Of a stretch of 62,643 nt of DNA, positions 1 through 62,643 are shown piece after piece. Position 1 is the first letter of the stretch; the number at the start of each line of letters is the position of its first letter. The stretch covers positions 1 through 62,643 of the IMG/VR virus record IMGVR_UViG_3300044691_000243; one strand, 5' to 3'. The notes beneath the pieces were generated by a model. That model did no database searches, had not been told where the DNA came from, and saw nothing but the letters and a program-made list of their open reading frames with translations. Source of the DNA: a virus (Duplodnaviria > Caudoviricetes). The translations under genes were made by a program, and so were the position numbers.

Positions 1-425
1 AGCTCCTCGCCCAGCTGGCGCATCTGCTCTTCCATTGAGGCGTTGGTGCGCACCTGGGCCTGGAAGCGACCCTGCATGGAGAGAAACCGGTGTCGCCAAT
101 CCTCAGCACTGACGTTCTGGTCGGCTGGGTCCGGCTGAGGGGCGGGCTGAGGGGCGGGCTGTTGGGCTGCACGCTCGGCGGCCTCGGCTGATTGGACTTC
201 GGCGTTCGGCGGATTGGAAGAATGGAGCGGCTCCGGTGCGGGAGGTTGAGGGAGCGCCTCCTTGTTTGGTGCCGGCGCCTGTTCCAAATCCTTTGGGTAG
301 TGCTGCTGGTGCATCGCCTCCGCCGCAGCAGAGGCACGTTTAACGTGCTCCGGAACGACCACGTTGGGGTCCGCGGATAGTTGCGTCAGGCCATCGCCTG
401 ATTTGACAGCTTCAGAGACAGCCAT
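1..425 (-). CDS. Putative capsid scaffold protein (partial, runs off window start)
   Basis: Manually translated, not in ORF track: ATG at 425 after AGGAG RBS; MAVSEAVKSG..., Pro/Gln/Ala-rich, then EDWRHRFLSMQGRFQ and coiled-coil; lies downstream of portal in the head module. Confidence 0.6.
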   Translation of the reverse strand, partial: MAVSEAVKSGDGLTQLSADPNVVVPEHVKRASAAAEAMHQQHYPKDLEQAPAPNKEALPQPPAPEPLHSSNPPNAEVQSAEAAERAAQQPAPQPAPQPDPADQNVSAEDWRHRFLSMQGRFQAQVRTNASMEEQMRQLGEE

Positions 426-435
426 GATTTAGCTC

Positions 436-687
436 CTAGGGAGTTGGGTTGTTGGGGGGTTTGGGCTGGACGTGGCAGTTCCTGAACAGGGCCAGGAGAT
501 GCAGAAAAGCCTTGGCGCGGCCTTGGGCAACGAGGATTTCGTGCTGCTCGGCGTTTGTTACCGCCACGGTAACATCGGTCGCATAGGCGTCGAAGCACTC
601 GACAAAGGCCTCCCACTCGCGCGGAGCGGCGACCCTGAGTGCCTGGGAATAGACGCGGAGGATGTCAGACGGGGTGGTCGAGCTCAA
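436..687 (-). CDS. Hypothetical protein (head module)
   Basis: 83 aa ORF, 4-nt overlap with upstream gene, operon-like packing. Confidence 0.6.
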   Translation of the reverse strand: MSSTTPSDILRVYSQALRVAAPREWEAFVECFDAYATDVTVAVTNAEQHEILVAQGRAKAFLHLLALFRNCHVQPKPPNNPTP

Positions 688-914
688 GCGATGCCGTTCC
701 CGCTCCAGGAACCAGAACCAAGGCCGTCAGGCGTGGGGGCGGGTCGCTGGGGCTGTGCCATGGGGGTGGCTTTGCCGTAGGACTGAAAGCTCGCCGGGCC
801 GCCGCCAGAGGCTGCGCCGGGGAGGGCACGCTGGGCCGATCCCTTATCGGGAGAGTTGTCCAGGGTACCCTTCTTGGAGTGTGGCTGTAGGGGCGTCATG
901 TGCTTCTTGAACAT
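684..914 (-). CDS. Small Gly/Pro-rich hypothetical protein
   Basis: 76 aa, coupled overlaps on both sides. Confidence 0.55.
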   Translation of the reverse strand: MFKKHMTPLQPHSKKGTLDNSPDKGSAQRALPGAASGGGPASFQSYGKATPMAQPQRPAPTPDGLGSGSWSGNGIA

Positions 915-1132
915 CAGATGCCTCCGATCCGTGACCCACCATCAGTGGGCCCAAAAGGACTTGGCGATGGCGCCGGCGCGGGGAGAGGAGCCGCCGGCTT
1001 GCCGTAGTCGCGGGTGTTCTTGACGCGCGGGGTGGGCGCCTTGCCAGAAGGACCGACAGCCGAAGCTGACCCCGGATTGGGGACAGTCATCGGCGCCGCG
1101 ATCCCGCGTGGCTTGATGGTCTGGCGCTGCAT
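914..1132 (-). CDS. Small Pro-rich hypothetical protein
   Basis: Start reassigned to ATG 1132 (MQRQTIKPRG), just after stop of upstream gene. Confidence 0.5.
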   Translation of the reverse strand: MQRQTIKPRGIAAPMTVPNPGSASAVGPSGKAPTPRVKNTRDYGKPAAPLPAPAPSPSPFGPTDGGSRIGGI

Positions 1133-1133
1133 G

Positions 1134-1448
1134 TTAGCGAGCGCTGGTCTTGCCGGCCTCTGCCGGCTGCGAGCCCGCATACCCGAACATCTTGTTCGTG
1201 CCGCCCTTGGCGAACTTGTCGCCGGTGCCGCCGTCATGCGACCCCTGATCGGTAGTGCCGGCGTCTTTGTGACCCGCTTGTTCCAGCGGCGCGGTAACCG
1301 TACGGTCGCCCTTGCCGAACATCGGGGTGTTGCCGCCCTTGGCAAACGTGGTGTTGTGTTCCGTCTGCTTCATCGTCGAGCCTTCCTTGGGAAGGCCTGC
1401 GGTGCTCTTGCTGACCATGGTCATATGCTCCTGGGGAGAAAAATTCAT
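1134..1448 (-). CDS. Small protein with two FAKGG..MFG repeats (possible internal virion protein)
   Basis: FAKGGNTPMFG and FAKGGTNKMFG; true start may be downstream of 1448. Confidence 0.55.
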   Translation of the reverse strand: MNFSPQEHMTMVSKSTAGLPKEGSTMKQTEHNTTFAKGGNTPMFGKGDRTVTAPLEQAGHKDAGTTDQGSHDGGTGDKFAKGGTNKMFGYAGSQPAEAGKTSAR

Positions 1449-1473
1449 CAGGAGCGAGATAAGGCCGAGGCGC

Positions 1474-1489
1474 TTAAAGACTACTTAAC
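1474..1489. promoter_or_regulatory. CtrA-type box TTAA-N7-TTAAC
   Basis: TTAAAGACTACTTAAC, perfect consensus, just upstream of - strand gene ending at 1448. Confidence 0.6.
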
Positions 1490-2041
1490 GCCGACAACAA
1501 GGACTTCCGGCTTCGGGGTCGAGAGCGCGCAGATAGCCCGGTATCCCTTGATGTGGTCGTATAGATCGCGCTCGATCCCATTTGGCATTTTGTATGGGCA
1601 CGTATCCTCGACGAAATATCGTCCGCCCTCCTTGAGGTAGGGCGCGAGGGTGTTCATGAGCCAAATCTGGGGGGCAGGATCATGCACGGCATCGTCGACG
1701 ATCATGTCAAACTCACCGCCGAACTGCTCCATTGCCTCGTGAAGCTGGGCACCATTGTAGGCATCGCACTGTAGAGTACGAATGCGCTGTTGGTCGTTGA
1801 AGATAAAACGACCGTCGTTGTCGAGGCCATAAATCTCTGCGTGGGGGAAATAGTCACGCCAACAGAAGAGGCTGGCTCCGACGACGTTTCCGGGGATGTC
1901 ACGATAGCCACAAATCCCAATCTCCAGGACCCGTTTTACTTCGAACCGACGCGGACCCATCAGCTTCTCGTAGTATGGGTGATAGCCCCAAATCCCTTTA
2001 TCGGTCCCAAAGCGAGTGAATAGGTTTTCGAGATAGCTCAT
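1481..2041 (-). CDS. Class I SAM-dependent O-methyltransferase (sugar O-methyltransferase-like)
   Basis: GTDK...VLEIGI...GASL..WRDYFP.AEIYGLD...FDMIVDDAVH motifs. Confidence 0.8.
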   Translation of the reverse strand: MSYLENLFTRFGTDKGIWGYHPYYEKLMGPRRFEVKRVLEIGICGYRDIPGNVVGASLFCWRDYFPHAEIYGLDNDGRFIFNDQQRIRTLQCDAYNGAQLHEAMEQFGGEFDMIVDDAVHDPAPQIWLMNTLAPYLKEGGRYFVEDTCPYKMPNGIERDLYDHIKGYRAICALSTPKPEVLVVGVK

Positions 2042-2697
2042 GGTTTCAGCTCCAGATTGTTGAACATGCTGACGTCGTGGTCAGCCTTATACCAGTGGAA
2101 GGGCAGCTTTCCCTTGGCCTCAACTCGGGCCCAGCTATTTACTTCCCACTCTACCGACTTCGTTGCAGAAATGTGCTGGCGTGCAGTAACACGACAAGCA
2201 AAATCAAGCTCATCCACCAGACGACGAGGAACGGCAAGCACAGAGCCGCAAAAACGCCAACAAGGATACGCGCTCTCCACGACTTGCGGCTTGTCCCAGC
2301 ATCCTGGTGCGTAGATCGCCTTGTCATCCACCTTCTCCATGAACTCGTAGATCGCCTGATTGTTGACGCCTTGAAGTCTGAACACGCCGTAGTCGACCCA
2401 CACAAGCACGTCGGCTTCCGGGTCCTCGTCCGCGGCCTGCACGAGCCAAGAGGTTTTCTGGTGATTAACACAATGGTAGGCCAAGCTGTTCTTCATCGGG
2501 TTGTCGTGCTCGGACGACCGCGGCACGAACGGCAGCTTCTGAATGTACTTGTGCATCCAGGTGTCTTGAACCTTCATGTAGAAGGCCTTCTTGCGCACCG
2601 GGACGCCGCTCAGTCTCTCGCCAAGCATGCCGTACTCAGCCGCGGTACGCGGATGGTCGGGGATCGGAACGTACCCGGTGACGAGCTTAGTCCTCAT
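2038..2697 (-). CDS. WlaTC/HtrL-family glycosyltransferase-like protein
   Basis: LVTGY, KTSWL, WVDYG, WRFCGS, WEVNSWA, WYKADHD motifs; start set to MRTKLVTGY. Confidence 0.65.
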   Translation of the reverse strand: MRTKLVTGYVPIPDHPRTAAEYGMLGERLSGVPVRKKAFYMKVQDTWMHKYIQKLPFVPRSSEHDNPMKNSLAYHCVNHQKTSWLVQAADEDPEADVLVWVDYGVFRLQGVNNQAIYEFMEKVDDKAIYAPGCWDKPQVVESAYPCWRFCGSVLAVPRRLVDELDFACRVTARQHISATKSVEWEVNSWARVEAKGKLPFHWYKADHDVSMFNNLELKP

Positions 2698-4702
2698 GGT
2701 GGTGGGCTTTCCAAAGTAGTTGAGCAACATCTTCCATCGACACAGTGGCGATCCACGCTTCAGCATCGCGCACGCCGAACGACAAGATCAGATCGCTCTG
2801 GTTGGGGTGCTGTGCCAGCCCCGCGCAGAACTCGATCTGTCGGTCGAGGAACACGAACGGCATGCTGAGTTTGCGGAACGCGCCGTCGTGATCGAAGTAG
2901 GCGAAGCGGTGCCAATAGGTTCGCTTGCCGTCGGGGCCAGTGAGCGCCTCGTGTACAACGGCGAGCCGACCGCCACGAAACTCAATCAGCTGCGAGCCGC
3001 CGCTGATGTCTCCGACGTGGAGATCGGTCGGTCGGATGGTGTAGTGCCGCGTCACGTCGACGCACGGCGCATCGGCGTGGATGATCGTGTCGAGGCGGTG
3101 TATGAAGTCCCCGCCATCCAGATGCATCCAGTTCTTCTCGTGCTTGCCTTCACCGGAGATGATCTGGAAGTCGGTGACACGACATTCCGTAGGAAGCGGC
3201 CTATAGAGCCTACCTCGCGCCTGTTGGCACGTTCCGTTAGGACTGCACTCGCGCACGCAAGCGCTGAACCAAAGCTCGCCACGCGATCGGTATAACCTGA
3301 CGTCTTCAAGGCCAGTCACTTGCGGGAAGTTGGCTGGCGGCCGATCCCAGACGATCTCTCTAACTCTCTTAACGCTTTCAAGCGTCGGGGAGAGTTCGAC
3401 CAGAAAATTTCTCGTGTCGATCGGCGCATCGTGGCACTCCAGCGGCCCAATCATATAGCGCCCGTGCTCGTCGATCTTGTAGTTCACACAGCGGATGTTG
3501 CACTTGATCTTGTCGTGGCACACCTCGACCGACGGGTTCATCGCAGTGTACCCGGGGGGAGGAGTAAAGCTGAGGCGCTTAGCCTCGAAAGACGGGCAGT
3601 GCTCTTTCAGCGGCTTCGTGAAGTGGTAGAGGTTGTTGCGGGCGCTCCAGCGGTAGCCTTCCGGGCACGTCTTATCGAGCGCGAGATCATCCGTAACCTC
3701 AAACGCGCGGCCACGCTCTTTCTCGTCGTAGTATCCAGCGATCGAATACTCATACCGAAGACCATGCTCGTAGACAAAGTCATTAACAAAAAGAAGGTCA
3801 TCGGGGCGCGTCTTCGGTAGGCCGGTCTTTGCGAACATCAGGGCTGCGGCGTTGTCTCCCTTCTCGCGGTAGTGCTTTGCGAGATCATAGAGTGGCTCGG
3901 CACGGGTTGGGCGGAAATTGTAGGCAGCAAGCAAGCCAGCAACATAGCCGGCTTCGTCCAGAGTGTCCTTCAGACAACCGGCGAGGTGCATCATCGCGCT
4001 GTGAGTTTCTTCGTCCCATCCGCCTAACGCGATCCTCTTCTGGTACGTCTCGATCGCCAAGTCATAACGGCCCCAATCACGGTATGTGTTGCCCAGATAA
4101 TATAGATAACGACCATTGTTGGGGTCTTCCATCAGGGCCGCCTCAAGGAGCGCGGCATCGCGCGGGTATTTGTCCTTGCGGTTCGATCCGTCGGCGTGAT
4201 CGATGAAGCTGGCACCTTTGATCATCCCGGCAGACGGCACATCGAGGTATTCGTGTGTAACGCCGACATATGGAGGGGTCCCCCAGTCGAGGTTGATGAT
4301 GCGGCGGTTGGCGTAGGACACCGCGCCACCTTTTTGCATCATGTCGTAGGAGGGCGCGTTTGCATCCAGGAGCATCAGCGAGTGGGGATTATCGACGACA
4401 AGCTCCATGTCGGCATCGACAAGCAGGGCGAACTGGCACCACGCATCGCAAACATTGTTCGCTTGGGCAAGAGAGAACGCCTCATTGCGGGCCTGGGAGA
4501 AGTTTTCGAACGTGGTCTCGCCGACCGTGAGCCAAACACCAGCATCGTTGCACAGGCGCTCTATAATCTTGATCGTGTCGTCAGTCGATCCCGTATCGAG
4601 GATCGCGACGGCCTTGACGTATGGGAGGACAGACGCGAGCATACGTTCAATGCGTCCCGCCTCGTTGCGGACAATTGCGTTCAAACACAGTGATGGCTTC
4701 AT
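2687..4702 (-). CDS. GT2 glycosyltransferase + TPR repeats + C-terminal beta-propeller (glycoside hydrolase-like)
   Basis: LCLNAIVRNE, ILDTGSTDDT, NFSQARN, DAD, GVTHEY; TPR YYLGNTYRD; C-term GLEDVRL, EKNWM, IEFCAGL, SFGVRD; start at MKPSLCL. Confidence 0.85.
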   Translation of the reverse strand: MKPSLCLNAIVRNEAGRIERMLASVLPYVKAVAILDTGSTDDTIKIIERLCNDAGVWLTVGETTFENFSQARNEAFSLAQANNVCDAWCQFALLVDADMELVVDNPHSLMLLDANAPSYDMMQKGGAVSYANRRIINLDWGTPPYVGVTHEYLDVPSAGMIKGASFIDHADGSNRKDKYPRDAALLEAALMEDPNNGRYLYYLGNTYRDWGRYDLAIETYQKRIALGGWDEETHSAMMHLAGCLKDTLDEAGYVAGLLAAYNFRPTRAEPLYDLAKHYREKGDNAAALMFAKTGLPKTRPDDLLFVNDFVYEHGLRYEYSIAGYYDEKERGRAFEVTDDLALDKTCPEGYRWSARNNLYHFTKPLKEHCPSFEAKRLSFTPPPGYTAMNPSVEVCHDKIKCNIRCVNYKIDEHGRYMIGPLECHDAPIDTRNFLVELSPTLESVKRVREIVWDRPPANFPQVTGLEDVRLYRSRGELWFSACVRECSPNGTCQQARGRLYRPLPTECRVTDFQIISGEGKHEKNWMHLDGGDFIHRLDTIIHADAPCVDVTRHYTIRPTDLHVGDISGGSQLIEFRGGRLAVVHEALTGPDGKRTYWHRFAYFDHDGAFRKLSMPFVFLDRQIEFCAGLAQHPNQSDLILSFGVRDAEAWIATVSMEDVAQLLWKAHHHED

Positions 4703-4765
4703 TTGCTTTCCTGAGTTGGGGTTCAGGGTTTGCGAACTACCGTGGCGGTAACAATCAAGCAAGCG

Positions 4766-5473
4766 TTACTTGTTGAGGTTGAAGCCACCTGACGAAATTT
4801 TGAAGAACGCGCCGGTCGATCCAATGTACGTCCCAGTCTGGCTCGTTCCGGTCAAGCCCGTCACGCCGACGTAGTTGAACCCCGTCATGCCGACTGGACC
4901 AGTTCCGCCGTTGGCGTTCCAGATCGCACCGGCAATCCCCGGGTCGGTCGTCGGCGGTATCCACACCGTCGTGGTGTTGAGTGGTCCCTTCAGACCTTGC
5001 ATGTCGGCAGCTTTGCCGGTGATGCCGGCCGGGCCGGTAGCGCCGGTCGCCGAAGCCGCACCTGTGTTGCCTGCAGGACCCGTAGAAGCTCCTTGCGGGC
5101 CAGTGCTGCCGGTCGGGCCAGTTGCGTTGCCGTTCTGGGTAGCCGACGCCAGCGGACCAAGCGGTCCTTGCGGACCTTGATAACCCTGATATCCAGTGAG
5201 ACCAGTCGGACCGGTACCGAGGCCACCGGAAATGTGCGGACCCGTGGGAGATGAGCCAGTAGGCCCGGTCGGACCAGTGAACGCCGCAGCGCCGCCGCCG
5301 GTCGGACCGGCAACGCCAGTACTACCGCGCGGCCCGGGGATGTTCTTGTCGTTGATCAGATCGACGACCTGCTTCAATACCGCGGGGATGCGATTGTCGT
5401 CGTAGGTGTCCTTCGCGACCGCGGGGGGATCGGGAATGATGGGGACGCCATATACTGAGTTGCCTACTGCCAT
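4766..5473 (-). CDS. Collagen-like (GPT/GAT repeat) fibre protein
   Basis: Long G-X-T repeats; N-terminal YD.N.I..VLKQVVD motif. Confidence 0.8.
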
Positions 5474-5485
5474 GTCAGCCCCCTA

Positions 5486-6004
5486 TTAACCGGCGGAGAC
5501 GGTAAGCACACCGCTATTGACCCAGACTTGACCCGCAACGTGCGGATCAGAGGTTGGCGGGATGATCACGACGCCGACGATGCCGGACGGGCCAGTCGGG
5601 CCTGTTGCACCGGTTGCGCCGGCAGTTCCCGTCGGACCGGTCACGCCGGTGCCAGTCGGGCCCGTGTTGCCAGTTACGCCGGGAGTGGGGCCAGTAGCTC
5701 CAAGGGGGCCAGCCGGGCCAGTCTGGCCTTGGCCAGTTGCGCCGGTCGCGCCGGTCGCGCCAGCGGGACCTTGCGAGCCCTGCGGGCCCTGTGGGCCAGT
5801 AATACCAAAAATCGGTCCGGTCGGGCCAGTGGCGCCCGCGGTGCCGGTGTTACCCGTTGCGCCAGTGGATGAACCCGTGGGGCCGGCGGGGCCGGTCACG
5901 CCGGTCGGGCCGCCAACGGAGCCGTTGTTGATGACATCAACGACTTGTTTGAGAACCGAGCCAAGGATATTGCGATCGTAATTTCTCGAAGAAAGTATTG
6001 ACAT
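5486..6004 (-). CDS. Collagen-like (GPT/GAT repeat) fibre protein
   Basis: G-X-T repeats; C-terminal [21 protein letters not shown] fibre-tip motif. Confidence 0.8.
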
Positions 6005-6088
6005 CGTATCGTCCCCTGTCAGGTGTCCCTGGCCTCGGCGAAATGCCGAACATGTCTCACGGGTAAGGACGAACCCTTATCAAATGCT

Positions 6089-6766
6089 TTACGGCGTGCT
6101 TAGGACGTGCATTGCGAGCAAGAAAGCCAGAGACGATCCATGCTGCGTAAACACAGCACCGTGCAGAGACGCCGAGAGTGCCCCGTATGTGGCCGGGGCC
6201 GAAACCGATGCGTTGCCACCGAGGGCAGACGCAATGGCGGCGGTCGCGACACCGATCCGCTTTGCGATTTCAAGATCACTCCCGTTCGTGCCCACCACCG
6301 CGCAAACGCCAGCAGCAGAGGCGTCGGCAATCAAGCCAACCCAATATACCCCAGGGGTGAGTGCAACTGGCGCAGCCAGCGCGCCCGAGACAGTCGTGGC
6401 GACCGCGGTTGACAACGCAGATACGGTACCGAGCAATGCGCCCGGCCGATCGACCTGGAGCGGATCGGTCGCATAGAGGGCAAGCTGAAGATTTCCGCCG
6501 GCGGCGAGAGTAGTGACGGTGGCGGCGAGCTGATCAACCGTGATGTTACCGCCGACGACAAATGGGACCAGGTACAACGTGCCCGCAGCGGGGTTTCCAC
6601 CCGCGGCAGCAATGGCGCCAGCAGAGGCCGGGTACCATTTGCCGGGGACGTAGCCCGCATTGAACAGCTGCTGCGTCGTCAGAAGGGGGTTAACCGCATC
6701 GACAATTTGCTTGAGGATACTGTCGATCGAATTAACATCATAGTTCTTACTGGATTTAAGGGCCAT
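6089..6766 (-). CDS. Putative virion fibre/decoration protein
   Basis: Shares NYD.N.I..ILKQIVD N-terminus with neighbouring fibres; Ala/Gly-rich beta domain. Confidence 0.65.
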   Translation of the reverse strand: MALKSSKNYDVNSIDSILKQIVDAVNPLLTTQQLFNAGYVPGKWYPASAGAIAAAGGNPAAGTLYLVPFVVGGNITVDQLAATVTTLAAGGNLQLALYATDPLQVDRPGALLGTVSALSTAVATTVSGALAAPVALTPGVYWVGLIADASAAGVCAVVGTNGSDLEIAKRIGVATAAIASALGGNASVSAPATYGALSASLHGAVFTQHGSSLAFLLAMHVLSTP

Positions 6767-6778
6767 TTCAAAGTCCTC

Positions 6779-8173
6779 CTAAGCGAAGCTCTCCCTATCG
6801 AGCAGCGTCGCGGTTACCCATGACAAACCTTGGGTCGAGAGATGGTTAGTCCCGTTTCCGCCGAAGTTCGTAACAGAGCCGCCCTGACCGCCCGGCACTA
6901 CCCCAAACATTTCGGTGTCGGACGTGAGCGGCGTATGCGGTGACGGGGTGCTGGTACAGAACGAGTTTATGAAAAATACCTGGCCACCAGAGCCCGCCTG
7001 AGAAAAGAACGGCGTAAACAAGCCACCCGCTCGCTCTGTGTAGCCGGACCAGATCGGTGTGAAGTTGCCGGCAATCTGAGTGGTAGTCGAGAAGCCAAGC
7101 TGCACCCACTGCCCTTTGACAATGAACTCGAAATACATTGTGCCAGACGCGGGACAGGCTACGCCGGTGTTGATCGCGCTATAGGGCAACAGCGTACCAG
7201 TGAGCCTGCTGTTGATGAAGAAATTGCCGGTACCGGCATCCTTCCAAATCTCAAACGTGTTGTCGCTCAGTGATCCGATGCCGATCTTGAACGCACCGGC
7301 GGAGCCAGATCGCAGTTGCGACGCAGGCACACCGGCCAACTGGAAGATGATCGACATATCGTGGGTTGAGTATGGCGTCGTCCAGGGCAGGCCACCGCTA
7401 TTGAAATTGATCTGTGACGTTGGCTGCACGAAGACTGAACGGAGTGGATCGATGCCGTCGCGAATGATAGAGGCCCAGCGGTTCTTATCGATGAACCCGA
7501 AATTGTTGCGGAGGCAGTACCCGCGCAACATCGCCGCCTGCTGGTGGCGGGCCTCGCGCATCGCAACCCCGGTCAGGCCGCCAGTCGTAAAACTCGGCGC
7601 CTCGCTCGTCGAAAAAATCCGATCCGGTACTTTAGCGAACGCAGCGACCTTCCCCATCACGGAATAGAACGCCGCCATCTCGGTTCCGGGCACACCGGTA
7701 TTCGCACCCAACTCAAACACGATCAGGTCCGGTGTCAGCGTGCTCACGAACGAGAGCCAGGAATTGGTGCTTGGCGTTGCCCAGGATGGCAGGGTGAGGC
7801 CGGTCGACGCCAGAGAAGCCGCATCGAGATGTGACCAGCCCGCGCCGACGATCGCGCGTTCGTAGTATGTGAACGTCTTAGTCGGAAATTCCCGTAGCAA
7901 CTTCCGTTTGACCTGCTGCGAAAAATAGTCCGTTGCAACAATCTGGTCAGATAGCGGCGTGGCGCGGCTATCGCCCACAATCACCACCGTGAGCGCAGAG
8001 CCGGCGTTAACGAGCGGCAGGTGCTGCGCAGATCGGATGCCACGCTCGAAGGGGACCGATAGCGGACGGACGGCGGCAAAGTTATTATGCCCGATCGCCA
8101 TTTGGTTTACGATCGTCGGAAGACGGTTCGGGTCATAGTTCGGGCTGGCTGCAACTGGAACGGTATTTGTCAT
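6779..8173 (-). CDS. SGNH/GDSL-hydrolase-domain virion spike protein
   Basis: VVIVGDS, ELGAN, C-terminal NHLSTQG blocks; shared NYDPN N-terminus. Confidence 0.65.
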   Translation of the reverse strand: MTNTVPVAASPNYDPNRLPTIVNQMAIGHNNFAAVRPLSVPFERGIRSAQHLPLVNAGSALTVVIVGDSRATPLSDQIVATDYFSQQVKRKLLREFPTKTFTYYERAIVGAGWSHLDAASLASTGLTLPSWATPSTNSWLSFVSTLTPDLIVFELGANTGVPGTEMAAFYSVMGKVAAFAKVPDRIFSTSEAPSFTTGGLTGVAMREARHQQAAMLRGYCLRNNFGFIDKNRWASIIRDGIDPLRSVFVQPTSQINFNSGGLPWTTPYSTHDMSIIFQLAGVPASQLRSGSAGAFKIGIGSLSDNTFEIWKDAGTGNFFINSRLTGTLLPYSAINTGVACPASGTMYFEFIVKGQWVQLGFSTTTQIAGNFTPIWSGYTERAGGLFTPFFSQAGSGGQVFFINSFCTSTPSPHTPLTSDTEMFGVVPGGQGGSVTNFGGNGTNHLSTQGLSWVTATLLDRESFA

Positions 8174-8185
8174 AACAAAACTCCT

Positions 8186-8440
8186 CTAAGCCGGACCCGT
8201 GTAGCCAGGAATAATCACGGTCTTGATGCGGCCAGCCGGGCCCGTGCCGGCGAGGGGATAGACTTCCTTGAACGTCCCAGTCGGTCCGCCGGCCTGTTGC
8301 GCAGCGTTAACCTGACCCCATACAGCGAACGTACCCGTCGGACCCGTGAACGTGGCTAGGACATGCACGCCTTCAACATTGCCGGTCGGCCCAGTCGGGC
8401 CCGCGAGCACGCGCACCAATTTCTGCGTATTGATCGCCAT
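8186..8440 (-). CDS. Small GPTG-repeat protein
   Basis: 84 aa with several GPTG motifs; coupled to portal stop. Confidence 0.6.
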   Translation of the reverse strand: MAINTQKLVRVLAGPTGPTGNVEGVHVLATFTGPTGTFAVWGQVNAAQQAGGPTGTFKEVYPLAGTGPAGRIKTVIIPGYTGPA

Positions 8441-10770
8441 CAGCCGACGCCCCCGCTAACCGGCTTGGCACCGGCGCCCGGCTGGTTACCCATCAGGTGC
8501 GTCTGCGGTCCCATGCTTTGCGAGAGGGCACTGGGCTTGTTCCCCTGGGCCTGCGCGGCGCCGTGCGCCACCGATCCGGGAGCCTGTGGGGAGGACTGCT
8601 GCTGTTCTCCACCAAGGTCCATTCCAGGGTTACTGGTCGTGCTCTGCCCGCCGCCGGGCGTTCCGATGTGCGCTGGCGGGCCTTCAGGCATCTGCTCCTG
8701 CATGGCGAGCTTGCCAGCCGTCAGCTCGGTGACGATGCGTTTGACGCCAGCAGCGACGCCCATGTCGACCGCCTTGTTGACAGCCGCGTCGATCGCACCC
8801 TGGCCGTTTTGCTGCTGCTTCTGCTCGGCTTGCGCCATCTTCTCGATCTGGTCTTCAGGCGGCACGATCTCTTCGCCCGGCATCCCGATCGTTGTCGATA
8901 CAGAGCGCAGGACGACAGCCCGCCCCTTGATGCCCATGATCTTCATGTCGGTCGGGTTGTTCGTCGCCGTCAAGAACTCGATCTGGCGCTGGCGCAATGT
9001 CTCGCGTTGGATCGCAACATTCACGCCCTGCACCGTCAGCCGTTCTTCGCCAGTCAAAAGTCCGCTCTTGTCCGTGAGCAACAGCAGGTCCTGCAGCTGC
9101 ATCATCGACCCCTCGATCACATCGCGATCGATGTTCGCCGATACCGTCTGAAGGATTTTGCTGGCGTTGCCCATCAGCATCGCGAGACCCGACGCCGTCC
9201 GACCAGCACCACCACCAGCCTGTCCACCAACATACTTCGGGATCGCCGAAACGTCGTCCGCAATGCTGACAAACTCCTGGAAGCACTGGATCATTGTCTG
9301 CGCGTTCGACGCCGGCATGAAGAAGCTGATCGGCTGCTTCCCGCTCGACGTCATCGGATCGTTGCGCGTGTGCCATCTTTTCCATGGGTACATGTCCTCG
9401 CCGTTCTCCTCGGGCGCCAGCATGTCGTCGTTGATGACAACTTGAGGGCCAGACGAGATCGAAATGTTGTTGATCAGCGACCGCAAGGTCGCGTTCGCCG
9501 CTTCTTGAAGATCGGCCAGAAGATCGGTCAAACCGTTGCCTACAGGGGTGCCTGGGACCTTCTCGAACGACGTGATGAAATAAGGATGGCGCTGCCGGGG
9601 GCTGGGTGATAGATGGCACTTGATGACATGCGATCCGATCACCCAAATTTGAACGTGGTAGTCGCGCAGCTCGTCCTGAACCGGCATACCGTAGTCCTGC
9701 AGGAGACGCCCTTGAACGTTCCCGTTGAACTCCATCATAGAGATCATGCCAGACCTGTTCCAGGCTGGGTTCTCTCGCTGCTCCAGGACACTCCGCTCGG
9801 CGTCGGTGGTGTCCCAGTTGTCGTAGAGGCCGCCACGGCCATATTCATCAAGAACCGCCCGTATCTCAGACTGGTTGTACCCGGGCAGGTCGAGCAGGTC
9901 ATTAAGCTCAGCACGCGTGACGCGAAGCTTCTCGATGACGTTCGCGTTCTCGATATCTGAGACGCCTGGCGTGAACCAGATATCAAATGGCGATACCCGG
10001 TTCCACGTTAGTTTTGGGACTTGCTTGACTTGCGGTTGGCCTCCTCCAGGAGGCCAGATAACCGTCGGGATGACCTTGACAACAGGACCTTTGATACAAG
10101 CAAAAGGGAAAATAGGAAGATCAACAAGAAACTCAGCAAGAGCATGGTAGTAGCCTCCCTCTGTCAGCATGTCCTGAATTTTGTCCTCGCTCACGCGCGC
10201 CTGCTGCGCGGCCTTGCGCTTGGCGGCCTCTTCGGCCTGCTCCAATAAGTGACGACGCCGTTCGGCTAGGTCACTAGGGCTCGGCGGCTGGCCCAGTTGC
10301 TGCGCGACCTGCTGCGCCTCCTGCTGGAGTAGCTGGTCGATCTTCTGGAGGATGTCCGGCGGAACGTCAGGCTCTTTGGGCGGCTGCAGGGACCAGGGCA
10401 CGTCCTGGCCGAGATAGATGTCACGCAAGAGCGAACTAGCAGCGCGACATTTTTGAGCAATAAGACGGGCGTACACGGTCGAGCCGCCCCACTTCGTGAT
10501 CTCGATCAGCTTGGTGGGGTCGTACTGGCCATTGAAGGAACGCAGCGCGGCGAGCATGCGGTTGCTCCAGCCTGCTACCGTGTTGCGGTGGTTACGGAAA
10601 ATCTCGAACTGCCCCTTCACATAGCCGGCGAGTTCCGGATACTGGGGCTGTGATGTTTGCTGCGCGGCCTGAGCGGCCTGAGCTTTTTGCGCAGCGGCAG
10701 CGCTAAGCTGCGCTTCCAGTTGCGCCGGCGGAGTAAACTGTATCACGCCGTTCTGGCCTAGGTCCGACAT
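8440..10770 (-). CDS. Portal protein
   Basis: 776 aa after terminase; RVSPFDIWF, PVGNGLTDLL, GRTASGLAMLM motifs typical of podovirus-type portals. Confidence 0.85.
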   Translation of the reverse strand: MSDLGQNGVIQFTPPAQLEAQLSAAAAQKAQAAQAAQQTSQPQYPELAGYVKGQFEIFRNHRNTVAGWSNRMLAALRSFNGQYDPTKLIEITKWGGSTVYARLIAQKCRAASSLLRDIYLGQDVPWSLQPPKEPDVPPDILQKIDQLLQQEAQQVAQQLGQPPSPSDLAERRRHLLEQAEEAAKRKAAQQARVSEDKIQDMLTEGGYYHALAEFLVDLPIFPFACIKGPVVKVIPTVIWPPGGGQPQVKQVPKLTWNRVSPFDIWFTPGVSDIENANVIEKLRVTRAELNDLLDLPGYNQSEIRAVLDEYGRGGLYDNWDTTDAERSVLEQRENPAWNRSGMISMMEFNGNVQGRLLQDYGMPVQDELRDYHVQIWVIGSHVIKCHLSPSPRQRHPYFITSFEKVPGTPVGNGLTDLLADLQEAANATLRSLINNISISSGPQVVINDDMLAPEENGEDMYPWKRWHTRNDPMTSSGKQPISFFMPASNAQTMIQCFQEFVSIADDVSAIPKYVGGQAGGGAGRTASGLAMLMGNASKILQTVSANIDRDVIEGSMMQLQDLLLLTDKSGLLTGEERLTVQGVNVAIQRETLRQRQIEFLTATNNPTDMKIMGIKGRAVVLRSVSTTIGMPGEEIVPPEDQIEKMAQAEQKQQQNGQGAIDAAVNKAVDMGVAAGVKRIVTELTAGKLAMQEQMPEGPPAHIGTPGGGQSTTSNPGMDLGGEQQQSSPQAPGSVAHGAAQAQGNKPSALSQSMGPQTHLMGNQPGAGAKPVSGGVG

Positions 10771-10819
10771 GGTTGTACGATGCTCGCAAGTTGAGCATAA
10801 CGCCCTCGCATGCCAGGGG

Positions 10820-10835
10820 GTAAAAATTACTTAAC
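10820..10835. promoter_or_regulatory. CtrA-like box (one mismatch) GTAA-N7-TTAAC
   Basis: GTAAAAATTACTTAAC, 50 bp upstream of portal start in AT-rich intergenic gap. Confidence 0.45.
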
Positions 10836-10858
10836 GGTTTTAAAATGTTAACCGTGGA

Positions 10859-11158
10859 GTGCCACCAGTAGGGATGCAGATGAGGGACACCATGGAAAGC
10901 CAGCAGCAGTCGATCGCCTCGTGGATGAGCAACATAATCGGGGGCGGGGTTGTAACGGCAACGCTGTTTGGGGCCGCCCCGGCGTTTGCCGCGTTCATAG
11001 CGATCGTGTGGTATTGTATCCAGATTTACGAGAGCGCAACGGTACAACGTTGGCTGGCCACTCGTCGAACCCGGAAACTCGCGCGCCTGAAGGCCCTGGT
11101 GATAATGCTGGAGGCTCAGTCGAAGACGTCGCTACCTGGACCGGGGGGCGGTCTTTAA
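10859..11158 (+). CDS. Small membrane protein, holin-like
   Basis: One to two hydrophobic segments followed by basic tail (WLATRRTRK); fills the gap between portal and TerL; start may be 10892. Confidence 0.5.
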   Translation: MPPVGMQMRDTMESQQQSIASWMSNIIGGGVVTATLFGAAPAFAAFIAIVWYCIQIYESATVQRWLATRRTRKLARLKALVIMLEAQSKTSLPGPGGGL

Positions 11159-12615
11159 GTCCATCCAGCGGAGGAGACAGCGGCGCGCTTTTTGGTTCGT
11201 GGGCGTAATCGCCGGGATATCTCAGGGACAATGCCACCGTGCACAACAAGAGCAAGATACTGGAGATCGTCAGCCACATGGGAAAATCCTTCCTTGTCTT
11301 GTTTATCTGGGACCACTCTCAGTGCCCCTGTCTTCATCTTCGTAAAGCGGTAGCCGCCGCTCATAGCGCGGCAGAGAAACGGGCATCCGGCGCGCGAGAT
11401 CATTAGGGTAGGGCCGCTGTTGGTCTGGCGGCCCAGGAGGGCCTCCACTGCGCGGATGCGCGGCTCGATGTCGTTGGTGGGGGCCGGGAACGACGGCAGG
11501 CCCAGGCGCCCCAGCGCGTCGAAGCAGCTCTCCTCGCTGACAGACCCTTTCGCGATGCCGCTGGGGTCTCCGACGACGCACACTCTGAAGCCAAGATATT
11601 TGTTCGAGAACAGGATCGGCTTCAGGCTCTGGTTGACGTGCTTCTCCAGGCCTACGTTGGTCGCCGGCACTTCCTGGTGCACGACCAAGCGCCCGAGGTG
11701 ATCCATCTGGGCGATGAGGGACCAGGGGTTTCGTCCGAAGTCTTGGCCAATGAGAACGGGGTATCCGGGAATGAGTAGGGTATCGTCGACAATGTGAAAG
11801 TCGGATCGAAACGTATTTTTAAACACAGCCGCGCCAGATGGATCGTCACCATACTGGGCTTTGACATATCGGTTGACGAACTCACTGTCTTCTCCATGTT
11901 GCTCTACCATGCGTTCATAATAGCGACGCCCCTGAGTGAGGCGCACTGGGTGATCAACTGGTAATTTGATCGTGTCCTCTGTCTGAGGGCCCAGGAAATT
12001 TAGATTTTCGGCAAGAGGCGACAAGCCCGACGGCTGCTTGAAGATGGACACCCCAAGCGGCGGGTTCTCCATGTACTGCTGCCATGGTGACATCTCCGTC
12101 GGAAAGTTGGTATCGGCAATCCAACCGCACCATGTCGGTACACCGCGGTCTGCAGAGGGGTAGCGCCCCAAGCGCCCAGATATGGGACCGAGCACGTCCA
12201 GGTCCATCTCGATGCACTCGGACAGCCACGCGCTCGTCAGCTGTGACGATAGCAGGCGGGCCTGGTCCTCGGCGTTCTCCAGCGGAATAAAAATCCACTC
12301 TGACTTGACGTCGCCGAACTCCACGTGGAAGACACCTTCCGACACCCGCCACTGGCACCCCAGCGCGCCAAGCCACTGCTGGCAGTCGCGCAGAACCGTG
12401 TCCTTCAGCTGTTTCAGCGTCTGCCGGACGATCGCAAAGCGGGTATAGCGAAAGCCGTCCTTGCCCTTGTTCTGGGCGATCGCGCGCCGCAGTAGCTCGA
12501 TGATGCACGCAACTGTCTTTCCCGATCCGACGGGGCCCGCAATGAGCCGGCCGTAGGCATCGCTCTTCATAAATTTTGCACAGGTAGCGGGGGCCGCGTA
12601 GTCTAGCGACGGCAT
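11155..12615 (-). CDS. terL: Terminase large subunit
   Basis: Walker A GPVGSGKT, AIVRQT, nuclease motifs GQDFGRNP, GDPSG, SHVADDLQY. Confidence 0.92.
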   Translation of the reverse strand: MPSLDYAAPATCAKFMKSDAYGRLIAGPVGSGKTVACIIELLRRAIAQNKGKDGFRYTRFAIVRQTLKQLKDTVLRDCQQWLGALGCQWRVSEGVFHVEFGDVKSEWIFIPLENAEDQARLLSSQLTSAWLSECIEMDLDVLGPISGRLGRYPSADRGVPTWCGWIADTNFPTEMSPWQQYMENPPLGVSIFKQPSGLSPLAENLNFLGPQTEDTIKLPVDHPVRLTQGRRYYERMVEQHGEDSEFVNRYVKAQYGDDPSGAAVFKNTFRSDFHIVDDTLLIPGYPVLIGQDFGRNPWSLIAQMDHLGRLVVHQEVPATNVGLEKHVNQSLKPILFSNKYLGFRVCVVGDPSGIAKGSVSEESCFDALGRLGLPSFPAPTNDIEPRIRAVEALLGRQTNSGPTLMISRAGCPFLCRAMSGGYRFTKMKTGALRVVPDKQDKEGFSHVADDLQYLALVVHGGIVPEISRRLRPRTKKRAAVSSAGWT

Positions 12616-13019
12616 GAAACGTACTCCAGTGCCCGTGCTATACCTTCCGCGTCGTCACCTAGCACGCCTAAGGCGTGGTTGCATGGGGTGCAAAGTAGAC
12701 CCCGTATGGTCTTCGTACCGTGGATGTGGTCAACGTTGAGGCGCTTATATCGCTCTTGCGCTGGGGTGCGTGAGCAGAGGGCACAGTGCCCATTCTGTTC
12801 CGCGAGCCGCACAAGATATTGTTCTTCCGTGATCCCGTACCGACGTAAGAAAGTTCGCGCGCGCTGTTTCGCGAGATTGATCGCTCGTTGGTCCGGGGTC
12901 CAGCTATTGCGCCAAGCCAAAGCGCTCGCTCTGCATTTCTCCGGATTAGCCTTCTGCCAGCGCCGCACCGCGGATTTATGGCACTCGGGGTATCGCTGGT
13001 ATAGACTAAGCTGTGCCAT
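12603..13019 (-). CDS. Endonuclease VII-family (HNH-like) nuclease
   Basis: YGITEEQY..QNGHCALC..LNVDH.H..RGLLCTPCN; start MAQLSLY overlaps upstream stop. Confidence 0.85.
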   Translation of the reverse strand: MAQLSLYQRYPECHKSAVRRWQKANPEKCRASALAWRNSWTPDQRAINLAKQRARTFLRRYGITEEQYLVRLAEQNGHCALCSRTPAQERYKRLNVDHIHGTKTIRGLLCTPCNHALGVLGDDAEGIARALEYVSCRR

Positions 13020-14149
13020 CAGGCGCTCATCCTCGTGTCGGCGAAGTTCTGCCATGACACCCACGGCTTCGCTTGCGTCAGGGGATTGAGCTGTCCTTCG
13101 AGATAGACTTGCCAGTGAGCGGTGATGCCGTGCTCGGGGTGGGTAAACCAAAGAGCTTGCGACGGGCGAGAGTACGGCGCACGAAGTACGAGATGGGCGA
13201 ACTCGTCATATCCCTTGAGGGAATTGTTAACAATGAGGCCGGGAAGCGTGATGTATTGGTGCCAGTGGCCGACGAGCAGAGTATCGAAATCACGGCCAAT
13301 CTGCGCCTCCGATCGGTGCGTCTTAAGAGTGCCTCGCATGATTGGTCCAAGAGCACCGATGATGCCATCTCCGCCTTTAGTGCCCAGACTATCGCCGTGG
13401 GTAAGCATGTATCGATGGCCAAAGAGATTGAACGCGCAATCCGCCGTTTCCGGGATCGAGAACTGGACATGCTTGCTCCTCCGGAAATGCCGAGCAACGC
13501 CGCAGTAAACGTTCCACTCGTGTGACGTGAACACGCGCTGCTTCATCTGCATCTTCTTGGTGGAGCGCCCGTGGTTGCCGACGACACACGGCACGAAGAG
13601 CTTCCCGAAACTGGAAGCCATCATTTCGAGGCCGCCACTGATCAGGTCGATCAAGTCCTCGATCGCTTGCTGCGTCGTGCGATCGTTGGTCTTCATCAAC
13701 TCCTCATGAATGTCACCACCCAGCATATCGCCTCCCAGAGCGACGACGCAGCCCGGGTAGCGGATTTTTGCGCGGCCCATATGGTTGAAAGCCAGATCAA
13801 CGGTGGTCTCTGCCAGTCGTTTAATCCGGCGCTTGGCGACGGCCTTGTCGTAAGTGTTGATCCCTGGCATGCGGACGACTTCACCATAGTGCCAGTCGCT
13901 CCAGATCGTTGCCGGTACGCCGCGAGCGCCCGCTCGGCCCTCTCGGACAAGCCATTCAGGGGGGTCGGGGTCATACGCTGCGATCTTGTATATATTTTCT
14001 CGAATTGTCCGCGCATCGTCCCCCTCCTCTGTCAGCCGCGTAATCGTCTTCTTCGCGTCGAGGAGCTCGGCGTTCTTCTGGCGGATGATGGCAACCGCGT
14101 CGGCCAGCTTCTCAGCATCGGTTTTTCGTTCGGCGCCCATTGTTGTCAT
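13019..14149 (-). CDS. Calcineurin-like metallophosphoesterase
   Basis: SDWHYG, GGDML, GNHGR, THGD, GHWH motifs; N-terminal coiled coil. Confidence 0.85.
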   Translation of the reverse strand: MTTMGAERKTDAEKLADAVAIIRQKNAELLDAKKTITRLTEEGDDARTIRENIYKIAAYDPDPPEWLVREGRAGARGVPATIWSDWHYGEVVRMPGINTYDKAVAKRRIKRLAETTVDLAFNHMGRAKIRYPGCVVALGGDMLGGDIHEELMKTNDRTTQQAIEDLIDLISGGLEMMASSFGKLFVPCVVGNHGRSTKKMQMKQRVFTSHEWNVYCGVARHFRRSKHVQFSIPETADCAFNLFGHRYMLTHGDSLGTKGGDGIIGALGPIMRGTLKTHRSEAQIGRDFDTLLVGHWHQYITLPGLIVNNSLKGYDEFAHLVLRAPYSRPSQALWFTHPEHGITAHWQVYLEGQLNPLTQAKPWVSWQNFADTRMSA

Positions 14150-14331
14150 ATCTCCAGTGTCGTTCGACGCCTTTCGGCGAATGGTTTTTACGAAATATGC
14201 GCATGACCCCCGCGGGCGACCGAGCCGCCCGACTATGTCGTTCTCTCCCTAACAGAGAGTGATCGTATCGCGACTTGGTCGCTCGGCCTTGCGGGGATTG
14301 GTCGTATCGTCGGCGGGTGGCGCTCCCTTTG

Positions 14332-15057
14332 TCAGATCGCTGGTAGCGACAGGTTGCCAGACGGTTGAGCAGCTGACGCCGGCGGCGAAGTCGACTGGAC
14401 GACCAGCTTCTGATCTCCGCCAAGGTCGATGTTAATAACGAAGCGTTCTCCAGGAGTGCCCGCCCCAAGTTCGCGCTCACCAACACCGGCGACTTTCGCA
14501 AAGAGCTTAGCAGCCTCCACGACGCCGGTAAGCGGCTCGGATTTGGTCCGCATGCGAGAACCGATATCCAGCAGGCTGTCTTCGAGGATGGCTGCAGCCT
14601 CAACCTTAATCCGTTCCTGCGTGGTGAGAGGCGCGTGCCACTCGATGCAGGCTGCCTGCAAGGCAGCTTTATAAAATTCGTTGTTGGCTTCGAGGAACTC
14701 ATATTGGGGCTCTGTGAGTTTGTATTCCCGGAGGACGCCTGGGCGCTCTTTAATGTCCATCGCGATCTCGCGCGCGAGACGGGCGAGCTCAGACGGCGTC
14801 ATGGCGGGTAGCTGCACAAGGGCCTTGGCGGCCTGAACCCCTTCGGGGGAGAGGCTTGTTACCGTGGCGGTAATTGACGGCTCAGAAGGAGCAGGCGTTG
14901 CTGTGTCGCTCTGCCGCATCGGCGTATGTCCTGCGACACCCCGCTCCATCTCAGCCGTCGTTGGCTCCGGCGGCGCCCAAACCTCGCCGGCCAAGACCGC
15001 GTCAAACCCTGTGTCGACCGGCTCAGTCATAGGGGTCTCAATGTCTCGTGTATCCAA
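14332..15057 (-). CDS. Putative terminase small subunit
   Basis: Helical protein ending GERFVINIDLG, upstream of TerL. Confidence 0.6.
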   Translation of the reverse strand: MDTRDIETPMTEPVDTGFDAVLAGEVWAPPEPTTAEMERGVAGHTPMRQSDTATPAPSEPSITATVTSLSPEGVQAAKALVQLPAMTPSELARLAREIAMDIKERPGVLREYKLTEPQYEFLEANNEFYKAALQAACIEWHAPLTTQERIKVEAAAILEDSLLDIGSRMRTKSEPLTGVVEAAKLFAKVAGVGERELGAGTPGERFVINIDLGGDQKLVVQSTSPPASAAQPSGNLSLPAI

Positions 15058-15184
15058 CGAAACCCACGGCCGGGCCTGTACCCAAAGAGAAACCGCCGGC
15101 GCCCGTTGTTCCAGCCGATCCCGTAGGTGGGCCCGCTAAAGATGAACCACCCTCTCGGAAGCGCACTCTCGCTGGGTAAAATTT

Positions 15185-15550
15185 TCAATGGACTTTGTCC
15201 TGGCTGGTGGGGCACTGCATGAGGCGACCCACGATCTCGATCACGGTGTCGGACTGTTTCCGGACCAGGTTCGTGAGCCCGCTGATCGCCTCGTTGATGG
15301 TTTCCTCGGTGACCAGGTCACGATCGTAGGCCGCTTTGATGTTAAGCATCAGCACCAGCTTGGCGGTCTGGCTGTATAGCCCCAGGCAGGAGAGGGCCAT
15401 CTCGCCGAACTCCGCGCGCGTGGCGCCGCGGTCATATAGGTCCATCAACGCCGACGCCGCCCCTGCCTGTATTTCAGCGGTCGCCTTGTCGGCGGGGTTG
15501 GCCTGAAGCAGCGCGATGATCGCGTGCTCGTTGAGGAGCGGGTCACCCAT
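15185..15550 (-). CDS. Hypothetical protein
   Basis: 121 aa helical ORF overlapping upstream gene stop. Confidence 0.6.
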   Translation of the reverse strand: MGDPLLNEHAIIALLQANPADKATAEIQAGAASALMDLYDRGATRAEFGEMALSCLGLYSQTAKLVLMLNIKAAYDRDLVTEETINEAISGLTNLVRKQSDTVIEIVGRLMQCPTSQDKVH

Positions 15551-16091
15551 TGTTCGGCTCCTCGGCGATGAGCAGCTGCACTGCTAGTTCCCGCGAGGCG
15601 GGGGTGATGAGATATCCCATCCCCCACATCGTCTCAATTACAAGACCGAAGGGCTTTAGTTTCTTGCGGAGTTTGCAGATCATGACATCGACCATCTTCT
15701 GGTCGATATCCTCCTTGCCGGACTTCTGCGTGATCACGACGTGGAGCTGTTCTTTGGTGACTTGGTCCCGCCGGAGCATCAACGCGAGCATGCCGGCTTC
15801 GAGCGGCGATGTCTTGAACTTGCGGGCGCAGGCGATCTTGAGGGCTTCCTCCTGTTCGAGTGGCGTGCCGTGGAAGACGACGCGGGAGCTGCGGTTACTC
15901 CCTGGCGGCCAGTCGTCTTTCGGGAGCTCCACGATCATACCCGTCGCAACGGCGTCGCGGAGTAATTCGTAGATGTCGGAGGATGGAAGGCTGGTCGCGC
16001 GGGCGATAGCTCGTATTGGGATGCCTTCGTCGGCTAGGCGGATCGCGATGGCGATACTTGATTGGATTGGCTCGGCCGACTGGGCGTCCAT
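15543..16091 (-). CDS. CtrA-like OmpR/PhoB winged-helix regulator with N-terminal HTH instead of receiver domain
   Basis: KMVDVMICKLRKKL...IETMWGMGY resembles CtrA KIIDVFICKLRKKL...IETVWGRGY; N-term GIPIRAIARATSLPSSDIY HTH. Confidence 0.8.
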   Translation of the reverse strand: MDAQSAEPIQSSIAIAIRLADEGIPIRAIARATSLPSSDIYELLRDAVATGMIVELPKDDWPPGSNRSSRVVFHGTPLEQEEALKIACARKFKTSPLEAGMLALMLRRDQVTKEQLHVVITQKSGKEDIDQKMVDVMICKLRKKLKPFGLVIETMWGMGYLITPASRELAVQLLIAEEPNNG

Positions 16092-16170
16092 GGCGATGCA
16101 CCTTGCGTTAAGGCGGGGCCATCGCCCCTGTAAATCTTAACGGGACACTACGCAGAAGAAAAAATTCACG

Positions 16171-16341
16171 TCAACGAACTTGGCAGTGGTGCCTGGCCCA
16201 GGCGATCACCCACGACGGCACTTTGTGATCACGCGCGACTGCCTCGATCTGCACGTCGGTAAGGCCCATGGCACGGTATGTTTCGACTGTCGGACACGCC
16301 GCGGCGAGGGTCAGAACGAGGGGTATAACTGTGAGCATCAT
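16171..16341 (-). CDS. Small secreted/lipoprotein-like protein
   Basis: MMLTVIPLVLTLAAAC signal-like N-terminus. Confidence 0.45.
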   Translation of the reverse strand: MMLTVIPLVLTLAAACPTVETYRAMGLTDVQIEAVARDHKVPSWVIAWARHHCQVR

Positions 16342-16443
16342 CACAATCCTGTCACGTGATGGTGTGTATATATGGTGGGCCCGCCGACGCCACACCCCCA
16401 ACGGTGGCCGGCGAAGCTAAGTCGCCGTGCCGCGGGCAAAGGC

Positions 16444-16472
16444 GGGCCCGACGCCTTTGTAGGGTCGGGCCC
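16444..16472. other. GC-rich hairpin
   Basis: GGGCCCGAC-loop-GTCGGGCCC just downstream of - strand gene ending at 16492. Confidence 0.45.
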
Positions 16473-16491
16473 TGAACAGGTGGTTAACCAA

Positions 16492-16794
16492 TTACGAGGC
16501 AGTGGCGACGCCAGAAGCCGGGGCCGGTGCGAGCGCTGCTTCGGCCTTGGCCGAGATCGCGGTAATCGCCGGGAGCAACTCGGCAACCTGAGCCTGATCG
16601 GCTACCGTAGTGGCCGCAGCAGCCTGAGCCGCGGAGACGTCGGCGAGGATAAGCGCGTCGACATCGGCCGAGACCTTGGCGACGGCAGCGGTGAGAGCAG
16701 AGAGATCGAGAGCCATGGTGTGTAATCCTTCCAGGAGGCGGATCAGCAAGTGCCGATCGGTGGTTTCATGTGTGATCAGGTTCAGATCGAACAT
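16492..16794 (-). CDS. Ala-rich coiled-coil hypothetical protein
   Basis: 100 aa ORF with amphipathic Ala-rich helix. Confidence 0.6.
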   Translation of the reverse strand: MFDLNLITHETTDRHLLIRLLEGLHTMALDLSALTAAVAKVSADVDALILADVSAAQAAAATTVADQAQVAELLPAITAISAKAEAALAPAPASGVATAS

Positions 16795-16816
16795 ACACGA
16801 TAGTCCTATGGTGTTA

Positions 16817-16872
16817 ATAAAAGGTCCCGGCGTTTCAGCTCTTTACATCCGAGAGCTGGTATTGCCGGGACC
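16817..16872 (-). terminator. Nested stem-loop followed by U-tract on - strand
   Basis: GGTCCCGGC/GCCGGGACC outer stem, CAGCTCT/AGAGCTG inner stem, TTTTATT follows on - strand. Confidence 0.5.
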
Positions 16873-17415
16873 CTATCCCGTAGCGTGGATTAACTTTTAT
16901 CACCGTAATTTTACTGGCGTGTGAGCAAAATAGCTCAACCAAAATGGTAGTAATTTGTTAGGGTTTCACAGTCGGTGGCCCAGCATCCCCAGACGATTAG
17001 CCGATCGCCTGTCGCCACCCACCGACCTTGAAAGGAGCAGCGCCAGATGGCCCTAGCTCTTGTTATCATCGCTGTCCATATACAACACCGATGGCCCTTC
17101 GTAAAGCCTGACCCTCGATCGGAAGCCTGGATGCGGTCGCATCTCTATCCTCCGTATGATCCCCGGGTGACACCTTGACACGACGCCCAGGGGAGTGGCC
17201 CGCGGGACCGGCACCACCAGCGTATTTTGCCGTCAGCCCCTTAACGAAAAGTTACCGTCACGGTAAACCAAGGCGTACCGCGGACATACCGCGGACAGAC
17301 GCTGGCGCTCCTGGATGGTGCCGCCTGCCTCTCGGCGCGAGCGACGGAGCGCTCTCGGGGCGTAGTCCATATGTGGGCTGTCGGTTGTCCGTGCGGGGAA
17401 TTTCACCTTGGTACC

Positions 17416-17430
17416 TTAACAAAAGGTTAA
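17416..17430. promoter_or_regulatory. CtrA-type box TTAA-N7-TTAA
   Basis: TTAACAAAAGGTTAA in non-coding region at head of late arm. Confidence 0.5.
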
Positions 17431-17577
17431 TAAGGGTTTTGGGGTCCTAGGTATTTCCGAAGGGGGTCTCGCGAAAGCGAGACGGGGCCGCCCGGTCCAT
17501 GCTCCCCCGTGGAAAGGAGAGCAGGGTAGGGGCGGGGTAGTCCCCTCTGCCGCGTCGGGCAGAGGGGTAAAAAGGTA

Positions 17578-17859
17578 TCAGACTTTCAGCGAAGCGAAGC
17601 TGACAGCCTTGGAACTTGTCTTCTTCTTCGCATCAGCAAGGTCAATCGCGATGGACAGCCGGCCGAAGTTGTAAGAGAACACCAGGCGATGGGTTTGGGG
17701 TAACTCTGCGGCTTTGGTGCAGAGGGTCTCAAACTGCTCTCTGGCCTCTTTCGCCTTGGCATAAATGGCCTTGTAGGCCGCATGTGCCTTGGCAACTTCG
17801 GGTTGCAACGTAGCCGGATCGATCTCGTTCCAATCCAGCTTGGTGTCTGTCTTAGCCAT
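17578..17859 (-). CDS. Small basic hypothetical protein
   Basis: MAKTDTKLDW start after GAGGAG RBS. Confidence 0.7.
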   Translation of the reverse strand: MAKTDTKLDWNEIDPATLQPEVAKAHAAYKAIYAKAKEAREQFETLCTKAAELPQTHRLVFSYNFGRLSIAIDLADAKKKTSSKAVSFASLKV

Positions 17860-18086
17860 TGTGTGCTCCTCAGTTTGTCCCGTAGGACGTTCCAAGGGCC
17901 GAGCCAATCCCGGCCCTGCAATCCTGCCCCGTCGGGCATTTTGGTTTGGCGGGCCGTCAGGCCCTGGTCGCGCGTCGCGTACACGCGCGCGTTACCGCGC
18001 TAGGAGAATAGACGCGTTAAAAGGTGCTAAGCCCATATCAAAAACGCATGGCTCTCTAGTAATTAGATACCTTCGTGTTAAGGGTT

Positions 18087-18652
18087 AAATGTCCGTAGGG
18101 GGCCAAAACCAGCTAAGTGTTTGATATTGTTACCTTTTTGCCCTAATTGGAACTCAATAGTCCTAAATGTCCAAATGTCCAGCTAGTCCCTCCGTGTTTT
18201 TTTTCCACCCACCCCCCCCCTGAAAACGCCATGGTTAATATGGAACTTGGACATTTAAACACATTAAGGTTCCGGCATTGTGGAAGAAAAATCGGCAGAA
18301 GAGAGAGAAATGTCCTAATGTCATAAATGTCTATAAAAATCAATAAGTTAAGGGACGCGGGCTCTCGTTTTCTCTTGCAGTTTTCTTTGTTTGTTCTTTT
18401 CGGAAATATATACTTAACCAATATTAACCGTTAAGTATTCAGTCATATATTTTCTAGCCCAGAGAGACCTCGCCTATGCCGGACATTTGGACATTTAAGA
18501 CATTTAGATTGGGGAACCCGAAAAACGTTAAGACATTCCATTCCTATTCTGCAGACCTGAAAATCAGGTTACATTCCTGTAACGCTATCTGTGGTAATAA
18601 GGTAGCACCCCAGGACATTTAAAGACATTTGCCCCAGCATTTAAAGACATTT
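18087..18652. repeat. AT-rich iteron-like cluster (GACATTT/AAATGTC, about 13 copies) with two IHF consensus sites; putative origin or packaging site
   Basis: Copies at 18087,18165,18173,18249,18308,18325,18481,18489,18499,18613,18624,18646; WATCAANNNNTTR at 18114-18126 (-) and 18338-18350 (+). Confidence 0.7.
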
Positions 18653-18870
18653 AGTTGCCACTTTGTTCTCGCTTGCGCTCATCTTCTGCCGCTCCTCTTT
18701 GTAAGGTGCCGAGGTACCTCTTTCCTGCTCGCCGCAGGCCCCAAAACCCCACCGACGCGCGTCTGTGAATTTGCCCGACGTGGCAAACGCGACCGCCGCG
18801 GCCCGAAATCCGTCCGCGGTTTGGTTGCAACCCGGCCGTGCATCGGCCATACTGCTGAGGAGCAGATACC

Positions 18871-19125
18871 ATGTCCAAAACACTCCATTTCGGCTCACGT
18901 CCTATCGACCAGCATATCGCTAACCGTATTGACCGGCATGTCATCAGGCGGCATACTGTCTGCGGGTTCCAGCGTCTCCAGGAGCTCGCTGCAGAGGACT
19001 ATGCTCGCCATGTTGCCTGGGAAGTCACTCCCGGCCAGCGCCGCTCGCCTTCCTTGCCGAAGGTCACCTATGCCGCATCTGCTCCAGGATTTGGCAAGCG
19101 CACAAATGGCGGAGGGTCACGCTGA
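18871..19125 (+). CDS. Early hypothetical protein
   Basis: GAGGAG RBS; first gene of + arm. Confidence 0.65.
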   Translation: MSKTLHFGSRPIDQHIANRIDRHVIRRHTVCGFQRLQELAAEDYARHVAWEVTPGQRRSPSLPKVTYAASAPGFGKRTNGGGSR

Positions 19126-19337
19126 TGGCTGTGCTCAAACTCCACCAGAGCGTCACCATGCAGCGCATCATGGAAGCTGTGAAGCGCCAGCAGTCATCCC
19201 CCGACAACCCCGGCATCTGCGTCTTGTGCGGCAACGAGGCCGAGGGCTGCGAGCCCGATGCACGCCGCTACGAATGCGAGAGCTGTGGCGAGCGAGGCGT
19301 CTACGGGGCAGAAGAGCTTCTGATGCGCCTAGGCTGA
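19125..19337 (+). CDS. Small zinc-finger protein
   Basis: CVLCG...CEPDARRYECESCG; TGATG coupling. Confidence 0.75.
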   Translation: MAVLKLHQSVTMQRIMEAVKRQQSSPDNPGICVLCGNEAEGCEPDARRYECESCGERGVYGAEELLMRLG

Positions 19338-19459
19338 TTTACCGTCACGGTAACAGAGTATTAACACTTTGCGACCCGCAGGAGAGGGATAATGCGAAGG
19401 CTGCGCCTTCCGCGCAGCCCCAGCAACCCACCATCATCTAACCAACTCAGGAGTGCAAT

Positions 19460-20002
19460 ATGCATATAGAGCGACTGACACACTTACGTGATCTGCTGCG
19501 GGCTGATGCAGCCAATCCCACCGGGGTAAAGTTCGATCTCTCGGCGTGGGTGGGTCATGCCAGCACGAACAACCCCGACGAAATCGTCAACATATTTGAC
19601 ATGGTCGAGGTTGACGGTAACAAGGTGCCAACGCAACCGATCGCAATATCCTGTGACACATATGTGTGTGCGCTTGGTCTGGCTGCGCTCGATCCCGTGT
19701 TTCAGGCACAAGGCCTGCACTTCGAGGTATGCCCGACGCACAACCCCACGTTGGCGTGGATGATACCGCAGTTCGGTGCCGATGACGGCTTCCAGGCTGG
19801 CGCCGCGTTCTTCGACATCAGCCTCGAAGACAGCCTGTATCTGTTCGATCAGAACAGCTACAGTGACTGCCCGGTCAAGGCGGAAGGCGAGCTGTATGTG
19901 GCCGATCGGGTGGACGACCTGATCAACGGCATCGTCGATAACTATTATCACCCTGAATACAAAGACGAGGGTGACAAAGACGAGGGTGACAACGAAGACT
20001 GA
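19460..20002 (+). CDS. Acidic hypothetical protein
   Basis: AGGAG RBS; 180 aa; C..CALG motif. Confidence 0.7.
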   Translation: MHIERLTHLRDLLRADAANPTGVKFDLSAWVGHASTNNPDEIVNIFDMVEVDGNKVPTQPIAISCDTYVCALGLAALDPVFQAQGLHFEVCPTHNPTLAWMIPQFGADDGFQAGAAFFDISLEDSLYLFDQNSYSDCPVKAEGELYVADRVDDLINGIVDNYYHPEYKDEGDKDEGDNED

Positions 20003-20078
20003 AGACGTTTCGACACTGTGCCCTGCGGGGCACAGCACAAAACGCCTTCTAACCTTCCAACCGGCTGAGGAGCCTAAT

Positions 20079-20333
20079 ATGAGCAAAGACCAGGATCGGA
20101 TATTCATGGCCGCCATGGAGCTTCGGGCACTGCCCATCTGCATCGTGTGCCGGGGTCCCAAAGGCCCGGGTACGGTAATTTGCTGGCCCTGCCACATACG
20201 GCAGAAGCGGATCAACGCCGACAAGCCCTATGACTACGATCCCGTGATCACCGAGATCATGGACGCGTTTGAAGCTGGCAAGGTGGCAATCGACAACGCC
20301 GGAAATATAACCATGGAACTGGAGGGTATGTGA
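20079..20333 (+). CDS. Small zinc-finger protein
   Basis: GAGGAG RBS before MSKDQD; CIVC...CWPC. Confidence 0.65.
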   Translation: MSKDQDRIFMAAMELRALPICIVCRGPKGPGTVICWPCHIRQKRINADKPYDYDPVITEIMDAFEAGKVAIDNAGNITMELEGM

Positions 20334-20650
20334 TGACACCAGAATTTAAAGCGCGCTGGATCGCCGATCTGCGTAAGCATCCCAAGACCACGGGCTATCT
20401 CAAGCACGACGGCGCCTATTGCTGCCTTGGTGTTGCCTGCATGACGCTGGGCGGACACTTCGAAAAGGGAGGCGATGGCAACACTCGCCCGTTCTTGGGC
20501 AGTAACAACCTCGCATACGGCGAGGAGCTTGCTTACAGCACGCTGGAGCTCATGGGCCTCACCTACAGCGCCCAGACCACGCTGATCGACTTGAACGACC
20601 GCAGCGACACATTCGAGCCTGTGATCGAGTGGATCGAGGAGAACCTGTGA
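20330..20650 (+). CDS. Conserved-type phage hypothetical protein
   Basis: W...LR...YCCLGV...LND...TF..IEENL pattern common in phage early proteins. Confidence 0.7.
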   Translation: MMTPEFKARWIADLRKHPKTTGYLKHDGAYCCLGVACMTLGGHFEKGGDGNTRPFLGSNNLAYGEELAYSTLELMGLTYSAQTTLIDLNDRSDTFEPVIEWIEENL

Positions 20651-21009
20651 GCCACAAATATCCGACCAGGGTGAAACTCGCGGACACTATTCAGTTGTTC
20701 GAAGGATCATTCGTGCAGCCAGCCTGTGAGCCCGGAAGAGCGAAAGGAAGGTGGACAATGCGCCTTAGCCTCGATCAGATGCGGGAGTGGAAGCGTGAGC
20801 TCGCCGGCATGGACGACACGATGCTGCAGAACGTGGTGGTCTATAACCGCGACCGCTCGCTTGCGCTGCCGTCTCACCCGTGGTCGTTCTACCATCTGGC
20901 GCGGGACGAGCAGATCAACCGTAACACGGTAGGACCGTCGTGTCCGTGGCCAATGGAGATGGGCGAAGAAGGTCCGATTGTCAATCTAGTGACGGAGGAG
21001 GAAGCCTGA
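20647..21009 (+). CDS. Hypothetical protein
   Basis: GTGA overlap start (alternative ATG 20758). Confidence 0.5.
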   Translation: MSHKYPTRVKLADTIQLFEGSFVQPACEPGRAKGRWTMRLSLDQMREWKRELAGMDDTMLQNVVVYNRDRSLALPSHPWSFYHLARDEQINRNTVGPSCPWPMEMGEEGPIVNLVTEEEA

Positions 21010-21224
21010 TGCTCTATATCGCGCTAGGGATAATAGGCGTTGCGTTCTGTGTCCCGTTCTTCATCGCATATCGCCGCTCACTTCCCGGTGGCGGTCCATC
21101 CTCTGACCCTAAATGCGAAACGTGCTCGCCATGGTCCCGCATTGAACAGCGCGACCTTGACACGGTGCATCAGCTTTGGCTTGCTGAGCGCATTAGGCCT
21201 TATCCATACGGGGAGACGTTCTGA
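21009..21224 (+). CDS. Small membrane protein
   Basis: N-terminal TM MLYIALGIIGVAFCVPFF; TGATG coupling. Confidence 0.55.
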   Translation: MLYIALGIIGVAFCVPFFIAYRRSLPGGGPSSDPKCETCSPWSRIEQRDLDTVHQLWLAERIRPYPYGETF

Positions 21225-21403
21225 TGCGCAGCAAGGTAGCACCGGCGCCAACTACACCGGCTTGGGTAGTGGCGATCATCTGCGCGCTGGCGCCGACCGC
21301 GATCACGCTGCTGTTGGTTGCGCTGGCCGCGTTAGGCTATACGCTGCTGCACGGCGATGCCTCGTTTCTGTATATTATGCTCTTTATGATGGGAGTAGAC
21401 TAA
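21224..21403 (+). CDS. Small membrane protein (59 aa)
   Basis: Manual translation; hydrophobic; TGATG and TAATG coupling on both ends. Confidence 0.5.
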   Translation: MRSKVAPAPTTPAWVVAIICALAPTAITLLLVALAALGYTLLHGDASFLYIMLFMMGVD

Positions 21404-21582
21404 TGACAATGCCAGTTGACAGGATCATGCTCGCCAAGGAAGTTTTGGTCGATCTGCTGCATGCCATGGAGAAGCTGAACGAGCTTGACACCCTGATGTG
21501 CCAGCACGCCGTAAGCGGCCTGATCGGAGACTGTGCCACGATGATGCACAGCGAGGTTATGTCGCGAGCGGGGAAGGCGTGA
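21403..21582 (+). CDS. Hypothetical protein (59 aa)
   Basis: MTMPVDRIML start coupled to upstream stop. Confidence 0.5.
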   Translation: MTMPVDRIMLAKEVLVDLLHAMEKLNELDTLMCQHAVSGLIGDCATMMHSEVMSRAGKA

Positions 21583-21809
21583 TGGGGTTCTATCCGAAAC
21601 ACTTGAAGGTGCGTCGATCGCTCGGACTTTACTCAAAAGAGCCGGATTACCGTCACGGTAATTCGTGTCGCTTCGGCGATACACCAGCTTGCGCGACACA
21701 CGGGCACTCCTGCTCTTGCCGGCCATGGCGAAGGCGGCGTTTTGCCCGACGCGGCAAAAGTTTAAATTTTCCGAGCGGCGCGGAACGCCGCCCCCAATAG
21801 GAGTAAAAC

Positions 21810-22583
21810 ATGCCACAAACGACCCCATCTAACCCATCGCTCTCAAACAAGATCACGTTTGACAGCATTCGTGCTGACATGCGTGATCTCGGGATGCAAG
21901 CCGGCCAGGGCGCAGACACGCAAGTGAAAGCGCTCTTGCGAGCAGTCGAGGGCAGCTACCACGCCGCCCTTGACTTGTCCAAAAACAAGCACGGCGACGA
22001 TATCGACGATGCGACGGTGCTTGCAGAGGATTATTTCAAAGCACGAAATAGCGCGGTGGTCTTTGATGCGAAAAGCCCTAACCAACGTAAGTTGGTTAGC
22101 ACCATCCGCACTTCGATCAAGCTCGGCTCATATACCAAGGGCGGCACGGGAGAACCCATCGCCACGGTGCAGAACTTGATGACGATGTGCGCCAACCTTC
22201 GCAAAATCCCGGGCGAAGTGAAGAAATTGAACGATCCTGCGAACACATTGCTTAACTATGCTCGCGTGCAGTTGTGGCGGGATACCCTCATTGAGGATGA
22301 CGAGCTCAAAACCTTCTGTTACAAAAAGCCACAAGAGTTCGCCACTGCCGAGGACATCATCGAACGATGTGCGAAGCAGCTGGAGAGCCTCGCTAACGGC
22401 AAGGCCGCGCACGGTACCGCACAGAACAATGGCAATAACGTCACAGACGCAGCCAGGGCACTCCGCAAGGAGCTCGCTGCCATCGCAACAGCAAGAGGGC
22501 AGTCGGGCGCACCGCAAGTCGGAAGAGCAACGCAGGCCAGAAGCACACCCGTTCCGCAGCCGGCAGACGCAACTACTCCGTAG
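21810..22583 (+). CDS. Hypothetical protein
   Basis: AGGAG RBS; 257 aa helical. Confidence 0.75.
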   Translation: MPQTTPSNPSLSNKITFDSIRADMRDLGMQAGQGADTQVKALLRAVEGSYHAALDLSKNKHGDDIDDATVLAEDYFKARNSAVVFDAKSPNQRKLVSTIRTSIKLGSYTKGGTGEPIATVQNLMTMCANLRKIPGEVKKLNDPANTLLNYARVQLWRDTLIEDDELKTFCYKKPQEFATAEDIIERCAKQLESLANGKAAHGTAQNNGNNVTDAARALRKELAAIATARGQSGAPQVGRATQARSTPVPQPADATTP

Positions 22584-22585
22584 GT

Positions 22586-22667
22586 TTCACTGTGAAGGGC
22601 CATTAATGGCGCGCAGTGAAGGCCGGGAAGGTGGCTCCTCAGCACCTTCCCGGCCACTATTGTTTCT
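22586..22667 (+). terminator. Double hairpin, probable intrinsic terminator
   Basis: TTCACTG/CAGTGAA stem then GGCCGGGAAGGTG/CACCTTCCCGGCC 13-bp stem with T-rich tail. Confidence 0.55.
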
Positions 22668-22701
22668 GGGGTACACTCTAGTCCATCATGAGGAGGACAA
22701 G

Positions 22702-23040
22702 ATGTCACTACCGAAGGCAACAGACGACGAGATGCTTGCTGGTCTAAACAGGATCGGCACGACGGACCAACAGGTAGCGTTCATGGCGCGACTTCTTCAC
22801 ACGGCCTATGGGAAGTTAGCCCCGGAGCCGTGGGTCCAGAGATGGATCAGCGCGCATGCGACGACGTTGAGCCGGGGATACCCTGTTAGTTTTAAGGAAG
22901 TGGCAGACAAAGCCGACGTGGAAGAGAAGGAGGCGTGGGACGACTGGAAACGCCGCGCCAAGGCGTCATGGCGTAAGCCGTTCAAGTGGGGAGCGCGCCA
23001 GCTCAATAAGTTGGCGTACCCTAGGATGCCAGGACGGTAG
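22702..23040 (+). CDS. Hypothetical protein
   Basis: GAGGAGG RBS before MSLPKATDDE. Confidence 0.65.
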   Translation: MSLPKATDDEMLAGLNRIGTTDQQVAFMARLLHTAYGKLAPEPWVQRWISAHATTLSRGYPVSFKEVADKADVEEKEAWDDWKRRAKASWRKPFKWGARQLNKLAYPRMPGR

Positions 23041-23101
23041 AATATTAAAGTTTTTGCCCGACGCGGCAAAAGACCCCCGAAACTGAAACTGAGGAGGCTA
23101 A

Positions 23102-24250
23102 ATGAATATCTTGGAAGCACGGCGCCAGTCGATGGCGCTTATCGAGGCTGGCAATGCCGTGATCTGGTCGAGCGGCTCCGGCATGGGCAAGTCGCAAGTT
23201 GCCTACGGCATGTTCGAGGAGCTTAGGGACCGCGACGCGGCCAAGGGCATCTCATGGGGCTTCTGCACGTTCTTCGCAGCGACGCAGACGCCCACTGACT
23301 TGATCGGCGTGCAGTTCAAGGGCGAACGCACGTACCAGATCACCAACCCGTCCAGTGGTCAGGTTGAGGACCACAAGATCACGATCACCGACCCGGCCAT
23401 TCCGCTCTGGATGGTCTCCAGCGAGGGTAAGCCGGCGTTCATGTATGATCGCATCTTCCTCCTGATCGATGAGTACGGGCAGGGCGAGGCGGACACCAAG
23501 CGGTCCATAGCCGAAATATTTTTAAACGGGGGAACTCCCCCATGGTACTTGCCGGCCGGCTCTGTCCGTATCGCCTGCACCAACCAAGGTGCACGTTACG
23601 GCGTGAGTAAAGACTTCGATTTCTGTATCGCCCGGCGCTTCACGATACAGATCGAAGGAGATATCGAGATCACGCTTCGCTATCTTGACAAGCCCTATAT
23701 GCATCAGGGCAAGCAGTGGCTGACCACGCCGGTTGTCAAGGCTTGGGCTGCACAGAACCCGGCCGTCGTGTTCGAGAGTGAGCCGAAGGAACAGGGACCG
23801 TGGTGCAACCCGCGGCAACTGTGTGCGGCTGATCGCTATATACAGACGATGTGGCAGCAGGCCGGCAACCAAGACGTTACTCCGGAGATGATGAGCGTGA
23901 TTGCGGGTGGCATCGGTATGCCGGCTGCGACTTCGCTGCTCAGCCATCTGGAGTTCCTGACGCAACTGCCCTCTTATGCCGACGTCGTGGCCGATCCGGT
24001 CGGGACCGAGGTACCAACGCGCGCCGATCTGCAGATGCTGATGGCGTACCAGATGGCTGGATACACTCAAGTGGCGGACCTTGCTCCGTGTATCACGTAT
24101 ATCCAGCGACTGCCCAAAGACATGGGGGTCACGTATATTTCATCTCTCCTACGGAGAGATTATAAAGGCATCATCAACCAGCCGGCAATGCAAGCGTGGA
24201 TCAACAAAAACGCGGCATTGATCTCGATTATTTCTTCGCTGAACAGCTGA
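23102..24250 (+). CDS. MoxR-like AAA+ ATPase
   Basis: Walker A SGSGMGKS, Walker B FLLIDEY, ACTN sensor, NPRQL. Confidence 0.85.
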   Translation: MNILEARRQSMALIEAGNAVIWSSGSGMGKSQVAYGMFEELRDRDAAKGISWGFCTFFAATQTPTDLIGVQFKGERTYQITNPSSGQVEDHKITITDPAIPLWMVSSEGKPAFMYDRIFLLIDEYGQGEADTKRSIAEIFLNGGTPPWYLPAGSVRIACTNQGARYGVSKDFDFCIARRFTIQIEGDIEITLRYLDKPYMHQGKQWLTTPVVKAWAAQNPAVVFESEPKEQGPWCNPRQLCAADRYIQTMWQQAGNQDVTPEMMSVIAGGIGMPAATSLLSHLEFLTQLPSYADVVADPVGTEVPTRADLQMLMAYQMAGYTQVADLAPCITYIQRLPKDMGVTYISSLLRRDYKGIINQPAMQAWINKNAALISIISSLNS

Positions 24251-24258
24251 GAACGTAA

Positions 24259-24723
24259 ATGAGCTACGTGAAGGATTGGTGCAGAGCAAACGGATACGAC
24301 TACCGGCTGTATATTTGCTGGATGTCTATGCGCTGGCGCTGCACCAATCCCAAGCGTAAAGACTATCACCGCTACGGCGGGCGCGGGATCAAGGTGTGTG
24401 CCCGATGGGGCAATTACGCGAACTTTGCGGCAGATATGGGTCCGCACCCCGGTAAGGGCTTTTCGCTTGACCGCAAGCGGAACAATGAGAATTACCGCCA
24501 CGGTAACTGCCGGTGGGCAACCACCACGGTGCAGAACCGGAACCGAAATTTATCGACGCGCTCCGGCAAGCTGACCCTTGCAAAGGTGGCGCGGATACGC
24601 AAGCTGTACGCTGGCGATGCTCGATCTAAACGAGGAAGCATTTCTCAGCAGGCACTAGCCGACAGATACGGGATCAGCCGTCCGATGGTCTCGTATATCC
24701 TCAAGGGCACCACATGGAAATGA
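24259..24723 (+). CDS. HNH endonuclease with C-terminal HTH
   Basis: W.SMR.RC, RYGGRGIKVC.RW, SLDRKRNN..Y..GNCRWAT; SQQALADRYGISRPMVS HTH. Confidence 0.88.
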   Translation: MSYVKDWCRANGYDYRLYICWMSMRWRCTNPKRKDYHRYGGRGIKVCARWGNYANFAADMGPHPGKGFSLDRKRNNENYRHGNCRWATTTVQNRNRNLSTRSGKLTLAKVARIRKLYAGDARSKRGSISQQALADRYGISRPMVSYILKGTTWK

Positions 24724-24864
24724 AGCCGCTCGCTTCATCATTGGGAGGTTAAATCGCAGAGGCAATTCACAATAGAATTAAGGGTAGACTTCGCGGACAG
24801 CGAGAAGCTGGGACCGCTGAAGCAAATCCTGCAGCAAGCCGCACGGCATGCTTATGCTACCGCC

Positions 24865-25062
24865 ATGCTGCTCAGCGACAACCCCAAGTCGACGCGGGTC
24901 GCAATCTTCAGCGATGACTTCTTCACCGGGCATCAGGAGATTGCTCTTCTCGAAGATGTGATCCAGCAGGGCCTGGATGCAACTGGCGAGGACACCAGCG
25001 GTAGCGATAGCATCTCCAGCGAGCTATTGTCGGCGGTGCAGAGCCCGAAAGATGCAGGGTAA
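24865..25062 (+). CDS. Hypothetical protein (open frame extends upstream to 24724 without a start codon)
   Basis: See frameshift finding. Confidence 0.5.
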   Translation: MLLSDNPKSTRVAIFSDDFFTGHQEIALLEDVIQQGLDATGEDTSGSDSISSELLSAVQSPKDAG

Positions 25063-25090
25063 CTGGCCAGACTTAAGAGGGGTACTCACC

Positions 25091-25279
25091 ATGGCAAAGA
25101 GTGATCCACGCTGGCGCAGCTTCTGCGAGCGGTATTTCGTAGCCCGTGCTGGTTTCTTTCGGCAAGACCCCAACGGTCTTGCCGAGGATACCTGGACGTG
25201 CATCCTGGATGCGAAGCGTGTCTACGCCATGATAAAGCGCACTGGCGAGAACATTGAGCCGGAGGATGGCGGGTTTTGA
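25091..25279 (+). CDS. Hypothetical protein
   Basis: GAGGGG RBS before MAKSDPRW. Confidence 0.55.
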   Translation: MAKSDPRWRSFCERYFVARAGFFRQDPNGLAEDTWTCILDAKRVYAMIKRTGENIEPEDGGF

Positions 25280-25587
25280 AATACGCCAGACAAAAAGGGA
25301 CCGGCGCCCACCTGCTCAGCGAAGATGGGTACCGCATACGTAAATGTTACCTGCAGGCCAAGATGCGCTACAGCGAATTTGTCCATAAGAAGCGCCCTAT
25401 TGGCGCATCGTGGCAGGAATATCAGCAATGGAACGATTGGTGCGCCTCCTGGTATGGGGCGCTTATTGCCAACAAGGATCAGGCTGTTGAAGATGCCCTG
25501 ATCCGCAAACGGAAGGAGAAAGCATGTCGCAGAGCACTATACCAGAGATCAGCCCAGAGGAGCTCGAAAAAGAGAGCCTCAAGCTGA
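25276..25587 (+). CDS. Basic hypothetical protein
   Basis: TTGA overlap start; overlaps next gene by about 60 nt. Confidence 0.4.
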   Translation: MKYARQKGTGAHLLSEDGYRIRKCYLQAKMRYSEFVHKKRPIGASWQEYQQWNDWCASWYGALIANKDQAVEDALIRKRKEKACRRALYQRSAQRSSKKRASS

Positions 25588-26801
25588 CGCCGCAGCAGAA
25601 GAGCCAGTGGCAGGACACCATGTCGCTGATGGCGTGGACGTGTCCCGGGTTCCGGCATCTGTTCTACAAGCTCCTCGCGAATAACAAGGGCGAGTATGGT
25701 GCCGTCCCTACGCGACGTGTCCCTGTGGCCGCGACCGACGCGCGCAACATCCTGATCAACCCCGAGGCGTTCTTCAAGTACGACTTGAAAGAGCGCGTGT
25801 TCATCATGGGCCACGAGATCGTGCACAACGTCTATGGCGATGTCGAGTTTTTAAATCGCTGCCACCAGAGTGGCAGCGTGCCAATGGACGACGGGACCAC
25901 GCTGCCGTTCCGCGAGAGCACGATGCAGAAGGCGATGGACTATCGCATTAACGCGCTCCTGAAAGAGAGCAAGATCGGCGCCCCACCCAAGGACTGCTTG
26001 CTGGACGATACGATCGCCACAGCCAACGAAGGCGTGTGTGATGTCTACAAGAAAGTCTATGACGATGAAGAGAGCGGCGGGGCCAAGACCGGCAAGTACC
26101 AGGGGTTTGACGTTATCCTGAAACCTGGCCAGAGTAACGGCACGGGGAGCTCGCAGCGCAATCAGCAGCAGTGGGGTGTCGAGATCGCCGCCGCGCAGAC
26201 GCTGGAGGCGATGAAGTCCCAGGGCCACGGCATGGGTGCGCTGAACAAGATGTTCGAGCAGCTGCTCAATCCAGTCGTTCCATGGACCGACCACATTCAA
26301 GGCATCTTCAACCGCAAGGTAGGATCGGGCAGCTACAACTGGAAGAAGCCTGACCGACGCTTCATCATCCACGACATATATGCTCCATCAAGATCAGGCA
26401 ACGGCGCCGGCTGGGTGGTGTGCTGGGGTGACACGTCGGGCTCATGCATTGCGGACGTGAACAAGTTCATGCCAGAGATTGCCTCTATCCTTGAGGATTG
26501 CCAGCCGCAGCGCCTGACGATCGTGTGGTGTGATGACGGTATCCAGCGGATTGACGAGCTCGCCGAGCCTATGGACCTTGAGACCACACGGGGCGAGGGT
26601 GCTCCGGGCGGAGGCGGCACCAGCTGCACGCCAGTGTTCGACTGGATCGCCGAGCACATCGAGCGCCCCGAAGTGTTCATCGGGTTCACTGATCTGTATG
26701 TGGACTTCCCGCCGCAAGAGCCGGATATCCCGGTGATAATCTGGGCCTCAACCACGGACAAGGTGGCACCGTGGGGCGATACGGTGTATCTCAACCCGTA
26801 A
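25524..26801 (+). CDS. DUF2201-type metallopeptidase + VWA domain protein
   Basis: AATD, HEIVH zinc motif, DTSGS MIDAS, GGGGTS, FTD. Confidence 0.88.
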   Translation: MSQSTIPEISPEELEKESLKLTPQQKSQWQDTMSLMAWTCPGFRHLFYKLLANNKGEYGAVPTRRVPVAATDARNILINPEAFFKYDLKERVFIMGHEIVHNVYGDVEFLNRCHQSGSVPMDDGTTLPFRESTMQKAMDYRINALLKESKIGAPPKDCLLDDTIATANEGVCDVYKKVYDDEESGGAKTGKYQGFDVILKPGQSNGTGSSQRNQQQWGVEIAAAQTLEAMKSQGHGMGALNKMFEQLLNPVVPWTDHIQGIFNRKVGSGSYNWKKPDRRFIIHDIYAPSRSGNGAGWVVCWGDTSGSCIADVNKFMPEIASILEDCQPQRLTIVWCDDGIQRIDELAEPMDLETTRGEGAPGGGGTSCTPVFDWIAEHIERPEVFIGFTDLYVDFPPQEPDIPVIIWASTTDKVAPWGDTVYLNP

Positions 26802-27028
26802 TGGCGAGCCGCTTGCAGAGGGCAGAAAGGGTCTTAGCATGCATCGAGCGGCATAACGCGAGATGGCGTTATGCCGCGGAAGAGTGGCGTCGTTATATCA
26901 ATCTGCCAGTGCCTCGCGGCGGGGCGGACAGTGATGAGCTCTTTAAATGGTTTGAAGACCGCGGAGAGTATCTCCGCAGCGAATATCGCGCGCCGATCGA
27001 CCGCAAAATTAAATTACCGTCACGGTAA
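26801..27028 (+). CDS. Hypothetical protein
   Basis: TAATG coupling; its stop codon is the last 3 nt of a TTACCG palindrome. Confidence 0.55.
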   Translation: MASRLQRAERVLACIERHNARWRYAAEEWRRYINLPVPRGGADSDELFKWFEDRGEYLRSEYRAPIDRKIKLPSR

Positions 27029-27033
27029 TTCTC

Positions 27034-27067
27034 CCCCACAAGCCTCAGGCTTGTGGGGTCTATTTTT
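27034..27067 (+). terminator. Intrinsic terminator
   Basis: CCCCACAAGCC-TCA-GGCTTGTGGGG then TCTATTTTT. Confidence 0.75.
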
Positions 27068-27095
27068 GGAAAAAGCAAAACACAAGGAGGTGAAG

Positions 27096-27815
27096 ATGGG
27101 CTGGCATAACAGGAGAAATGATAAGCGTTCTTCGATCGGAGAGGCTCACGTTGAAAAAGCGGTGGTACAGCTCAGCAGGACCTGCGCAGCGACCGTCGCA
27201 ACGATGACGCGCTACATACCGAGCCGGGAGGAAACACTTCCCATGCTGTTCCGTGACGACGACCTTGCCAAGCTGGCAGCGGTGCGCGGGATGGTCGATC
27301 CGATGTGTAACATAGGACGATATACGATCAATCCAGGTGTTGTCCTGGACATCAAATTCACCGATGCCAAGGTGCCTACGATCGAACTTGGTCGGCTCTA
27401 CCTGCTCGCGCCCCTGGCTCTACCTCCTCGCGCCCCCCTCCTAAGTTATATTGCCGAGGTGAAGGCGATCCATGACAAGTTCGAGGAAGTGAAGGCGGTC
27501 CTGCGCTGGTTCAACCGCGAGGCCACACCAGGGGCTATCCGGTATTACTGGCCAACCGCCCTTGAGCTCTGCCCCGAGGCACCTGCATTTGCCGCTCTGC
27601 AGGAGGTGCCAACGCGCTACCACAACCCGCCAAAGATCAGTTCTTGGCTGCAACCTATCAGGGATGCAGCGGCCACGGTAGCCGGTTCGCTGCTCCTGCC
27701 GGTCGACGCACGCCCACGCATTCGTGATAAAATGTGGTTGACATTCGCGCCCACGACCGTGCATCTGGCCAACGAAGTCTTCTATACTACGGACCAGATG
27801 GTTTATTTTATTTAG
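27096..27815 (+). CDS. Hypothetical protein
   Basis: AAGGAGG RBS before MGWHNRR. Confidence 0.7.
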   Translation: MGWHNRRNDKRSSIGEAHVEKAVVQLSRTCAATVATMTRYIPSREETLPMLFRDDDLAKLAAVRGMVDPMCNIGRYTINPGVVLDIKFTDAKVPTIELGRLYLLAPLALPPRAPLLSYIAEVKAIHDKFEEVKAVLRWFNREATPGAIRYYWPTALELCPEAPAFAALQEVPTRYHNPPKISSWLQPIRDAAATVAGSLLLPVDARPRIRDKMWLTFAPTTVHLANEVFYTTDQMVYFI

Positions 27816-27821
27816 GGTGCT

Positions 27822-28259
27822 ATGCCGAGTTCTTCCTGGCTGCGAGATCATGGGATTGATCCACGACTGTACAACGCGTGGAAGAACATGCGCGCGCGTT
27901 GCTACAGCACAAATCTCAAAGAATACCCGCGTTATGGTGGTCGCGGGATTGCTGTTTGCACGCGCTGGGACAGCTACGCAAACTTCGCCGCCGACATGGG
28001 GCCGCACCCTGGCGCCGGGTGGACCCTAGACCGTAAGAAGAACGATCAAAATTACCGTCGCGGTAACTGCCGCTGGGCGACGAGACAGACGCAAGCTAGA
28101 AATCGCGGATCATACCATACGTGTACGCCGACAATAGCTGCACAGGTTCGGGGCCTTTATCAAACGGGGTTTTTCTCCCAGAGCGCAATCGGGCAGTTCT
28201 TCCACCTGACCCAGACTGACGTGTCACAAATCGTGCGGGGGGTTCGATGGGCGCCGTAA
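27822..28259 (+). CDS. HNH endonuclease (paralog of 24259..24723)
   Basis: RYGGRGIAVC.RW..YANFAADMGPHPG, TLDRKKND.NY..GNCRWAT. Confidence 0.88.
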   Translation: MPSSSWLRDHGIDPRLYNAWKNMRARCYSTNLKEYPRYGGRGIAVCTRWDSYANFAADMGPHPGAGWTLDRKKNDQNYRRGNCRWATRQTQARNRGSYHTCTPTIAAQVRGLYQTGFFSQSAIGQFFHLTQTDVSQIVRGVRWAP

Positions 28260-30196
28260 CATCCAGAAAGAAGCATCTCCTCCTCATCGATTTAGAGACC
28301 TACTGGGACAAGGACTACACGCTGAAGAAGCTATCAACTCCCGAGTACATCCTAGACCCCCGGTGGGAGTTGCAGATGGCGGCGGTGAAGGCTGACGATG
28401 GGCCACACCAGATTATCGACGGTCCCGATTTTAAAGATTGGTTGGGTCAGTATGACCCAACAATTACCACCACGGTAACTTTCAACAGCCTTTTCGACAA
28501 CAGTGCCATCGCGTGGCGCTACGGCTATGTGCCGCACACCATGCTCGACGCGATGGGCATGGCCCGGGCGCTGCTGGGCCATGCGCTCACGCACTTCTCG
28601 CTCGCTGCCCTCTCGGAGTTCTTCGGTCTCCCGCCCAAGGGGCACCTGATGACGCAGGGCATGCGCCGGACTGACATCATGGCCGCCGGGCTCTGGCCGA
28701 AGTTCTCTGAGTACGCGCTCCGCGACAATATGAACGCCGAGCAGATTTTCCTGAAGCTATATCCGCAGTTCCCGTGGTCCGAGCGGCGCATCATGGACAT
28801 GGTGCTGCGCTGCTGCGTCGTGCCCCGGTTCCACGTTGATGTCCCCATGCTGACACAGCACCTCGCGGACGTTAAGGCGGCGAAGGCGCAGATGCTGGTC
28901 GATGCTGAGAACATCGACAAGAAGATCATCATGTCAACACCCAAGTTCAAAGCGGCCCTTGAGGCGCGCGGCGTCGAAGTCGAGATGAAGCTGTCTCCGA
29001 CGACCGGCAAGGAGACGCCCTGCTTCGCCAAGACAGACGAGTTCATGGAGACGCTGCAGGATCATCCGGACCCGGTGGTGGCCGCGATGGCGGCTGCGCG
29101 CATAGGGCTCAAGAGCACGCTGGAAGAGACGCGCACCGAGAAGCTCCTCTCTATTGCTGGGCTACCCTGGCCGAGTGGCGCCCCCTGTATGCCCATCCCA
29201 CTACGCTACGGTGGCGCGCACACTCACCGGCTATCTGGCGAGTGGAAGATGAACATGCAGAACATGCCAACGGTGCGAGGCTCAAAAGGTAAAAGCAAAT
29301 TAAGACAAAGTCTCCTCGCGCCTCCCGGCCACACGGTTGTCACGTGCGACTTGTCGCAGATCGAGGCGCGGCTATCTGCGTGGATTTGCGGCTGCACGAG
29401 GCTGGTCGACGAGTTTGCCAAAAACATGGACCCGTATAGCTTGCTGGCGGCCGACATCTTCGGCATGCCGGGGCTCAACCGCAAGCTCAAAGCTCCTGAT
29501 GGGAGCCTTGTTTATCCGATCGAGGGTTTCATAGGCAAAACGGGTATTCTGGGGCTGGGCTATGGCTGCGGCAAAGACAATTTCGACACGATGGTTATAG
29601 AGTCTGCCCGCAAGGACGGGCTGGACATCTCGCAGAAGTACACCCGGGCGATCGGTGACAAAGCCGTTGACGCGTATCGCCACCGCTACCGGGAAATCCC
29701 GCGTGGCTGGCGCATCCTCGACCAGCTTATCCAGACCGCGTGGATGTCCGGCTCCGGGCAGGCGAAATTCGGCCCGTGCATGATCTCCTATGGCAACGTG
29801 CTGCTTCCGTCGGGCCTGAGCCTTCGGTACGCCGAGCCGCAATCTCGCTTCAATAAAGAGACCGGGCACGGCGAGTTTCGTTACCGCTACGGTAAATTCT
29901 GGCACAAGCTCTATGGCGCCAAGTTCCTGGAGAACATAGTCCAGGCGTTAGCGAGAATTGTCGTGATGAATGCTGCGCTCCGCATCAGAGACCGGGGGTT
30001 CCACACCGTTAACCCTACGGACTATTTTTTCAATTTGCAGGGACATGACGAACTTGTGTTCTTAGTTCAGAACGCCGAAGTTGACAGAGCGAAAGCGATA
30101 ATTTTAGAAGAGATGCGACGGCGCCCATCGTGGGCATCAGACGCGCCCATCGATGCTGAGCTCGGTCAAGGCGCCTCATACGGAGAGGCAAAATAG
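28247..30196 (+). CDS. Family A DNA polymerase (3'-5' exonuclease + polymerase)
   Basis: IDLET ExoI, FNSLFD ExoII, YALRD ExoIII, DLSQIEAR motif A, KTGILGLGYG motif B, ENIVQA, HDELV motif C. Confidence 0.95.
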   Translation: MGAVTSRKKHLLLIDLETYWDKDYTLKKLSTPEYILDPRWELQMAAVKADDGPHQIIDGPDFKDWLGQYDPTITTTVTFNSLFDNSAIAWRYGYVPHTMLDAMGMARALLGHALTHFSLAALSEFFGLPPKGHLMTQGMRRTDIMAAGLWPKFSEYALRDNMNAEQIFLKLYPQFPWSERRIMDMVLRCCVVPRFHVDVPMLTQHLADVKAAKAQMLVDAENIDKKIIMSTPKFKAALEARGVEVEMKLSPTTGKETPCFAKTDEFMETLQDHPDPVVAAMAAARIGLKSTLEETRTEKLLSIAGLPWPSGAPCMPIPLRYGGAHTHRLSGEWKMNMQNMPTVRGSKGKSKLRQSLLAPPGHTVVTCDLSQIEARLSAWICGCTRLVDEFAKNMDPYSLLAADIFGMPGLNRKLKAPDGSLVYPIEGFIGKTGILGLGYGCGKDNFDTMVIESARKDGLDISQKYTRAIGDKAVDAYRHRYREIPRGWRILDQLIQTAWMSGSGQAKFGPCMISYGNVLLPSGLSLRYAEPQSRFNKETGHGEFRYRYGKFWHKLYGAKFLENIVQALARIVVMNAALRIRDRGFHTVNPTDYFFNLQGHDELVFLVQNAEVDRAKAIILEEMRRRPSWASDAPIDAELGQGASYGEAK

Positions 30197-30630
30197 TGAT
30201 GTCGTCTGCGCCAAAAAAGATATATTTAGCTGGCCCAATGCAAAATATCCCACACTTCAATTTCCCCCGTTTCAATGCCGTCGCCAAAGCCCTCCGCGCA
30301 AACGGCCATGAAGTTTTCAACCCAGCCGAGAAAGATATCGAGCGCCACGGCGGTACGGACATCTCCGCCGGCAACGCGACCGGCTCCCTGGACAAGTCCA
30401 AGTCCGAGCACAAGTTCAGCTTGCGGCAGGCCCTCAAGGAAGACACGGCATACATCTGCGACCACGCCGATTGCATCTGGCTTCTGCCGGGCTGGGAGAA
30501 GTCCAACGGTGCACAGGCCGAACACCGGCTTGCCGTGGCCCTCTTGTCCGAGGGTATGGAGATCGTCTACGTGGCCGACGAGCTGTGCAGGGTGATCGAG
30601 AGTGTCGTGGAGAAGTCCAATGCGTCGTGA
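30196..30630 (+). CDS. DUF4406 / nucleoside 2-deoxyribosyltransferase-like protein
   Basis: IYLAGPM..NFPRF..VFNPAE..LLPGWEKSNGAQAE. Confidence 0.85.
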   Translation: MMSSAPKKIYLAGPMQNIPHFNFPRFNAVAKALRANGHEVFNPAEKDIERHGGTDISAGNATGSLDKSKSEHKFSLRQALKEDTAYICDHADCIWLLPGWEKSNGAQAEHRLAVALLSEGMEIVYVADELCRVIESVVEKSNAS

Positions 30631-31084
30631 TACACCCAGAACGCGTGCGCGATCTTTATCATCCGCCGCCGCTCCGCCCGCCACCGCGTTCGCGGATTTT
30701 CGCGACACGATCATCCGCCCGACCGCCGACGAAACCGATGCCGTGGCACGGTCGCGCCTTCTAGAGGCGTCCTCCGCGAAGCGCAAGATGTACCCGATCA
30801 CGACGGGCTTCCTAGACTACTTCCCCGACGCGATCGCCGAGGCGGCCATGGTCAGCTTTCTCGGCAACGAAAAGCACAACCCCGGCCAACCGCTGCACTG
30901 GGCACGCGGCAAGTCCATGGACCACGCCGACTGCATGGCGCGACATCTGATCGAGCGGGGTGGGTTCGACGGCGAGCTGCGCCATAGCGCGGCGCTGTTC
31001 TGGCGTGCCGGCGCCCATCTTCAAGAAGAGCTCGAAGCGGCATACGGGCTCGCCCCGCCGCGCGGCGCCAAAGACGCTTCATAA
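30620..31084 (+). CDS. dATP/dGTP diphosphohydrolase-like (DUF5664-type) protein
   Basis: YFPDAIAE..VS..GNEKHNPGQPLHW.RGKS.DH.DC..RHL...H.A...W. Confidence 0.7.
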   Translation: MRRDTPRTRARSLSSAAAPPATAFADFRDTIIRPTADETDAVARSRLLEASSAKRKMYPITTGFLDYFPDAIAEAAMVSFLGNEKHNPGQPLHWARGKSMDHADCMARHLIERGGFDGELRHSAALFWRAGAHLQEELEAAYGLAPPRGAKDAS

Positions 31085-31172
31085 TTACCGCCACGGTAAC
31101 AAACGGGTTTAGCTTTGAGCACTCCGGCCAGGGACGAGCGACGAGAACAGGAATTGGAGCGCAGGTCGAAAA

Positions 31173-31541
31173 ATGAACTACCTCACCGTGTCCGACGTCG
31201 AGCGCCTCGCCAAGGCTGGCGTCAAGATCGAGTTCAACGACGTGCGAGATCAGGTCACCCAAGACCCAAACCCGCCGATCCGGGTGATGATGCCCGAGCC
31301 GTCAGAGAGGCCCACCACGCTGGACGAGGCGTTCTGGCAGCGCTGGCACCGAGCGCATATTTCAAATGCCTACAGTTATGCGCTGCCATTCCAAATTCAC
31401 GCCACCGAGTTCAAAGACAAAGTCTACGTGTTCGTGGCGCCAACCACCGCTGAGCCGTTTGTCTTGACCGACGAGGCACCATTATATCCCTCCGACAAGC
31501 TCATGGCTGAGCTGGCGTTGTGGGAGAGTACCAACAAATGA
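31173..31541 (+). CDS. Hypothetical protein
   Basis: 122 aa; ATGA overlap with next gene. Confidence 0.65.
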   Translation: MNYLTVSDVERLAKAGVKIEFNDVRDQVTQDPNPPIRVMMPEPSERPTTLDEAFWQRWHRAHISNAYSYALPFQIHATEFKDKVYVFVAPTTAEPFVLTDEAPLYPSDKLMAELALWESTNK

Positions 31542-32242
31542 AGATCGAAGGTCACCCTAAAGCAGCGCCGCGCCAGAAGGCTTGGGCCTGGAGTTACTCC
31601 AAGCTGAAGAACTTCGAGGTGTGCCCGAAAAAGCACTACGAAGTGGACTTAGCTAAGACCTATGCCGAGGAGGAGAAGCCGGACGGCCCCCTTGCGTGGG
31701 GAAACCGGGTGCATGACGCGTTGGCAAAGGCTCTCAAGGGCGAGGCCGAGCTACCAGCGGAGATGCAGCATTACGCGGCATGGGTAGACCGGGTGAAGAG
31801 CGGTGCCGGCAAACTATATGTGGAGCAGAAATATGCGATCAACCGGCAATTCCAGAAGACGGCGTATTTCGCCGATGATGTGTGGTATCGTGGTGTTGGT
31901 GATGTGGTACGCGTGGATGGTGACCTAGCGCTCGTGCTCGACTGGAAGACCGGGAAAATCCTGGAGGACAGCGTTCAGCTGATGCTGATGGCGCAGTGTC
32001 TCTTCAGCCACTATCCCGAGCTCAAGTATGTGCGCAGCGAGTTCGTCTGGCTCAAGGACGACTGCAGCACGCCCGAGCTCTTCACGCGCAAAGAGGTTGG
32101 CGACCAGTGGATCGGGCTCTTGGATCGCGTCAACGCGCTGGAGCACGCTGCCAAGACGATGACTTATCCTCCGAAGCCCGGCCGCCTCTGCAGGAGTTAC
32201 TGCCCTGTTGAAAGTTGCCCGTTCCACAAGAAGGGTGCGTGA
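31538..32242 (+). CDS. PD-(D/E)XK exonuclease (Cas4-like, Cys cluster)
   Basis: WSYSKLK.FE.CP, GNRVH, VLDWKTGK, QL, C-terminal CRSYCPVESC. Confidence 0.88.
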   Translation: MKIEGHPKAAPRQKAWAWSYSKLKNFEVCPKKHYEVDLAKTYAEEEKPDGPLAWGNRVHDALAKALKGEAELPAEMQHYAAWVDRVKSGAGKLYVEQKYAINRQFQKTAYFADDVWYRGVGDVVRVDGDLALVLDWKTGKILEDSVQLMLMAQCLFSHYPELKYVRSEFVWLKDDCSTPELFTRKEVGDQWIGLLDRVNALEHAAKTMTYPPKPGRLCRSYCPVESCPFHKKGA

Positions 32243-32454
32243 TGACAGTTCGCCAACCAACCAAGAACGAGGTTGCATCTACTACTAGCCGGGTCACCAA
32301 CCATCTCCGGTTCAAGTCAACCGCTGAGCGCGTTGCTGATATCGGGGAGCGTGAGCGCTCTGCCCGACGCGGCAAGGTAAAACCCGTCGACGACCCTAGC
32401 CCGTGGATCGGACAGTCACATGTCAGCAAATTGGTTTCAGGAGCGCTATCGTAA
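32242..32454 (+). CDS. Hypothetical protein
   Basis: TGATG coupling. Confidence 0.4.
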   Translation: MTVRQPTKNEVASTTSRVTNHLRFKSTAERVADIGERERSARRGKVKPVDDPSPWIGQSHVSKLVSGALS

Positions 32455-32647
32455 CGACATCGCCGGCCCGTGGCTGATGACGCCGCTTTATCATCCGCGC
32501 CGCTGGGCCGGATACTCGATGCGGCGCTGGCGGTGGGACAGCATATCTTACGGCGGTTCGTATGACGGCCTGTGGGAGTACGCCACCCACGAAAAATGTG
32601 CGAAATTATTTTTGGAGGAGACATATGGCAGACAAACGGGTTTTTGA
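32420..32647 (+). CDS. Trp-rich hypothetical protein
   Basis: 75 aa ORF in operon. Confidence 0.4.
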   Translation: MSANWFQERYRNDIAGPWLMTPLYHPRRWAGYSMRRWRWDSISYGGSYDGLWEYATHEKCAKLFLEETYGRQTGF

Positions 32648-32716
32648 GTTCACGATCAACTTCTGGTACGTCGCCTATTGGCTTGGCGTGCTGGTAATCT
32701 ATCTGGCGGTTTTCCG

Positions 32717-33004
32717 ATGACGACGCTTGAGGAAGCCCTCACGGAAGCTGCCGGGCGGGGCCTCACGCACCTCACGCTCTACCCGACGTGGAGCAACGAC
32801 GGCAAGACCATTTACTGGAACGCTCGCGCGACGCCCTCTACAGGGCATCACTATGTCAGTGCCGCGCATAACGATCCGGTGGAGGCTATGCGCGTCGCGC
32901 TCACTGACCTGCCGCGCGCCAAAAAGCGAGTTACTGCCACGGTAACTGAGCCGCAGATGGAGAAAGAACCAGCGATGTCGCTCGATCCGGAGGAAGACCT
33001 ATGA
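32717..33004 (+). CDS. Hypothetical protein
   Basis: MTTLEEAL start; ATGA overlap with next gene. Confidence 0.6.
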   Translation: MTTLEEALTEAAGRGLTHLTLYPTWSNDGKTIYWNARATPSTGHHYVSAAHNDPVEAMRVALTDLPRAKKRVTATVTEPQMEKEPAMSLDPEEDL

Positions 33005-33510
33005 CACCCGAGGGCCGCGTTAAGGCAAAAGTCAAGAAGGCGCTGGACACGCTGGGCGCAGACTGCTGGCGTTTTATGCCGGTGCAGACTGGCTTCGGCT
33101 CGCCGGCCCTCGACTATCTTCTCTCTATACGTGGCCGGTTTGTCGCTATCGAAACCAAGGCGCCGGGGAGGAAGCTCACACCCCTCCAGGAGGGGACTAA
33201 AGCCGCAATCGAAGCAGCTGGAGGTATTGTCCTGATCGTCTGGGACGAGACGTCACTTGAGATTGCAATGAAGATTATTTTCGCACTGGAGTTCGCACCT
33301 AATGCCCCCACTAACAAGTTCCAAAGTGTCGCCGAGTGCGTCACACTCGCCGGTGAAGGATACACCGGCCGCCTCGAAGTCCAGCGTATTGATAAGCCGA
33401 AAGATCAAGGGGCGCGCGAACAACACTTGTGCTCCATCTACCACAGCGCAGCGGCTCACGCGGCAGCTCGCTGGCATCATGGCGCACCTTCAAAATCACC
33501 CAAACGATAA
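33001..33510 (+). CDS. VRR-NUC nuclease (Holliday junction resolvase-like)
   Basis: MTPEGRVK, G.PALD, FVAIETKAPG..LTPLQ, AAGG. Confidence 0.85.
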   Translation: MTPEGRVKAKVKKALDTLGADCWRFMPVQTGFGSPALDYLLSIRGRFVAIETKAPGRKLTPLQEGTKAAIEAAGGIVLIVWDETSLEIAMKIIFALEFAPNAPTNKFQSVAECVTLAGEGYTGRLEVQRIDKPKDQGAREQHLCSIYHSAAAHAAARWHHGAPSKSPKR

Positions 33511-33559
33511 GCTCTCGCAGATGCGAGTGTCGAAGATCAACGAATTACTGCGGCGGTAA
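33302..33559 (+). CDS. Hypothetical protein overlapping VRR-NUC 3' end
   Basis: 85 aa; stop coincides with a palindrome copy. Confidence 0.4.
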   Translation: MPPLTSSKVSPSASHSPVKDTPAASKSSVLISRKIKGRANNTCAPSTTAQRLTRQLAGIMAHLQNHPNDKLSQMRVSKINELLRR

Positions 33560-33703
33560 CAAATGCGCCTGAAACATTTTCCGCACATCAGGGCGCGACG
33601 CGGGGACCCGAAGGGGTATACCCGCTGGTTCTTGCCCGCGCTGTGACATGATGCTGGAGCGTGTCGGAGCTACCCCGCTCAAGACAAACAGAAAGCATAC
33701 GAC

Positions 33704-35251
33704 GTGAACTGTATTATATCGCGTGCGAATAAGGCCCTCCTGGTCCCCACGACTGGGCAGACCACGAATATGTTCCCGGAGGCGCCCCCGCTGGATGACT
33801 GGCTAGTCGTGCCGCACGATCTGCCGCGCACCATCATGTTGCGCTCAATGGGGTATGAAGTACCCAATCCGATGCTCTGCTATTACGACTGGCCCGGCGG
33901 GAAGCCTTTTGCTGTGCAGCGCAGGACCTGCGATCTCATGACTACGGCGGCGCGCTGCTATGTGCTCAACTCCATGGGCACCGGCAAGACGAAGGCGACG
34001 CTCTGGGCATGGGATTACCTGCACAGCCATGGCTATGCAGGAAAACTTCTGGTCGTTGCGACGCTCTCGACGCTACGATTTGTTTGGCAGGCCGAGGCCT
34101 TCGCGACCCTCCCACATCGAAAGGTAGCAATCCTCCATGGTACGAAAAAGCAACGCCTCGAACGCCTCGCGGAAGACGCGGACATCTACGTTATCAACCA
34201 CGACGGGCTCCGCACAATACAAGCCGAGCTTTTGTTACGAACTGACATTGACGTTCTCTGCCTCGACGAAGTTGCAGTGTACCGAAATAACTCGGATCGC
34301 TCAAAAGACATGCGAAAATTTGGTGTGAGATTTAAAATCGTATGGGGGCTTACAGGACGCCCTATGCCTAACGAACCGACAGACGTTTGGGGTATCAGCA
34401 AAGTCGTCACACCGGGAACCTCGCCGAAATACTTCCGTCAGGCACAAGAAATGCTGATGACGAAGATCAACAATTTTAAGTGGATACCGCGGCCAGAGGC
34501 GATAGACCGAGCCATCGCGATGCTCCAGCCGAACGTGAGGTTTGATCTCGACGCTGTCGTGGAGCTGCCCGAGGTGATACACCGCACGATCGACGTGCCG
34601 CTCACGCCTCTCCAGGCCAGCGTCTATAAAAAGCTCGCAAGCGAGTTCAAGGCAGATATCGATAGAGCCCAGGTCACTGCAGTGAACGCCGCGGTCGCCA
34701 TGGGCAAGCTGCTACAAGTGAGCGGTGGCTGGGTCTACGCCAACCCCGTCGGCGCCATCAACGTGTTCAAGGTCGACGAGCCGATGCCACGACATCAGAT
34801 GCTGATCGACCTGATCAACGAGAACGAGCGCAAGGTGATCGTTTACGTCCCATTCAGGCACGCGATCGAAGGGCTATCGCCACTTCTCACCGCGGCCGGT
34901 ATCGAACACGCCGTCGTACACGGAGATGTGACCGGCCGTGGAGAGCTATTTAACCAGTTCCAATTCACCGACAAGTACAAGGTCCTCTTAGCTCACCCTC
35001 AGTGTGTGGCCCACGGGCTCACGCTGACCGCCGCCGATACCGTGATCTGGTACATGCCGATCACGTCGCTGGATATTTTCGAGCAGGCCAACGCGCGCAT
35101 CACTCGCGTCGGGCAGAAGCACAAACAAAAAATCCTGATGTTGCAATCAACAAATGTTGAGAAGAAGATTTATGGCTTGCTGCAGCGGAAGCAAAAAGTG
35201 CAAGACACGCTTCTTGAAATGCTCGCCGACGCTACTGAGAAAGCAGCCTAA
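33704..35251 (+). CDS. SNF2-family (SF2) helicase
   Basis: MGTGKT, CLDEV, LTGRP, HGLTLT, QANARITRVGQ. Confidence 0.92.
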   Translation: MNCIISRANKALLVPTTGQTTNMFPEAPPLDDWLVVPHDLPRTIMLRSMGYEVPNPMLCYYDWPGGKPFAVQRRTCDLMTTAARCYVLNSMGTGKTKATLWAWDYLHSHGYAGKLLVVATLSTLRFVWQAEAFATLPHRKVAILHGTKKQRLERLAEDADIYVINHDGLRTIQAELLLRTDIDVLCLDEVAVYRNNSDRSKDMRKFGVRFKIVWGLTGRPMPNEPTDVWGISKVVTPGTSPKYFRQAQEMLMTKINNFKWIPRPEAIDRAIAMLQPNVRFDLDAVVELPEVIHRTIDVPLTPLQASVYKKLASEFKADIDRAQVTAVNAAVAMGKLLQVSGGWVYANPVGAINVFKVDEPMPRHQMLIDLINENERKVIVYVPFRHAIEGLSPLLTAAGIEHAVVHGDVTGRGELFNQFQFTDKYKVLLAHPQCVAHGLTLTAADTVIWYMPITSLDIFEQANARITRVGQKHKQKILMLQSTNVEKKIYGLLQRKQKVQDTLLEMLADATEKAA

Positions 35252-35294
35252 TGCCCGATGGGGCCACTCTATATAACCAACAGGAGGTACCCTC

Positions 35295-35726
35295 ATGTCT
35301 GAAACTCTGCCGGCAGAGACCCCGGCAACGACCCCAAGCACTGTCGAAAAGCGCGTCAAGCAGTATATCGAAATCCGTGACGCACTCAAAGAAATGGACG
35401 CAAAACACGACGAGGCGAGGAAGCCGCTAGTGGAGCTTCAGAACCTGTTAACTGGTTGGATGCAGAACTTCCTGGAGCAGGCCGGCGCAGATAGCGTCAA
35501 AACCCCAGAAGGCACGTGTTACTCAACCACCCGGTTCACTGCCTCCCTCGCGGACCCCGAAGCATTCATGTCTTTTGTAAAGACCACAAACAACTACGAT
35601 CTTCTCGACCGCAAGGCCAACGTGACCGCGTGCCGTGATTTTGCGGCAGAAAATGGCACGCTTCCGCCCGGTGTCAACATGAGTGCAATCCGGACTGTGG
35701 GTGTGAGACGGGCGACTGGCAAATGA
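35295..35726 (+). CDS. Conserved phage replication-region protein
   Basis: AGGAGG RBS; coiled coil then DSVKT..GT.Y motif typical of genes beside SNF2/SSB. Confidence 0.75.
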   Translation: MSETLPAETPATTPSTVEKRVKQYIEIRDALKEMDAKHDEARKPLVELQNLLTGWMQNFLEQAGADSVKTPEGTCYSTTRFTASLADPEAFMSFVKTTNNYDLLDRKANVTACRDFAAENGTLPPGVNMSAIRTVGVRRATGK

Positions 35727-35792
35727 CACGACGACCACAATCAGCCGACTTACCGCGGCGGTAATTTATCTGTCCCAACATGGAGTTTCACT

Positions 35793-36920
35793 ATGAGTTC
35801 CGACTTGATGAATATTTCTCAGTTCAAAGGTATCACCCCCGCGGCTGCGTTCGCTGCGCTGGACCCCCACGCTGAAAGTTTGGCCGATGGTATCGGCTCT
35901 AGTTACGGCATCGTCGGCTACAAAGGCAAAGTCTGGTCTCTTCGCTTAAGAGGAGAGACCTACATGTTCGTGCGGCCCGACGATGGCTCGCCGGCCGCGT
36001 TCCTCGACGTGATTGTCCTACGCCAACTGCCGAACAAGTCGAAGAGCTACTACCCCAAAGACACCTATCAGGACGGCCAGATCGGCACGCGACCTGTCTG
36101 TTCGGCGCTCGACGGCGTGACGCCAGATGCCGACATCGCCACGCCGCAGAGCAACGCCTGCGCCGTGTGCCCGCGCAACGTGTTCAAGATAAATCCTGAA
36201 GGGCGTAAAACGCGCGAGTGCAGCGACTACAAGCGGCTCGCGGTGCTGATACTCCCTAGTTTAACGAAGGCGTTGCTTGGTGCGGCGCTCATGGAGCCGG
36301 TGTTCCTGCGCGTGCCGGCGGCGTCGCTGAATGATCTCGCCCTGCTCGGCGAGGGCATGTCGGCCCAGGGCTTCCACTATTCGAGCTACATCACCCGGAT
36401 CGGGTTCAACCCTGAAAAACCCCATCCTCAGATGACTTTCCGGGCGCTACAGGCTTTGACCGACAAAGAGGCGCCGACAGTGCTCCCGCTACGGGAAGAC
36501 CCGACGGCGATGCGGATCACGGGTGAGAACGAAGTCGGCAAGCTCGCGAAGACGCTCGCGCAACAGGGTGACCACGACGCTGCCGCTATCGTAGCTGCCG
36601 CAAACTTGAGGGAAGCCAAGGCAGCGGAAGCAGCGAAGGCAGCGGCAGGGGAAGCGGCCAAGGCAGCTGAAGCTGCCCGAGTAGCGGCAGAAGCCGCCGC
36701 CAAGACCGCCACCGCGCCCGTAGATACCGGGTTTGGCGACGTTGGCTCGCCGGCCTCTCCGCCTATCCAGCCCCTCCAGACTGGCACAGCTACCGGGTTT
36801 GATGTTAGCGGGGCGGGTGACGCCCCGGTCACCACCATGAACACCGTCTCTGACACAGGAGCTCCTGAAGATGCCGATGCAGACCTAGACGCCCGGATCG
36901 CGGCACTACTGCCGAAATGA
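35793..36920 (+). CDS. Putative ssDNA-binding/annealing protein
   Basis: CS.LDG..PD, CAVCPRN, EC...KRLAV, LRVPAASL; EAAK linker and acidic tail. Confidence 0.6.
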   Translation: MSSDLMNISQFKGITPAAAFAALDPHAESLADGIGSSYGIVGYKGKVWSLRLRGETYMFVRPDDGSPAAFLDVIVLRQLPNKSKSYYPKDTYQDGQIGTRPVCSALDGVTPDADIATPQSNACAVCPRNVFKINPEGRKTRECSDYKRLAVLILPSLTKALLGAALMEPVFLRVPAASLNDLALLGEGMSAQGFHYSSYITRIGFNPEKPHPQMTFRALQALTDKEAPTVLPLREDPTAMRITGENEVGKLAKTLAQQGDHDAAAIVAAANLREAKAAEAAKAAAGEAAKAAEAARVAAEAAAKTATAPVDTGFGDVGSPASPPIQPLQTGTATGFDVSGAGDAPVTTMNTVSDTGAPEDADADLDARIAALLPK

Positions 36921-36923
36921 TCC

Positions 36924-39900
36924 GTGACGGACTGGAACGTAGTACAGGCCTTCATGGCCAACATAGTACCTTGGCCGGGGTCCCCACAGGACCCCGGGTA
37001 TGTGAACCTGCACTACTCGATGCCAAACCCGAAGCCGACCCCAACGAAGCCCCTGATCAAGGGCATGGGGTGGCCGTTCAAGACCATTGAGGGTTTCATC
37101 GACCGCGCCTCGTGGGTCACCACGATGCCGGCGAAGTTCAAGGACGTGTGGTTCTGCACGTCGCTTCAGAGCATGGCTAGTGCCAATACCAAGGGCAAGC
37201 CTAAAGCTGTCCGGCTGGCCGCCAATGCTCTCAAGGTAAAAGCGCTCTGGATTGACGCCGACGTCGGTGTGCCAGAGCCCGGCAAGAAGCCGAAGTACCC
37301 CGACATCCAAACCGCGCTGAAGGCGATCCTGCTGTTTGCCAAGACTGTCGGGCTACCTGACCCTAGCGCGGTAGTCTACTCAGGCGGCGGTGTCCACGTC
37401 TACTGGATCAGCAAGGACCCGCTCGACCCCGCGCAGTGGGCGCCTTACGCCGCGGGCTTGAAGAGCCTGCTATTGGGGAACAATGTCCTCTGCGACGCCG
37501 GCCTCACGACCGACATCGCACGCATCCTGCGTGTTCCAGGGACATTCAATCACAAATACGACCCACCTAAGCCCGTCACGCTGGCCCCCATGCCGCTCAA
37601 GCTCTACGACTTCGAGCCACAGCTAGGATTTCTCAAAACCTTCGCAGGTCCGATCGCAGTACAGGGCAACCAAAAACCCCAGCCGGAAATATTCGCGGAA
37701 GGAGCAGACCTTGAGAGCTTCAAGAGACCGCCGGTGTTCAAGCCGGCCCAGCCGGAGCCCGATCTCAATGCCGGCATAGACAAGTTCGACGAGACGTTAC
37801 TGAAGGCCGCGCCCATCTTCAAAGAGTGCGGGTTCTACAAAGAAGCGCTTCTCAAGGGAGGAGCCAACTGCGGCAACGAGTTATGGATGTACTCCGTGCT
37901 CGGCGCGACCTTCATGGAGAACGGGAATGCAATTGCACACGCGATATCGAAAGGGCATGCGACTTATTCCGAGGCTGACACACAGGCGCTCTATGATCGG
38001 AAAGTGGCTGAACGACATGATCGGGGAATTGGATATCCCAGCTGCTCAGCCATTAAGGGGGCTGGCTGCACGGCGTGCGCGGCGTGCCCGCTGTTCACGA
38101 AAGGGAAGTCACCGCTCAGTATAAGGGACAAAATTACCGCCGCGGTAAATCCGACGACCCAAAGCGCCGCCGCGGTGCAGGTCGGCCTGCCGGCTAGTTT
38201 TGACCTGAACGGTGACGGGGTTATCTGCAAAGTCCTGGAGGACGAAGAAGACGGCGATATCACCACTATGATGATCCCGCTGTTCCAGTGCACCATGAGC
38301 GACTTCTGGCTGCAGAAGCACCCAGGCGAACATATAAACTTTACCATGACCGTGGATAAAGGGTGCACCGAGCAGGCAACGGTCGATCTCGGCGAGGTGG
38401 CGGCGCACGGGTTTCCCGGGTACCTCTGCAAGAGGCGGGTGCTGATCACCACCGTTGGCGAGCGTTACCTAAAGGAGTTTTTCTTGAGCATGATCGGTAA
38501 ACTACGCAGCCTTGCTGCTGCACAGACGTCTACGCCGTTCGGGTGGTACTCGCTCAACGGCGCTCGCCGCGGCTTTGTGTTTGGTGGCACAATCCTGATG
38601 GATGACGGCACAGAGCGCCCCTGCGGAGCTATTGACCCGAACATATCGCGCATGTACCAGCCCAAGGGCGATCTCGCGGAGTGGATGAAGGCGGCGAACA
38701 GCACCCTGGACCGCAGGCGACCAGAGTTGACATCAATCATCCTGACCGCGTTCGCTGCGCCCTTGATCTCGTTCACTGACCACAACAGCCTGATGATCTC
38801 GGCCTGCGGCACCGACAGCGGCGCCGGCAAGTCGTCGGCCGCCAAGATCGGCATGTCGGTCTGGGGCGACCCGATCCTGACCAAGGGGACCGAGAGCCAG
38901 ACGGTGAACAACATCACCACCGTGATGAAAACTATCCGCAACCTCCCTTTTTACTGGGACGAAATCACCGCCGAAGCAGAGCGAGAGAAAATCTCCAAGG
39001 TCATGATGGAGGCAGACGGTGGCAAGGAAAAAGGCCGCAACAAGGACGGCACCACCACACAAGCGGCGGGTACGTGGCAGCTGATGCTGAGTTACACCGC
39101 CAACCACAGTCTGAAGGAACATCTCCGTAAGCGGAACAGGGACACCAGCGCGCAGCTCATGCGATGTCTGGAGTGGGAGGTGAAGCGAGTTCAGGGCGGC
39201 ACCGGGCATATGCAGACAGCTGACGCCGATGTGCTGGTCGGACTGACCCGCAACAATTATGGCCTGATGGGTATGGTCTACGCCAAATACCTCGCGCTCA
39301 ACCACGCCCGCATCGCGCACGAGGTTCTCGCCAAGTGCAAGGCAATCCAGACGCTGCTGAAGCCGGGTGACGACGAGCGCCTCTGGACGACGGGGCTCGC
39401 GCTCATGACCCTCGCTGCGAAATACGCCAAGGACTGCGGGCTCAACATCGACCATGCCGAGATCGAGAAGTTCATGTATCAGGTCTACCAAAAAAATCTC
39501 TCTGATAGAGACCAGTTCGCGAGCGGCGGTCACGTTGACAACTCCGAAACCGTGCTGACCCGCTACCTTAGAGAGCGAGAAGCGCAGCAGCGTGTCGTGT
39601 GGACCAACTACATGCACAACAAGCAGGGCAAGCCATCGAAGCCAGTGCTGATCCTCAAGGGACCGATGGAAGCACGTAACAATATTGGCGCCGTCGAGGT
39701 GAGGTTCGCGCAGCAGAACGAGATTTGCGTGATTGCGAAGACTGACTTTGACGCCTACCTGGCCGAATACAAACACTCCGAGACGCAGATTTATGCCGCG
39801 CTCACGACGGTCTACGCCTACGAGAAACAGAAGCTGCAGATTTGCTCCGGGTACGTACAAGACCCCGGCCGGGAAGACTGCATCGTGCTCCACCTCAAGA

Positions 39901-40118
39901 AAGGCACGCCGCTGTGGTATTACCTTATGACCGGGATGCCACCCGAGGAGAAGGCGAAGCTGGAGGAAGGGCTCGAAGTAGAGCCGCTTGAAACCGGTTT
40001 AGACCCGAACGTACATGAAGGGGCCACCCTAGCGCCAATTCAAATTGATCCAGTGACCGGGCGGCCAAACGGCGCTTCCGTTAGGGAATTCGTACAGGGA
40101 GCAGCGCGTGGACCGTGA
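36924..40118 (+). CDS. Primase-helicase (RepB-like primase + Zn finger + DUF927 + P-loop helicase)
   Basis: SGGGVHVYW, DIARILRVPGTFN, C..C..CP, Walker A SGAGKSS, WDEIT. Confidence 0.88.
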   Translation: MTDWNVVQAFMANIVPWPGSPQDPGYVNLHYSMPNPKPTPTKPLIKGMGWPFKTIEGFIDRASWVTTMPAKFKDVWFCTSLQSMASANTKGKPKAVRLAANALKVKALWIDADVGVPEPGKKPKYPDIQTALKAILLFAKTVGLPDPSAVVYSGGGVHVYWISKDPLDPAQWAPYAAGLKSLLLGNNVLCDAGLTTDIARILRVPGTFNHKYDPPKPVTLAPMPLKLYDFEPQLGFLKTFAGPIAVQGNQKPQPEIFAEGADLESFKRPPVFKPAQPEPDLNAGIDKFDETLLKAAPIFKECGFYKEALLKGGANCGNELWMYSVLGATFMENGNAIAHAISKGHATYSEADTQALYDRKVAERHDRGIGYPSCSAIKGAGCTACAACPLFTKGKSPLSIRDKITAAVNPTTQSAAAVQVGLPASFDLNGDGVICKVLEDEEDGDITTMMIPLFQCTMSDFWLQKHPGEHINFTMTVDKGCTEQATVDLGEVAAHGFPGYLCKRRVLITTVGERYLKEFFLSMIGKLRSLAAAQTSTPFGWYSLNGARRGFVFGGTILMDDGTERPCGAIDPNISRMYQPKGDLAEWMKAANSTLDRRRPELTSIILTAFAAPLISFTDHNSLMISACGTDSGAGKSSAAKIGMSVWGDPILTKGTESQTVNNITTVMKTIRNLPFYWDEITAEAEREKISKVMMEADGGKEKGRNKDGTTTQAAGTWQLMLSYTANHSLKEHLRKRNRDTSAQLMRCLEWEVKRVQGGTGHMQTADADVLVGLTRNNYGLMGMVYAKYLALNHARIAHEVLAKCKAIQTLLKPGDDERLWTTGLALMTLAAKYAKDCGLNIDHAEIEKFMYQVYQKNLSDRDQFASGGHVDNSETVLTRYLREREAQQRVVWTNYMHNKQGKPSKPVLILKGPMEARNNIGAVEVRFAQQNEICVIAKTDFDAYLAEYKHSETQIYAALTTVYAYEKQKLQICSGYVQDPGREDCIVLHLKKGTPLWYYLMTGMPPEEKAKLEEGLEVEPLETGLDPNVHEGATLAPIQIDPVTGRPNGASVREFVQGAARGP

Positions 40119-40341
40119 GAAGCTCGCCAAATTGTTGGCGCTGACCGCCTCTGACAACGACCACGAAGCACTCGGCTGCATCAGAGCCGCGAACCGCATG
40201 CTCAAAGCGGCGGACAAGACATGGGAAGATGTCCTGGAGGGCCCGCAGAGGGTGCTCAGTATATCGATCAGCCGGCACCACGCCGTGCCAGAAGAGTTTT
40301 ATCAAGCCATGGAAGAGTGGACACGGAGACCAAAACGATGA
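40108..40341 (+). CDS. DUF2786-like small protein
   Basis: KLAKLLAL..SDNDHEAL...AANRML. Confidence 0.6.
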   Translation: MDREKLAKLLALTASDNDHEALGCIRAANRMLKAADKTWEDVLEGPQRVLSISISRHHAVPEEFYQAMEEWTRRPKR

Positions 40342-40622
40342 GCTTCGGTAATAAAGGCGGCGGATCGCGCACGGGACGACAATACCCGGAACAGGTCACG
40401 ACCAGCCTGACCGCTGAGCACTATGCCTATTTGCAGCTGAAGAGGCGGCACGAGATTGGCTACTTATCTCTCGCTGATGTGATGCGTGAATGCATCGAGC
40501 GGTGCCAGAAGTTAGACACCACCGCCCTGGACAAAACAGAAAACATAGGGGCTTCCGCCCCACCCCCCACGGCCAAGGAAGATCACAGCATGTCCGGTCG
40601 GGTTGCCGCGGTCCCACTTTAA
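40338..40622 (+). CDS. Putative ribbon-helix-helix DNA-binding protein
   Basis: QVTTSL (strand), TAEHYAYL (helix), SLADVMRECIE (helix); ATGA coupling. Confidence 0.5.
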   Translation: MSFGNKGGGSRTGRQYPEQVTTSLTAEHYAYLQLKRRHEIGYLSLADVMRECIERCQKLDTTALDKTENIGASAPPPTAKEDHSMSGRVAAVPL

Positions 40623-40895
40623 TTTGGTGTCCGGCACCTCGATCTCGGTGCCAATATCAACGTGCGGGCGTCCCAGCATCGCATCGTCGCGATCGTCGGT
40701 GACGACAGCGTAGGTCTTGCCGTCTTTGACGAAGAGCTTGTCGGCCCAGTAGGCGTCAGCCACGCCACAGCACGATGCCGTTGGGTTATCAGGCTGTTTG
40801 AGGCTCTCATACCATTCGTTATATTCTGGATGCTCCATGTCGTGGGCGAGGGCTGGGGCGGCGAGCAGGCAAACAAGCATGAGCAGCTTCTTCAT
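40512..40895 (-). CDS. Secreted Cys-containing protein
   Basis: Signal peptide MKKLLMLVCLLAAPALA-HD; SCCGVAD; C-terminal VFCF. Confidence 0.7.
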   Translation of the reverse strand: MKKLLMLVCLLAAPALAHDMEHPEYNEWYESLKQPDNPTASCCGVADAYWADKLFVKDGKTYAVVTDDRDDAMLGRPHVDIGTEIEVPDTKLKWDRGNPTGHAVIFLGRGGWGGSPYVFCFVQGGGV

Positions 40896-41122
40896 TTGAT
40901 CCTCTTGACTGAGAGATAAGTCCCCAAGGCGGCGCCGGTGGCGGCGGGGATGACCAGCCACGGATCATTGACATATTCGGTGATGGCGAAGGCACCGCAC
41001 AGGATAATCCCCGCGGCATAGAGAGCAGCAGCGTTGGCCCGTCGGGCAGTGACAGAAGCCGACCACGATGCATAAATGTAATCAGTCACAGCCATCGCGG
41101 CGAACACGGCGAGCCACTTCAT
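40892..41122 (-). CDS. Small 3-TM membrane protein
   Basis: Three hydrophobic segments; GAALGTYLSV. Confidence 0.65.
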   Translation of the reverse strand: MKWLAVFAAMAVTDYIYASWSASVTARRANAAALYAAGIILCGAFAITEYVNDPWLVIPAATGAALGTYLSVKRIK

Positions 41123-41283
41123 CGTAAATCCTCGCATTTTGCTGCTCGCCCGATCGGACTAGATTGTCTCATACAACGATGCCACTCGGTTTCTTGGTCT
41201 GAATGCGCCGGTTTGTTGTATGTGGCGAAGTCATCGCCGCAGCCGGACAACAGAAGAAGCGCTAGAAGGACAAGATACTTCAT
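41119..41283 (-). CDS. Small lipoprotein
   Basis: MKYLVLLALLLLSG-C lipobox. Confidence 0.65.
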   Translation of the reverse strand: MKYLVLLALLLLSGCGDDFATYNKPAHSDQETEWHRCMRQSSPIGRAAKCEDLR

Positions 41284-41492
41284 TGGGCCTCCAGCCGCTT
41301 GATGGTCTCCGCGATGCTCTCTTGCACACAGGTAAAACCGTTGCTGGTGACGATCTTGGCGTTGGCGTTGTCTTTGCAAAGCGTGTTGGGCTTGGTCACG
41401 GCGATGGCCTGGAGCTTGGCCACCCAGACGGGGGCGCCGGACGGATCAGTGAAGAGAGCGAAGATCGTGAAGAGGGGGGCAAGGTATCTCAC
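41280..41492 (-). CDS. Small hypothetical protein (FlbD-like pattern)
   Basis: PVWV...I...KI.T.NG...VQES..E. Confidence 0.55.
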   Translation of the reverse strand: MRYLAPLFTIFALFTDPSGAPVWVAKLQAIAVTKPNTLCKDNANAKIVTSNGFTCVQESIAETIKRLEAQ

Positions 41493-41686
41493 TTGACCCT
41501 CCGCCTAGCTCTAACCGTATATTTTTTCAGTAGTTGTTTTCCGCGAAACTGCAGCTTGCCACCTTTTACTCGATAGTCGATCGCGTGTAACATACCGCAG
41601 TTGCAGCATTGCTCGTGCTGTCCGACCCAAGAGATCGTTACCCATTCACCATCGAAGACCTGGACGGATGGTCGCTTGCGGGGCAT
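41489..41686 (-). CDS. Small Cys-containing protein
   Basis: CCNCGMLH motif. Confidence 0.6.
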   Translation of the reverse strand: MPRKRPSVQVFDGEWVTISWVGQHEQCCNCGMLHAIDYRVKGGKLQFRGKQLLKKYTVRARRRVK

Positions 41687-41895
41687 CAGTCGCCCCCTAC
41701 TAGCCAGTCTGGATTTTCGACAATGTCGAACTTCACAAGACCAGTGTCCTCATCACGATGCCGTTGGCGGGGGCAGCGCGGCGGCGCTATCGTAGTGTTC
41801 TTGCGGCGGAGTTTTGGCTGGCGGCGCATGGTTCAACTCCGGATGGCATTTTCTGCAGAGAACAGCGAGCATAAGATGGACGCAATCGGCGTCCG

Positions 41896-42186
41896 TCATT
41901 TTCGTGGCATGACCGTCTTGAGGACTTTGGTCTCGCCCTCTTCCTTGCAGGCAACAGGTTGTACGCCTTTGCCCTTGTACATGGTGTCCGCGCCGGACTT
42001 GCCATAGGCGCTGTCTTTTCCATAGTCCTGGAGCTTGGCGTCGGGGTTCTGGTAGGGCTTCAGGCTGGCGTAGCTCTGGTCTTCGCCGTCGCTTTCCTTC
42101 AAGAAGCTACGGGAGCGCCCGAGGGCGGCTCCGCCCTTGGCTGCGTCCAGATCGCGGGGCTTCTCGCCCTTTACGTAGTCCGACAT
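41896..42186 (-). CDS. Small hypothetical protein (AKGG motif)
   Basis: GGAG RBS; 96 aa. Confidence 0.65.
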   Translation of the reverse strand: MSDYVKGEKPRDLDAAKGGAALGRSRSFLKESDGEDQSYASLKPYQNPDAKLQDYGKDSAYGKSGADTMYKGKGVQPVACKEEGETKVLKTVMPRK

Positions 42187-42235
42187 TTTGGCTCTCCGAT
42201 TGTTACCGCCACGGTAATTCTGGGCGGGTTAAAAA

Positions 42236-45200
42236 TCACCTACCGAAGACGCTGTTAATGAGACCTCCGAACGGGCCGCCACCACCTTTTTTGTAGTCCT
42301 GAGTGACGTCCCGGTGGGTCTTTATAGGCACCATTCGCTTGTATTTCGCGGACTTATCACTCACGTCCTTGATGTCCAGTGTCTGGTCCCGCAGGGTACG
42401 ACCCAGGATTTTGGCCTGGCCCACCACACCCTTGTCCCCGGGGGGTGCTTTCATGGCTGTATTGGCGTACATATTATAGGGCGCGACCAGTCCCCTAGCC
42501 AGATGCTCGGCTCCCTCTCCGACTGCCCGAGCAATACCGGCAACGTGCCCTCTGGCTCCCTCTCGTACATCGCCGGGCTTCACGATGTCTTTACCGCGCC
42601 AGTCACGGTTGTAGAACGTCTCTGCCCCTGCCGTCAGTAAGGGCGATACCGTCGCAGCGGCGCGCACTGGCGACATAATATCTTCCTCCCCGTTGAGGGC
42701 GCCAGCTATATGCGACGGGATCGTGTTCGGCCCGCGGCGGGACGCTTCTGCATTGGGGTTGCCCGTCACCTTCTGCCATAGCTTATCCATTAGCGGGTAG
42801 GCCACCATGCCCATCAGCCCGATGGCCATCAGCTTGCCAACGGCCTCGACGCGGTCTCCCGCCGTCGCCGACTTGCCCAGCATATCACTAACGAGGTTGG
42901 CATAGGCCCGGATCATACCCGAGTGGTACCGGCTGAAGGCGAACGCCGCGGAGTTGAAGAATTTCTCGGCAAGAAAACGGTTACCCATGATCTTGATCCA
43001 GGTGCGGTAGTTCGGGATGTCGCGTTCGGCATTTATAACTGCCTCCTGCATAGGCATGCCCTTGCGCTGGAGCTCGCGCACACGCAGCGTCATCAGCATG
43101 TCACTGCCGGCCCACATGGCTTCGCTGCTATGCCGGTATAGCGAGTTCTTGAGATCGAGCAGCGGGACGCCGAGCTTATCGGCGATCGGCCCCCACGTGG
43201 ACGGGTCGCGCTCGATCTCCAGCCCGAACGCCTTCGCCAGCTGCCCGGGCATATCCTTGGTGATCAGCTTCCCGTAGACCGTGCCAGAGCCGTTGAGGTT
43301 CATCTTCCGCTGGTACCGGTCTCGGCGCAGCACCGACTGCAAGGCGAACGGCAGGTCGTGCAGGATCGCCATGTTCTTTGGGATCGACAGATTATCCCAG
43401 CCGCGAGAGGCGACGAAATGCCCCAACACGTTGAAGAAGTGCGCCGTCGGGGACAGGAAGATCAGCTTGGTCACCTCGGCGTTCAGCTTCTGGTACGTGT
43501 TCTGGGGGTTGCCAGCGAAATCGTCAAACAGCGCCTTCAGGTCAGGGTGCATATAAATCCCGTCCATGTTCGGCATGTTGGTCGTGGCCCAGCCCTTCTC
43601 AGTGACCCTTTTGTCCATCTTGTTCGTCGTCGTCCAGTCTTCGAACTTTTTCGAGTTCTTTAGTTCATTGAAGTAAGCCATATGGCGGGCCATCGAGCCA
43701 AGCTGCGCATTGGTAACCAGCGCTGCGAAGCGGGCATCCTTGAAATACTTCGGCGCCTTCTCGTCTATCAGGACGTTCTTCTCTTTCTCCTCCGCCATCG
43801 CCTGATGCATGGTGTAATCAATTTTCTTGCCGTTCTTGGCGGTCACGGTGAACTGCTTCCCGTCTTCGAATTTGAAGTCTGGGTCCCTGATGTGGGACAC
43901 CTTGCCATTTTCCCACAGATCATAGCCCTTGTCGGTGGGCTCGACTATGAACCGCTGACGGTCCGCGTTGCGATCCAGCGCGACATATTTACGCTCTTCA
44001 GCCGCGCTCGCATGCGTCGACAAGCCACGATAATGACCCTGCTCCAGCGGGTCATCTTTTTCCCGCAGCATGTTGAACTCAGACGTATCTCCGTTCATGA
44101 TGTGGGCAACGTGGTGCGGCACGTCAGGACCAATTTTATCTTTGTCGATCGCTCGTATAGCGTTCTTGAACTGGTCATTGTTGCTGAACACCGGATCGAG
44201 ATGCTTGTCGTACAGCGCTTTCATCTCAGGCGGCAGGCTCTCGACGTTGGTCTTGCCGGCTTGCTTACCGGGAAGGTCAACGCTGGCACTATCGGCGTCG
44301 CGGGCCCGGAAGATGCGCTCGCCGGCCGCGCTATCCAGCCCCTTCCACTCCTTCTGGGCCTTGTTCAAGATGGCGCTAAAGTAGTTCTCATCTACTTTTC
44401 CGACGCGGTACAGCTTCTCGTCCAGTGAGCGCACGTAATCCTCACGTGGGAGCCAGGTATTTTTGGCGTGGAAGCTCCCATGTTCGGTCTTCTTCATGTT
44501 GTCGACTAGTCGCGTCGGGTCGAGCTTCTGGAGTGTCTTATAACTGCCCTGCATCAGGCGGTTGAAGTCCTTCTTAATCTTGCCCACGTCCATGGAGGCG
44601 CGCTCGTCCGTCAGGAAGTGATTGGACATGTCACGTGCGAGGTCGACCAGATTTCCACGCCGCCTCACGGACTCCCCTTCAAGGTCGCGCTCACCTTCCG
44701 ACCGAGCTTCCATGCCCAGCTTCTTCTGCGCCGCCTTGTTGGAGGCCTCGATAAGCTCCTTAAGCCGGGCAGGATCACTAATGTCGATAGATGGCTTCTT
44801 GAGCTCGTTGGTCTTACGCTCTTCGCTGGGGATGTTGGCTTCCACCTTCGGCCTCTCCCCAGCCGCGGCCTTGGCCCTTGCCTTGGAGGCCTCGGCCCTG
44901 GCCCGGCGCTCCTTCAGCTTAGCGATTTCGTCCTTGCTGATCTTGTTGGTGTCGATCTTCGTCAGCGAAGTATCACTGGCGTCTACTGTCTTGCGTGGGA
45001 GGACCTTAAGGTCCTCCCTACTCTTCACCGGCGTGGGCTCAACCATGTCCTCCGCTTCTTCGTTCGGCACGTCGAACCCAGGCGCGCGCTTGGTGTCGAG
45101 ATACTCCGCCATCTTGTCTTCTTCAGTGTTCAGGCCGCCTTCGTTGGCGCGCTGGTTCTCGGCAACACCAACGGCCTTGTCGCCGCTACGTTTTGAGTTA

Positions 45201-47485
45201 GCGATGTCGGCATCTATACGATTACCGCCACGGTAATTTTGCACGTCTTCGTCGCTGCCGCGCAGAAGTCGCTCGGCCTCACGGAATTTCTTGATCTGTC
45301 CTGGTGCCCGCTTGTAGAGGAGGTTTTTTGCTTCACGCGCAAGTAGCCACTCCTTTGGTTTGAAAGTCGGCACCCAGGCGCTGTGCCCCGCCTCCCCCGG
45401 TGCGTATCCCGTTGGGTATGAGTGTCCCTTAATACGGTCTAAAAGGGCGCCGTTGGTCTCTTCTCCAGCGGGAGGGGCGCTTTTCTTGAACCAGTCCGTG
45501 ATCGCTTGGTGGACCTTGGTGCGTTCGGCGGCCTTGGCCTTGGTGTTGGCCGTGACGGGCTCGCCATTCTCCATCGTGAGGCCTTCAACCGGATATCCGC
45601 CTTTCACACCATAATTGCGGTTGCGCAGTTTGGCGGTTGCAGCAGCGACCTGCTCGTCCGGCAGCGCCGCAATCTTATCGGCCTCCGCACCACGGCCAGT
45701 GTCGCGCAATTTCTGCAGGAAGTCCTGTACCGGCTTGCGGTCGAGAGCACGCGCCTTCTTCTGGGGGACCGGGGCGCCATATGGCTTCTTCTTGGAAGCG
45801 CCCTTCAGCCACTGCGTCAACTCGTCGGGGGACACTTCAGTGATGTCGTGCAGACGCGCTAGGCCCTTCTCGTCGGAGAACGCCTTCAGATAGGTGTCAC
45901 GAGCGTCGTCTAGGTCCTTGGCGTTAGCCATGACTTTGTGTTCATCGAACTTGCCAGTGTCAGGGTTACGCTGGTCGACGATGAAGTTCTTGTCGCCGTT
46001 GCGAAGATTATAGACATCAACGTGATCCTTGTCGGCGCCGACGGTCTTTCGGAAGTAGCCGTAGTCAGCGGGCAGGGTGCTGCTCCATGGCTTGCCTTCG
46101 GCATCGGTGCCAGTGCGCTCCGATCCCTTCATGTTCTCGTAGGCAACCTCATGATCGAACAGGCGCTCGCGCGCTTTCTCGTAATTCCCTGCTTCCTTCT
46201 GACCCTCGGTCGGGTTCGGATTGGTCTTGCCCTTGAGCCGGTTCATCACCTCGTCGAGCTTCGGCGGCACCTCGCGCTGAGGCATCGGCGTGGCTTCGTT
46301 CTCGCCAACGGCGACGGGCTCGCCGGTCTTGGGGAAGCCCGCGTCGACTACTGGTTCAGGAGGAGCGGGTGCGCGCGGTTTCAGGCCAAGCGTCGGCTTC
46401 GCAGCGTTAGGGGCGGCCGGCTGCGGTGGAGAAGGCGCTGCCTGGGGAGCTGTCGCAGGTTCTGGCGCCGGCGGATTTGCCGCTTCCATTGCCGCGGCGG
46501 TCGCCGGGTCCATCTGCCCCTGTGTGAGCATATCACCCTGGGAAGGCTCGTAGTTCGCCTGCGCTATCTCGCGCGCTTCTGCCTCGGTGAGGCTTTCTTC
46601 GTGTGCAAATTGCCGCATGGCCTCGGGATCAGATAGCGCCTCGGCATAGCGGGCTTGTTCGGCCGGTGAATTGTATTTGGCATAGACGCGCGAGGAGCGC
46701 ACGCCCGTCGGATTATCCTGAGCACGGCCAATAGTACCCTGGTCGGTTTCTGGCGGCGGCTCAGCAAGGGAAGTCCCTTCTACCGCGGTCATGGGGGTAG
46801 GGTCGTCGACATCGGCGTGCGCCCGCTCTGCAGCGGGGTTGGTGGGCATATTCGGGCGGCCTGGGACCATCCGCTCGGCTGCACCATGAACGGCGCGTGT
46901 CGCGCGATTGCCACCCGGAAACACACCGCCGAACACCATATCAGCGCCGACGCGCTTGGGATCAATACCTTGCCCGGAAGCAGCCTGTTGACCGACGCTG
47001 AATGCGCCCATAACACCGGCATTGACGCCGCGCTGGGCAAGCGTCCCGGCCGGATTACCGACAAACGGAACTAGTTCACCAGCCCAATCGGCGACCGGGT
47101 GCGCTTCGGCGTTGGCTTCCAGCTGGGGACGATCGTCGATCCCTGGGATGAAATCTTTGGCCACGTCCTGGGCTTTGCTTGCAGCGTAGCCTCCGGCGAG
47201 CGCACCAACGGCACCAGCGGCAAGAGAGCCGATCGGTCCCAGCGGGGCGCCATATAGCGCCGCGGCTCCAGCACCGGCCAGCGCGCCGCCGGCCACAGCA
47301 CCTGCCGCGGGGACTATAGCGCTTGCGGTCCTTCTGGCGAACGTCGCGGGGGCACCTTCAGGCGCCGGCTTGTCCGCTAAATACGCATCGGGATTGAAGT
47401 CAGCCAGATACGCGTCCGGATCAAACGAACCACCCGCCGGTTCCGGCGAGCTCGCCAGATACGCGTCTGGGTCGAAGTCGCCCAT
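42236..47485 (-). CDS. Large internal virion/ejection polyvalent protein with inorganic-pyrophosphatase-like (InPase) domain
   Basis: 1749 aa; PTEGQKEAGNY..ENMKGSER.G.D..GKPW...DYGY...GADKDHVDV..FDEHKVM; helical C-terminal region; position after other internal proteins. Confidence 0.75.
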   Translation of the reverse strand: MGDFDPDAYLASSPEPAGGSFDPDAYLADFNPDAYLADKPAPEGAPATFARRTASAIVPAAGAVAGGALAGAGAAALYGAPLGPIGSLAAGAVGALAGGYAASKAQDVAKDFIPGIDDRPQLEANAEAHPVADWAGELVPFVGNPAGTLAQRGVNAGVMGAFSVGQQAASGQGIDPKRVGADMVFGGVFPGGNRATRAVHGAAERMVPGRPNMPTNPAAERAHADVDDPTPMTAVEGTSLAEPPPETDQGTIGRAQDNPTGVRSSRVYAKYNSPAEQARYAEALSDPEAMRQFAHEESLTEAEAREIAQANYEPSQGDMLTQGQMDPATAAAMEAANPPAPEPATAPQAAPSPPQPAAPNAAKPTLGLKPRAPAPPEPVVDAGFPKTGEPVAVGENEATPMPQREVPPKLDEVMNRLKGKTNPNPTEGQKEAGNYEKARERLFDHEVAYENMKGSERTGTDAEGKPWSSTLPADYGYFRKTVGADKDHVDVYNLRNGDKNFIVDQRNPDTGKFDEHKVMANAKDLDDARDTYLKAFSDEKGLARLHDITEVSPDELTQWLKGASKKKPYGAPVPQKKARALDRKPVQDFLQKLRDTGRGAEADKIAALPDEQVAAATAKLRNRNYGVKGGYPVEGLTMENGEPVTANTKAKAAERTKVHQAITDWFKKSAPPAGEETNGALLDRIKGHSYPTGYAPGEAGHSAWVPTFKPKEWLLAREAKNLLYKRAPGQIKKFREAERLLRGSDEDVQNYRGGNRIDADIANSKRSGDKAVGVAENQRANEGGLNTEEDKMAEYLDTKRAPGFDVPNEEAEDMVEPTPVKSREDLKVLPRKTVDASDTSLTKIDTNKISKDEIAKLKERRARAEASKARAKAAAGERPKVEANIPSEERKTNELKKPSIDISDPARLKELIEASNKAAQKKLGMEARSEGERDLEGESVRRRGNLVDLARDMSNHFLTDERASMDVGKIKKDFNRLMQGSYKTLQKLDPTRLVDNMKKTEHGSFHAKNTWLPREDYVRSLDEKLYRVGKVDENYFSAILNKAQKEWKGLDSAAGERIFRARDADSASVDLPGKQAGKTNVESLPPEMKALYDKHLDPVFSNNDQFKNAIRAIDKDKIGPDVPHHVAHIMNGDTSEFNMLREKDDPLEQGHYRGLSTHASAAEERKYVALDRNADRQRFIVEPTDKGYDLWENGKVSHIRDPDFKFEDGKQFTVTAKNGKKIDYTMHQAMAEEKEKNVLIDEKAPKYFKDARFAALVTNAQLGSMARHMAYFNELKNSKKFEDWTTTNKMDKRVTEKGWATTNMPNMDGIYMHPDLKALFDDFAGNPQNTYQKLNAEVTKLIFLSPTAHFFNVLGHFVASRGWDNLSIPKNMAILHDLPFALQSVLRRDRYQRKMNLNGSGTVYGKLITKDMPGQLAKAFGLEIERDPSTWGPIADKLGVPLLDLKNSLYRHSSEAMWAGSDMLMTLRVRELQRKGMPMQEAVINAERDIPNYRTWIKIMGNRFLAEKFFNSAAFAFSRYHSGMIRAYANLVSDMLGKSATAGDRVEAVGKLMAIGLMGMVAYPLMDKLWQKVTGNPNAEASRRGPNTIPSHIAGALNGEEDIMSPVRAAATVSPLLTAGAETFYNRDWRGKDIVKPGDVREGARGHVAGIARAVGEGAEHLARGLVAPYNMYANTAMKAPPGDKGVVGQAKILGRTLRDQTLDIKDVSDKSAKYKRMVPIKTHRDVTQDYKKGGGGPFGGLINSVFGR

Positions 47486-49011
47486 TACTGTGCACCGAGC
47501 TTTTGCATAATTTGCGCGGCGCGCGGGTCATTCGGGTTCGCTTTAGCCCAAGCTGCGGCCTGCTGGTCGTGATCAGATAGCTGCTTGGCGGGCGCCGCCT
47601 GGGCAGGAGCACGCTGTTGGGGCGCCGGAGCTTGTTGTGGCTCTGGTGTGGCCGAAATGATCTGATCCCACATCTTCTGCTGCATCGGGTTCAGGGTGCC
47701 GCCGGTAGCGAGTATCGTGCCGAGAGCCTTCTCCTGCAGCGTGCGCTGGTTACGGGTTCCGATGGCTTCCTGCTGCTGGATATGGGACTGGAGAGCACTT
47801 TTTGCGGCCTCGATGCGGGCTTTGCTAAACGTAGCCGCCGCATTTTCGCGGTGCTTGCCCGTAATATCAGCCGCACCCTCCCGGTGCGTACCGGTCGTAT
47901 CGGCGGCCTGAACCTTGAACGTGCCGCGTTTCTCTTCGACGTCGAGCTTGTTCTGGCGTTCGAGTTCTTTCTCCTCCTGCGCTGCCATCCACTGCTGGCG
48001 CTGGGCATTTTGAGTGATGCCCGGGAAGACTTTCATCGCACGTTGTTCGAGCTCATCACCGTAGCCAGTCTTGTCCTCAGGCGGCGGCTGCTGTTCATCG
48101 CTCCCTGACAGGTTCAAGGTCGATGGCGTCTTGCCGAAATTGGTCTTAGGTTGTGGTTCAGGCAGGACGACGGAGCCCGCCGGCGGACCCTTGTCAGGTA
48201 CGCCAGTGACTTTGGACATCGTAGATTGTGAGAGCCGCTGTAGCGTTGCAGGGACGCTGGCTTGTTGGAGTTTATCCCATTGGCCGTCATTGCCGACGTC
48301 CAGGTATTGTTTGAATTGCTCAGGTGTCAGCTGGATTTGTTGCGGCTGTGCCGTCCCCGGCATTGTCACCGTGGCGGTAACACCGTTCTGAGAGCGACTA
48401 AATCTTACGTTGGACCCATCGGGAATATGCTGTTCGGCCTGGTTCGCGGCATCGATCGCGGCGTTGATATCGGCGGGTTTTTGCGCGGAACCAGTAAGGG
48501 CGGCGTAGGCAAACGACTGCTTAGCCATGAAGGCTTTGCGGTGTGCCTGTAACAATTGCCATTGCTTGGCGACGTCACCAGCTTGGTCGATACCGACAAG
48601 ATTGCGGTCTCCCGGTGCCATCTGCCCTTGAGGGTCAACTTGCTGGCCTACCTGATCGATCGCCTGGAGGGGAGCGGCGTCGGCACCCAGCAGATAGCTG
48701 ACGATGCGCTTCATGTTCCCCGGGACGTCCGCGGGATTTAGATTAGGCGTAAAATGCTGCTGACCACTTGCACCGCCCTGTGGCGAGGCTGGCATGACTG
48801 GCGCGGCTCCGGAGTTATCTTCGCCGGGGATCGCGCCTCCGATCACCGGTGCAGCTCCGGAATTATCCTCTTGCACGCTCTGGTCGCCGGTATCGATCGC
48901 GCCTTCGTTATCAGTGTCCTGATTGCCTCCGGCGTAAGGGCGCCCGTATTGCGACGCGTCGGCGGGACCGCGGCCGGCCTCGATGTCTGTTTGAATGGCG
49001 GCTTGCATCAC
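47485..49011 (-). CDS. Putative internal virion (ejection) protein
   Basis: 508 aa Gln/Ala-rich, coupled to large ejection protein. Confidence 0.6.
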   Translation of the reverse strand: MMQAAIQTDIEAGRGPADASQYGRPYAGGNQDTDNEGAIDTGDQSVQEDNSGAAPVIGGAIPGEDNSGAAPVMPASPQGGASGQQHFTPNLNPADVPGNMKRIVSYLLGADAAPLQAIDQVGQQVDPQGQMAPGDRNLVGIDQAGDVAKQWQLLQAHRKAFMAKQSFAYAALTGSAQKPADINAAIDAANQAEQHIPDGSNVRFSRSQNGVTATVTMPGTAQPQQIQLTPEQFKQYLDVGNDGQWDKLQQASVPATLQRLSQSTMSKVTGVPDKGPPAGSVVLPEPQPKTNFGKTPSTLNLSGSDEQQPPPEDKTGYGDELEQRAMKVFPGITQNAQRQQWMAAQEEKELERQNKLDVEEKRGTFKVQAADTTGTHREGAADITGKHRENAAATFSKARIEAAKSALQSHIQQQEAIGTRNQRTLQEKALGTILATGGTLNPMQQKMWDQIISATPEPQQAPAPQQRAPAQAAPAKQLSDHDQQAAAWAKANPNDPRAAQIMQKLGAQ

Positions 49012-49748
49012 GCTGTCTCCTCGGTGTCGATCGCCTGCTGACTGCTGGCGCTGCCATCTCCGCCGTCACCGCTTGCTAGGGGCCGCGATTGCCGCTTTCC
49101 GAACGGGTTGTCTGTCGGCGGTAGTGGTCCCGGCGATGGCTGCATGGGCGGTATCCCACTGTCAGACGGAGTGCCCGGCCGTGACGGCATAGCATCGGCT
49201 CTCTTACCGAACGGGTTCGATGTCGGCGGGAGCGGGCCCGGCATTGGCTGCACGGGAGGAGCGCCACTCTCCGACTGGTTGCCCGGTCGAGCTGGCATAC
49301 GCCCGTTCTGGTAGCCGGCGTCTGCAGTCTGGATGCCGCCGCCTTCGTTGTCTCCACCGCCAAGCCCGTAAAGTTTCCGGCCATATGCCAAGACGCCATC
49401 AACGGTGCTGAGCGCTTTTTGGATCGCGTCCTGCTGCGGGGAGCCGCTGCTGTCGCCGCCGTCGCCAACGTCGCCGCCGTCTTCGAACGAGAGACCATAG
49501 GCCTGTTGATATGCACCGAGATTGGCCGGGTTCATCGCGAAGCCGCCGCCCGCATAGGACGTTGGCTTCTGCGCGGATGCTTGCTCATATGCCGCGGTGT
49601 TGGATGGATCAGTCCCATAGGACGGACTACCCAACTGGCCGCTCCACCCGCCTTCTGTCGTCGTGGCCGGAGTGCCGGGAGCGGCGGGGACACCGGCCGG
49701 CTGGCCGGCACCGAACGCACCGTCGGTTGAAAAATCACGCGGGGCCAT
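49008..49748 (-). CDS. Gly/Pro-rich putative internal virion protein
   Basis: Duplicated MP.RPG..S.SG.PP.QP.PGPLPPT.NPFGKR; YAGGG/FEDGG motifs. Confidence 0.6.
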   Translation of the reverse strand: MAPRDFSTDGAFGAGQPAGVPAAPGTPATTTEGGWSGQLGSPSYGTDPSNTAAYEQASAQKPTSYAGGGFAMNPANLGAYQQAYGLSFEDGGDVGDGGDSSGSPQQDAIQKALSTVDGVLAYGRKLYGLGGGDNEGGGIQTADAGYQNGRMPARPGNQSESGAPPVQPMPGPLPPTSNPFGKRADAMPSRPGTPSDSGIPPMQPSPGPLPPTDNPFGKRQSRPLASGDGGDGSASSQQAIDTEETA

Positions 49749-49751
49749 GGC

Positions 49752-51437
49752 TTACCTCATCGTATTAGGTTGGCGCGTGGGCGCCGCGGGCTGCGGCTTC
49801 GCCGGCGCCATCACGCGCTTCTTCCGCGATTGGTCGATCAGGTTCTGGAAGAACTCCTGGCCCTTCCAGAGCGCGACATCCTGCGGGATGACGAACTCGT
49901 GTGCGTTCAAATTCATGTGCTGTCCGCGGGGACCCTGCGCCTGGACGTCGTCGACCCGCTGGCCGCCGGACGGGCTCATCGCGGCAGGGACGGGTCCGCC
50001 GGCTGCGAAGCCAGTGTCTCCGTAGGACGACATGTCAGTCCCACTGCCACCAGCGAACGGATCGCTATAAGATTGATCTGAGCCGCTACCCCAGATACCG
50101 GGATCGCTTGACATTTGAGGCGTCGGGTCTTGCCAGTTGCTGGTATCGTATGAAGTACCCGTAGTGGAGTTCGAGCTCGGATTAAACGAATTCGCATAAG
50201 GGTCGTAATTAAACGCGCCAAGGCCGCTCTGGTCGGAGCCGTTGCCGAAGCCACTGCCACCGCTGAACTGGTCGCCAGTGTACGACTGGGTATCCTGGCC
50301 GCCAAAGACGTTCGGGTCTGCGGTATTGCCGTTGCCCCAGTCCTGGCCATAGCTATTGCCAAACGCACCAGCGCCCTGGTCCGTGCCGCTGCCGTAGGAT
50401 GCAAACGGGTCGGTGGTCTGCTCGCCAACCGAGCCCATGCCGGTGTCGAAGCCGGCAAAGGGATCGGCGTTGTAAGCCGCTGCGTCGGGTTGGCCATACG
50501 GCGGCACATTCATAATGTGCGATCCGGGCTGTGCACCGCCACGTGCGGCATAGCCAGTGCCTTCGACGCCACCACCGCCATGCTGCGGCATCCACGCCGG
50601 GCCACCGCCGCCACCACCGCCCTGATTGCCGCCACCGCCATTACCGCCGCCACCACCGCCCCCCGACTTGTCGGGGGAGGACGAACTGCCGCTGCTGTGC
50701 GACTGAGATTGCCCCTGGCTACCGGAGAACGGCAGTTTAACGCCCATCGCCGTCTGGAGATACTTGTCTGGAAGCGACATCAGGTTCGCGCCGGTGTTCG
50801 CGTTCGCGAGCGTCGCGTTGGTCGCGCCGGTGTTCGCCTGGATCGCCGTGTTGTTGACGTTCGCAATGGCAGCGGGAAGCGTAGCGCCAACCTGCACGGC
50901 CTCGCTGCGGAGCTTCTGGCCAGTTGCGATGTCGGCGTTGCGCTGAGTATTTTCTGCGCCCGCCACATTGGCGGCGTTCTGCACAGCAGCTGCCTTGTCC
51001 AAGGCAGCATAACGGCCAGAAGATGGGTCGATCCCGTATGACTGCAGCTGCTGCTCGCTGTTCTTCAGCGCCTGGTCACCCGCCTGAGCCTGGGTGGCGC
51101 CAGCCTGGCCCATGTCAACGGCCATCCGCTGCGGCGACGCATACGAGTTGGCGTCCGCGACGAGCTGCGCGTTCTCCGGAGCAAACAGATTATTGTACTG
51201 CCCGGTTAGCGTATTTGATAACCCCAGCATCTGTTGGGAGACGTTGAAGAAATTCCCCACCGCCTGATTGGTGATCTGGGACGTCTGCTGGAAGACACCT
51301 TGCGCCCAGCTATACATCTGGTTGGCCAGCCCGGATGCGACGCCAGAAATCTGGTCTATAATCTGGTTTTCGGGGGTCTCGACGGGTGCCGTCGTCGACG
51401 TGGAGTTGCTGTTACTGGAGTTGCTGGACATCGACAT
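49752..51437 (-). CDS. Putative internal virion (pilot/ejection) protein
   Basis: GIDPSSGRY motif, Ala/Gln helices, low-complexity middle, C-terminal FAAGGPV...DDV...EFVIP domain. Confidence 0.65.
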   Translation of the reverse strand: MSMSSNSSNSNSTSTTAPVETPENQIIDQISGVASGLANQMYSWAQGVFQQTSQITNQAVGNFFNVSQQMLGLSNTLTGQYNNLFAPENAQLVADANSYASPQRMAVDMGQAGATQAQAGDQALKNSEQQLQSYGIDPSSGRYAALDKAAAVQNAANVAGAENTQRNADIATGQKLRSEAVQVGATLPAAIANVNNTAIQANTGATNATLANANTGANLMSLPDKYLQTAMGVKLPFSGSQGQSQSHSSGSSSSPDKSGGGGGGGNGGGGNQGGGGGGGPAWMPQHGGGGVEGTGYAARGGAQPGSHIMNVPPYGQPDAAAYNADPFAGFDTGMGSVGEQTTDPFASYGSGTDQGAGAFGNSYGQDWGNGNTADPNVFGGQDTQSYTGDQFSGGSGFGNGSDQSGLGAFNYDPYANSFNPSSNSTTGTSYDTSNWQDPTPQMSSDPGIWGSGSDQSYSDPFAGGSGTDMSSYGDTGFAAGGPVPAAMSPSGGQRVDDVQAQGPRGQHMNLNAHEFVIPQDVALWKGQEFFQNLIDQSRKKRVMAPAKPQPAAPTRQPNTMR

Positions 51438-51483
51438 AGGTCAGGCCCCTTAAAATGGCCCTTCCACGCCTAGCAGTGGGTAC

Positions 51484-51499
51484 TTAAGTGGTGGTTAAC
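51484..51499. promoter_or_regulatory. CtrA-type box TTAA-N7-TTAAC
   Basis: TTAAGTGGTGGTTAAC, perfect, about 47 bp upstream of ejection-protein operon. Confidence 0.6.
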
Positions 51500-51502
51500 C
51501 CC

Positions 51503-52060
51503 CTAGAACGGCCCGGTCACCTGCAAGGTGGAGGGGTTTACCGAGAAGTTGAATGTACCGTTACCAGACAGGCTTAGTGCTTGCTGGCTACTGAAGAGCG
51601 GGATCGGGGTAACCAGCCCTGCTTTCATACCTGAGCTCTTAATGGTGCCAATCTTGATTAGAGTATTAGAGTGAACCGTGCCAGACCGAGTTATGGATAC
51701 TCGCACCCCGAACACAGACGTCGGGAAAAATTTGTCGAGCTTTAGGTATACCTGGGAGTTGTTCGGTCCGCTTTTGGTCCCAAAACCCGTCACAGGTGCA
51801 CCTGCACCAGTGATAAGTCTGTGCGACAAATCAGACGCCGTAACTGTGTGGGGGTCCGATGGGAAGCTACCAGGCGCCGGAATAAGGTTAAACCCGGGCG
51901 TACCTCCAGCTTGGTTAGGGAAGTCAACCTTCACCGTGTTCGTGACACCCGCGGCGAAGGGCACACTAGTAGACACATTTAGCCAGTTGTTGCCAAAATG
52001 CACGTCCGTGATCTTATGGAAAAAATCGAGACCGTATGGTTTATCGGTCATCGGCTCCAC
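51503..52060 (-). CDS. Hypothetical virion protein (beta-rich)
   Basis: 185 aa, in tail operon. Confidence 0.6.
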   Translation of the reverse strand: MEPMTDKPYGLDFFHKITDVHFGNNWLNVSTSVPFAAGVTNTVKVDFPNQAGGTPGFNLIPAPGSFPSDPHTVTASDLSHRLITGAGAPVTGFGTKSGPNNSQVYLKLDKFFPTSVFGVRVSITRSGTVHSNTLIKIGTIKSSGMKAGLVTPIPLFSSQQALSLSGNGTFNFSVNPSTLQVTGPF

Positions 52061-52428
52061 TTCCAGGTTTGGCCAGTATCTTTGTTGGCCATCGTGAGCG
52101 AGTTGATCTGCTTCACCTCGACGAAGTTGCCAGTGCTCGGATCGTTGTTCTGGTAAATCTTCACCGTGTCCTCGACACGGCTCTGCTCTGTCCAGGTGCC
52201 TTTTGCGCTGCTGTTACTGCCGTTCTGACCTGCGGCGCCGCGCGCCCCCCGCGGGCCCTGCGCAAGCTGGCCAGTCAGGATCATGATGACCTGTCGCATA
52301 GCGTTCACTGTGCGATAAAGCGACTGCACGTCTGCTGTCGCCGGCGGGATCGCAGGCAGGTTCGTAGGCCCGGGCTGACCGATCGGCTCTACTGGTGCGA
52401 TGTGACAGACTGGTCCTACACTGCTCAT
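52048..52428 (-). CDS. Hypothetical tail protein
   Basis: LPAIP..AMRQVI..LTGQ plus short collagen stretch; ATGA coupling. Confidence 0.65.
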   Translation of the reverse strand: MSSVGPVCHIAPVEPIGQPGPTNLPAIPPATADVQSLYRTVNAMRQVIMILTGQLAQGPRGARGAAGQNGSNSSAKGTWTEQSRVEDTVKIYQNNDPSTGNFVEVKQINSLTMANKDTGQTWKWSR

Positions 52429-55178
52429 GTTTTTGCCAAGGCCTTTACGGAGGTTGCGATCTGCACGTTCGAGATCGGCACGCGGGCCTCAAACTCAAAC
52501 TGCCATGTCTCATACTTGAACCCGGAGAGAATGCGAAGAAGCTCCTGTGGTGAACGTATCTCGCGCACGGTAACCAGGTTCATAGAGTTCGACATCTGGT
52601 CGCCATACCCAGCGAACACGCGCACGAAGCCGTAGCGGTCCGCAGGGAGGCTATTCCAGAACGGATCGGTCGTCGGGTTCTCCGCACGCTTCGCGTTCAG
52701 CGCGGGAGTACCAGGCGGGATCGTGAACCAGATACGCATCACCTCGAAGTTCTTCTTGGCCTTCTGCTGGAACAGCTTCGAGCGCCACTTGTATGTCTGC
52801 ATGACCGAGGCCGGGTCCGTGAAGTCGTAATAGTAGACCGCGTTGTTCTGGATCACGAGGCAGACACTGGACCACGGGTCCAGCCTCACGTTGTCGACAT
52901 TGAAGCCGTTCGGGGCGCTCAGCTGGTTGAAGCCGAGGCGATGCCCACCCGGCTGCGGCCAGATCGAGAACGACTGGCTGTCGGCCGCGTTCAGCTCGAT
53001 GGTGAACCCCCGCTGCGCGACGCTGGTATCGCCGTTGCGGATGCATCCTAGTGCGAAGTAACTGGAGACAAGAAACACACACCGCAGGTTTTTCTGTGGG
53101 GTGAGCTGCTGCCACTTCTCTCGCGTGATCCACAGCTCCGATGTGTTGGTGACCGCGCCGTACTGCGTCACCAAAACTAGCCCGTTAGGGCTGGCGTAGT
53201 AGACGCCGTCGTTGTTGCCCCAGATCGACCCACGCGAGTGGCACGGCTCGCTGGTCTGGACTTTGGTCGCGCTCATCGTGCCCGGAGCTGTGCCAGTCGC
53301 AATGTGCGGGGCGCCGCTCGTGCACGCGACAACGCTGTTGCCCGTGATGCCGAGACCAACAATTGGGTACTCCGTCGTGATGACGTACGAGGGTGGCCAC
53401 GCGTGAGGCCGGTACGGCTCGCAGAACCAAATCTCGTTCGCGCGCCAGCCCACCGCCATGCCGTTGGGCATAGATATAATCCCCTGCAGGTCCTCCGGGG
53501 GAGGGAACCATAGTTGCGACTGGAGCTGCGGGTTGATGACTACCGCGGTGTCGTCGAGCACGTCACTGTAAGTCGCAGTGTGCACATCAAGATCAGTAGG
53601 CTGAACCTGGAAATACGTAGTCGGCCCAGTCTGCGACGTGAGTGACCGGTATAGCCTTATCTTCGTGATGTTGCGCGTGATACCGAGCTGATCTGGCGGC
53701 GGCTGGAACAGCGAGATAGTCCAGGTGCCGTTGCTCCAGCCGGTCACAACAGTCGCCGGGGAAGGGGGGCTCTCTTCGCCATAGGCCGTGATGTACGTGT
53801 AGACGTAGGAGCGAGCCTCCTGTACGGCAGAAGACGTCAGATCGCCCCACAACTGCAGATCGGGGAAGCCCACCTGGAGATTGTTTATCGCCGGCGGCGG
53901 ACCGTTCGAATATGTGTTCAAGGAGACCACGCCGGCGGAGCCGGTCGTATCGGCTTCCTGGATGTTGATCGCCGTGTCGATCATGATGCCGATCCAATAC
54001 TGGACGTTCATCAATAGACCGGTCGGGTTCACGAACGCACTGGAAGCGTTCACGCCCGCAGTCACCCCCGCAACGGGGGCTCCAGCGTTAAGCAGCTGAT
54101 GCGGAGAGCCGTTCAGATCGTTGTAAAGCACCGCCGCGAAGTTCGCGTTCGCGGTAGACTGAGGGAGGAACGTGACGTCGTTCAGGATCATGGCTCCCGC
54201 AGGGGTAACCGGGATCAGATAGATTATATTCGCGCCTGGGTTACCGGTAGCCGAGGTGGACGCGGTGGGAAACCCAAGGGTAACGGCGGACCCGCCACCC
54301 GTGACGGCGACACCCGGCGAGCACCCGGGGGCGGGCACACCGAGGAGCCACGCTGGTTGGGCGGCCTGGATGCGGGCTCGGGTGTTATACTGCGGAGCCA
54401 GACTTGGGCTGGCAAAGTAGAAGCGGTCAAAAGTGTCGTTGACCACTGGAGACCGCATGACATCAGTGTCTGGGTCAGCGAACTCCAGCCAGACAGAAGC
54501 TCCAGTGATGGAGGCATCGAAGGCCAGATTGGTGCCACCTTGGAACGAGCTGGTCGGGGCGCCGTTGTAGCGCCACACGATGCGGGTGCCACCCGTGTTG
54601 TCAGCGACAAGTGTCGTATTAAAGGCAGCTCCGCTGGAGGGAGCGAAGGCCTCGATACGTGGAATATCGGTCGCAAGGATATTCGTCGTGATCGGAGACG
54701 TTTGGTCAATCGCCGGATTAGCGACGGTGCCGACGCCGTAATTGGTTCCTGCATTGGTGCTCTTTCCGTTGTCTGCTGTGAAAGCCTGAAAGAGATTTGT
54801 TACCGCCACGGTAACAGATGCGCCAATCAACACATCGTAAGCGGCGGCGATCACTGTCCGAAACGTGTATACTTCTTCACCCAACGTGATCTGGTCGCCG
54901 TCGAGCGGGATTGATAGCAGGTACGCCGTCGCGTTCGCGATGTTCTGCGTGGTGAGCGGCAGGCGATAGGCGAACTTAGAGGTGTTGCTCTTCAGGTTGA
55001 AGAGCAGCTTCGGGGTGCGCCATCCTGCCAGCCCGCCGCTAAACAGATACCCGTTCAGAGATGACGCAGATTGACCTTGAGGGATGAGGTGGTCATCCCA
55101 TGCCGGCAACATCCCGCCAAACTGCTCCAGCTTGAAGCTGTCTGAAGCTCCCGGGTCCTCTGGTCGTGCTGCAGCCAT
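52425..55178 (-). CDS. Tail tubular/nozzle (stabilisation) protein with inserted domains
   Basis: FGGMLP, RSYVYTY...GEESPPS, W.PPP.DL.G...MPNG, FCEPY.PHAWP, YKWRSK motifs. Confidence 0.8.
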   Translation of the reverse strand: MAAARPEDPGASDSFKLEQFGGMLPAWDDHLIPQGQSASSLNGYLFSGGLAGWRTPKLLFNLKSNTSKFAYRLPLTTQNIANATAYLLSIPLDGDQITLGEEVYTFRTVIAAAYDVLIGASVTVAVTNLFQAFTADNGKSTNAGTNYGVGTVANPAIDQTSPITTNILATDIPRIEAFAPSSGAAFNTTLVADNTGGTRIVWRYNGAPTSSFQGGTNLAFDASITGASVWLEFADPDTDVMRSPVVNDTFDRFYFASPSLAPQYNTRARIQAAQPAWLLGVPAPGCSPGVAVTGGGSAVTLGFPTASTSATGNPGANIIYLIPVTPAGAMILNDVTFLPQSTANANFAAVLYNDLNGSPHQLLNAGAPVAGVTAGVNASSAFVNPTGLLMNVQYWIGIMIDTAINIQEADTTGSAGVVSLNTYSNGPPPAINNLQVGFPDLQLWGDLTSSAVQEARSYVYTYITAYGEESPPSPATVVTGWSNGTWTISLFQPPPDQLGITRNITKIRLYRSLTSQTGPTTYFQVQPTDLDVHTATYSDVLDDTAVVINPQLQSQLWFPPPEDLQGIISMPNGMAVGWRANEIWFCEPYRPHAWPPSYVITTEYPIVGLGITGNSVVACTSGAPHIATGTAPGTMSATKVQTSEPCHSRGSIWGNNDGVYYASPNGLVLVTQYGAVTNTSELWITREKWQQLTPQKNLRCVFLVSSYFALGCIRNGDTSVAQRGFTIELNAADSQSFSIWPQPGGHRLGFNQLSAPNGFNVDNVRLDPWSSVCLVIQNNAVYYYDFTDPASVMQTYKWRSKLFQQKAKKNFEVMRIWFTIPPGTPALNAKRAENPTTDPFWNSLPADRYGFVRVFAGYGDQMSNSMNLVTVREIRSPQELLRILSGFKYETWQFEFEARVPISNVQIATSVKALAKT

Positions 55179-55185
55179 CTATTCC

Positions 55186-55740
55186 TCATGCGTCTTTTCC
55201 GAACGCTCCAAGTTTCCCACTAACAGGGTCCGGAACCATATCTCCAGGCCGGTAAACAGGAACTGAACTGCCTTCAGCCGGGTCACGGGCCGGGACCGGC
55301 CGCGAAGCCTGTTGGGCCTCCGCCTTCTGCTGGGCTTTCCGTCCCGCTTCGAGTTCTTCTTCAAGCGCCGACATTTGGCGCTCGGTGCGCGGCGGCGGAA
55401 CATATTCCTTCGGCTTGCTGCGTTCGGCATGCTGCCGCAGGCCCTCCAAGAGGGCCTCTCTACCTTGCGCGGCGAGCCCTATAACCGAGACCGGCTCTGC
55501 CTCTGTGCCCTGCGCGTTCTGAAGCTCGATCAGCTTGCGCGCCCTAACGGCGTTTTCTTCCTCCGCCGCTGCTAACTGCTTCGACGTTCCCGTCAGCGTG
55601 ATCGGTTCCGCTGATGCTTCCGGGCTCTTGTCCTGAACTGCTTCCATTGTCTTCTCCTGAGCTGGCGCTGGGGTTGGCGCCGTGATCTGCACGTTCGTGG
55701 TGTCCGCGCGAAATGCGCGGTGTCTGTTCTTGCTTGACAT
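55186..55740 (-). CDS. Hypothetical protein
   Basis: 184 aa charged/helical. Confidence 0.65.
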   Translation of the reverse strand: MSSKNRHRAFRADTTNVQITAPTPAPAQEKTMEAVQDKSPEASAEPITLTGTSKQLAAAEEENAVRARKLIELQNAQGTEAEPVSVIGLAAQGREALLEGLRQHAERSKPKEYVPPPRTERQMSALEEELEAGRKAQQKAEAQQASRPVPARDPAEGSSVPVYRPGDMVPDPVSGKLGAFGKDA

Positions 55741-55745
55741 GGCGC

Positions 55746-55931
55746 TTACCGGCCACGGTTGTGATTGATCTTGGCAGCGGTCTTGACGAGGTTCGCCTGC
55801 TTCGCCGTCTTGCCAGAATGCGGCTTCGCGGCGTAAGCCTCTGTGCTCATGCCGGCCTTCTTGGCCTTCGCCTTAAACTGACCGTGCGAATTGGCGAACG
55901 CTTTTTCCATCCAGTGCGGATCGTTGGCCAT
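55746..55931 (-). CDS. Small basic protein (possible internal DNA-binding)
   Basis: Lys/Ala-rich, HWMEKA...HG.F.AKAK.AGMS. Confidence 0.65.
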   Translation of the reverse strand: MANDPHWMEKAFANSHGQFKAKAKKAGMSTEAYAAKPHSGKTAKQANLVKTAAKINHNRGR

Positions 55932-56161
55932 CAGAGCGTATCCTCCTCAGTCTTAGCACACGAGAATTTGACAGTAACGCGACCTTCGTTCGACGCTATG
56001 AACTCGTCAATACCGTGTTTCGCCTGCGCCCCTTCGGCGGTGTCGAAGTAGTTCATGCAGGCCGCTTCAGTTGGGAACATCGTTTTATTCCGCATGCGAC
56101 CAATTTCATCGGTTGGTTGTCCGTTGACGACAGCGAAAAGGATAGCGATCAACTTGAACAT
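55931..56161 (-). CDS. Small secreted protein
   Basis: MFKLIAILFAVV start after GGAG; F.TEAAC...C motif. Confidence 0.55.
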   Translation of the reverse strand: MFKLIAILFAVVNGQPTDEIGRMRNKTMFPTEAACMNYFDTAEGAQAKHGIDEFIASNEGRVTVKFSCAKTEEDTL

Positions 56162-56162
56162 T

Positions 56163-56606
56163 TTACTCTCCGGCTTTGTTACGGTTGAAGTACATGTGGC
56201 CGACGCTTGCCACGGTTCCGGCCCCGAAAATGCCGGCAAGGATAACGCCAGCCCATGTGCCAACGATGCCAGTAATCTCTGGGGTGAACCCGTACACGCC
56301 GTACAACCACTTACAGACGATGTTGTCCCAGATGACGACCTTCCACTCGTAGACGATCCACGGAGCGGCAAAGCCACCGACAAGCCACATCAGAAACTTG
56401 CTCTGCGATACCGTGCTGAGGAACGCGACACGAACTTGTCCCTCGGCAACGATACCGGTCACCAGTTGCTTCGCCACGTTGACGTCTCCGCCAATACGGG
56501 CAGTCGTGAGCTGAACTTTCGCGTTGTAATAGGCGTTCGTGAAGTTGTTGATCCCGCCCATGATAGCCGGGACAGCCTGAAAGAACGCAAGGATCGCCGT
56601 GATCAT
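56163..56606 (-). CDS. Membrane protein, holin-like
   Basis: Multiple hydrophobic segments; in cluster with lysin. Confidence 0.55.
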   Translation of the reverse strand: MITAILAFFQAVPAIMGGINNFTNAYYNAKVQLTTARIGGDVNVAKQLVTGIVAEGQVRVAFLSTVSQSKFLMWLVGGFAAPWIVYEWKVVIWDNIVCKWLYGVYGFTPEITGIVGTWAGVILAGIFGAGTVASVGHMYFNRNKAGE

Positions 56607-56848
56607 TTGATCGACCCGTCCTCGTGATACTCAGCGTTTCGGCGCCGAAGAAACTCAGAGACCAGCGCGTTCGCGAATATATAGAACTGCAGGAGCCGGT
56701 GATCGCTGATGATCGCCGAAAGGTCGACCTGCTGGAGGGCCGTGTAGACGGCCAGCAGGACATACTGGGCGCGCGCCCATAGGATCACTTCGCTGGAGTG
56801 AAACGTCGAGTGGATGTACGCGTATTCCTGTTTGATCCACGCAATCAC
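56603..56848 (-). CDS. Small membrane protein (lysis cassette)
   Basis: S..ILWAR...EFLRRR pattern; two hydrophobic stretches. Confidence 0.55.
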   Translation of the reverse strand: MIAWIKQEYAYIHSTFHSSEVILWARAQYVLLAVYTALQQVDLSAIISDHRLLQFYIFANALVSEFLRRRNAEYHEDGSIK

Positions 56849-57492
56849 TTGGACACCCTGGTGTGGATGGCGAAGCCGACGATCGCTGCGACAGCCACTA
56901 CTATGACAACAATCGCGACGGTCGTATGGTTGGCGCCTGCAGCATGAGCTGCCGCGCCGGCGGCCCCGGCCGAAGTGACGACGGCTGCCGTCTTCTTGTG
57001 GACCGGATGGACAGCGGGAGCGGGAGCAGGAGCAGCAGGGGTTGCGGTAATGGCAAACCCACCAAACACGCGCTTCTGCGCCTCGATCCAGTCAGCATCG
57101 GGGGCTGGATACGTCTTGCCAGCTTCGTGCCCGGCCTGCGCCTTGAGGAAACCGATCGCCAGCGGACCGCGCCAGAACGCGTCGTTCATGACCGTATCGC
57201 GGGTCATCCCAGGTACGCGCTGTAGAACATAGGCAATATAACTCTCGACGTGATTGTGGCCAGACCAGATCGCGATGGCGTCGGCGAAGCGCTTGTTACG
57301 GTAATTCGGCGAGGTGCGCCAGAGATCGAGCTGCGCGCAGATACCCTGCACATAGGTCGGGAATACCGCGATGTTGTTGCCTTGTCCCAAGCCATCGTGG
57401 AGCGTAACGGTGTCCGTGGAGCCCCACTTCTTGGCGAGTGCGTTGCCCCACATAGCGCCTGGGTTCTTGAAGCGGATCGATGCTGGCTCCAT
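56845..57492 (-). CDS. Lysozyme-like endolysin with C-terminal TM helix
   Basis: SIRFKNPGAM (R.NNPG-like), AVFPT..G, AIAIWS..N...Y; PA linker; C-terminal hydrophobic helix. Confidence 0.65.
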   Translation of the reverse strand: MEPASIRFKNPGAMWGNALAKKWGSTDTVTLHDGLGQGNNIAVFPTYVQGICAQLDLWRTSPNYRNKRFADAIAIWSGHNHVESYIAYVLQRVPGMTRDTVMNDAFWRGPLAIGFLKAQAGHEAGKTYPAPDADWIEAQKRVFGGFAITATPAAPAPAPAVHPVHKKTAAVVTSAGAAGAAAHAAGANHTTVAIVVIVVAVAAIVGFAIHTRVSK

Positions 57493-57506
57493 CGGAGCCT
57501 CCTTGG

Positions 57507-57767
57507 TTATGCGGCCGGTGCGGCGGGGGCAGGGGGCGGATTTACCGCCACGGTAACAGGAGCCGGGACGATCTTACCAATCAGCTCGGCCTCGTATGCC
57601 TTGACCTTGGCAAGCACGCCGGCCTCTACGGCTTTGAGGTTGGCGCGGGTGTGCGCCGGAACGCCGGCGAAAAAGTCCTTGATCTTCTGACTGAAGACGA
57701 GCGTGGCGACGAACACGGCGACATAGCCAGCGAGCGTCAAATCGACGTAGGCGAGGAGGCTGGACAT
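57507..57767 (-). CDS. Small membrane protein
   Basis: N-terminal TM segment. Confidence 0.6.
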   Translation of the reverse strand: MSSLLAYVDLTLAGYVAVFVATLVFSQKIKDFFAGVPAHTRANLKAVEAGVLAKVKAYEAELIGKIVPAPVTVAVNPPPAPAAPAA

Positions 57768-57780
57768 TGGGGTCTCCGAA

Positions 57781-58080
57781 TTAGGGGGCAGTGATCCGGA
57801 ACGATATAGTATCGTTCTTGATCTCCGATCGGCTGTCTACTGCTTGAACGTCAATAGTGAACACTTCGTTAGCAGAGCCGCCGGCGACCGTGAATATGAG
57901 GCGGGTGTTCGACCCCACCGTGGGCGCTCCGATCACGATATCTGTTGGCTGCGGGTTGTTCTTCGGGTCGAGAATGACGGTCCCGCTTGTCAGGCTGGTA
58001 CCTTCTTCCAACCAGTTCGAGTAGTCGAGCTCATAGCGAATTTTGTCGCCGGCGCTTTGAGTTTTCTGTGCGATCAACAT
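57781..58080 (-). CDS. Tail fibre adaptor-like protein
   Basis: K.Q..GDKIRY.LDYS.WL motif; paralogous to N-terminus of 58092..59468. Confidence 0.65.
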   Translation of the reverse strand: MLIAQKTQSAGDKIRYELDYSNWLEEGTSLTSGTVILDPKNNPQPTDIVIGAPTVGSNTRLIFTVAGGSANEVFTIDVQAVDSRSEIKNDTISFRITAP

Positions 58081-58091
58081 CGTAGCCTCCT

Positions 58092-59468
58092 TTATGCGCT
58101 GCAGTATTCCGTGGCGAACACGAGGCCAGAGCCACCGTTGCCGCCAGCAGCGCTCACAGCGCCGGCTGTAGTTCCACCAGAGCCACCGCCGCCAGTGTTG
58201 GCTGAGGCGTTGTTACCGGCGATGGCAGCGCCGCCAGAGAAAATGGCGGCGGTCGCACCGGGGCCAAGATGGCTCATCCCACCGAATGACGTTGAAGTAA
58301 ATACACCACCCGAAGAATTATATTCACCAGAACCTCCGGGATTGCCGGCGATGGTCAGGGTACCTGTGCCAGCTACACCGCCAGCGCCGCCATTTCCAAC
58401 CTGGGCGGCCGATCCAAAAAGGCCTCCCGAGCCGCCCTTACCGATACATAGCGTCCCCACGCTGGTGTCAGAACCGGCAGAACCGTTGTTCGCTCCGGCC
58501 GCACCGCCGGCTCCGCCACCGCCTATTGTGACGGCCTGCGACGCACCGATAGTGGCTTTGCTCGCGATGAGGCGTGAGTAGCTACCTGAACCGCCACCAC
58601 CGCCGGCATAGTTCTGGGACGCGGTACCTGATGAACCGCCGCCCCCACCGCCACCTCCCACGGCCTCAATGATGCAATAGAGCAGGTTGGCATTGGGGGT
58701 GTAGGTACCGTTTGCCGTGAATGTCTGGGTCCGAATTACTAGTGTTGCGCCGGACCCTGTTGCGCCCGTAACGCCCGCTGTGCCTGTGTTGCCAGTCGGC
58801 CCAGTTACACCTTGGATGCCCTGCGCCCCGGTGGGTCCAGTCACACCCTGTATGCCCTGGGCTCCCGTGGGGCCTGTGGGTCCAGTTACGCCTTGGATGC
58901 CCTGAGCTCCCGTGGGTCCAGTTACGCCTTGGATACCCTGGGCTCCCGTGGGGCCTGTGGCGCCAGTCGCACCAGCTCCTCCCGCAGTGCCTTGCGCTCC
59001 AGTAGGCCCTCCGGCCCCGGTAGGACCAGTCGCGCCAGCGCCAGTCGCGCCAAAACCTGTTGGACCTGTTGCTCCCGTGACCCCTGTAGTTCCACTAGCT
59101 CCTCCTGGACCCGTGGGCCCGGGAGGGCCAACTATAGAAATCATCAAACCTTGGTTGCCAGTATTTGTAGCTGATCCCCCGTTGGTAACTATCGTAAAAT
59201 TAACGTGATCATATCGAATTTCTCCACGCGAAGTAGACTGCACGAAGATCGCGTTGAACACCGCGTTCAGCGCGCCGTTGCTGATGAAGTAGTAGAACCC
59301 GCGCCTGGTGTAATCAATCAAGATGCCGTCGCACACCGCGGAGCCGCTATCGATCGTCGCGGTCACCCCGGTGAGGACTTCCCCATCCCCAAGCCAGCTG
59401 TCGCAGTCCACATGGTAACGGATGCGATCTCCAACCTGCTGAATTTTAGTTCCAATCAATGGCATCAT
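58092..59468 (-). CDS. Tail fibre: adaptor domain + collagen repeat + glycine-rich C-terminal domain
   Basis: [12 protein letters not shown] repeats; [10 protein letters not shown]...VGGGGGGGG glycine-rich domain. Confidence 0.82.
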
Positions 59469-59728
59469 AAAATCCTTGGTGGTAGATCGATTACGCGAGA
59501 GTTCGGCGGCACAGAGACCACGCGAGAATTCGGCGGCACAGAGACCACGCGAGAATTCGGCGGCACAGAGACCACGCGAGAATTCGGCGGCACGGGTATC
59601 ACGTGCTCAACGTGGGATATTGACATCCGTCGTTCCTGCGCCGGGATAGTCACGACGCGAGCGGCGGCCGGGATCGTCACCGTGCGGCTTTGCGGCGGGA
59701 TCATTATGACGATCGCTGCGTTGCTCAT
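59465..59728 (-). CDS. Small protein of 9-residue (I/V)PP.SRVVS repeats
   Basis: 87 aa; GAGG RBS; ATGA coupling. Confidence 0.6.
59493..59593. repeat. 27-bp tandem repeat, about 3.7 copies
   Basis: ACGCGAGAATTCGGCGGCACAGAGACC units at 59493, 59520, 59547, 59574. Confidence 0.9.
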
Positions 59729-59735
59729 GGGGTCC

Positions 59736-60332
59736 TCAACATATCAGTGCAGCGTGGCTCATCGGCGGGATCGTTATCGCTGAGCCATCCCACCCCGAAA
59801 AACCTGTTGGGACAGCCTGCTGAAATGAGGTGGCGCCAAAATTCACTGTCCACTTCTCCGTTGAAGCGTTTGAAACGACCGCTGGTAGATAGGTTCCTGC
59901 CGAAATCGAGATAGCCGCGCTGACTCCGCCTCCGGATGTGACGTTCTCGAACGTCACTGTGTTAGCGGTCAGATCAAGGCGAATGCCTAGCCAATCCCCC
60001 GTTGCAAACGCGCGGCCCGGTACAAGTTGGCCCGTCGAAGAGCCGCCCTTCCATATCGCGCGGCTGTCATACACGACGCAACCATTAGCGGCGCCCCCTC
60101 CACCGAGGCCGCTAATGGTTGCCGTCCCCGAAATTCCGATGCCAAAACAGCTGTCTGAACCACTAGCGAGGACGGTAAGCTGGGCTTCCATATACCACTT
60201 ACCGGACGATTTCGCGGCGCTACTTGTAGCGAAAGCGCCACCGTCGGCGCTGGGCGTAGTATACGAGTAGATCAGGTTGCCGCCTGACAGCGTCCCATTC
60301 AAAACTGTTGCTGGGTCGAGCGTAGACGCCAT
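59736..60332 (-). CDS. SPRY/ConA-like domain tail protein
   Basis: TLSGGNL, SGKWYME, GDWLGIRLDL, VNFGATSF...PTGF. Confidence 0.8.
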   Translation of the reverse strand: MASTLDPATVLNGTLSGGNLIYSYTTPSADGGAFATSSAAKSSGKWYMEAQLTVLASGSDSCFGIGISGTATISGLGGGGAANGCVVYDSRAIWKGGSSTGQLVPGRAFATGDWLGIRLDLTANTVTFENVTSGGGVSAAISISAGTYLPAVVSNASTEKWTVNFGATSFQQAVPTGFSGWDGSAITIPPMSHAALIC

Positions 60333-60334
60333 TT

Positions 60335-61171
60335 TTAGTTCCTAACCACCTTCAAGTCGACGGTCACTCGCTGGATCGTCGTAACCGAGTTCACGTTGAA
60401 GGCCAGGATATCCCCCGCGCTGATCGCAACAGTCCAGCCACTCAACGTGGCGTCTTGCGCCTTCAACGCAGACGAGATGGTCGGCGGGGTAGATGAGGTG
60501 ATCTTGTCCGCTACAGCAGGGTGCGTGGGAGGGGCAAAATTTGCGTAAGTACACTTGAAGATGTCGACCACCACCGAGCCAGTCTGGTCGGCAAGCGAAG
60601 TCACTTGCTGGATCGTACAGTTGAAGTCAACTTGCAGATAGCCCTTGATGCCCGTCGTGAGGACCGCGCCGCCGCCGTCGATGACGAACTGCAGGCCAGC
60701 GACTTGCGACGGGCCGGTGGCGCCGGTGTTTCCAGTCGGGCCCGTGACGCCAGTCGCGCCGGTCGGGCCACCAGACGGTCCGGTGACGCCCTGTGTGCCA
60801 GTTGGTCCCGTGGGGCCCGTTCCCAGTGGACCAGTAGGCCCAAGCGGTCCGCCAGAGCCCTGGACGCCGGTGGGTCCAGTCGCACTAAAACCGGTCGGGC
60901 CCGTGGGACCAGTACCGCTAAAGCCAGTTGCCCCCTGGTTACCCACAGGGCCCGTAAAGCCAGTCTGCCCACGAGGGCCCGTCATGCCAGAGGGGCCGGT
61001 CGCGCCGCCGCCCGTGGGGCCAGTCGCGCCAGTGAATGACGCCGAGGTAGGTCCGGTCGAGCCGGTGTTGCCGGTCGGGCCCGTGGGTCCGCCAGAAGGG
61101 CCCGTGGGGCCGCCGATCACAACAACCGGCTGAGCCATAATCGGGGCAGGAGAGATGATGTTGACGGTCAT
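60335..61171 (-). CDS. Collagen-like (GPTG) tail fibre protein
   Basis: About 130 aa of G-X-T repeats plus C-terminal beta domain (FVIDGGG...AGDIL). Confidence 0.82.
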
Positions 61172-61173
61172 GA

Positions 61174-61545
61174 TTAGCTCTCCGTGACGCCTTGCTTGAC
61201 TTGCAGCTCGCCCTGCATCAGCTGCACGCGGAGCGGCGGTACCGAGCCGTCGTACATGACTAGATCGTAGACGTATTCAGCAACGGGAAGATTGGCCAGG
61301 AGGGTCGCCTCCGGGACGTTCATATGGAGGACGCGCTGCACGACATCGTCGACGACGATCGAGCCCGAGGCTGTGCTGGCGGTAAACAGCGCCGCGGCAT
61401 CATCGCGGCTGGCCTTCACTTCCAGCTTGAAGTTCTGCCCGGTGAAGCTCCAGGTCGTATCTCCGACCACGCCGAACTGAAACGCGTCCTGCCACGTCAC
61501 CGTGTTCGCGATCGTGATGTTCACCCATGCGGAAGTGAGGGCCAT
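61174..61545 (-). CDS. Virion structural protein (baseplate/fibre adaptor-like)
   Basis: NITI...TW...F, YVYDL...LMQG.L.V..GVT; start MALTSAW overlaps upstream stop. Confidence 0.65.
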
Positions 61546-62228
61546 CAGAAGCTCCTCTCGTTGGCGCTGCCGATCGCCGGCACACCGCTCTGCTGACTGG
61601 CCGCACGGAACTGCTGCGGGAAGCGCCACGCCGCGGCACCATTCGTGTTGGCGCGCATCTTCGCAATACGAGCCCGCGCGATGGCATCACGAAAGCGTTT
61701 GAGGTGGTACGCACTCTGCTTGTCGTTGGCGTAGGCCTTGCCCGGCTGCGACATCATCTTCCCAAGTAGTCCGTCGAGGATGCCAACGTGCCAGATCGGC
61801 AATACCCACGAGGGCGCGATCGGCATCTGATGCCGGTCAGTCGGCAGGGAGACGTTCGTACATACGGTGACTTGATAGTAGCCGGAGACGTTCGGCGCCT
61901 GCATGAGGACAAGCGTGCCCAGATCGGGCATGAGTGCTGGCACAAAAGACGTGTTCGGGTTCGGAACGATCGTGGTGGGCGGAACTACCGGCCCCCAGTC
62001 GCTAACCCCGACGAGACTGATGATCTGACCCTCGATCGGCTGGACCGGGTACGATTGGGTGTTCGGCTGGTAGGGGACGGTAATATCCTGGGTCCAGGAA
62101 CGGCTGTCGTTGAAGAACTCGGACAGGACGTCATAGAGCTCGCCAAGCAAGCCGGCATCGGACGCGCCGACGAGCTTGATGCGCGCTTGGTTCATCAGCT
62201 GGTCGAAGTCGGTTTTATTTATCGCCAT
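61545..62228 (-). CDS. Head-tail adaptor / tail tubular protein A-like
   Basis: Start MAINKTDF; EFF..S..W, GILDG.L.KMM.QPGK.Y motifs. Confidence 0.7.
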   Translation of the reverse strand: MAINKTDFDQLMNQARIKLVGASDAGLLGELYDVLSEFFNDSRSWTQDITVPYQPNTQSYPVQPIEGQIISLVGVSDWGPVVPPTTIVPNPNTSFVPALMPDLGTLVLMQAPNVSGYYQVTVCTNVSLPTDRHQMPIAPSWVLPIWHVGILDGLLGKMMSQPGKAYANDKQSAYHLKRFRDAIARARIAKMRANTNGAAAWRFPQQFRAASQQSGVPAIGSANERSF

Positions 62229-62233
62229 TGGTC

Positions 62234-62641
62234 TTACCCCTGTGCCTGCTGCGGCATGATGGGGCCACGCCCGACCAGAATATTGTTGAATATCGCCATG
62301 AACTTCGCGGCGCGATCGTCCTGGATGTCTTCCTGGTCGCGCTCTAACGCATGGGCACAAAGTCCGTGCAGGAACGCCAGCCGGAACGGGGGCTCGATTA
62401 GTACCTTCGAGCCGTCGTTACCGGGGAAAAACTGGACACCCGACGGGGCGTCTACCTTCTTGTTGTAGACGAAAAGATCAGCGCGAATGCGCCGCCCCTC
62501 CAGGAGCGTGACGTTCATCGCGGTGAGCAAGCTGGGATCGTCGTAACGATATGGGATAATGGTATCCTGCAGCAAGACGCGCGCGTCGTTGATGTAGTCC
62601 GTGATCGTCTCCAACGCGCTGGATGTGGTGACTGCGGCCAT
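62234..62641 (-). CDS. Head completion/adaptor-like protein
   Basis: I.DAR.LLQD....RY.D..L...N....R.DLF. Confidence 0.65.
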   Translation of the reverse strand: MAAVTTSSALETITDYINDARVLLQDTIIPYRYDDPSLLTAMNVTLLEGRRIRADLFVYNKKVDAPSGVQFFPGNDGSKVLIEPPFRLAFLHGLCAHALERDQEDIQDDRAAKFMAIFNNILVGRGPIMPQQAQG

Positions 62642-62643
62642 GG

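Follow-up and report, generated by a model that had tools for sequence, protein, structure and literature searches.

A 15-bp palindrome recurring through a phage genome, its conservation in related soil phages and a candidate protein reader

The palindrome and its placement in the window

The window, which is 62,643 bp long and takes in an entire IMG/VR virus record, raises the question of why one short palindrome, TTACCG-N3-CGGTAA, recurs along a phage genome and what might read it. A sequence-only reading had listed 16 perfect and 5 one-mismatch copies, and all of these were present, against about 0.01 expected; 100 dinucleotide shuffles of the window gave a mean of 0.01 perfect copies with a maximum of 1, confirming the palindrome. 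Its full form is TTACCG-Y-S-R-CGGTAA, with the spacer constraint, also noticed earlier, extending the palindrome: among 149 perfect copies in nine related genomes, position 7 was Y in 148, position 8 was S in 138 and position 9 was R in 147. The flanks showed a weak avoidance of C on the 5' side and of G on the 3' side. Specificity of the motif is sharp, with 149 perfect, 39 one-mismatch and 19 two-mismatch copies observed in the nine genomes, the last number being close to background and none of the 19 carrying a compensatory pair. Copies had no orientation relative to transcription (sense-strand central base C in 93, G in 77). The clustering described in the sequence-only reading was also observed, with 13 of the 21 copies between 17.2 and 38.2 kb at gaps of 412-2845 bp. 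Sites were always single and at least 412 bp apart, and their spacing was somewhat more even than random (CV 0.62-0.84, compared with 0.94 for random placement).

Gene coordinates are crude calls from a simple caller of our own, by which 13 of the 21 copies lay within ORFs and 8 between them. One of the 13 sits in a doubtful ORF of 39 aa. The earlier statement that about 12 copies fall in unrelated coding sequences needs a qualification for those at 24492 and 28052, which lie at matching places in two HNH paralogues and hence not in unrelated genes. When codons were shuffled synonymously within genes, with the 6 perfect intergenic copies kept unchanged, 419 of 500 shuffles gave no perfect copy in coding sequence, 69 gave one and 12 gave two, while 10 were observed. 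The abundance of the palindrome is far above chance and is not a codon effect.

Conservation at orthologous positions

Searching eight related metagenomic phages (G001-G006, G008 and G009) recovered 12, 18, 21, 19, 17, 12, 18 and 16 perfect copies, respectively, and no copy of a reversed-pattern control in any of them. At fourteen positions of the window, between 5 and 9 of the nine genomes had a copy despite diverged flanks. Counting codons with a conserved amino acid, 23 of 25 within the motif, against 26 of 80 in the flanks, kept an invariant third base (Fisher P = 1e-7). The palindrome is under selection at the DNA level, as had been proposed, and a large family of soil phages has it at the same places, some of them within genes.

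Of the window's sites listed below, all are perfect except those stated to have one mismatch. Intergenic copies were found between the upstream stop codon and the next ribosome-binding site, 5-35 nt ahead of the start codon. Two junctions carried a copy in all nine genomes, one directly after the TAA stop of ORF 30620-31084 (31085-31099) and one between ORFs 35295-35726 and 35793-36920 (35750-35764). The copy at 42203-42217, in the gap separating the stop codon of 42236-47485 (-) from the start codon of 41896-42186 (-), was observed in seven of nine, and that at 27014-27028, whose terminal TAA closes an ORF and which lies directly 5' of a strong intrinsic terminator (27034-27058), in six of nine. 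Others were common to G002, including a copy 1 nt past a stop codon (19339-19353), one in the long non-coding gap 16795-17577 with identical flanks (17252-17266), and a gene-junction copy with one mismatch, 14 nt past a stop codon (4737-4751), which is perfect at the same place in G002. A further perfect copy (21647-21661) lies 148 nt upstream of gene 21810-22583. The placements at stop codons noted previously, at 19339, 27014, 31085 and 33545, were all found; the last is a one-mismatch copy (33545-33559) forming the final codons L-L-R-R-stop of ORF 33302-33559, with its terminal TAA closing the ORF. Seven of nine genomes had this same TTACTG variant, the mismatch being a Leu codon.

In-gene copies were kept through codon choice, and V-T-A-T-V-T was imprinted on variable protein linkers. 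This peptide was observed at two one-mismatch sites, 32931-32945 in ORF 32717-33004 (five of nine genomes) and 48366-48380 in ORF 47485-49008 (-) (nine of nine, with strongly diverged flanks). Related peptides were V-T-V-A-V-T at 558-572 in ORF 436-687 (-), orthologous in eight of nine clade genomes, I-T-A-T-V-T at 14859-14873 in ORF 14332-15030 (-), in five of nine, and I-T-A-A-V at 38134-38148 in the variable linker of the primase-helicase gene, in eight of nine. The DNA polymerase gene holds a one-mismatch copy (28464-28478) with the identical variant in three genomes and a perfect copy (29881-29895, Y-R-Y-G-K) observed in seven of nine, always with the spacer CTA; G008 and G413 lack the motif there and encode the same peptide from other codons. 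Of the two HNH copies, 24492-24506 (gene 24259-24723, N-Y-R-H-G-N) is replaced in seven relatives without this gene by an intergenic copy just 3' of the ATPase gene, and 28052-28066 (gene 27822-28259, N-Y-R-R-G-N) was observed in the window only. Peptide N-Y-R-G-G-N is encoded at 45222-45236 in the gene of a 1749-aa internal virion protein (five of nine). For 54800-54814 in ORF 52425-55178 (-), a copy no more than about 50 nt away was present in seven of nine genomes, with two adjacent positions in use, and 57542-57556, in or near the small ORF 57507-57767 (-), was common to G002.

Half-site switches and co-inherited genes

Sister lineages have changed the half-site throughout the genome. G413, nested in the TTACCG clade as sister of G003 on the portal tree (support 98/96), contained 18 copies of TTACGG-N3-CCGTAA and none of TTACCG-N3-CGGTAA. 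TTACGG versions were found at its sites corresponding to 14859 and 38134, and each of three orthologous in-gene sites examined carried the switched motif with a Thr-rich hexapeptide (V-T-V-A-V-T, V-T-A-T-V-T, L-T-A-T-V-S). At the 558 site the peptide was identical, and the switch was made by two paired synonymous changes. The half-site of G414 is TTACAG, while the cultured Rhizobium phage RHph_TM27A has the half-site TTACC(T) with a longer spacer, its 34 copies comprising 26 TTACC-N6-GGTAA and 8 TTACC-N5-GGTAA. Two spacings were likewise observed within G421 (N3 and N2) and G422 (N3 and N4). Arm complementarity was preserved through the switches between lineages.

A profile search across 20 genomes compared 16 bearing the palindrome with four complete genomes free of it (G415 to G418). 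The family of 21810-22583 (+), an AAA+-type ATPase (23102-24250, +; phrog_1297, E 7e-30; Walker A GSGMGKS, Walker B LLIDEYG) and a DUF2201 protein with a putative metallopeptidase and a VWA-like domain (25524-26801, +; PF13203 1.3e-18, PF09967 7.3e-18) were each observed in all 16 palindrome-bearing genomes and in none of the four palindrome-free ones, a pattern that would amount to only about two independent losses as judged from the portal tree of mosaic phages. That tree places G418 as sister of the palindrome-bearing G419 and G420 (support 97/92) and G415-417 elsewhere, which implies at least two joint losses. At the orthologous positions of palindrome-free genomes, both the site and the peptide it imprints were absent, and loss of the palindromes was accompanied by relaxation at the former sites. 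Three more genes of the block, 27243-27815, 24865-25062 and 25091-25279, have most of the same phyletic pattern, with the 190-aa protein of 27243-27815 (+) observed in every palindrome-bearing genome but RHph_TM27A (15 of 16) and in 0 of 4 others. Nuclease, methyltransferase and glycosylase domains were looked for in the co-inherited genes and none was found. The HNH genes were sporadic and not co-inherited with the palindrome, and exonuclease 13019-14140 was missing from three complete palindrome-bearing genomes (G419, G422, RHph_TM27A) and was not found in the incomplete G001 either. Neighbouring genes encode a MazZ-like domain and a nucleoside 2-deoxyribosyltransferase-like protein, which suggest nucleotide-pool manipulation.

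Candidate readers and competing explanations

Co-distribution makes the protein of 21810-22583 a candidate reader of the palindrome. Its structure model (pLDDT 80) is all-helical. The protein had no match in Pfam, PHROGs, NCBIfam, PADLOC or PDB, and none of the 110 homologues found was named. Comparison of the model with known DNA-binding folds gave no match by Foldseek or VIA-align; the best Foldseek rows were sigma factors (E 0.06, TM 0.14), and VIA-align returned helical hairpins only. In G413, 15 of 62 otherwise-invariant residues of this protein were changed, compared with 8 of 134 in the ATPase, 16 of 159 in DUF2201, 15 of 417 in the portal and 0 of 33 in the regulator described below; raised change was also observed in 27243-27815 (3 of 12) and 24865-25062 (4 of 13). 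A D-T-Q triplet opens its predicted helix 37-50, and residues 37-38 vary with the half-site. They were T/A/V-Q with TTAC-CG in all CG genomes (the nine clade genomes together with G419-G422, plus 19 additional loci, the last a biased sample because one of the two search peptides spanned the D-T-Q position), V-L with TTAC-GG in G413, and S-L with TTAC-AG in G414 and TTACC-T in RHph_TM27A. The mapping of residue to base is not one to one, as S-L pairs with two different half-sites. The link between palindrome and protein is a correlation, and we regard this protein as a possible reader at somewhat less than even chances.

Two other proteins had been suggested as binders. The product of 15543-16091 (-) is a real regulator with a helix-turn-helix and an OmpR-type winged helix (PF00486 1.7e-8) that folds like the DNA-binding domains of NsrR, ArlR and ToxR, but it was rejected as the palindrome binder, being present in all four palindrome-free genomes and unchanged at its invariant residues in G413. 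Region 40338-40622 lies inside an ORF with no family match and no wide conservation.

That a trans-acting reader is encoded by the phage is probable, and there is about an even chance that the palindromes are sites for a co-evolving, twofold-symmetric reader of this kind working with the ATPase/VWA pair. In such a system the 21810-22583 protein would be a dimer that contacts duplex DNA with a helix-turn-helix-like element in its N-terminal part and cooperates with the ATPase and the VWA/metallopeptidase protein, which may assemble, remodel or remove the complexes at sites. About 15-25 single, well-separated, high-affinity sites would mark the phage chromosome as a genome-wide nucleoprotein system, which could organise or gate DNA transactions as a transcription or replication roadblock, in compaction, or in the loading of replication or packaging factors. 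Most sites are far from promoter-like positions, which makes organising or gating likelier than control of transcription initiation; an architectural or gating role is put forward tentatively. Of the earlier interpretation, a symmetric, sequence-specific factor acting genome-wide is supported by the orthologous conservation, synonymous-site invariance and whole-genome half-site switches, while its specific models fared less well. For sites of the parS/matS type, a Pfam scan of 40 ORFs gave no ParB-like protein. Among described elements the nearest analogue is the 17-bp dyad repeat, itself unexplained, found in Cluster O mycobacteriophages.

The two spacings within several genomes fit a rigid duplex-bound dimer poorly and are easier to reconcile with a hairpin or with a reader whose parts are flexibly linked. 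Single-stranded hairpins in mRNA or unwound DNA could be read by a phage protein, for instance to mark intercistronic transcript for processing or stability, or to tell the primase-helicase where to prime or load. Such hairpins would agree with these two loop lengths, the intergenic copies between stop codon and ribosome-binding site, the copy directly 5' of a terminator, arms that stay complementary through the switches, and the higher site density in the replication arm. However, the RNA hairpin would be weak (about -5 kcal/mol, a 6-bp stem with a 3-nt loop), two thirds of the copies are intragenic, and no Rfam family matched. The stem is also invariant within a genome, without covariation or compensatory two-mismatch sites, and one-mismatch G-U wobbles on the sense strand were not enriched (15 wobble and 23 non-wobble, with one third expected). 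Positions 7 and 9 are symmetric in Y/R class yet non-complementary, which argues for duplex reading rather than loop closure, and we consider hairpins rather unlikely. Substrates of a DNA-modifying or cutting activity appear quite unlikely; the ATPase/VWA/metallopeptidase block or the replication genes would then nick specific sites, modify bases or load a helicase there. A sequence kept almost without exception, as in the 149 perfect and 39 one-mismatch copies, is a usual trait of enzyme recognition sites, and the single, somewhat evenly spaced sites, the co-inherited ATPase and the nearby nucleotide-pool genes point the same way, but the co-inherited genes showed no catalytic domain of the kinds sought, symmetric nicking would leave the genome in pieces, and neither the HNH genes nor the exonuclease is consistently present.

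A host nucleoid-associated protein or regulator could also read the sites, with half-site variants following host switches and the three co-inherited genes merely needing or counteracting the host factor. We sampled 401 genomes of one bacterial class, that of a Caulobacteraceae MAG with a related phage contig, and the palindrome is not a host-genome motif in these: matches were observed in 49, with at most 2 per genome and random spacers, and the reversed control was at least as frequent. A search of IMG/VR with the commonest 15-mer gave 114 stretches, and of these all that had at least 2 copies belonged to this phage family. The four relatives without sites also lost the phage gene block, and G413 changed all its sites while inside the TTACCG clade, making a host reader very unlikely. 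Stoperator and phiC31-CIR systems have many dispersed, near-identical sites in and between genes (PMC4351075), and this likeness favours reading the palindromes as immunity operators of a temperate phage that silence the prophage. This explanation is extremely improbable, as the sites are symmetric and without polarity, no integrase (in agreement with the sequence-only reading), partition protein or CI-like repressor was found (40 ORFs by Pfam, 39 by PHROGs), and a portal search with one genome per species for 185,579 species returned three MAG contigs and no integrated prophage.

Dispersed palindromes and selection at the DNA level

Sixteen exact copies of TTACCG-N3-CGGTAA were observed in the window (starting at 558, 14859, 17252, 19339, 21647, 24492, 27014, 28052, 29881, 31085, 35750, 38134, 42203, 45222, 54800 and 57542), together with five copies carrying a single mismatch (4737, 28464, 32931, 33545 and 48366); the sequence-only reading had placed each of these correctly. 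Dinucleotide shuffles gave a mean of 0.01 exact copies and a maximum of 1. A codon-preserving shuffle (synonymous, within each called gene) reduced the 10 perfect in-gene copies to none in 419 of 500 trials, with one copy remaining in 69 trials and two copies in 12. Eight related metagenomic phages with complete or near-complete records contained 12, 18, 21, 19, 17, 12, 18 and 16 perfect copies, while a reversed-pattern control gave 0 in each of the eight and an unrelated record gave 1. The spacer had also been described as constrained, and among the 149 perfect copies pooled from the window and its eight relatives we found a pyrimidine at position 7 in 148, C or G at position 8 in 138, and a purine at position 9 in 147. 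The true motif is therefore TTACCG-Y-S-R-CGGTAA, with symmetry running through the spacer and each arm made up of 6 fixed bases and a Y/R position. The same 149 copies had a weak flank bias (C avoided before the motif, G avoided after), and no information was found outside the motif beyond positions -2 to +3. Counted by mismatch number there were 149 perfect, 39 one-mismatch and 19 two-mismatch copies, the last being close to the background level.

When the sites of all genomes were projected onto window coordinates through protein alignments, 14 window positions held a site in at least 5, and up to all 9, of the genomes that make up the clade (the window and its eight relatives), and the motif appeared as a conserved island amid diverged flanks. 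Limited to codons with a conserved amino acid, the third base was invariant in 23 of 25 codons within the motif, compared with 26 of 80 flanking ones (P = 1e-7). Judged from these alignments, selection on the palindrome acts at the DNA level, as the sequence-only reading had proposed. In the polymerase, it is protein-level constraint that keeps the peptide Y-R-Y-G-K; seven genomes encode it via the motif, and two (G008 of the clade and the related phage G413) use other codons and have no site there.

Two thirds of the palindromes (129 of 188, by our own gene calls) were located within ORFs, and the 59 intergenic copies compared with about 19 expected, a three-fold enrichment (P = 3e-15). All sites were solitary, with a minimum distance of 412 bp between any two, and their spacing was somewhat more even than random (coefficient of variation 0.62-0.84 versus 0.94, in genomes that are mutually non-independent). 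In-gene copies were mostly in frame 1, where they encode the peptide V/I-T-A/V-T/A-V-T in otherwise variable linkers of unrelated proteins, among them a tail protein, the primase-helicase and the products of small ORFs; in these linkers it is the DNA motif that dictates the peptide. In seven genomes copy 33545 supplies the closing codons (L-L-R-R-stop) of a small gene, and its recurrent mismatch TTACTG is attributed to this coding role.

Lineage variants and a candidate reader

A portal-anchored scan returned 445 IMG/VR contigs of the window's phage family, 80 of which were fetched. Several relatives carried altered palindromes. G413 contained 18 copies of TTACGG-N3-CCGTAA and none of TTACCG-N3-CGGTAA, and G414 contained GTTACA-N5-TGTAAC 9 times, with 6 of these being TTACAG-N3-CTGTAA. 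The cultured Rhizobium phage RHph_TM27A had 26 copies of TTACC-N6-GGTAA and 8 of TTACC-N5-GGTAA (consensus GTTACCT-N4-AGGTAAC). The window's own motif was found 10 and 9 times in G419 and G420, with looser spacers, while G421 combined TTACCG arms at two spacings (N3 12 times, N2 7 times) and G422 contained TACCG-N3-CGGTA 9 times and GTTACCG-N4-CGGTAAC 3 times. Four complete records (G415 to G418) had no dispersed palindrome, and at orthologous positions they were without both the site and the imprinted peptide. In the tail-fibre regions of contigs L200, L212, L220 and L221 and of G415 to G417, apparent ACCGG-N5-CCGGT palindromes and high-count k-mers were rejected as an artefact of collagen-like Gly-X-Y repeats; the top k-mers of G415 to G417 were collagen-like or tandem repeats. 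Pseudomonas phage Rollin, a control related through its primase only, had no repeated palindrome in 42 kb. G417 terminates in a 15-bp tandem array.

G413 itself branched inside the TTACCG clade, with G003 as its sister (portal maximum-likelihood tree, support 98/96). Its orthologous in-gene sites retained V-T-V-A-V-T or V-T-A-T-V-T with the switched motif, and at the V-T-V-A-V-T site the peptide was identical, the motif having been switched through paired synonymous changes. A change of one base pair per half-site, genome-wide and concerted, is what a specificity change in a single trans-acting reader predicts. A phage-encoded, co-evolving reader of the palindromes quite probably exists. A check for a host factor found the motif in 49 of 401 genomes of one class, with a maximum of 2 per genome and no enrichment; this was the class of a Caulobacteraceae MAG holding a related phage contig, and the phage's own host may differ. 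The reversed control was as frequent or commoner in these genomes, and the spacers were random.

The product of 15543-16091 had been put forward as a possible binder, and it is the only recognizable regulator, combining an HTH at the N-terminus with a winged helix of the OmpR type. We rejected it as the reader because of its distribution (present in 4 of 4 palindrome-free genomes) and because 0 of its 33 invariant residues differ in G413. Its homodimer prediction (score 0.15, mark 0.42) was evidence neither way. When every window gene was scored for presence or absence in 20 genomes, one block at 21.8-27.8 kb stood out. By profile searches, three families from this block, the 21810 protein (21810-22583, + strand), an AAA+ ATPase with clear Walker A and B motifs (23102-24250, +) and a DUF2201 protein (25524-26801, +), were present in 16 of 16 palindrome-bearing genomes, including RHph_TM27A, and in 0 of 4 palindrome-free genomes. 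Their counterparts in RHph_TM27A (MN988461) are gp028 (18372-19100) for the 21810 protein, 26629-27735 for the ATPase and 28817-30100 for the DUF2201 protein. G418 was sister of the palindrome-bearing G419 and G420 (support 97/92) and G415 to G417 were placed elsewhere, and therefore at least two joint losses of the palindrome and the three genes are implied; losses and switches together amount to few independent evolutionary events.

Changes in G413 at otherwise invariant residues numbered 15 of 62 in the 21810 protein, 8 of 134 in the ATPase and 16 of 159 in the DUF2201 protein. Among the three families the 21810 protein thus shows the excess of change that would be expected of a re-tuned reader, and its changes clustered at residues 34-56. 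In the structure model (pLDDT 80), a D-T-Q triplet opens a predicted helix (37-50) that comes after a first helix (17-30) and a turn rich in Gly. Residues 37-38 were T/A/V-Q with half-site TTAC-CG in the 9 clade genomes, G419 to G422 and 19 further loci, including homologues at only 35-42% identity to the corresponding protein of G413; V-L with TTAC-GG in G413; and S-L with TTAC-AG and TTACC-T in G414 and RHph_TM27A, respectively, in a sample partly biased by the search peptide. On this correlation we tentatively name the 21810 protein as the candidate reader.

No relative of the 21810 protein was found in Pfam, PHROGs, NCBIfam, PADLOC or the PDB, including no Pfam Sigma70 match and no PDB profile match, and each of its 110 database homologues was unnamed. 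The best nine Foldseek rows for its model were weak matches to sigma factors (E 0.06-0.9, TM 0.12-0.14), while VIA-align listed helical hairpins and no sigma factor. Protein Atlas returned unnamed viral clusters only, with weak leads to Pam3_Gp34 for 35793-36920 and to DUF3102 (0.84) for 21810-22583. NCBIfam and PADLOC gave no match for the 8 module proteins tested, PDB sequence searches with the ATPase and DUF2201 protein gave nothing usable, and the accessible literature yielded no functional data for DUF2201.

Possible roles and comparison with described systems

In the favored reading, which we hold to be about as likely as not, a phage-encoded symmetric reader would bind about 20 isolated high-affinity duplex sites, and the AAA+ ATPase and VWA/metallopeptidase inherited together with it would be its partners. 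The reader may have an architectural or gating role on the phage chromosome; this is somewhat doubtful, but we favor it over promoter control or immunity because the majority of sites lie at a distance from promoter-like positions and there is no sign of lysogeny. The palindromes had no fixed -10/-35 partner and no information outside the motif, promoter-like matches numbered 8 versus 9.1 in shuffles, and the intergenic copies were sited only about 17-35 nt upstream of start codons; a promoter role was rejected. A terminator role was also rejected, with a single copy (27014) beside a strong terminator. Within the data, what speaks most against a rigid dimer on duplex DNA is the occurrence of two spacings in several genomes, and this keeps two rivals live. 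One is that the palindromes are read as single-stranded hairpins, in mRNA or unwound DNA; the RNA hairpin is predicted to be weak (about -5 kcal/mol), 0 of the 19 two-mismatch copies carried compensatory changes, and one-mismatch variants on the sense strand had no enrichment for G-U wobble (15 wobble versus 23 non-wobble). The pattern of variants indicates that sequence rather than structure is being read, and we consider the hairpin improbable. The other is that the palindromes are substrates of a DNA-modifying or DNA-cutting activity, which we hold to be slightly more improbable still.

The duplex-binding reader may form part of an undescribed phage chromosome-marking system, in which dimers of a new helical family occupy some 20 palindromes and the ATPase and VWA/metalloprotease load, remodel or clear them, gating replication, transcription or packaging. 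We regard this fuller scheme as unlikely but worth stating. Such a system would be a phage-encoded analogue of centromere or insulator-like organizers, with sites important enough to overwrite protein, as in the V-T-A-T-V-T imprinted on variable linkers. Reader and sites that re-tune together would give sister phages private 'address codes' (TTACCG, TTACGG, TTACAG, TTACCT), which might stop co-infecting relatives from using each other's machinery.

Several described systems resemble this arrangement in part. Cluster A mycobacteriophage L5 has two to three dozen near-identical short stoperators within and between genes, where one phage protein binds and blocks transcription elongation; these sites are asymmetric and oriented and serve temperate-phage immunity. 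The stoperator-like model offered earlier does not fit the window, whose sites are palindromic and unoriented (central base on the sense strand C 93 times versus G 77 times, 182 oriented sites). Scans of 40 ORFs with Pfam and of 39 with PHROGs gave no integrase or CI-like match, and a portal search across 185,579 prokaryote species, with one genome for each, yielded three MAG contigs but no integrated prophage. The KorB operators (OB) of IncP plasmid RK2 are 13-bp palindromes with a central S, present in about 12 copies over a 60-kb replicon and in some cases far from promoters; their dimeric reader, a ParB-family protein, uses a nucleotide-driven step and a partner protein. In the window family the sites are palindromic and an ATPase is co-inherited with them. 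Pfam scans of 40 window ORFs (E <= 0.01) gave no ParBc match, and the phage shows no sign of plasmid maintenance. Papillomavirus E2 sites (ACCG-N4-CGGT) occur in multiple copies, some in coding regions, and are bound by a viral dimeric reader with a beta-barrel DNA-binding fold that links the viral genome to helicase and other machinery. The ACCG/CGGT core is common to both, but by analogy only: the spacer is 4 rather than 3, E2 belongs to a eukaryotic virus, and the window candidate is predicted to be all-helical. The CIRs of phiC31 and the C1 operators of P1 are further functional analogies. N4-type hairpin promoters were rejected on the lack of a giant virion RNA polymerase gene, and REP/BIME- or MITE-like repeats on the 129 of 188 copies in ORFs and the lack of conservation beyond -2 to +3.

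The closest described case in the accessible literature is the 17-bp dyad repeat 5'-TGTTCGG-N3-CCGAACA of Cluster O mycobacteriophages (Corndog and relatives), a descriptive likeness with no homology implied (PMC4351075, PMC6439249). These repeats (7 + 3 + 7 bp, with arms invariant among copies and 34 copies in Corndog; PMC4351075) number about 30 over a 60-70 kb genome, with about one third or more in coding regions and no orientation to transcription. The phages have no integrase, form no stable lysogens and are not obviously temperate, and a dimeric protein was predicted as binder of the repeats, their function being unknown (PMC4351075, PMC6439249). The discussion in PMC4351075 also compares the repeats with stoperators. 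Both families, as far as described, have two invariant 7-bp arms, a 3-bp spacer and tens of dispersed, partly genic, unoriented copies; they differ in sequence, in host phylum, and in the proportion within genes (two thirds in the window family, one third in Cluster O). In the accessible text of PMC4351075 no reader is proposed, and no co-inherited genes, orthologous in-gene conservation or lineage switches are reported; conservation and switches would not be visible there because the five genomes are too similar. The motif strings were absent from the literature searched (supplementary files excluded), and half-site searches gave primer matches only. Repeats of the RHph_TM27 group are not discussed in the accessible parts of papers naming RHph phages, and PMC12686479 concerns a different phage, RHph_TM30.

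Dispersed dyad repeats had been noted in non-temperate phages, with no handle on mechanism. The window's family offers 445 contigs with a portal relative, DNA-level selection that shapes protein sequence, natural specificity switches and loss lineages, and three co-inherited genes, among them a named candidate reader with two residues that may set its specificity. The four cultured Rhizobium phages (RHph_TM27 group), with 34 sites, provide a testable system. If true, the proposal would define a new DNA-binding protein family and explain what the AAA+ ATPase and DUF2201/VWA protein, a pair widespread in phages, do together.

Genome context and further observations

The window record is complete at 62,643 bp (completeness estimate 96%). 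Our own simple codon-usage caller called 82 ORFs, and family searches covered 40 of these with Pfam and 39 with PHROGs. A leftward arm (1-16.1 kb) contained the portal (8440-10770), large terminase (11155-12615), exonuclease-like (13019-14140) and tail-fibre-like genes. The rightward early/replication arm (about 19-40 kb) contained the ATPase followed by two HNH genes, the DUF2201 metallopeptidase/VWA protein, DNA polymerase I (28247-30196), then nucleoside-2-deoxyribosyltransferase-like, MazZ-like, exonuclease and VRR-NUC-like genes in order, an SNF2 helicase (33704-35251) and the primase-helicase (36924-40118). A leftward virion arm (40.5-62.6 kb) encoded tail fibres and internal virion proteins, and its gene 57781-58080 is homologous to gp77, the fibre-tail adaptor of podophage GP4 (PF23148, E 1.9e-11). 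The only giant gene (42236-47485, 1749 aa) matched internal virion and lytic-transglycosylase-type families and not RNA polymerase; no RNA polymerase gene was found in the window, and a tRNA scan and Rfam each gave 0 matches. The gp77 homologue and large internal virion proteins suggest a podovirus.

The nucleoside 2-deoxyribosyltransferase-like gene (30199-30630) adjoins 30620-31084, which has a dATP/dGTP diphosphohydrolase N-terminal domain (MazZ-like, PF18909). This pair hints at nucleotide-pool manipulation or modified DNA; no PurZ-like gene was found among the ORFs scanned. A 464-aa ORF among the virion genes (6779-8173) had no homologue in 14 other genomes compared and a PHROG of unknown function as its sole family match, and was probably acquired recently. 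The small gene ending at copy 33545 (33302-33559, 85 aa) was absent from our own gene calls, in which a VRR-NUC-like ORF overlaps it with its end; its conserved C-terminus, I-N-E-L-L-R-R-stop, is spelled by the palindrome itself.

The two HNH endonuclease genes (24259-24723 and 27822-28259) are paralogous (73% nucleotide identity over 165 nt), and both contain the palindrome within N-Y-R-x-G-N codons. The copy in 24259-24723 is an arrangement common to G009 only, seven relatives having instead an intergenic copy after the ATPase gene. The sole strong intrinsic terminator found within 16-36 kb (27034-27068, an 11-bp stem with 8 GC pairs and then a T-run) begins 5 nt after palindrome 27014; in G002 and G001 too, the orthologous palindrome is followed by a similar hairpin. 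A second local palindrome, TTTGCCCGACG(Y)GGCAAA, was present in 3 copies in the early region (18770-18787, 21741-21758 and 23053-23070), two of which flank the 21810-23040 unit; G002 had 1 copy and the other genomes 0. This palindrome may serve as an operator for early genes or as a terminator acting in both directions.

The RHph_TM27 group, four Rhizobium phages (RHph_TM27A, RHph_TM27B, TM29 and TM3_14A, with Rhizobium phaseoli/etli hosts), provided the only cultured relatives, and their proteins were 30-55% identical to those of the window. In GenBank, the RHph_TM27A record (MN988461.1) labels the primase-helicase homologue (42248-45331) 'putative integrase' and places attL (24636-24649) inside gp045, a gene for a two-HTH protein. 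This phage has one palindrome 4 nt upstream of gp045 and a second within the gene. The PHROG primase/helicase homology suggests that the 'putative integrase' and attL labels are mistaken.
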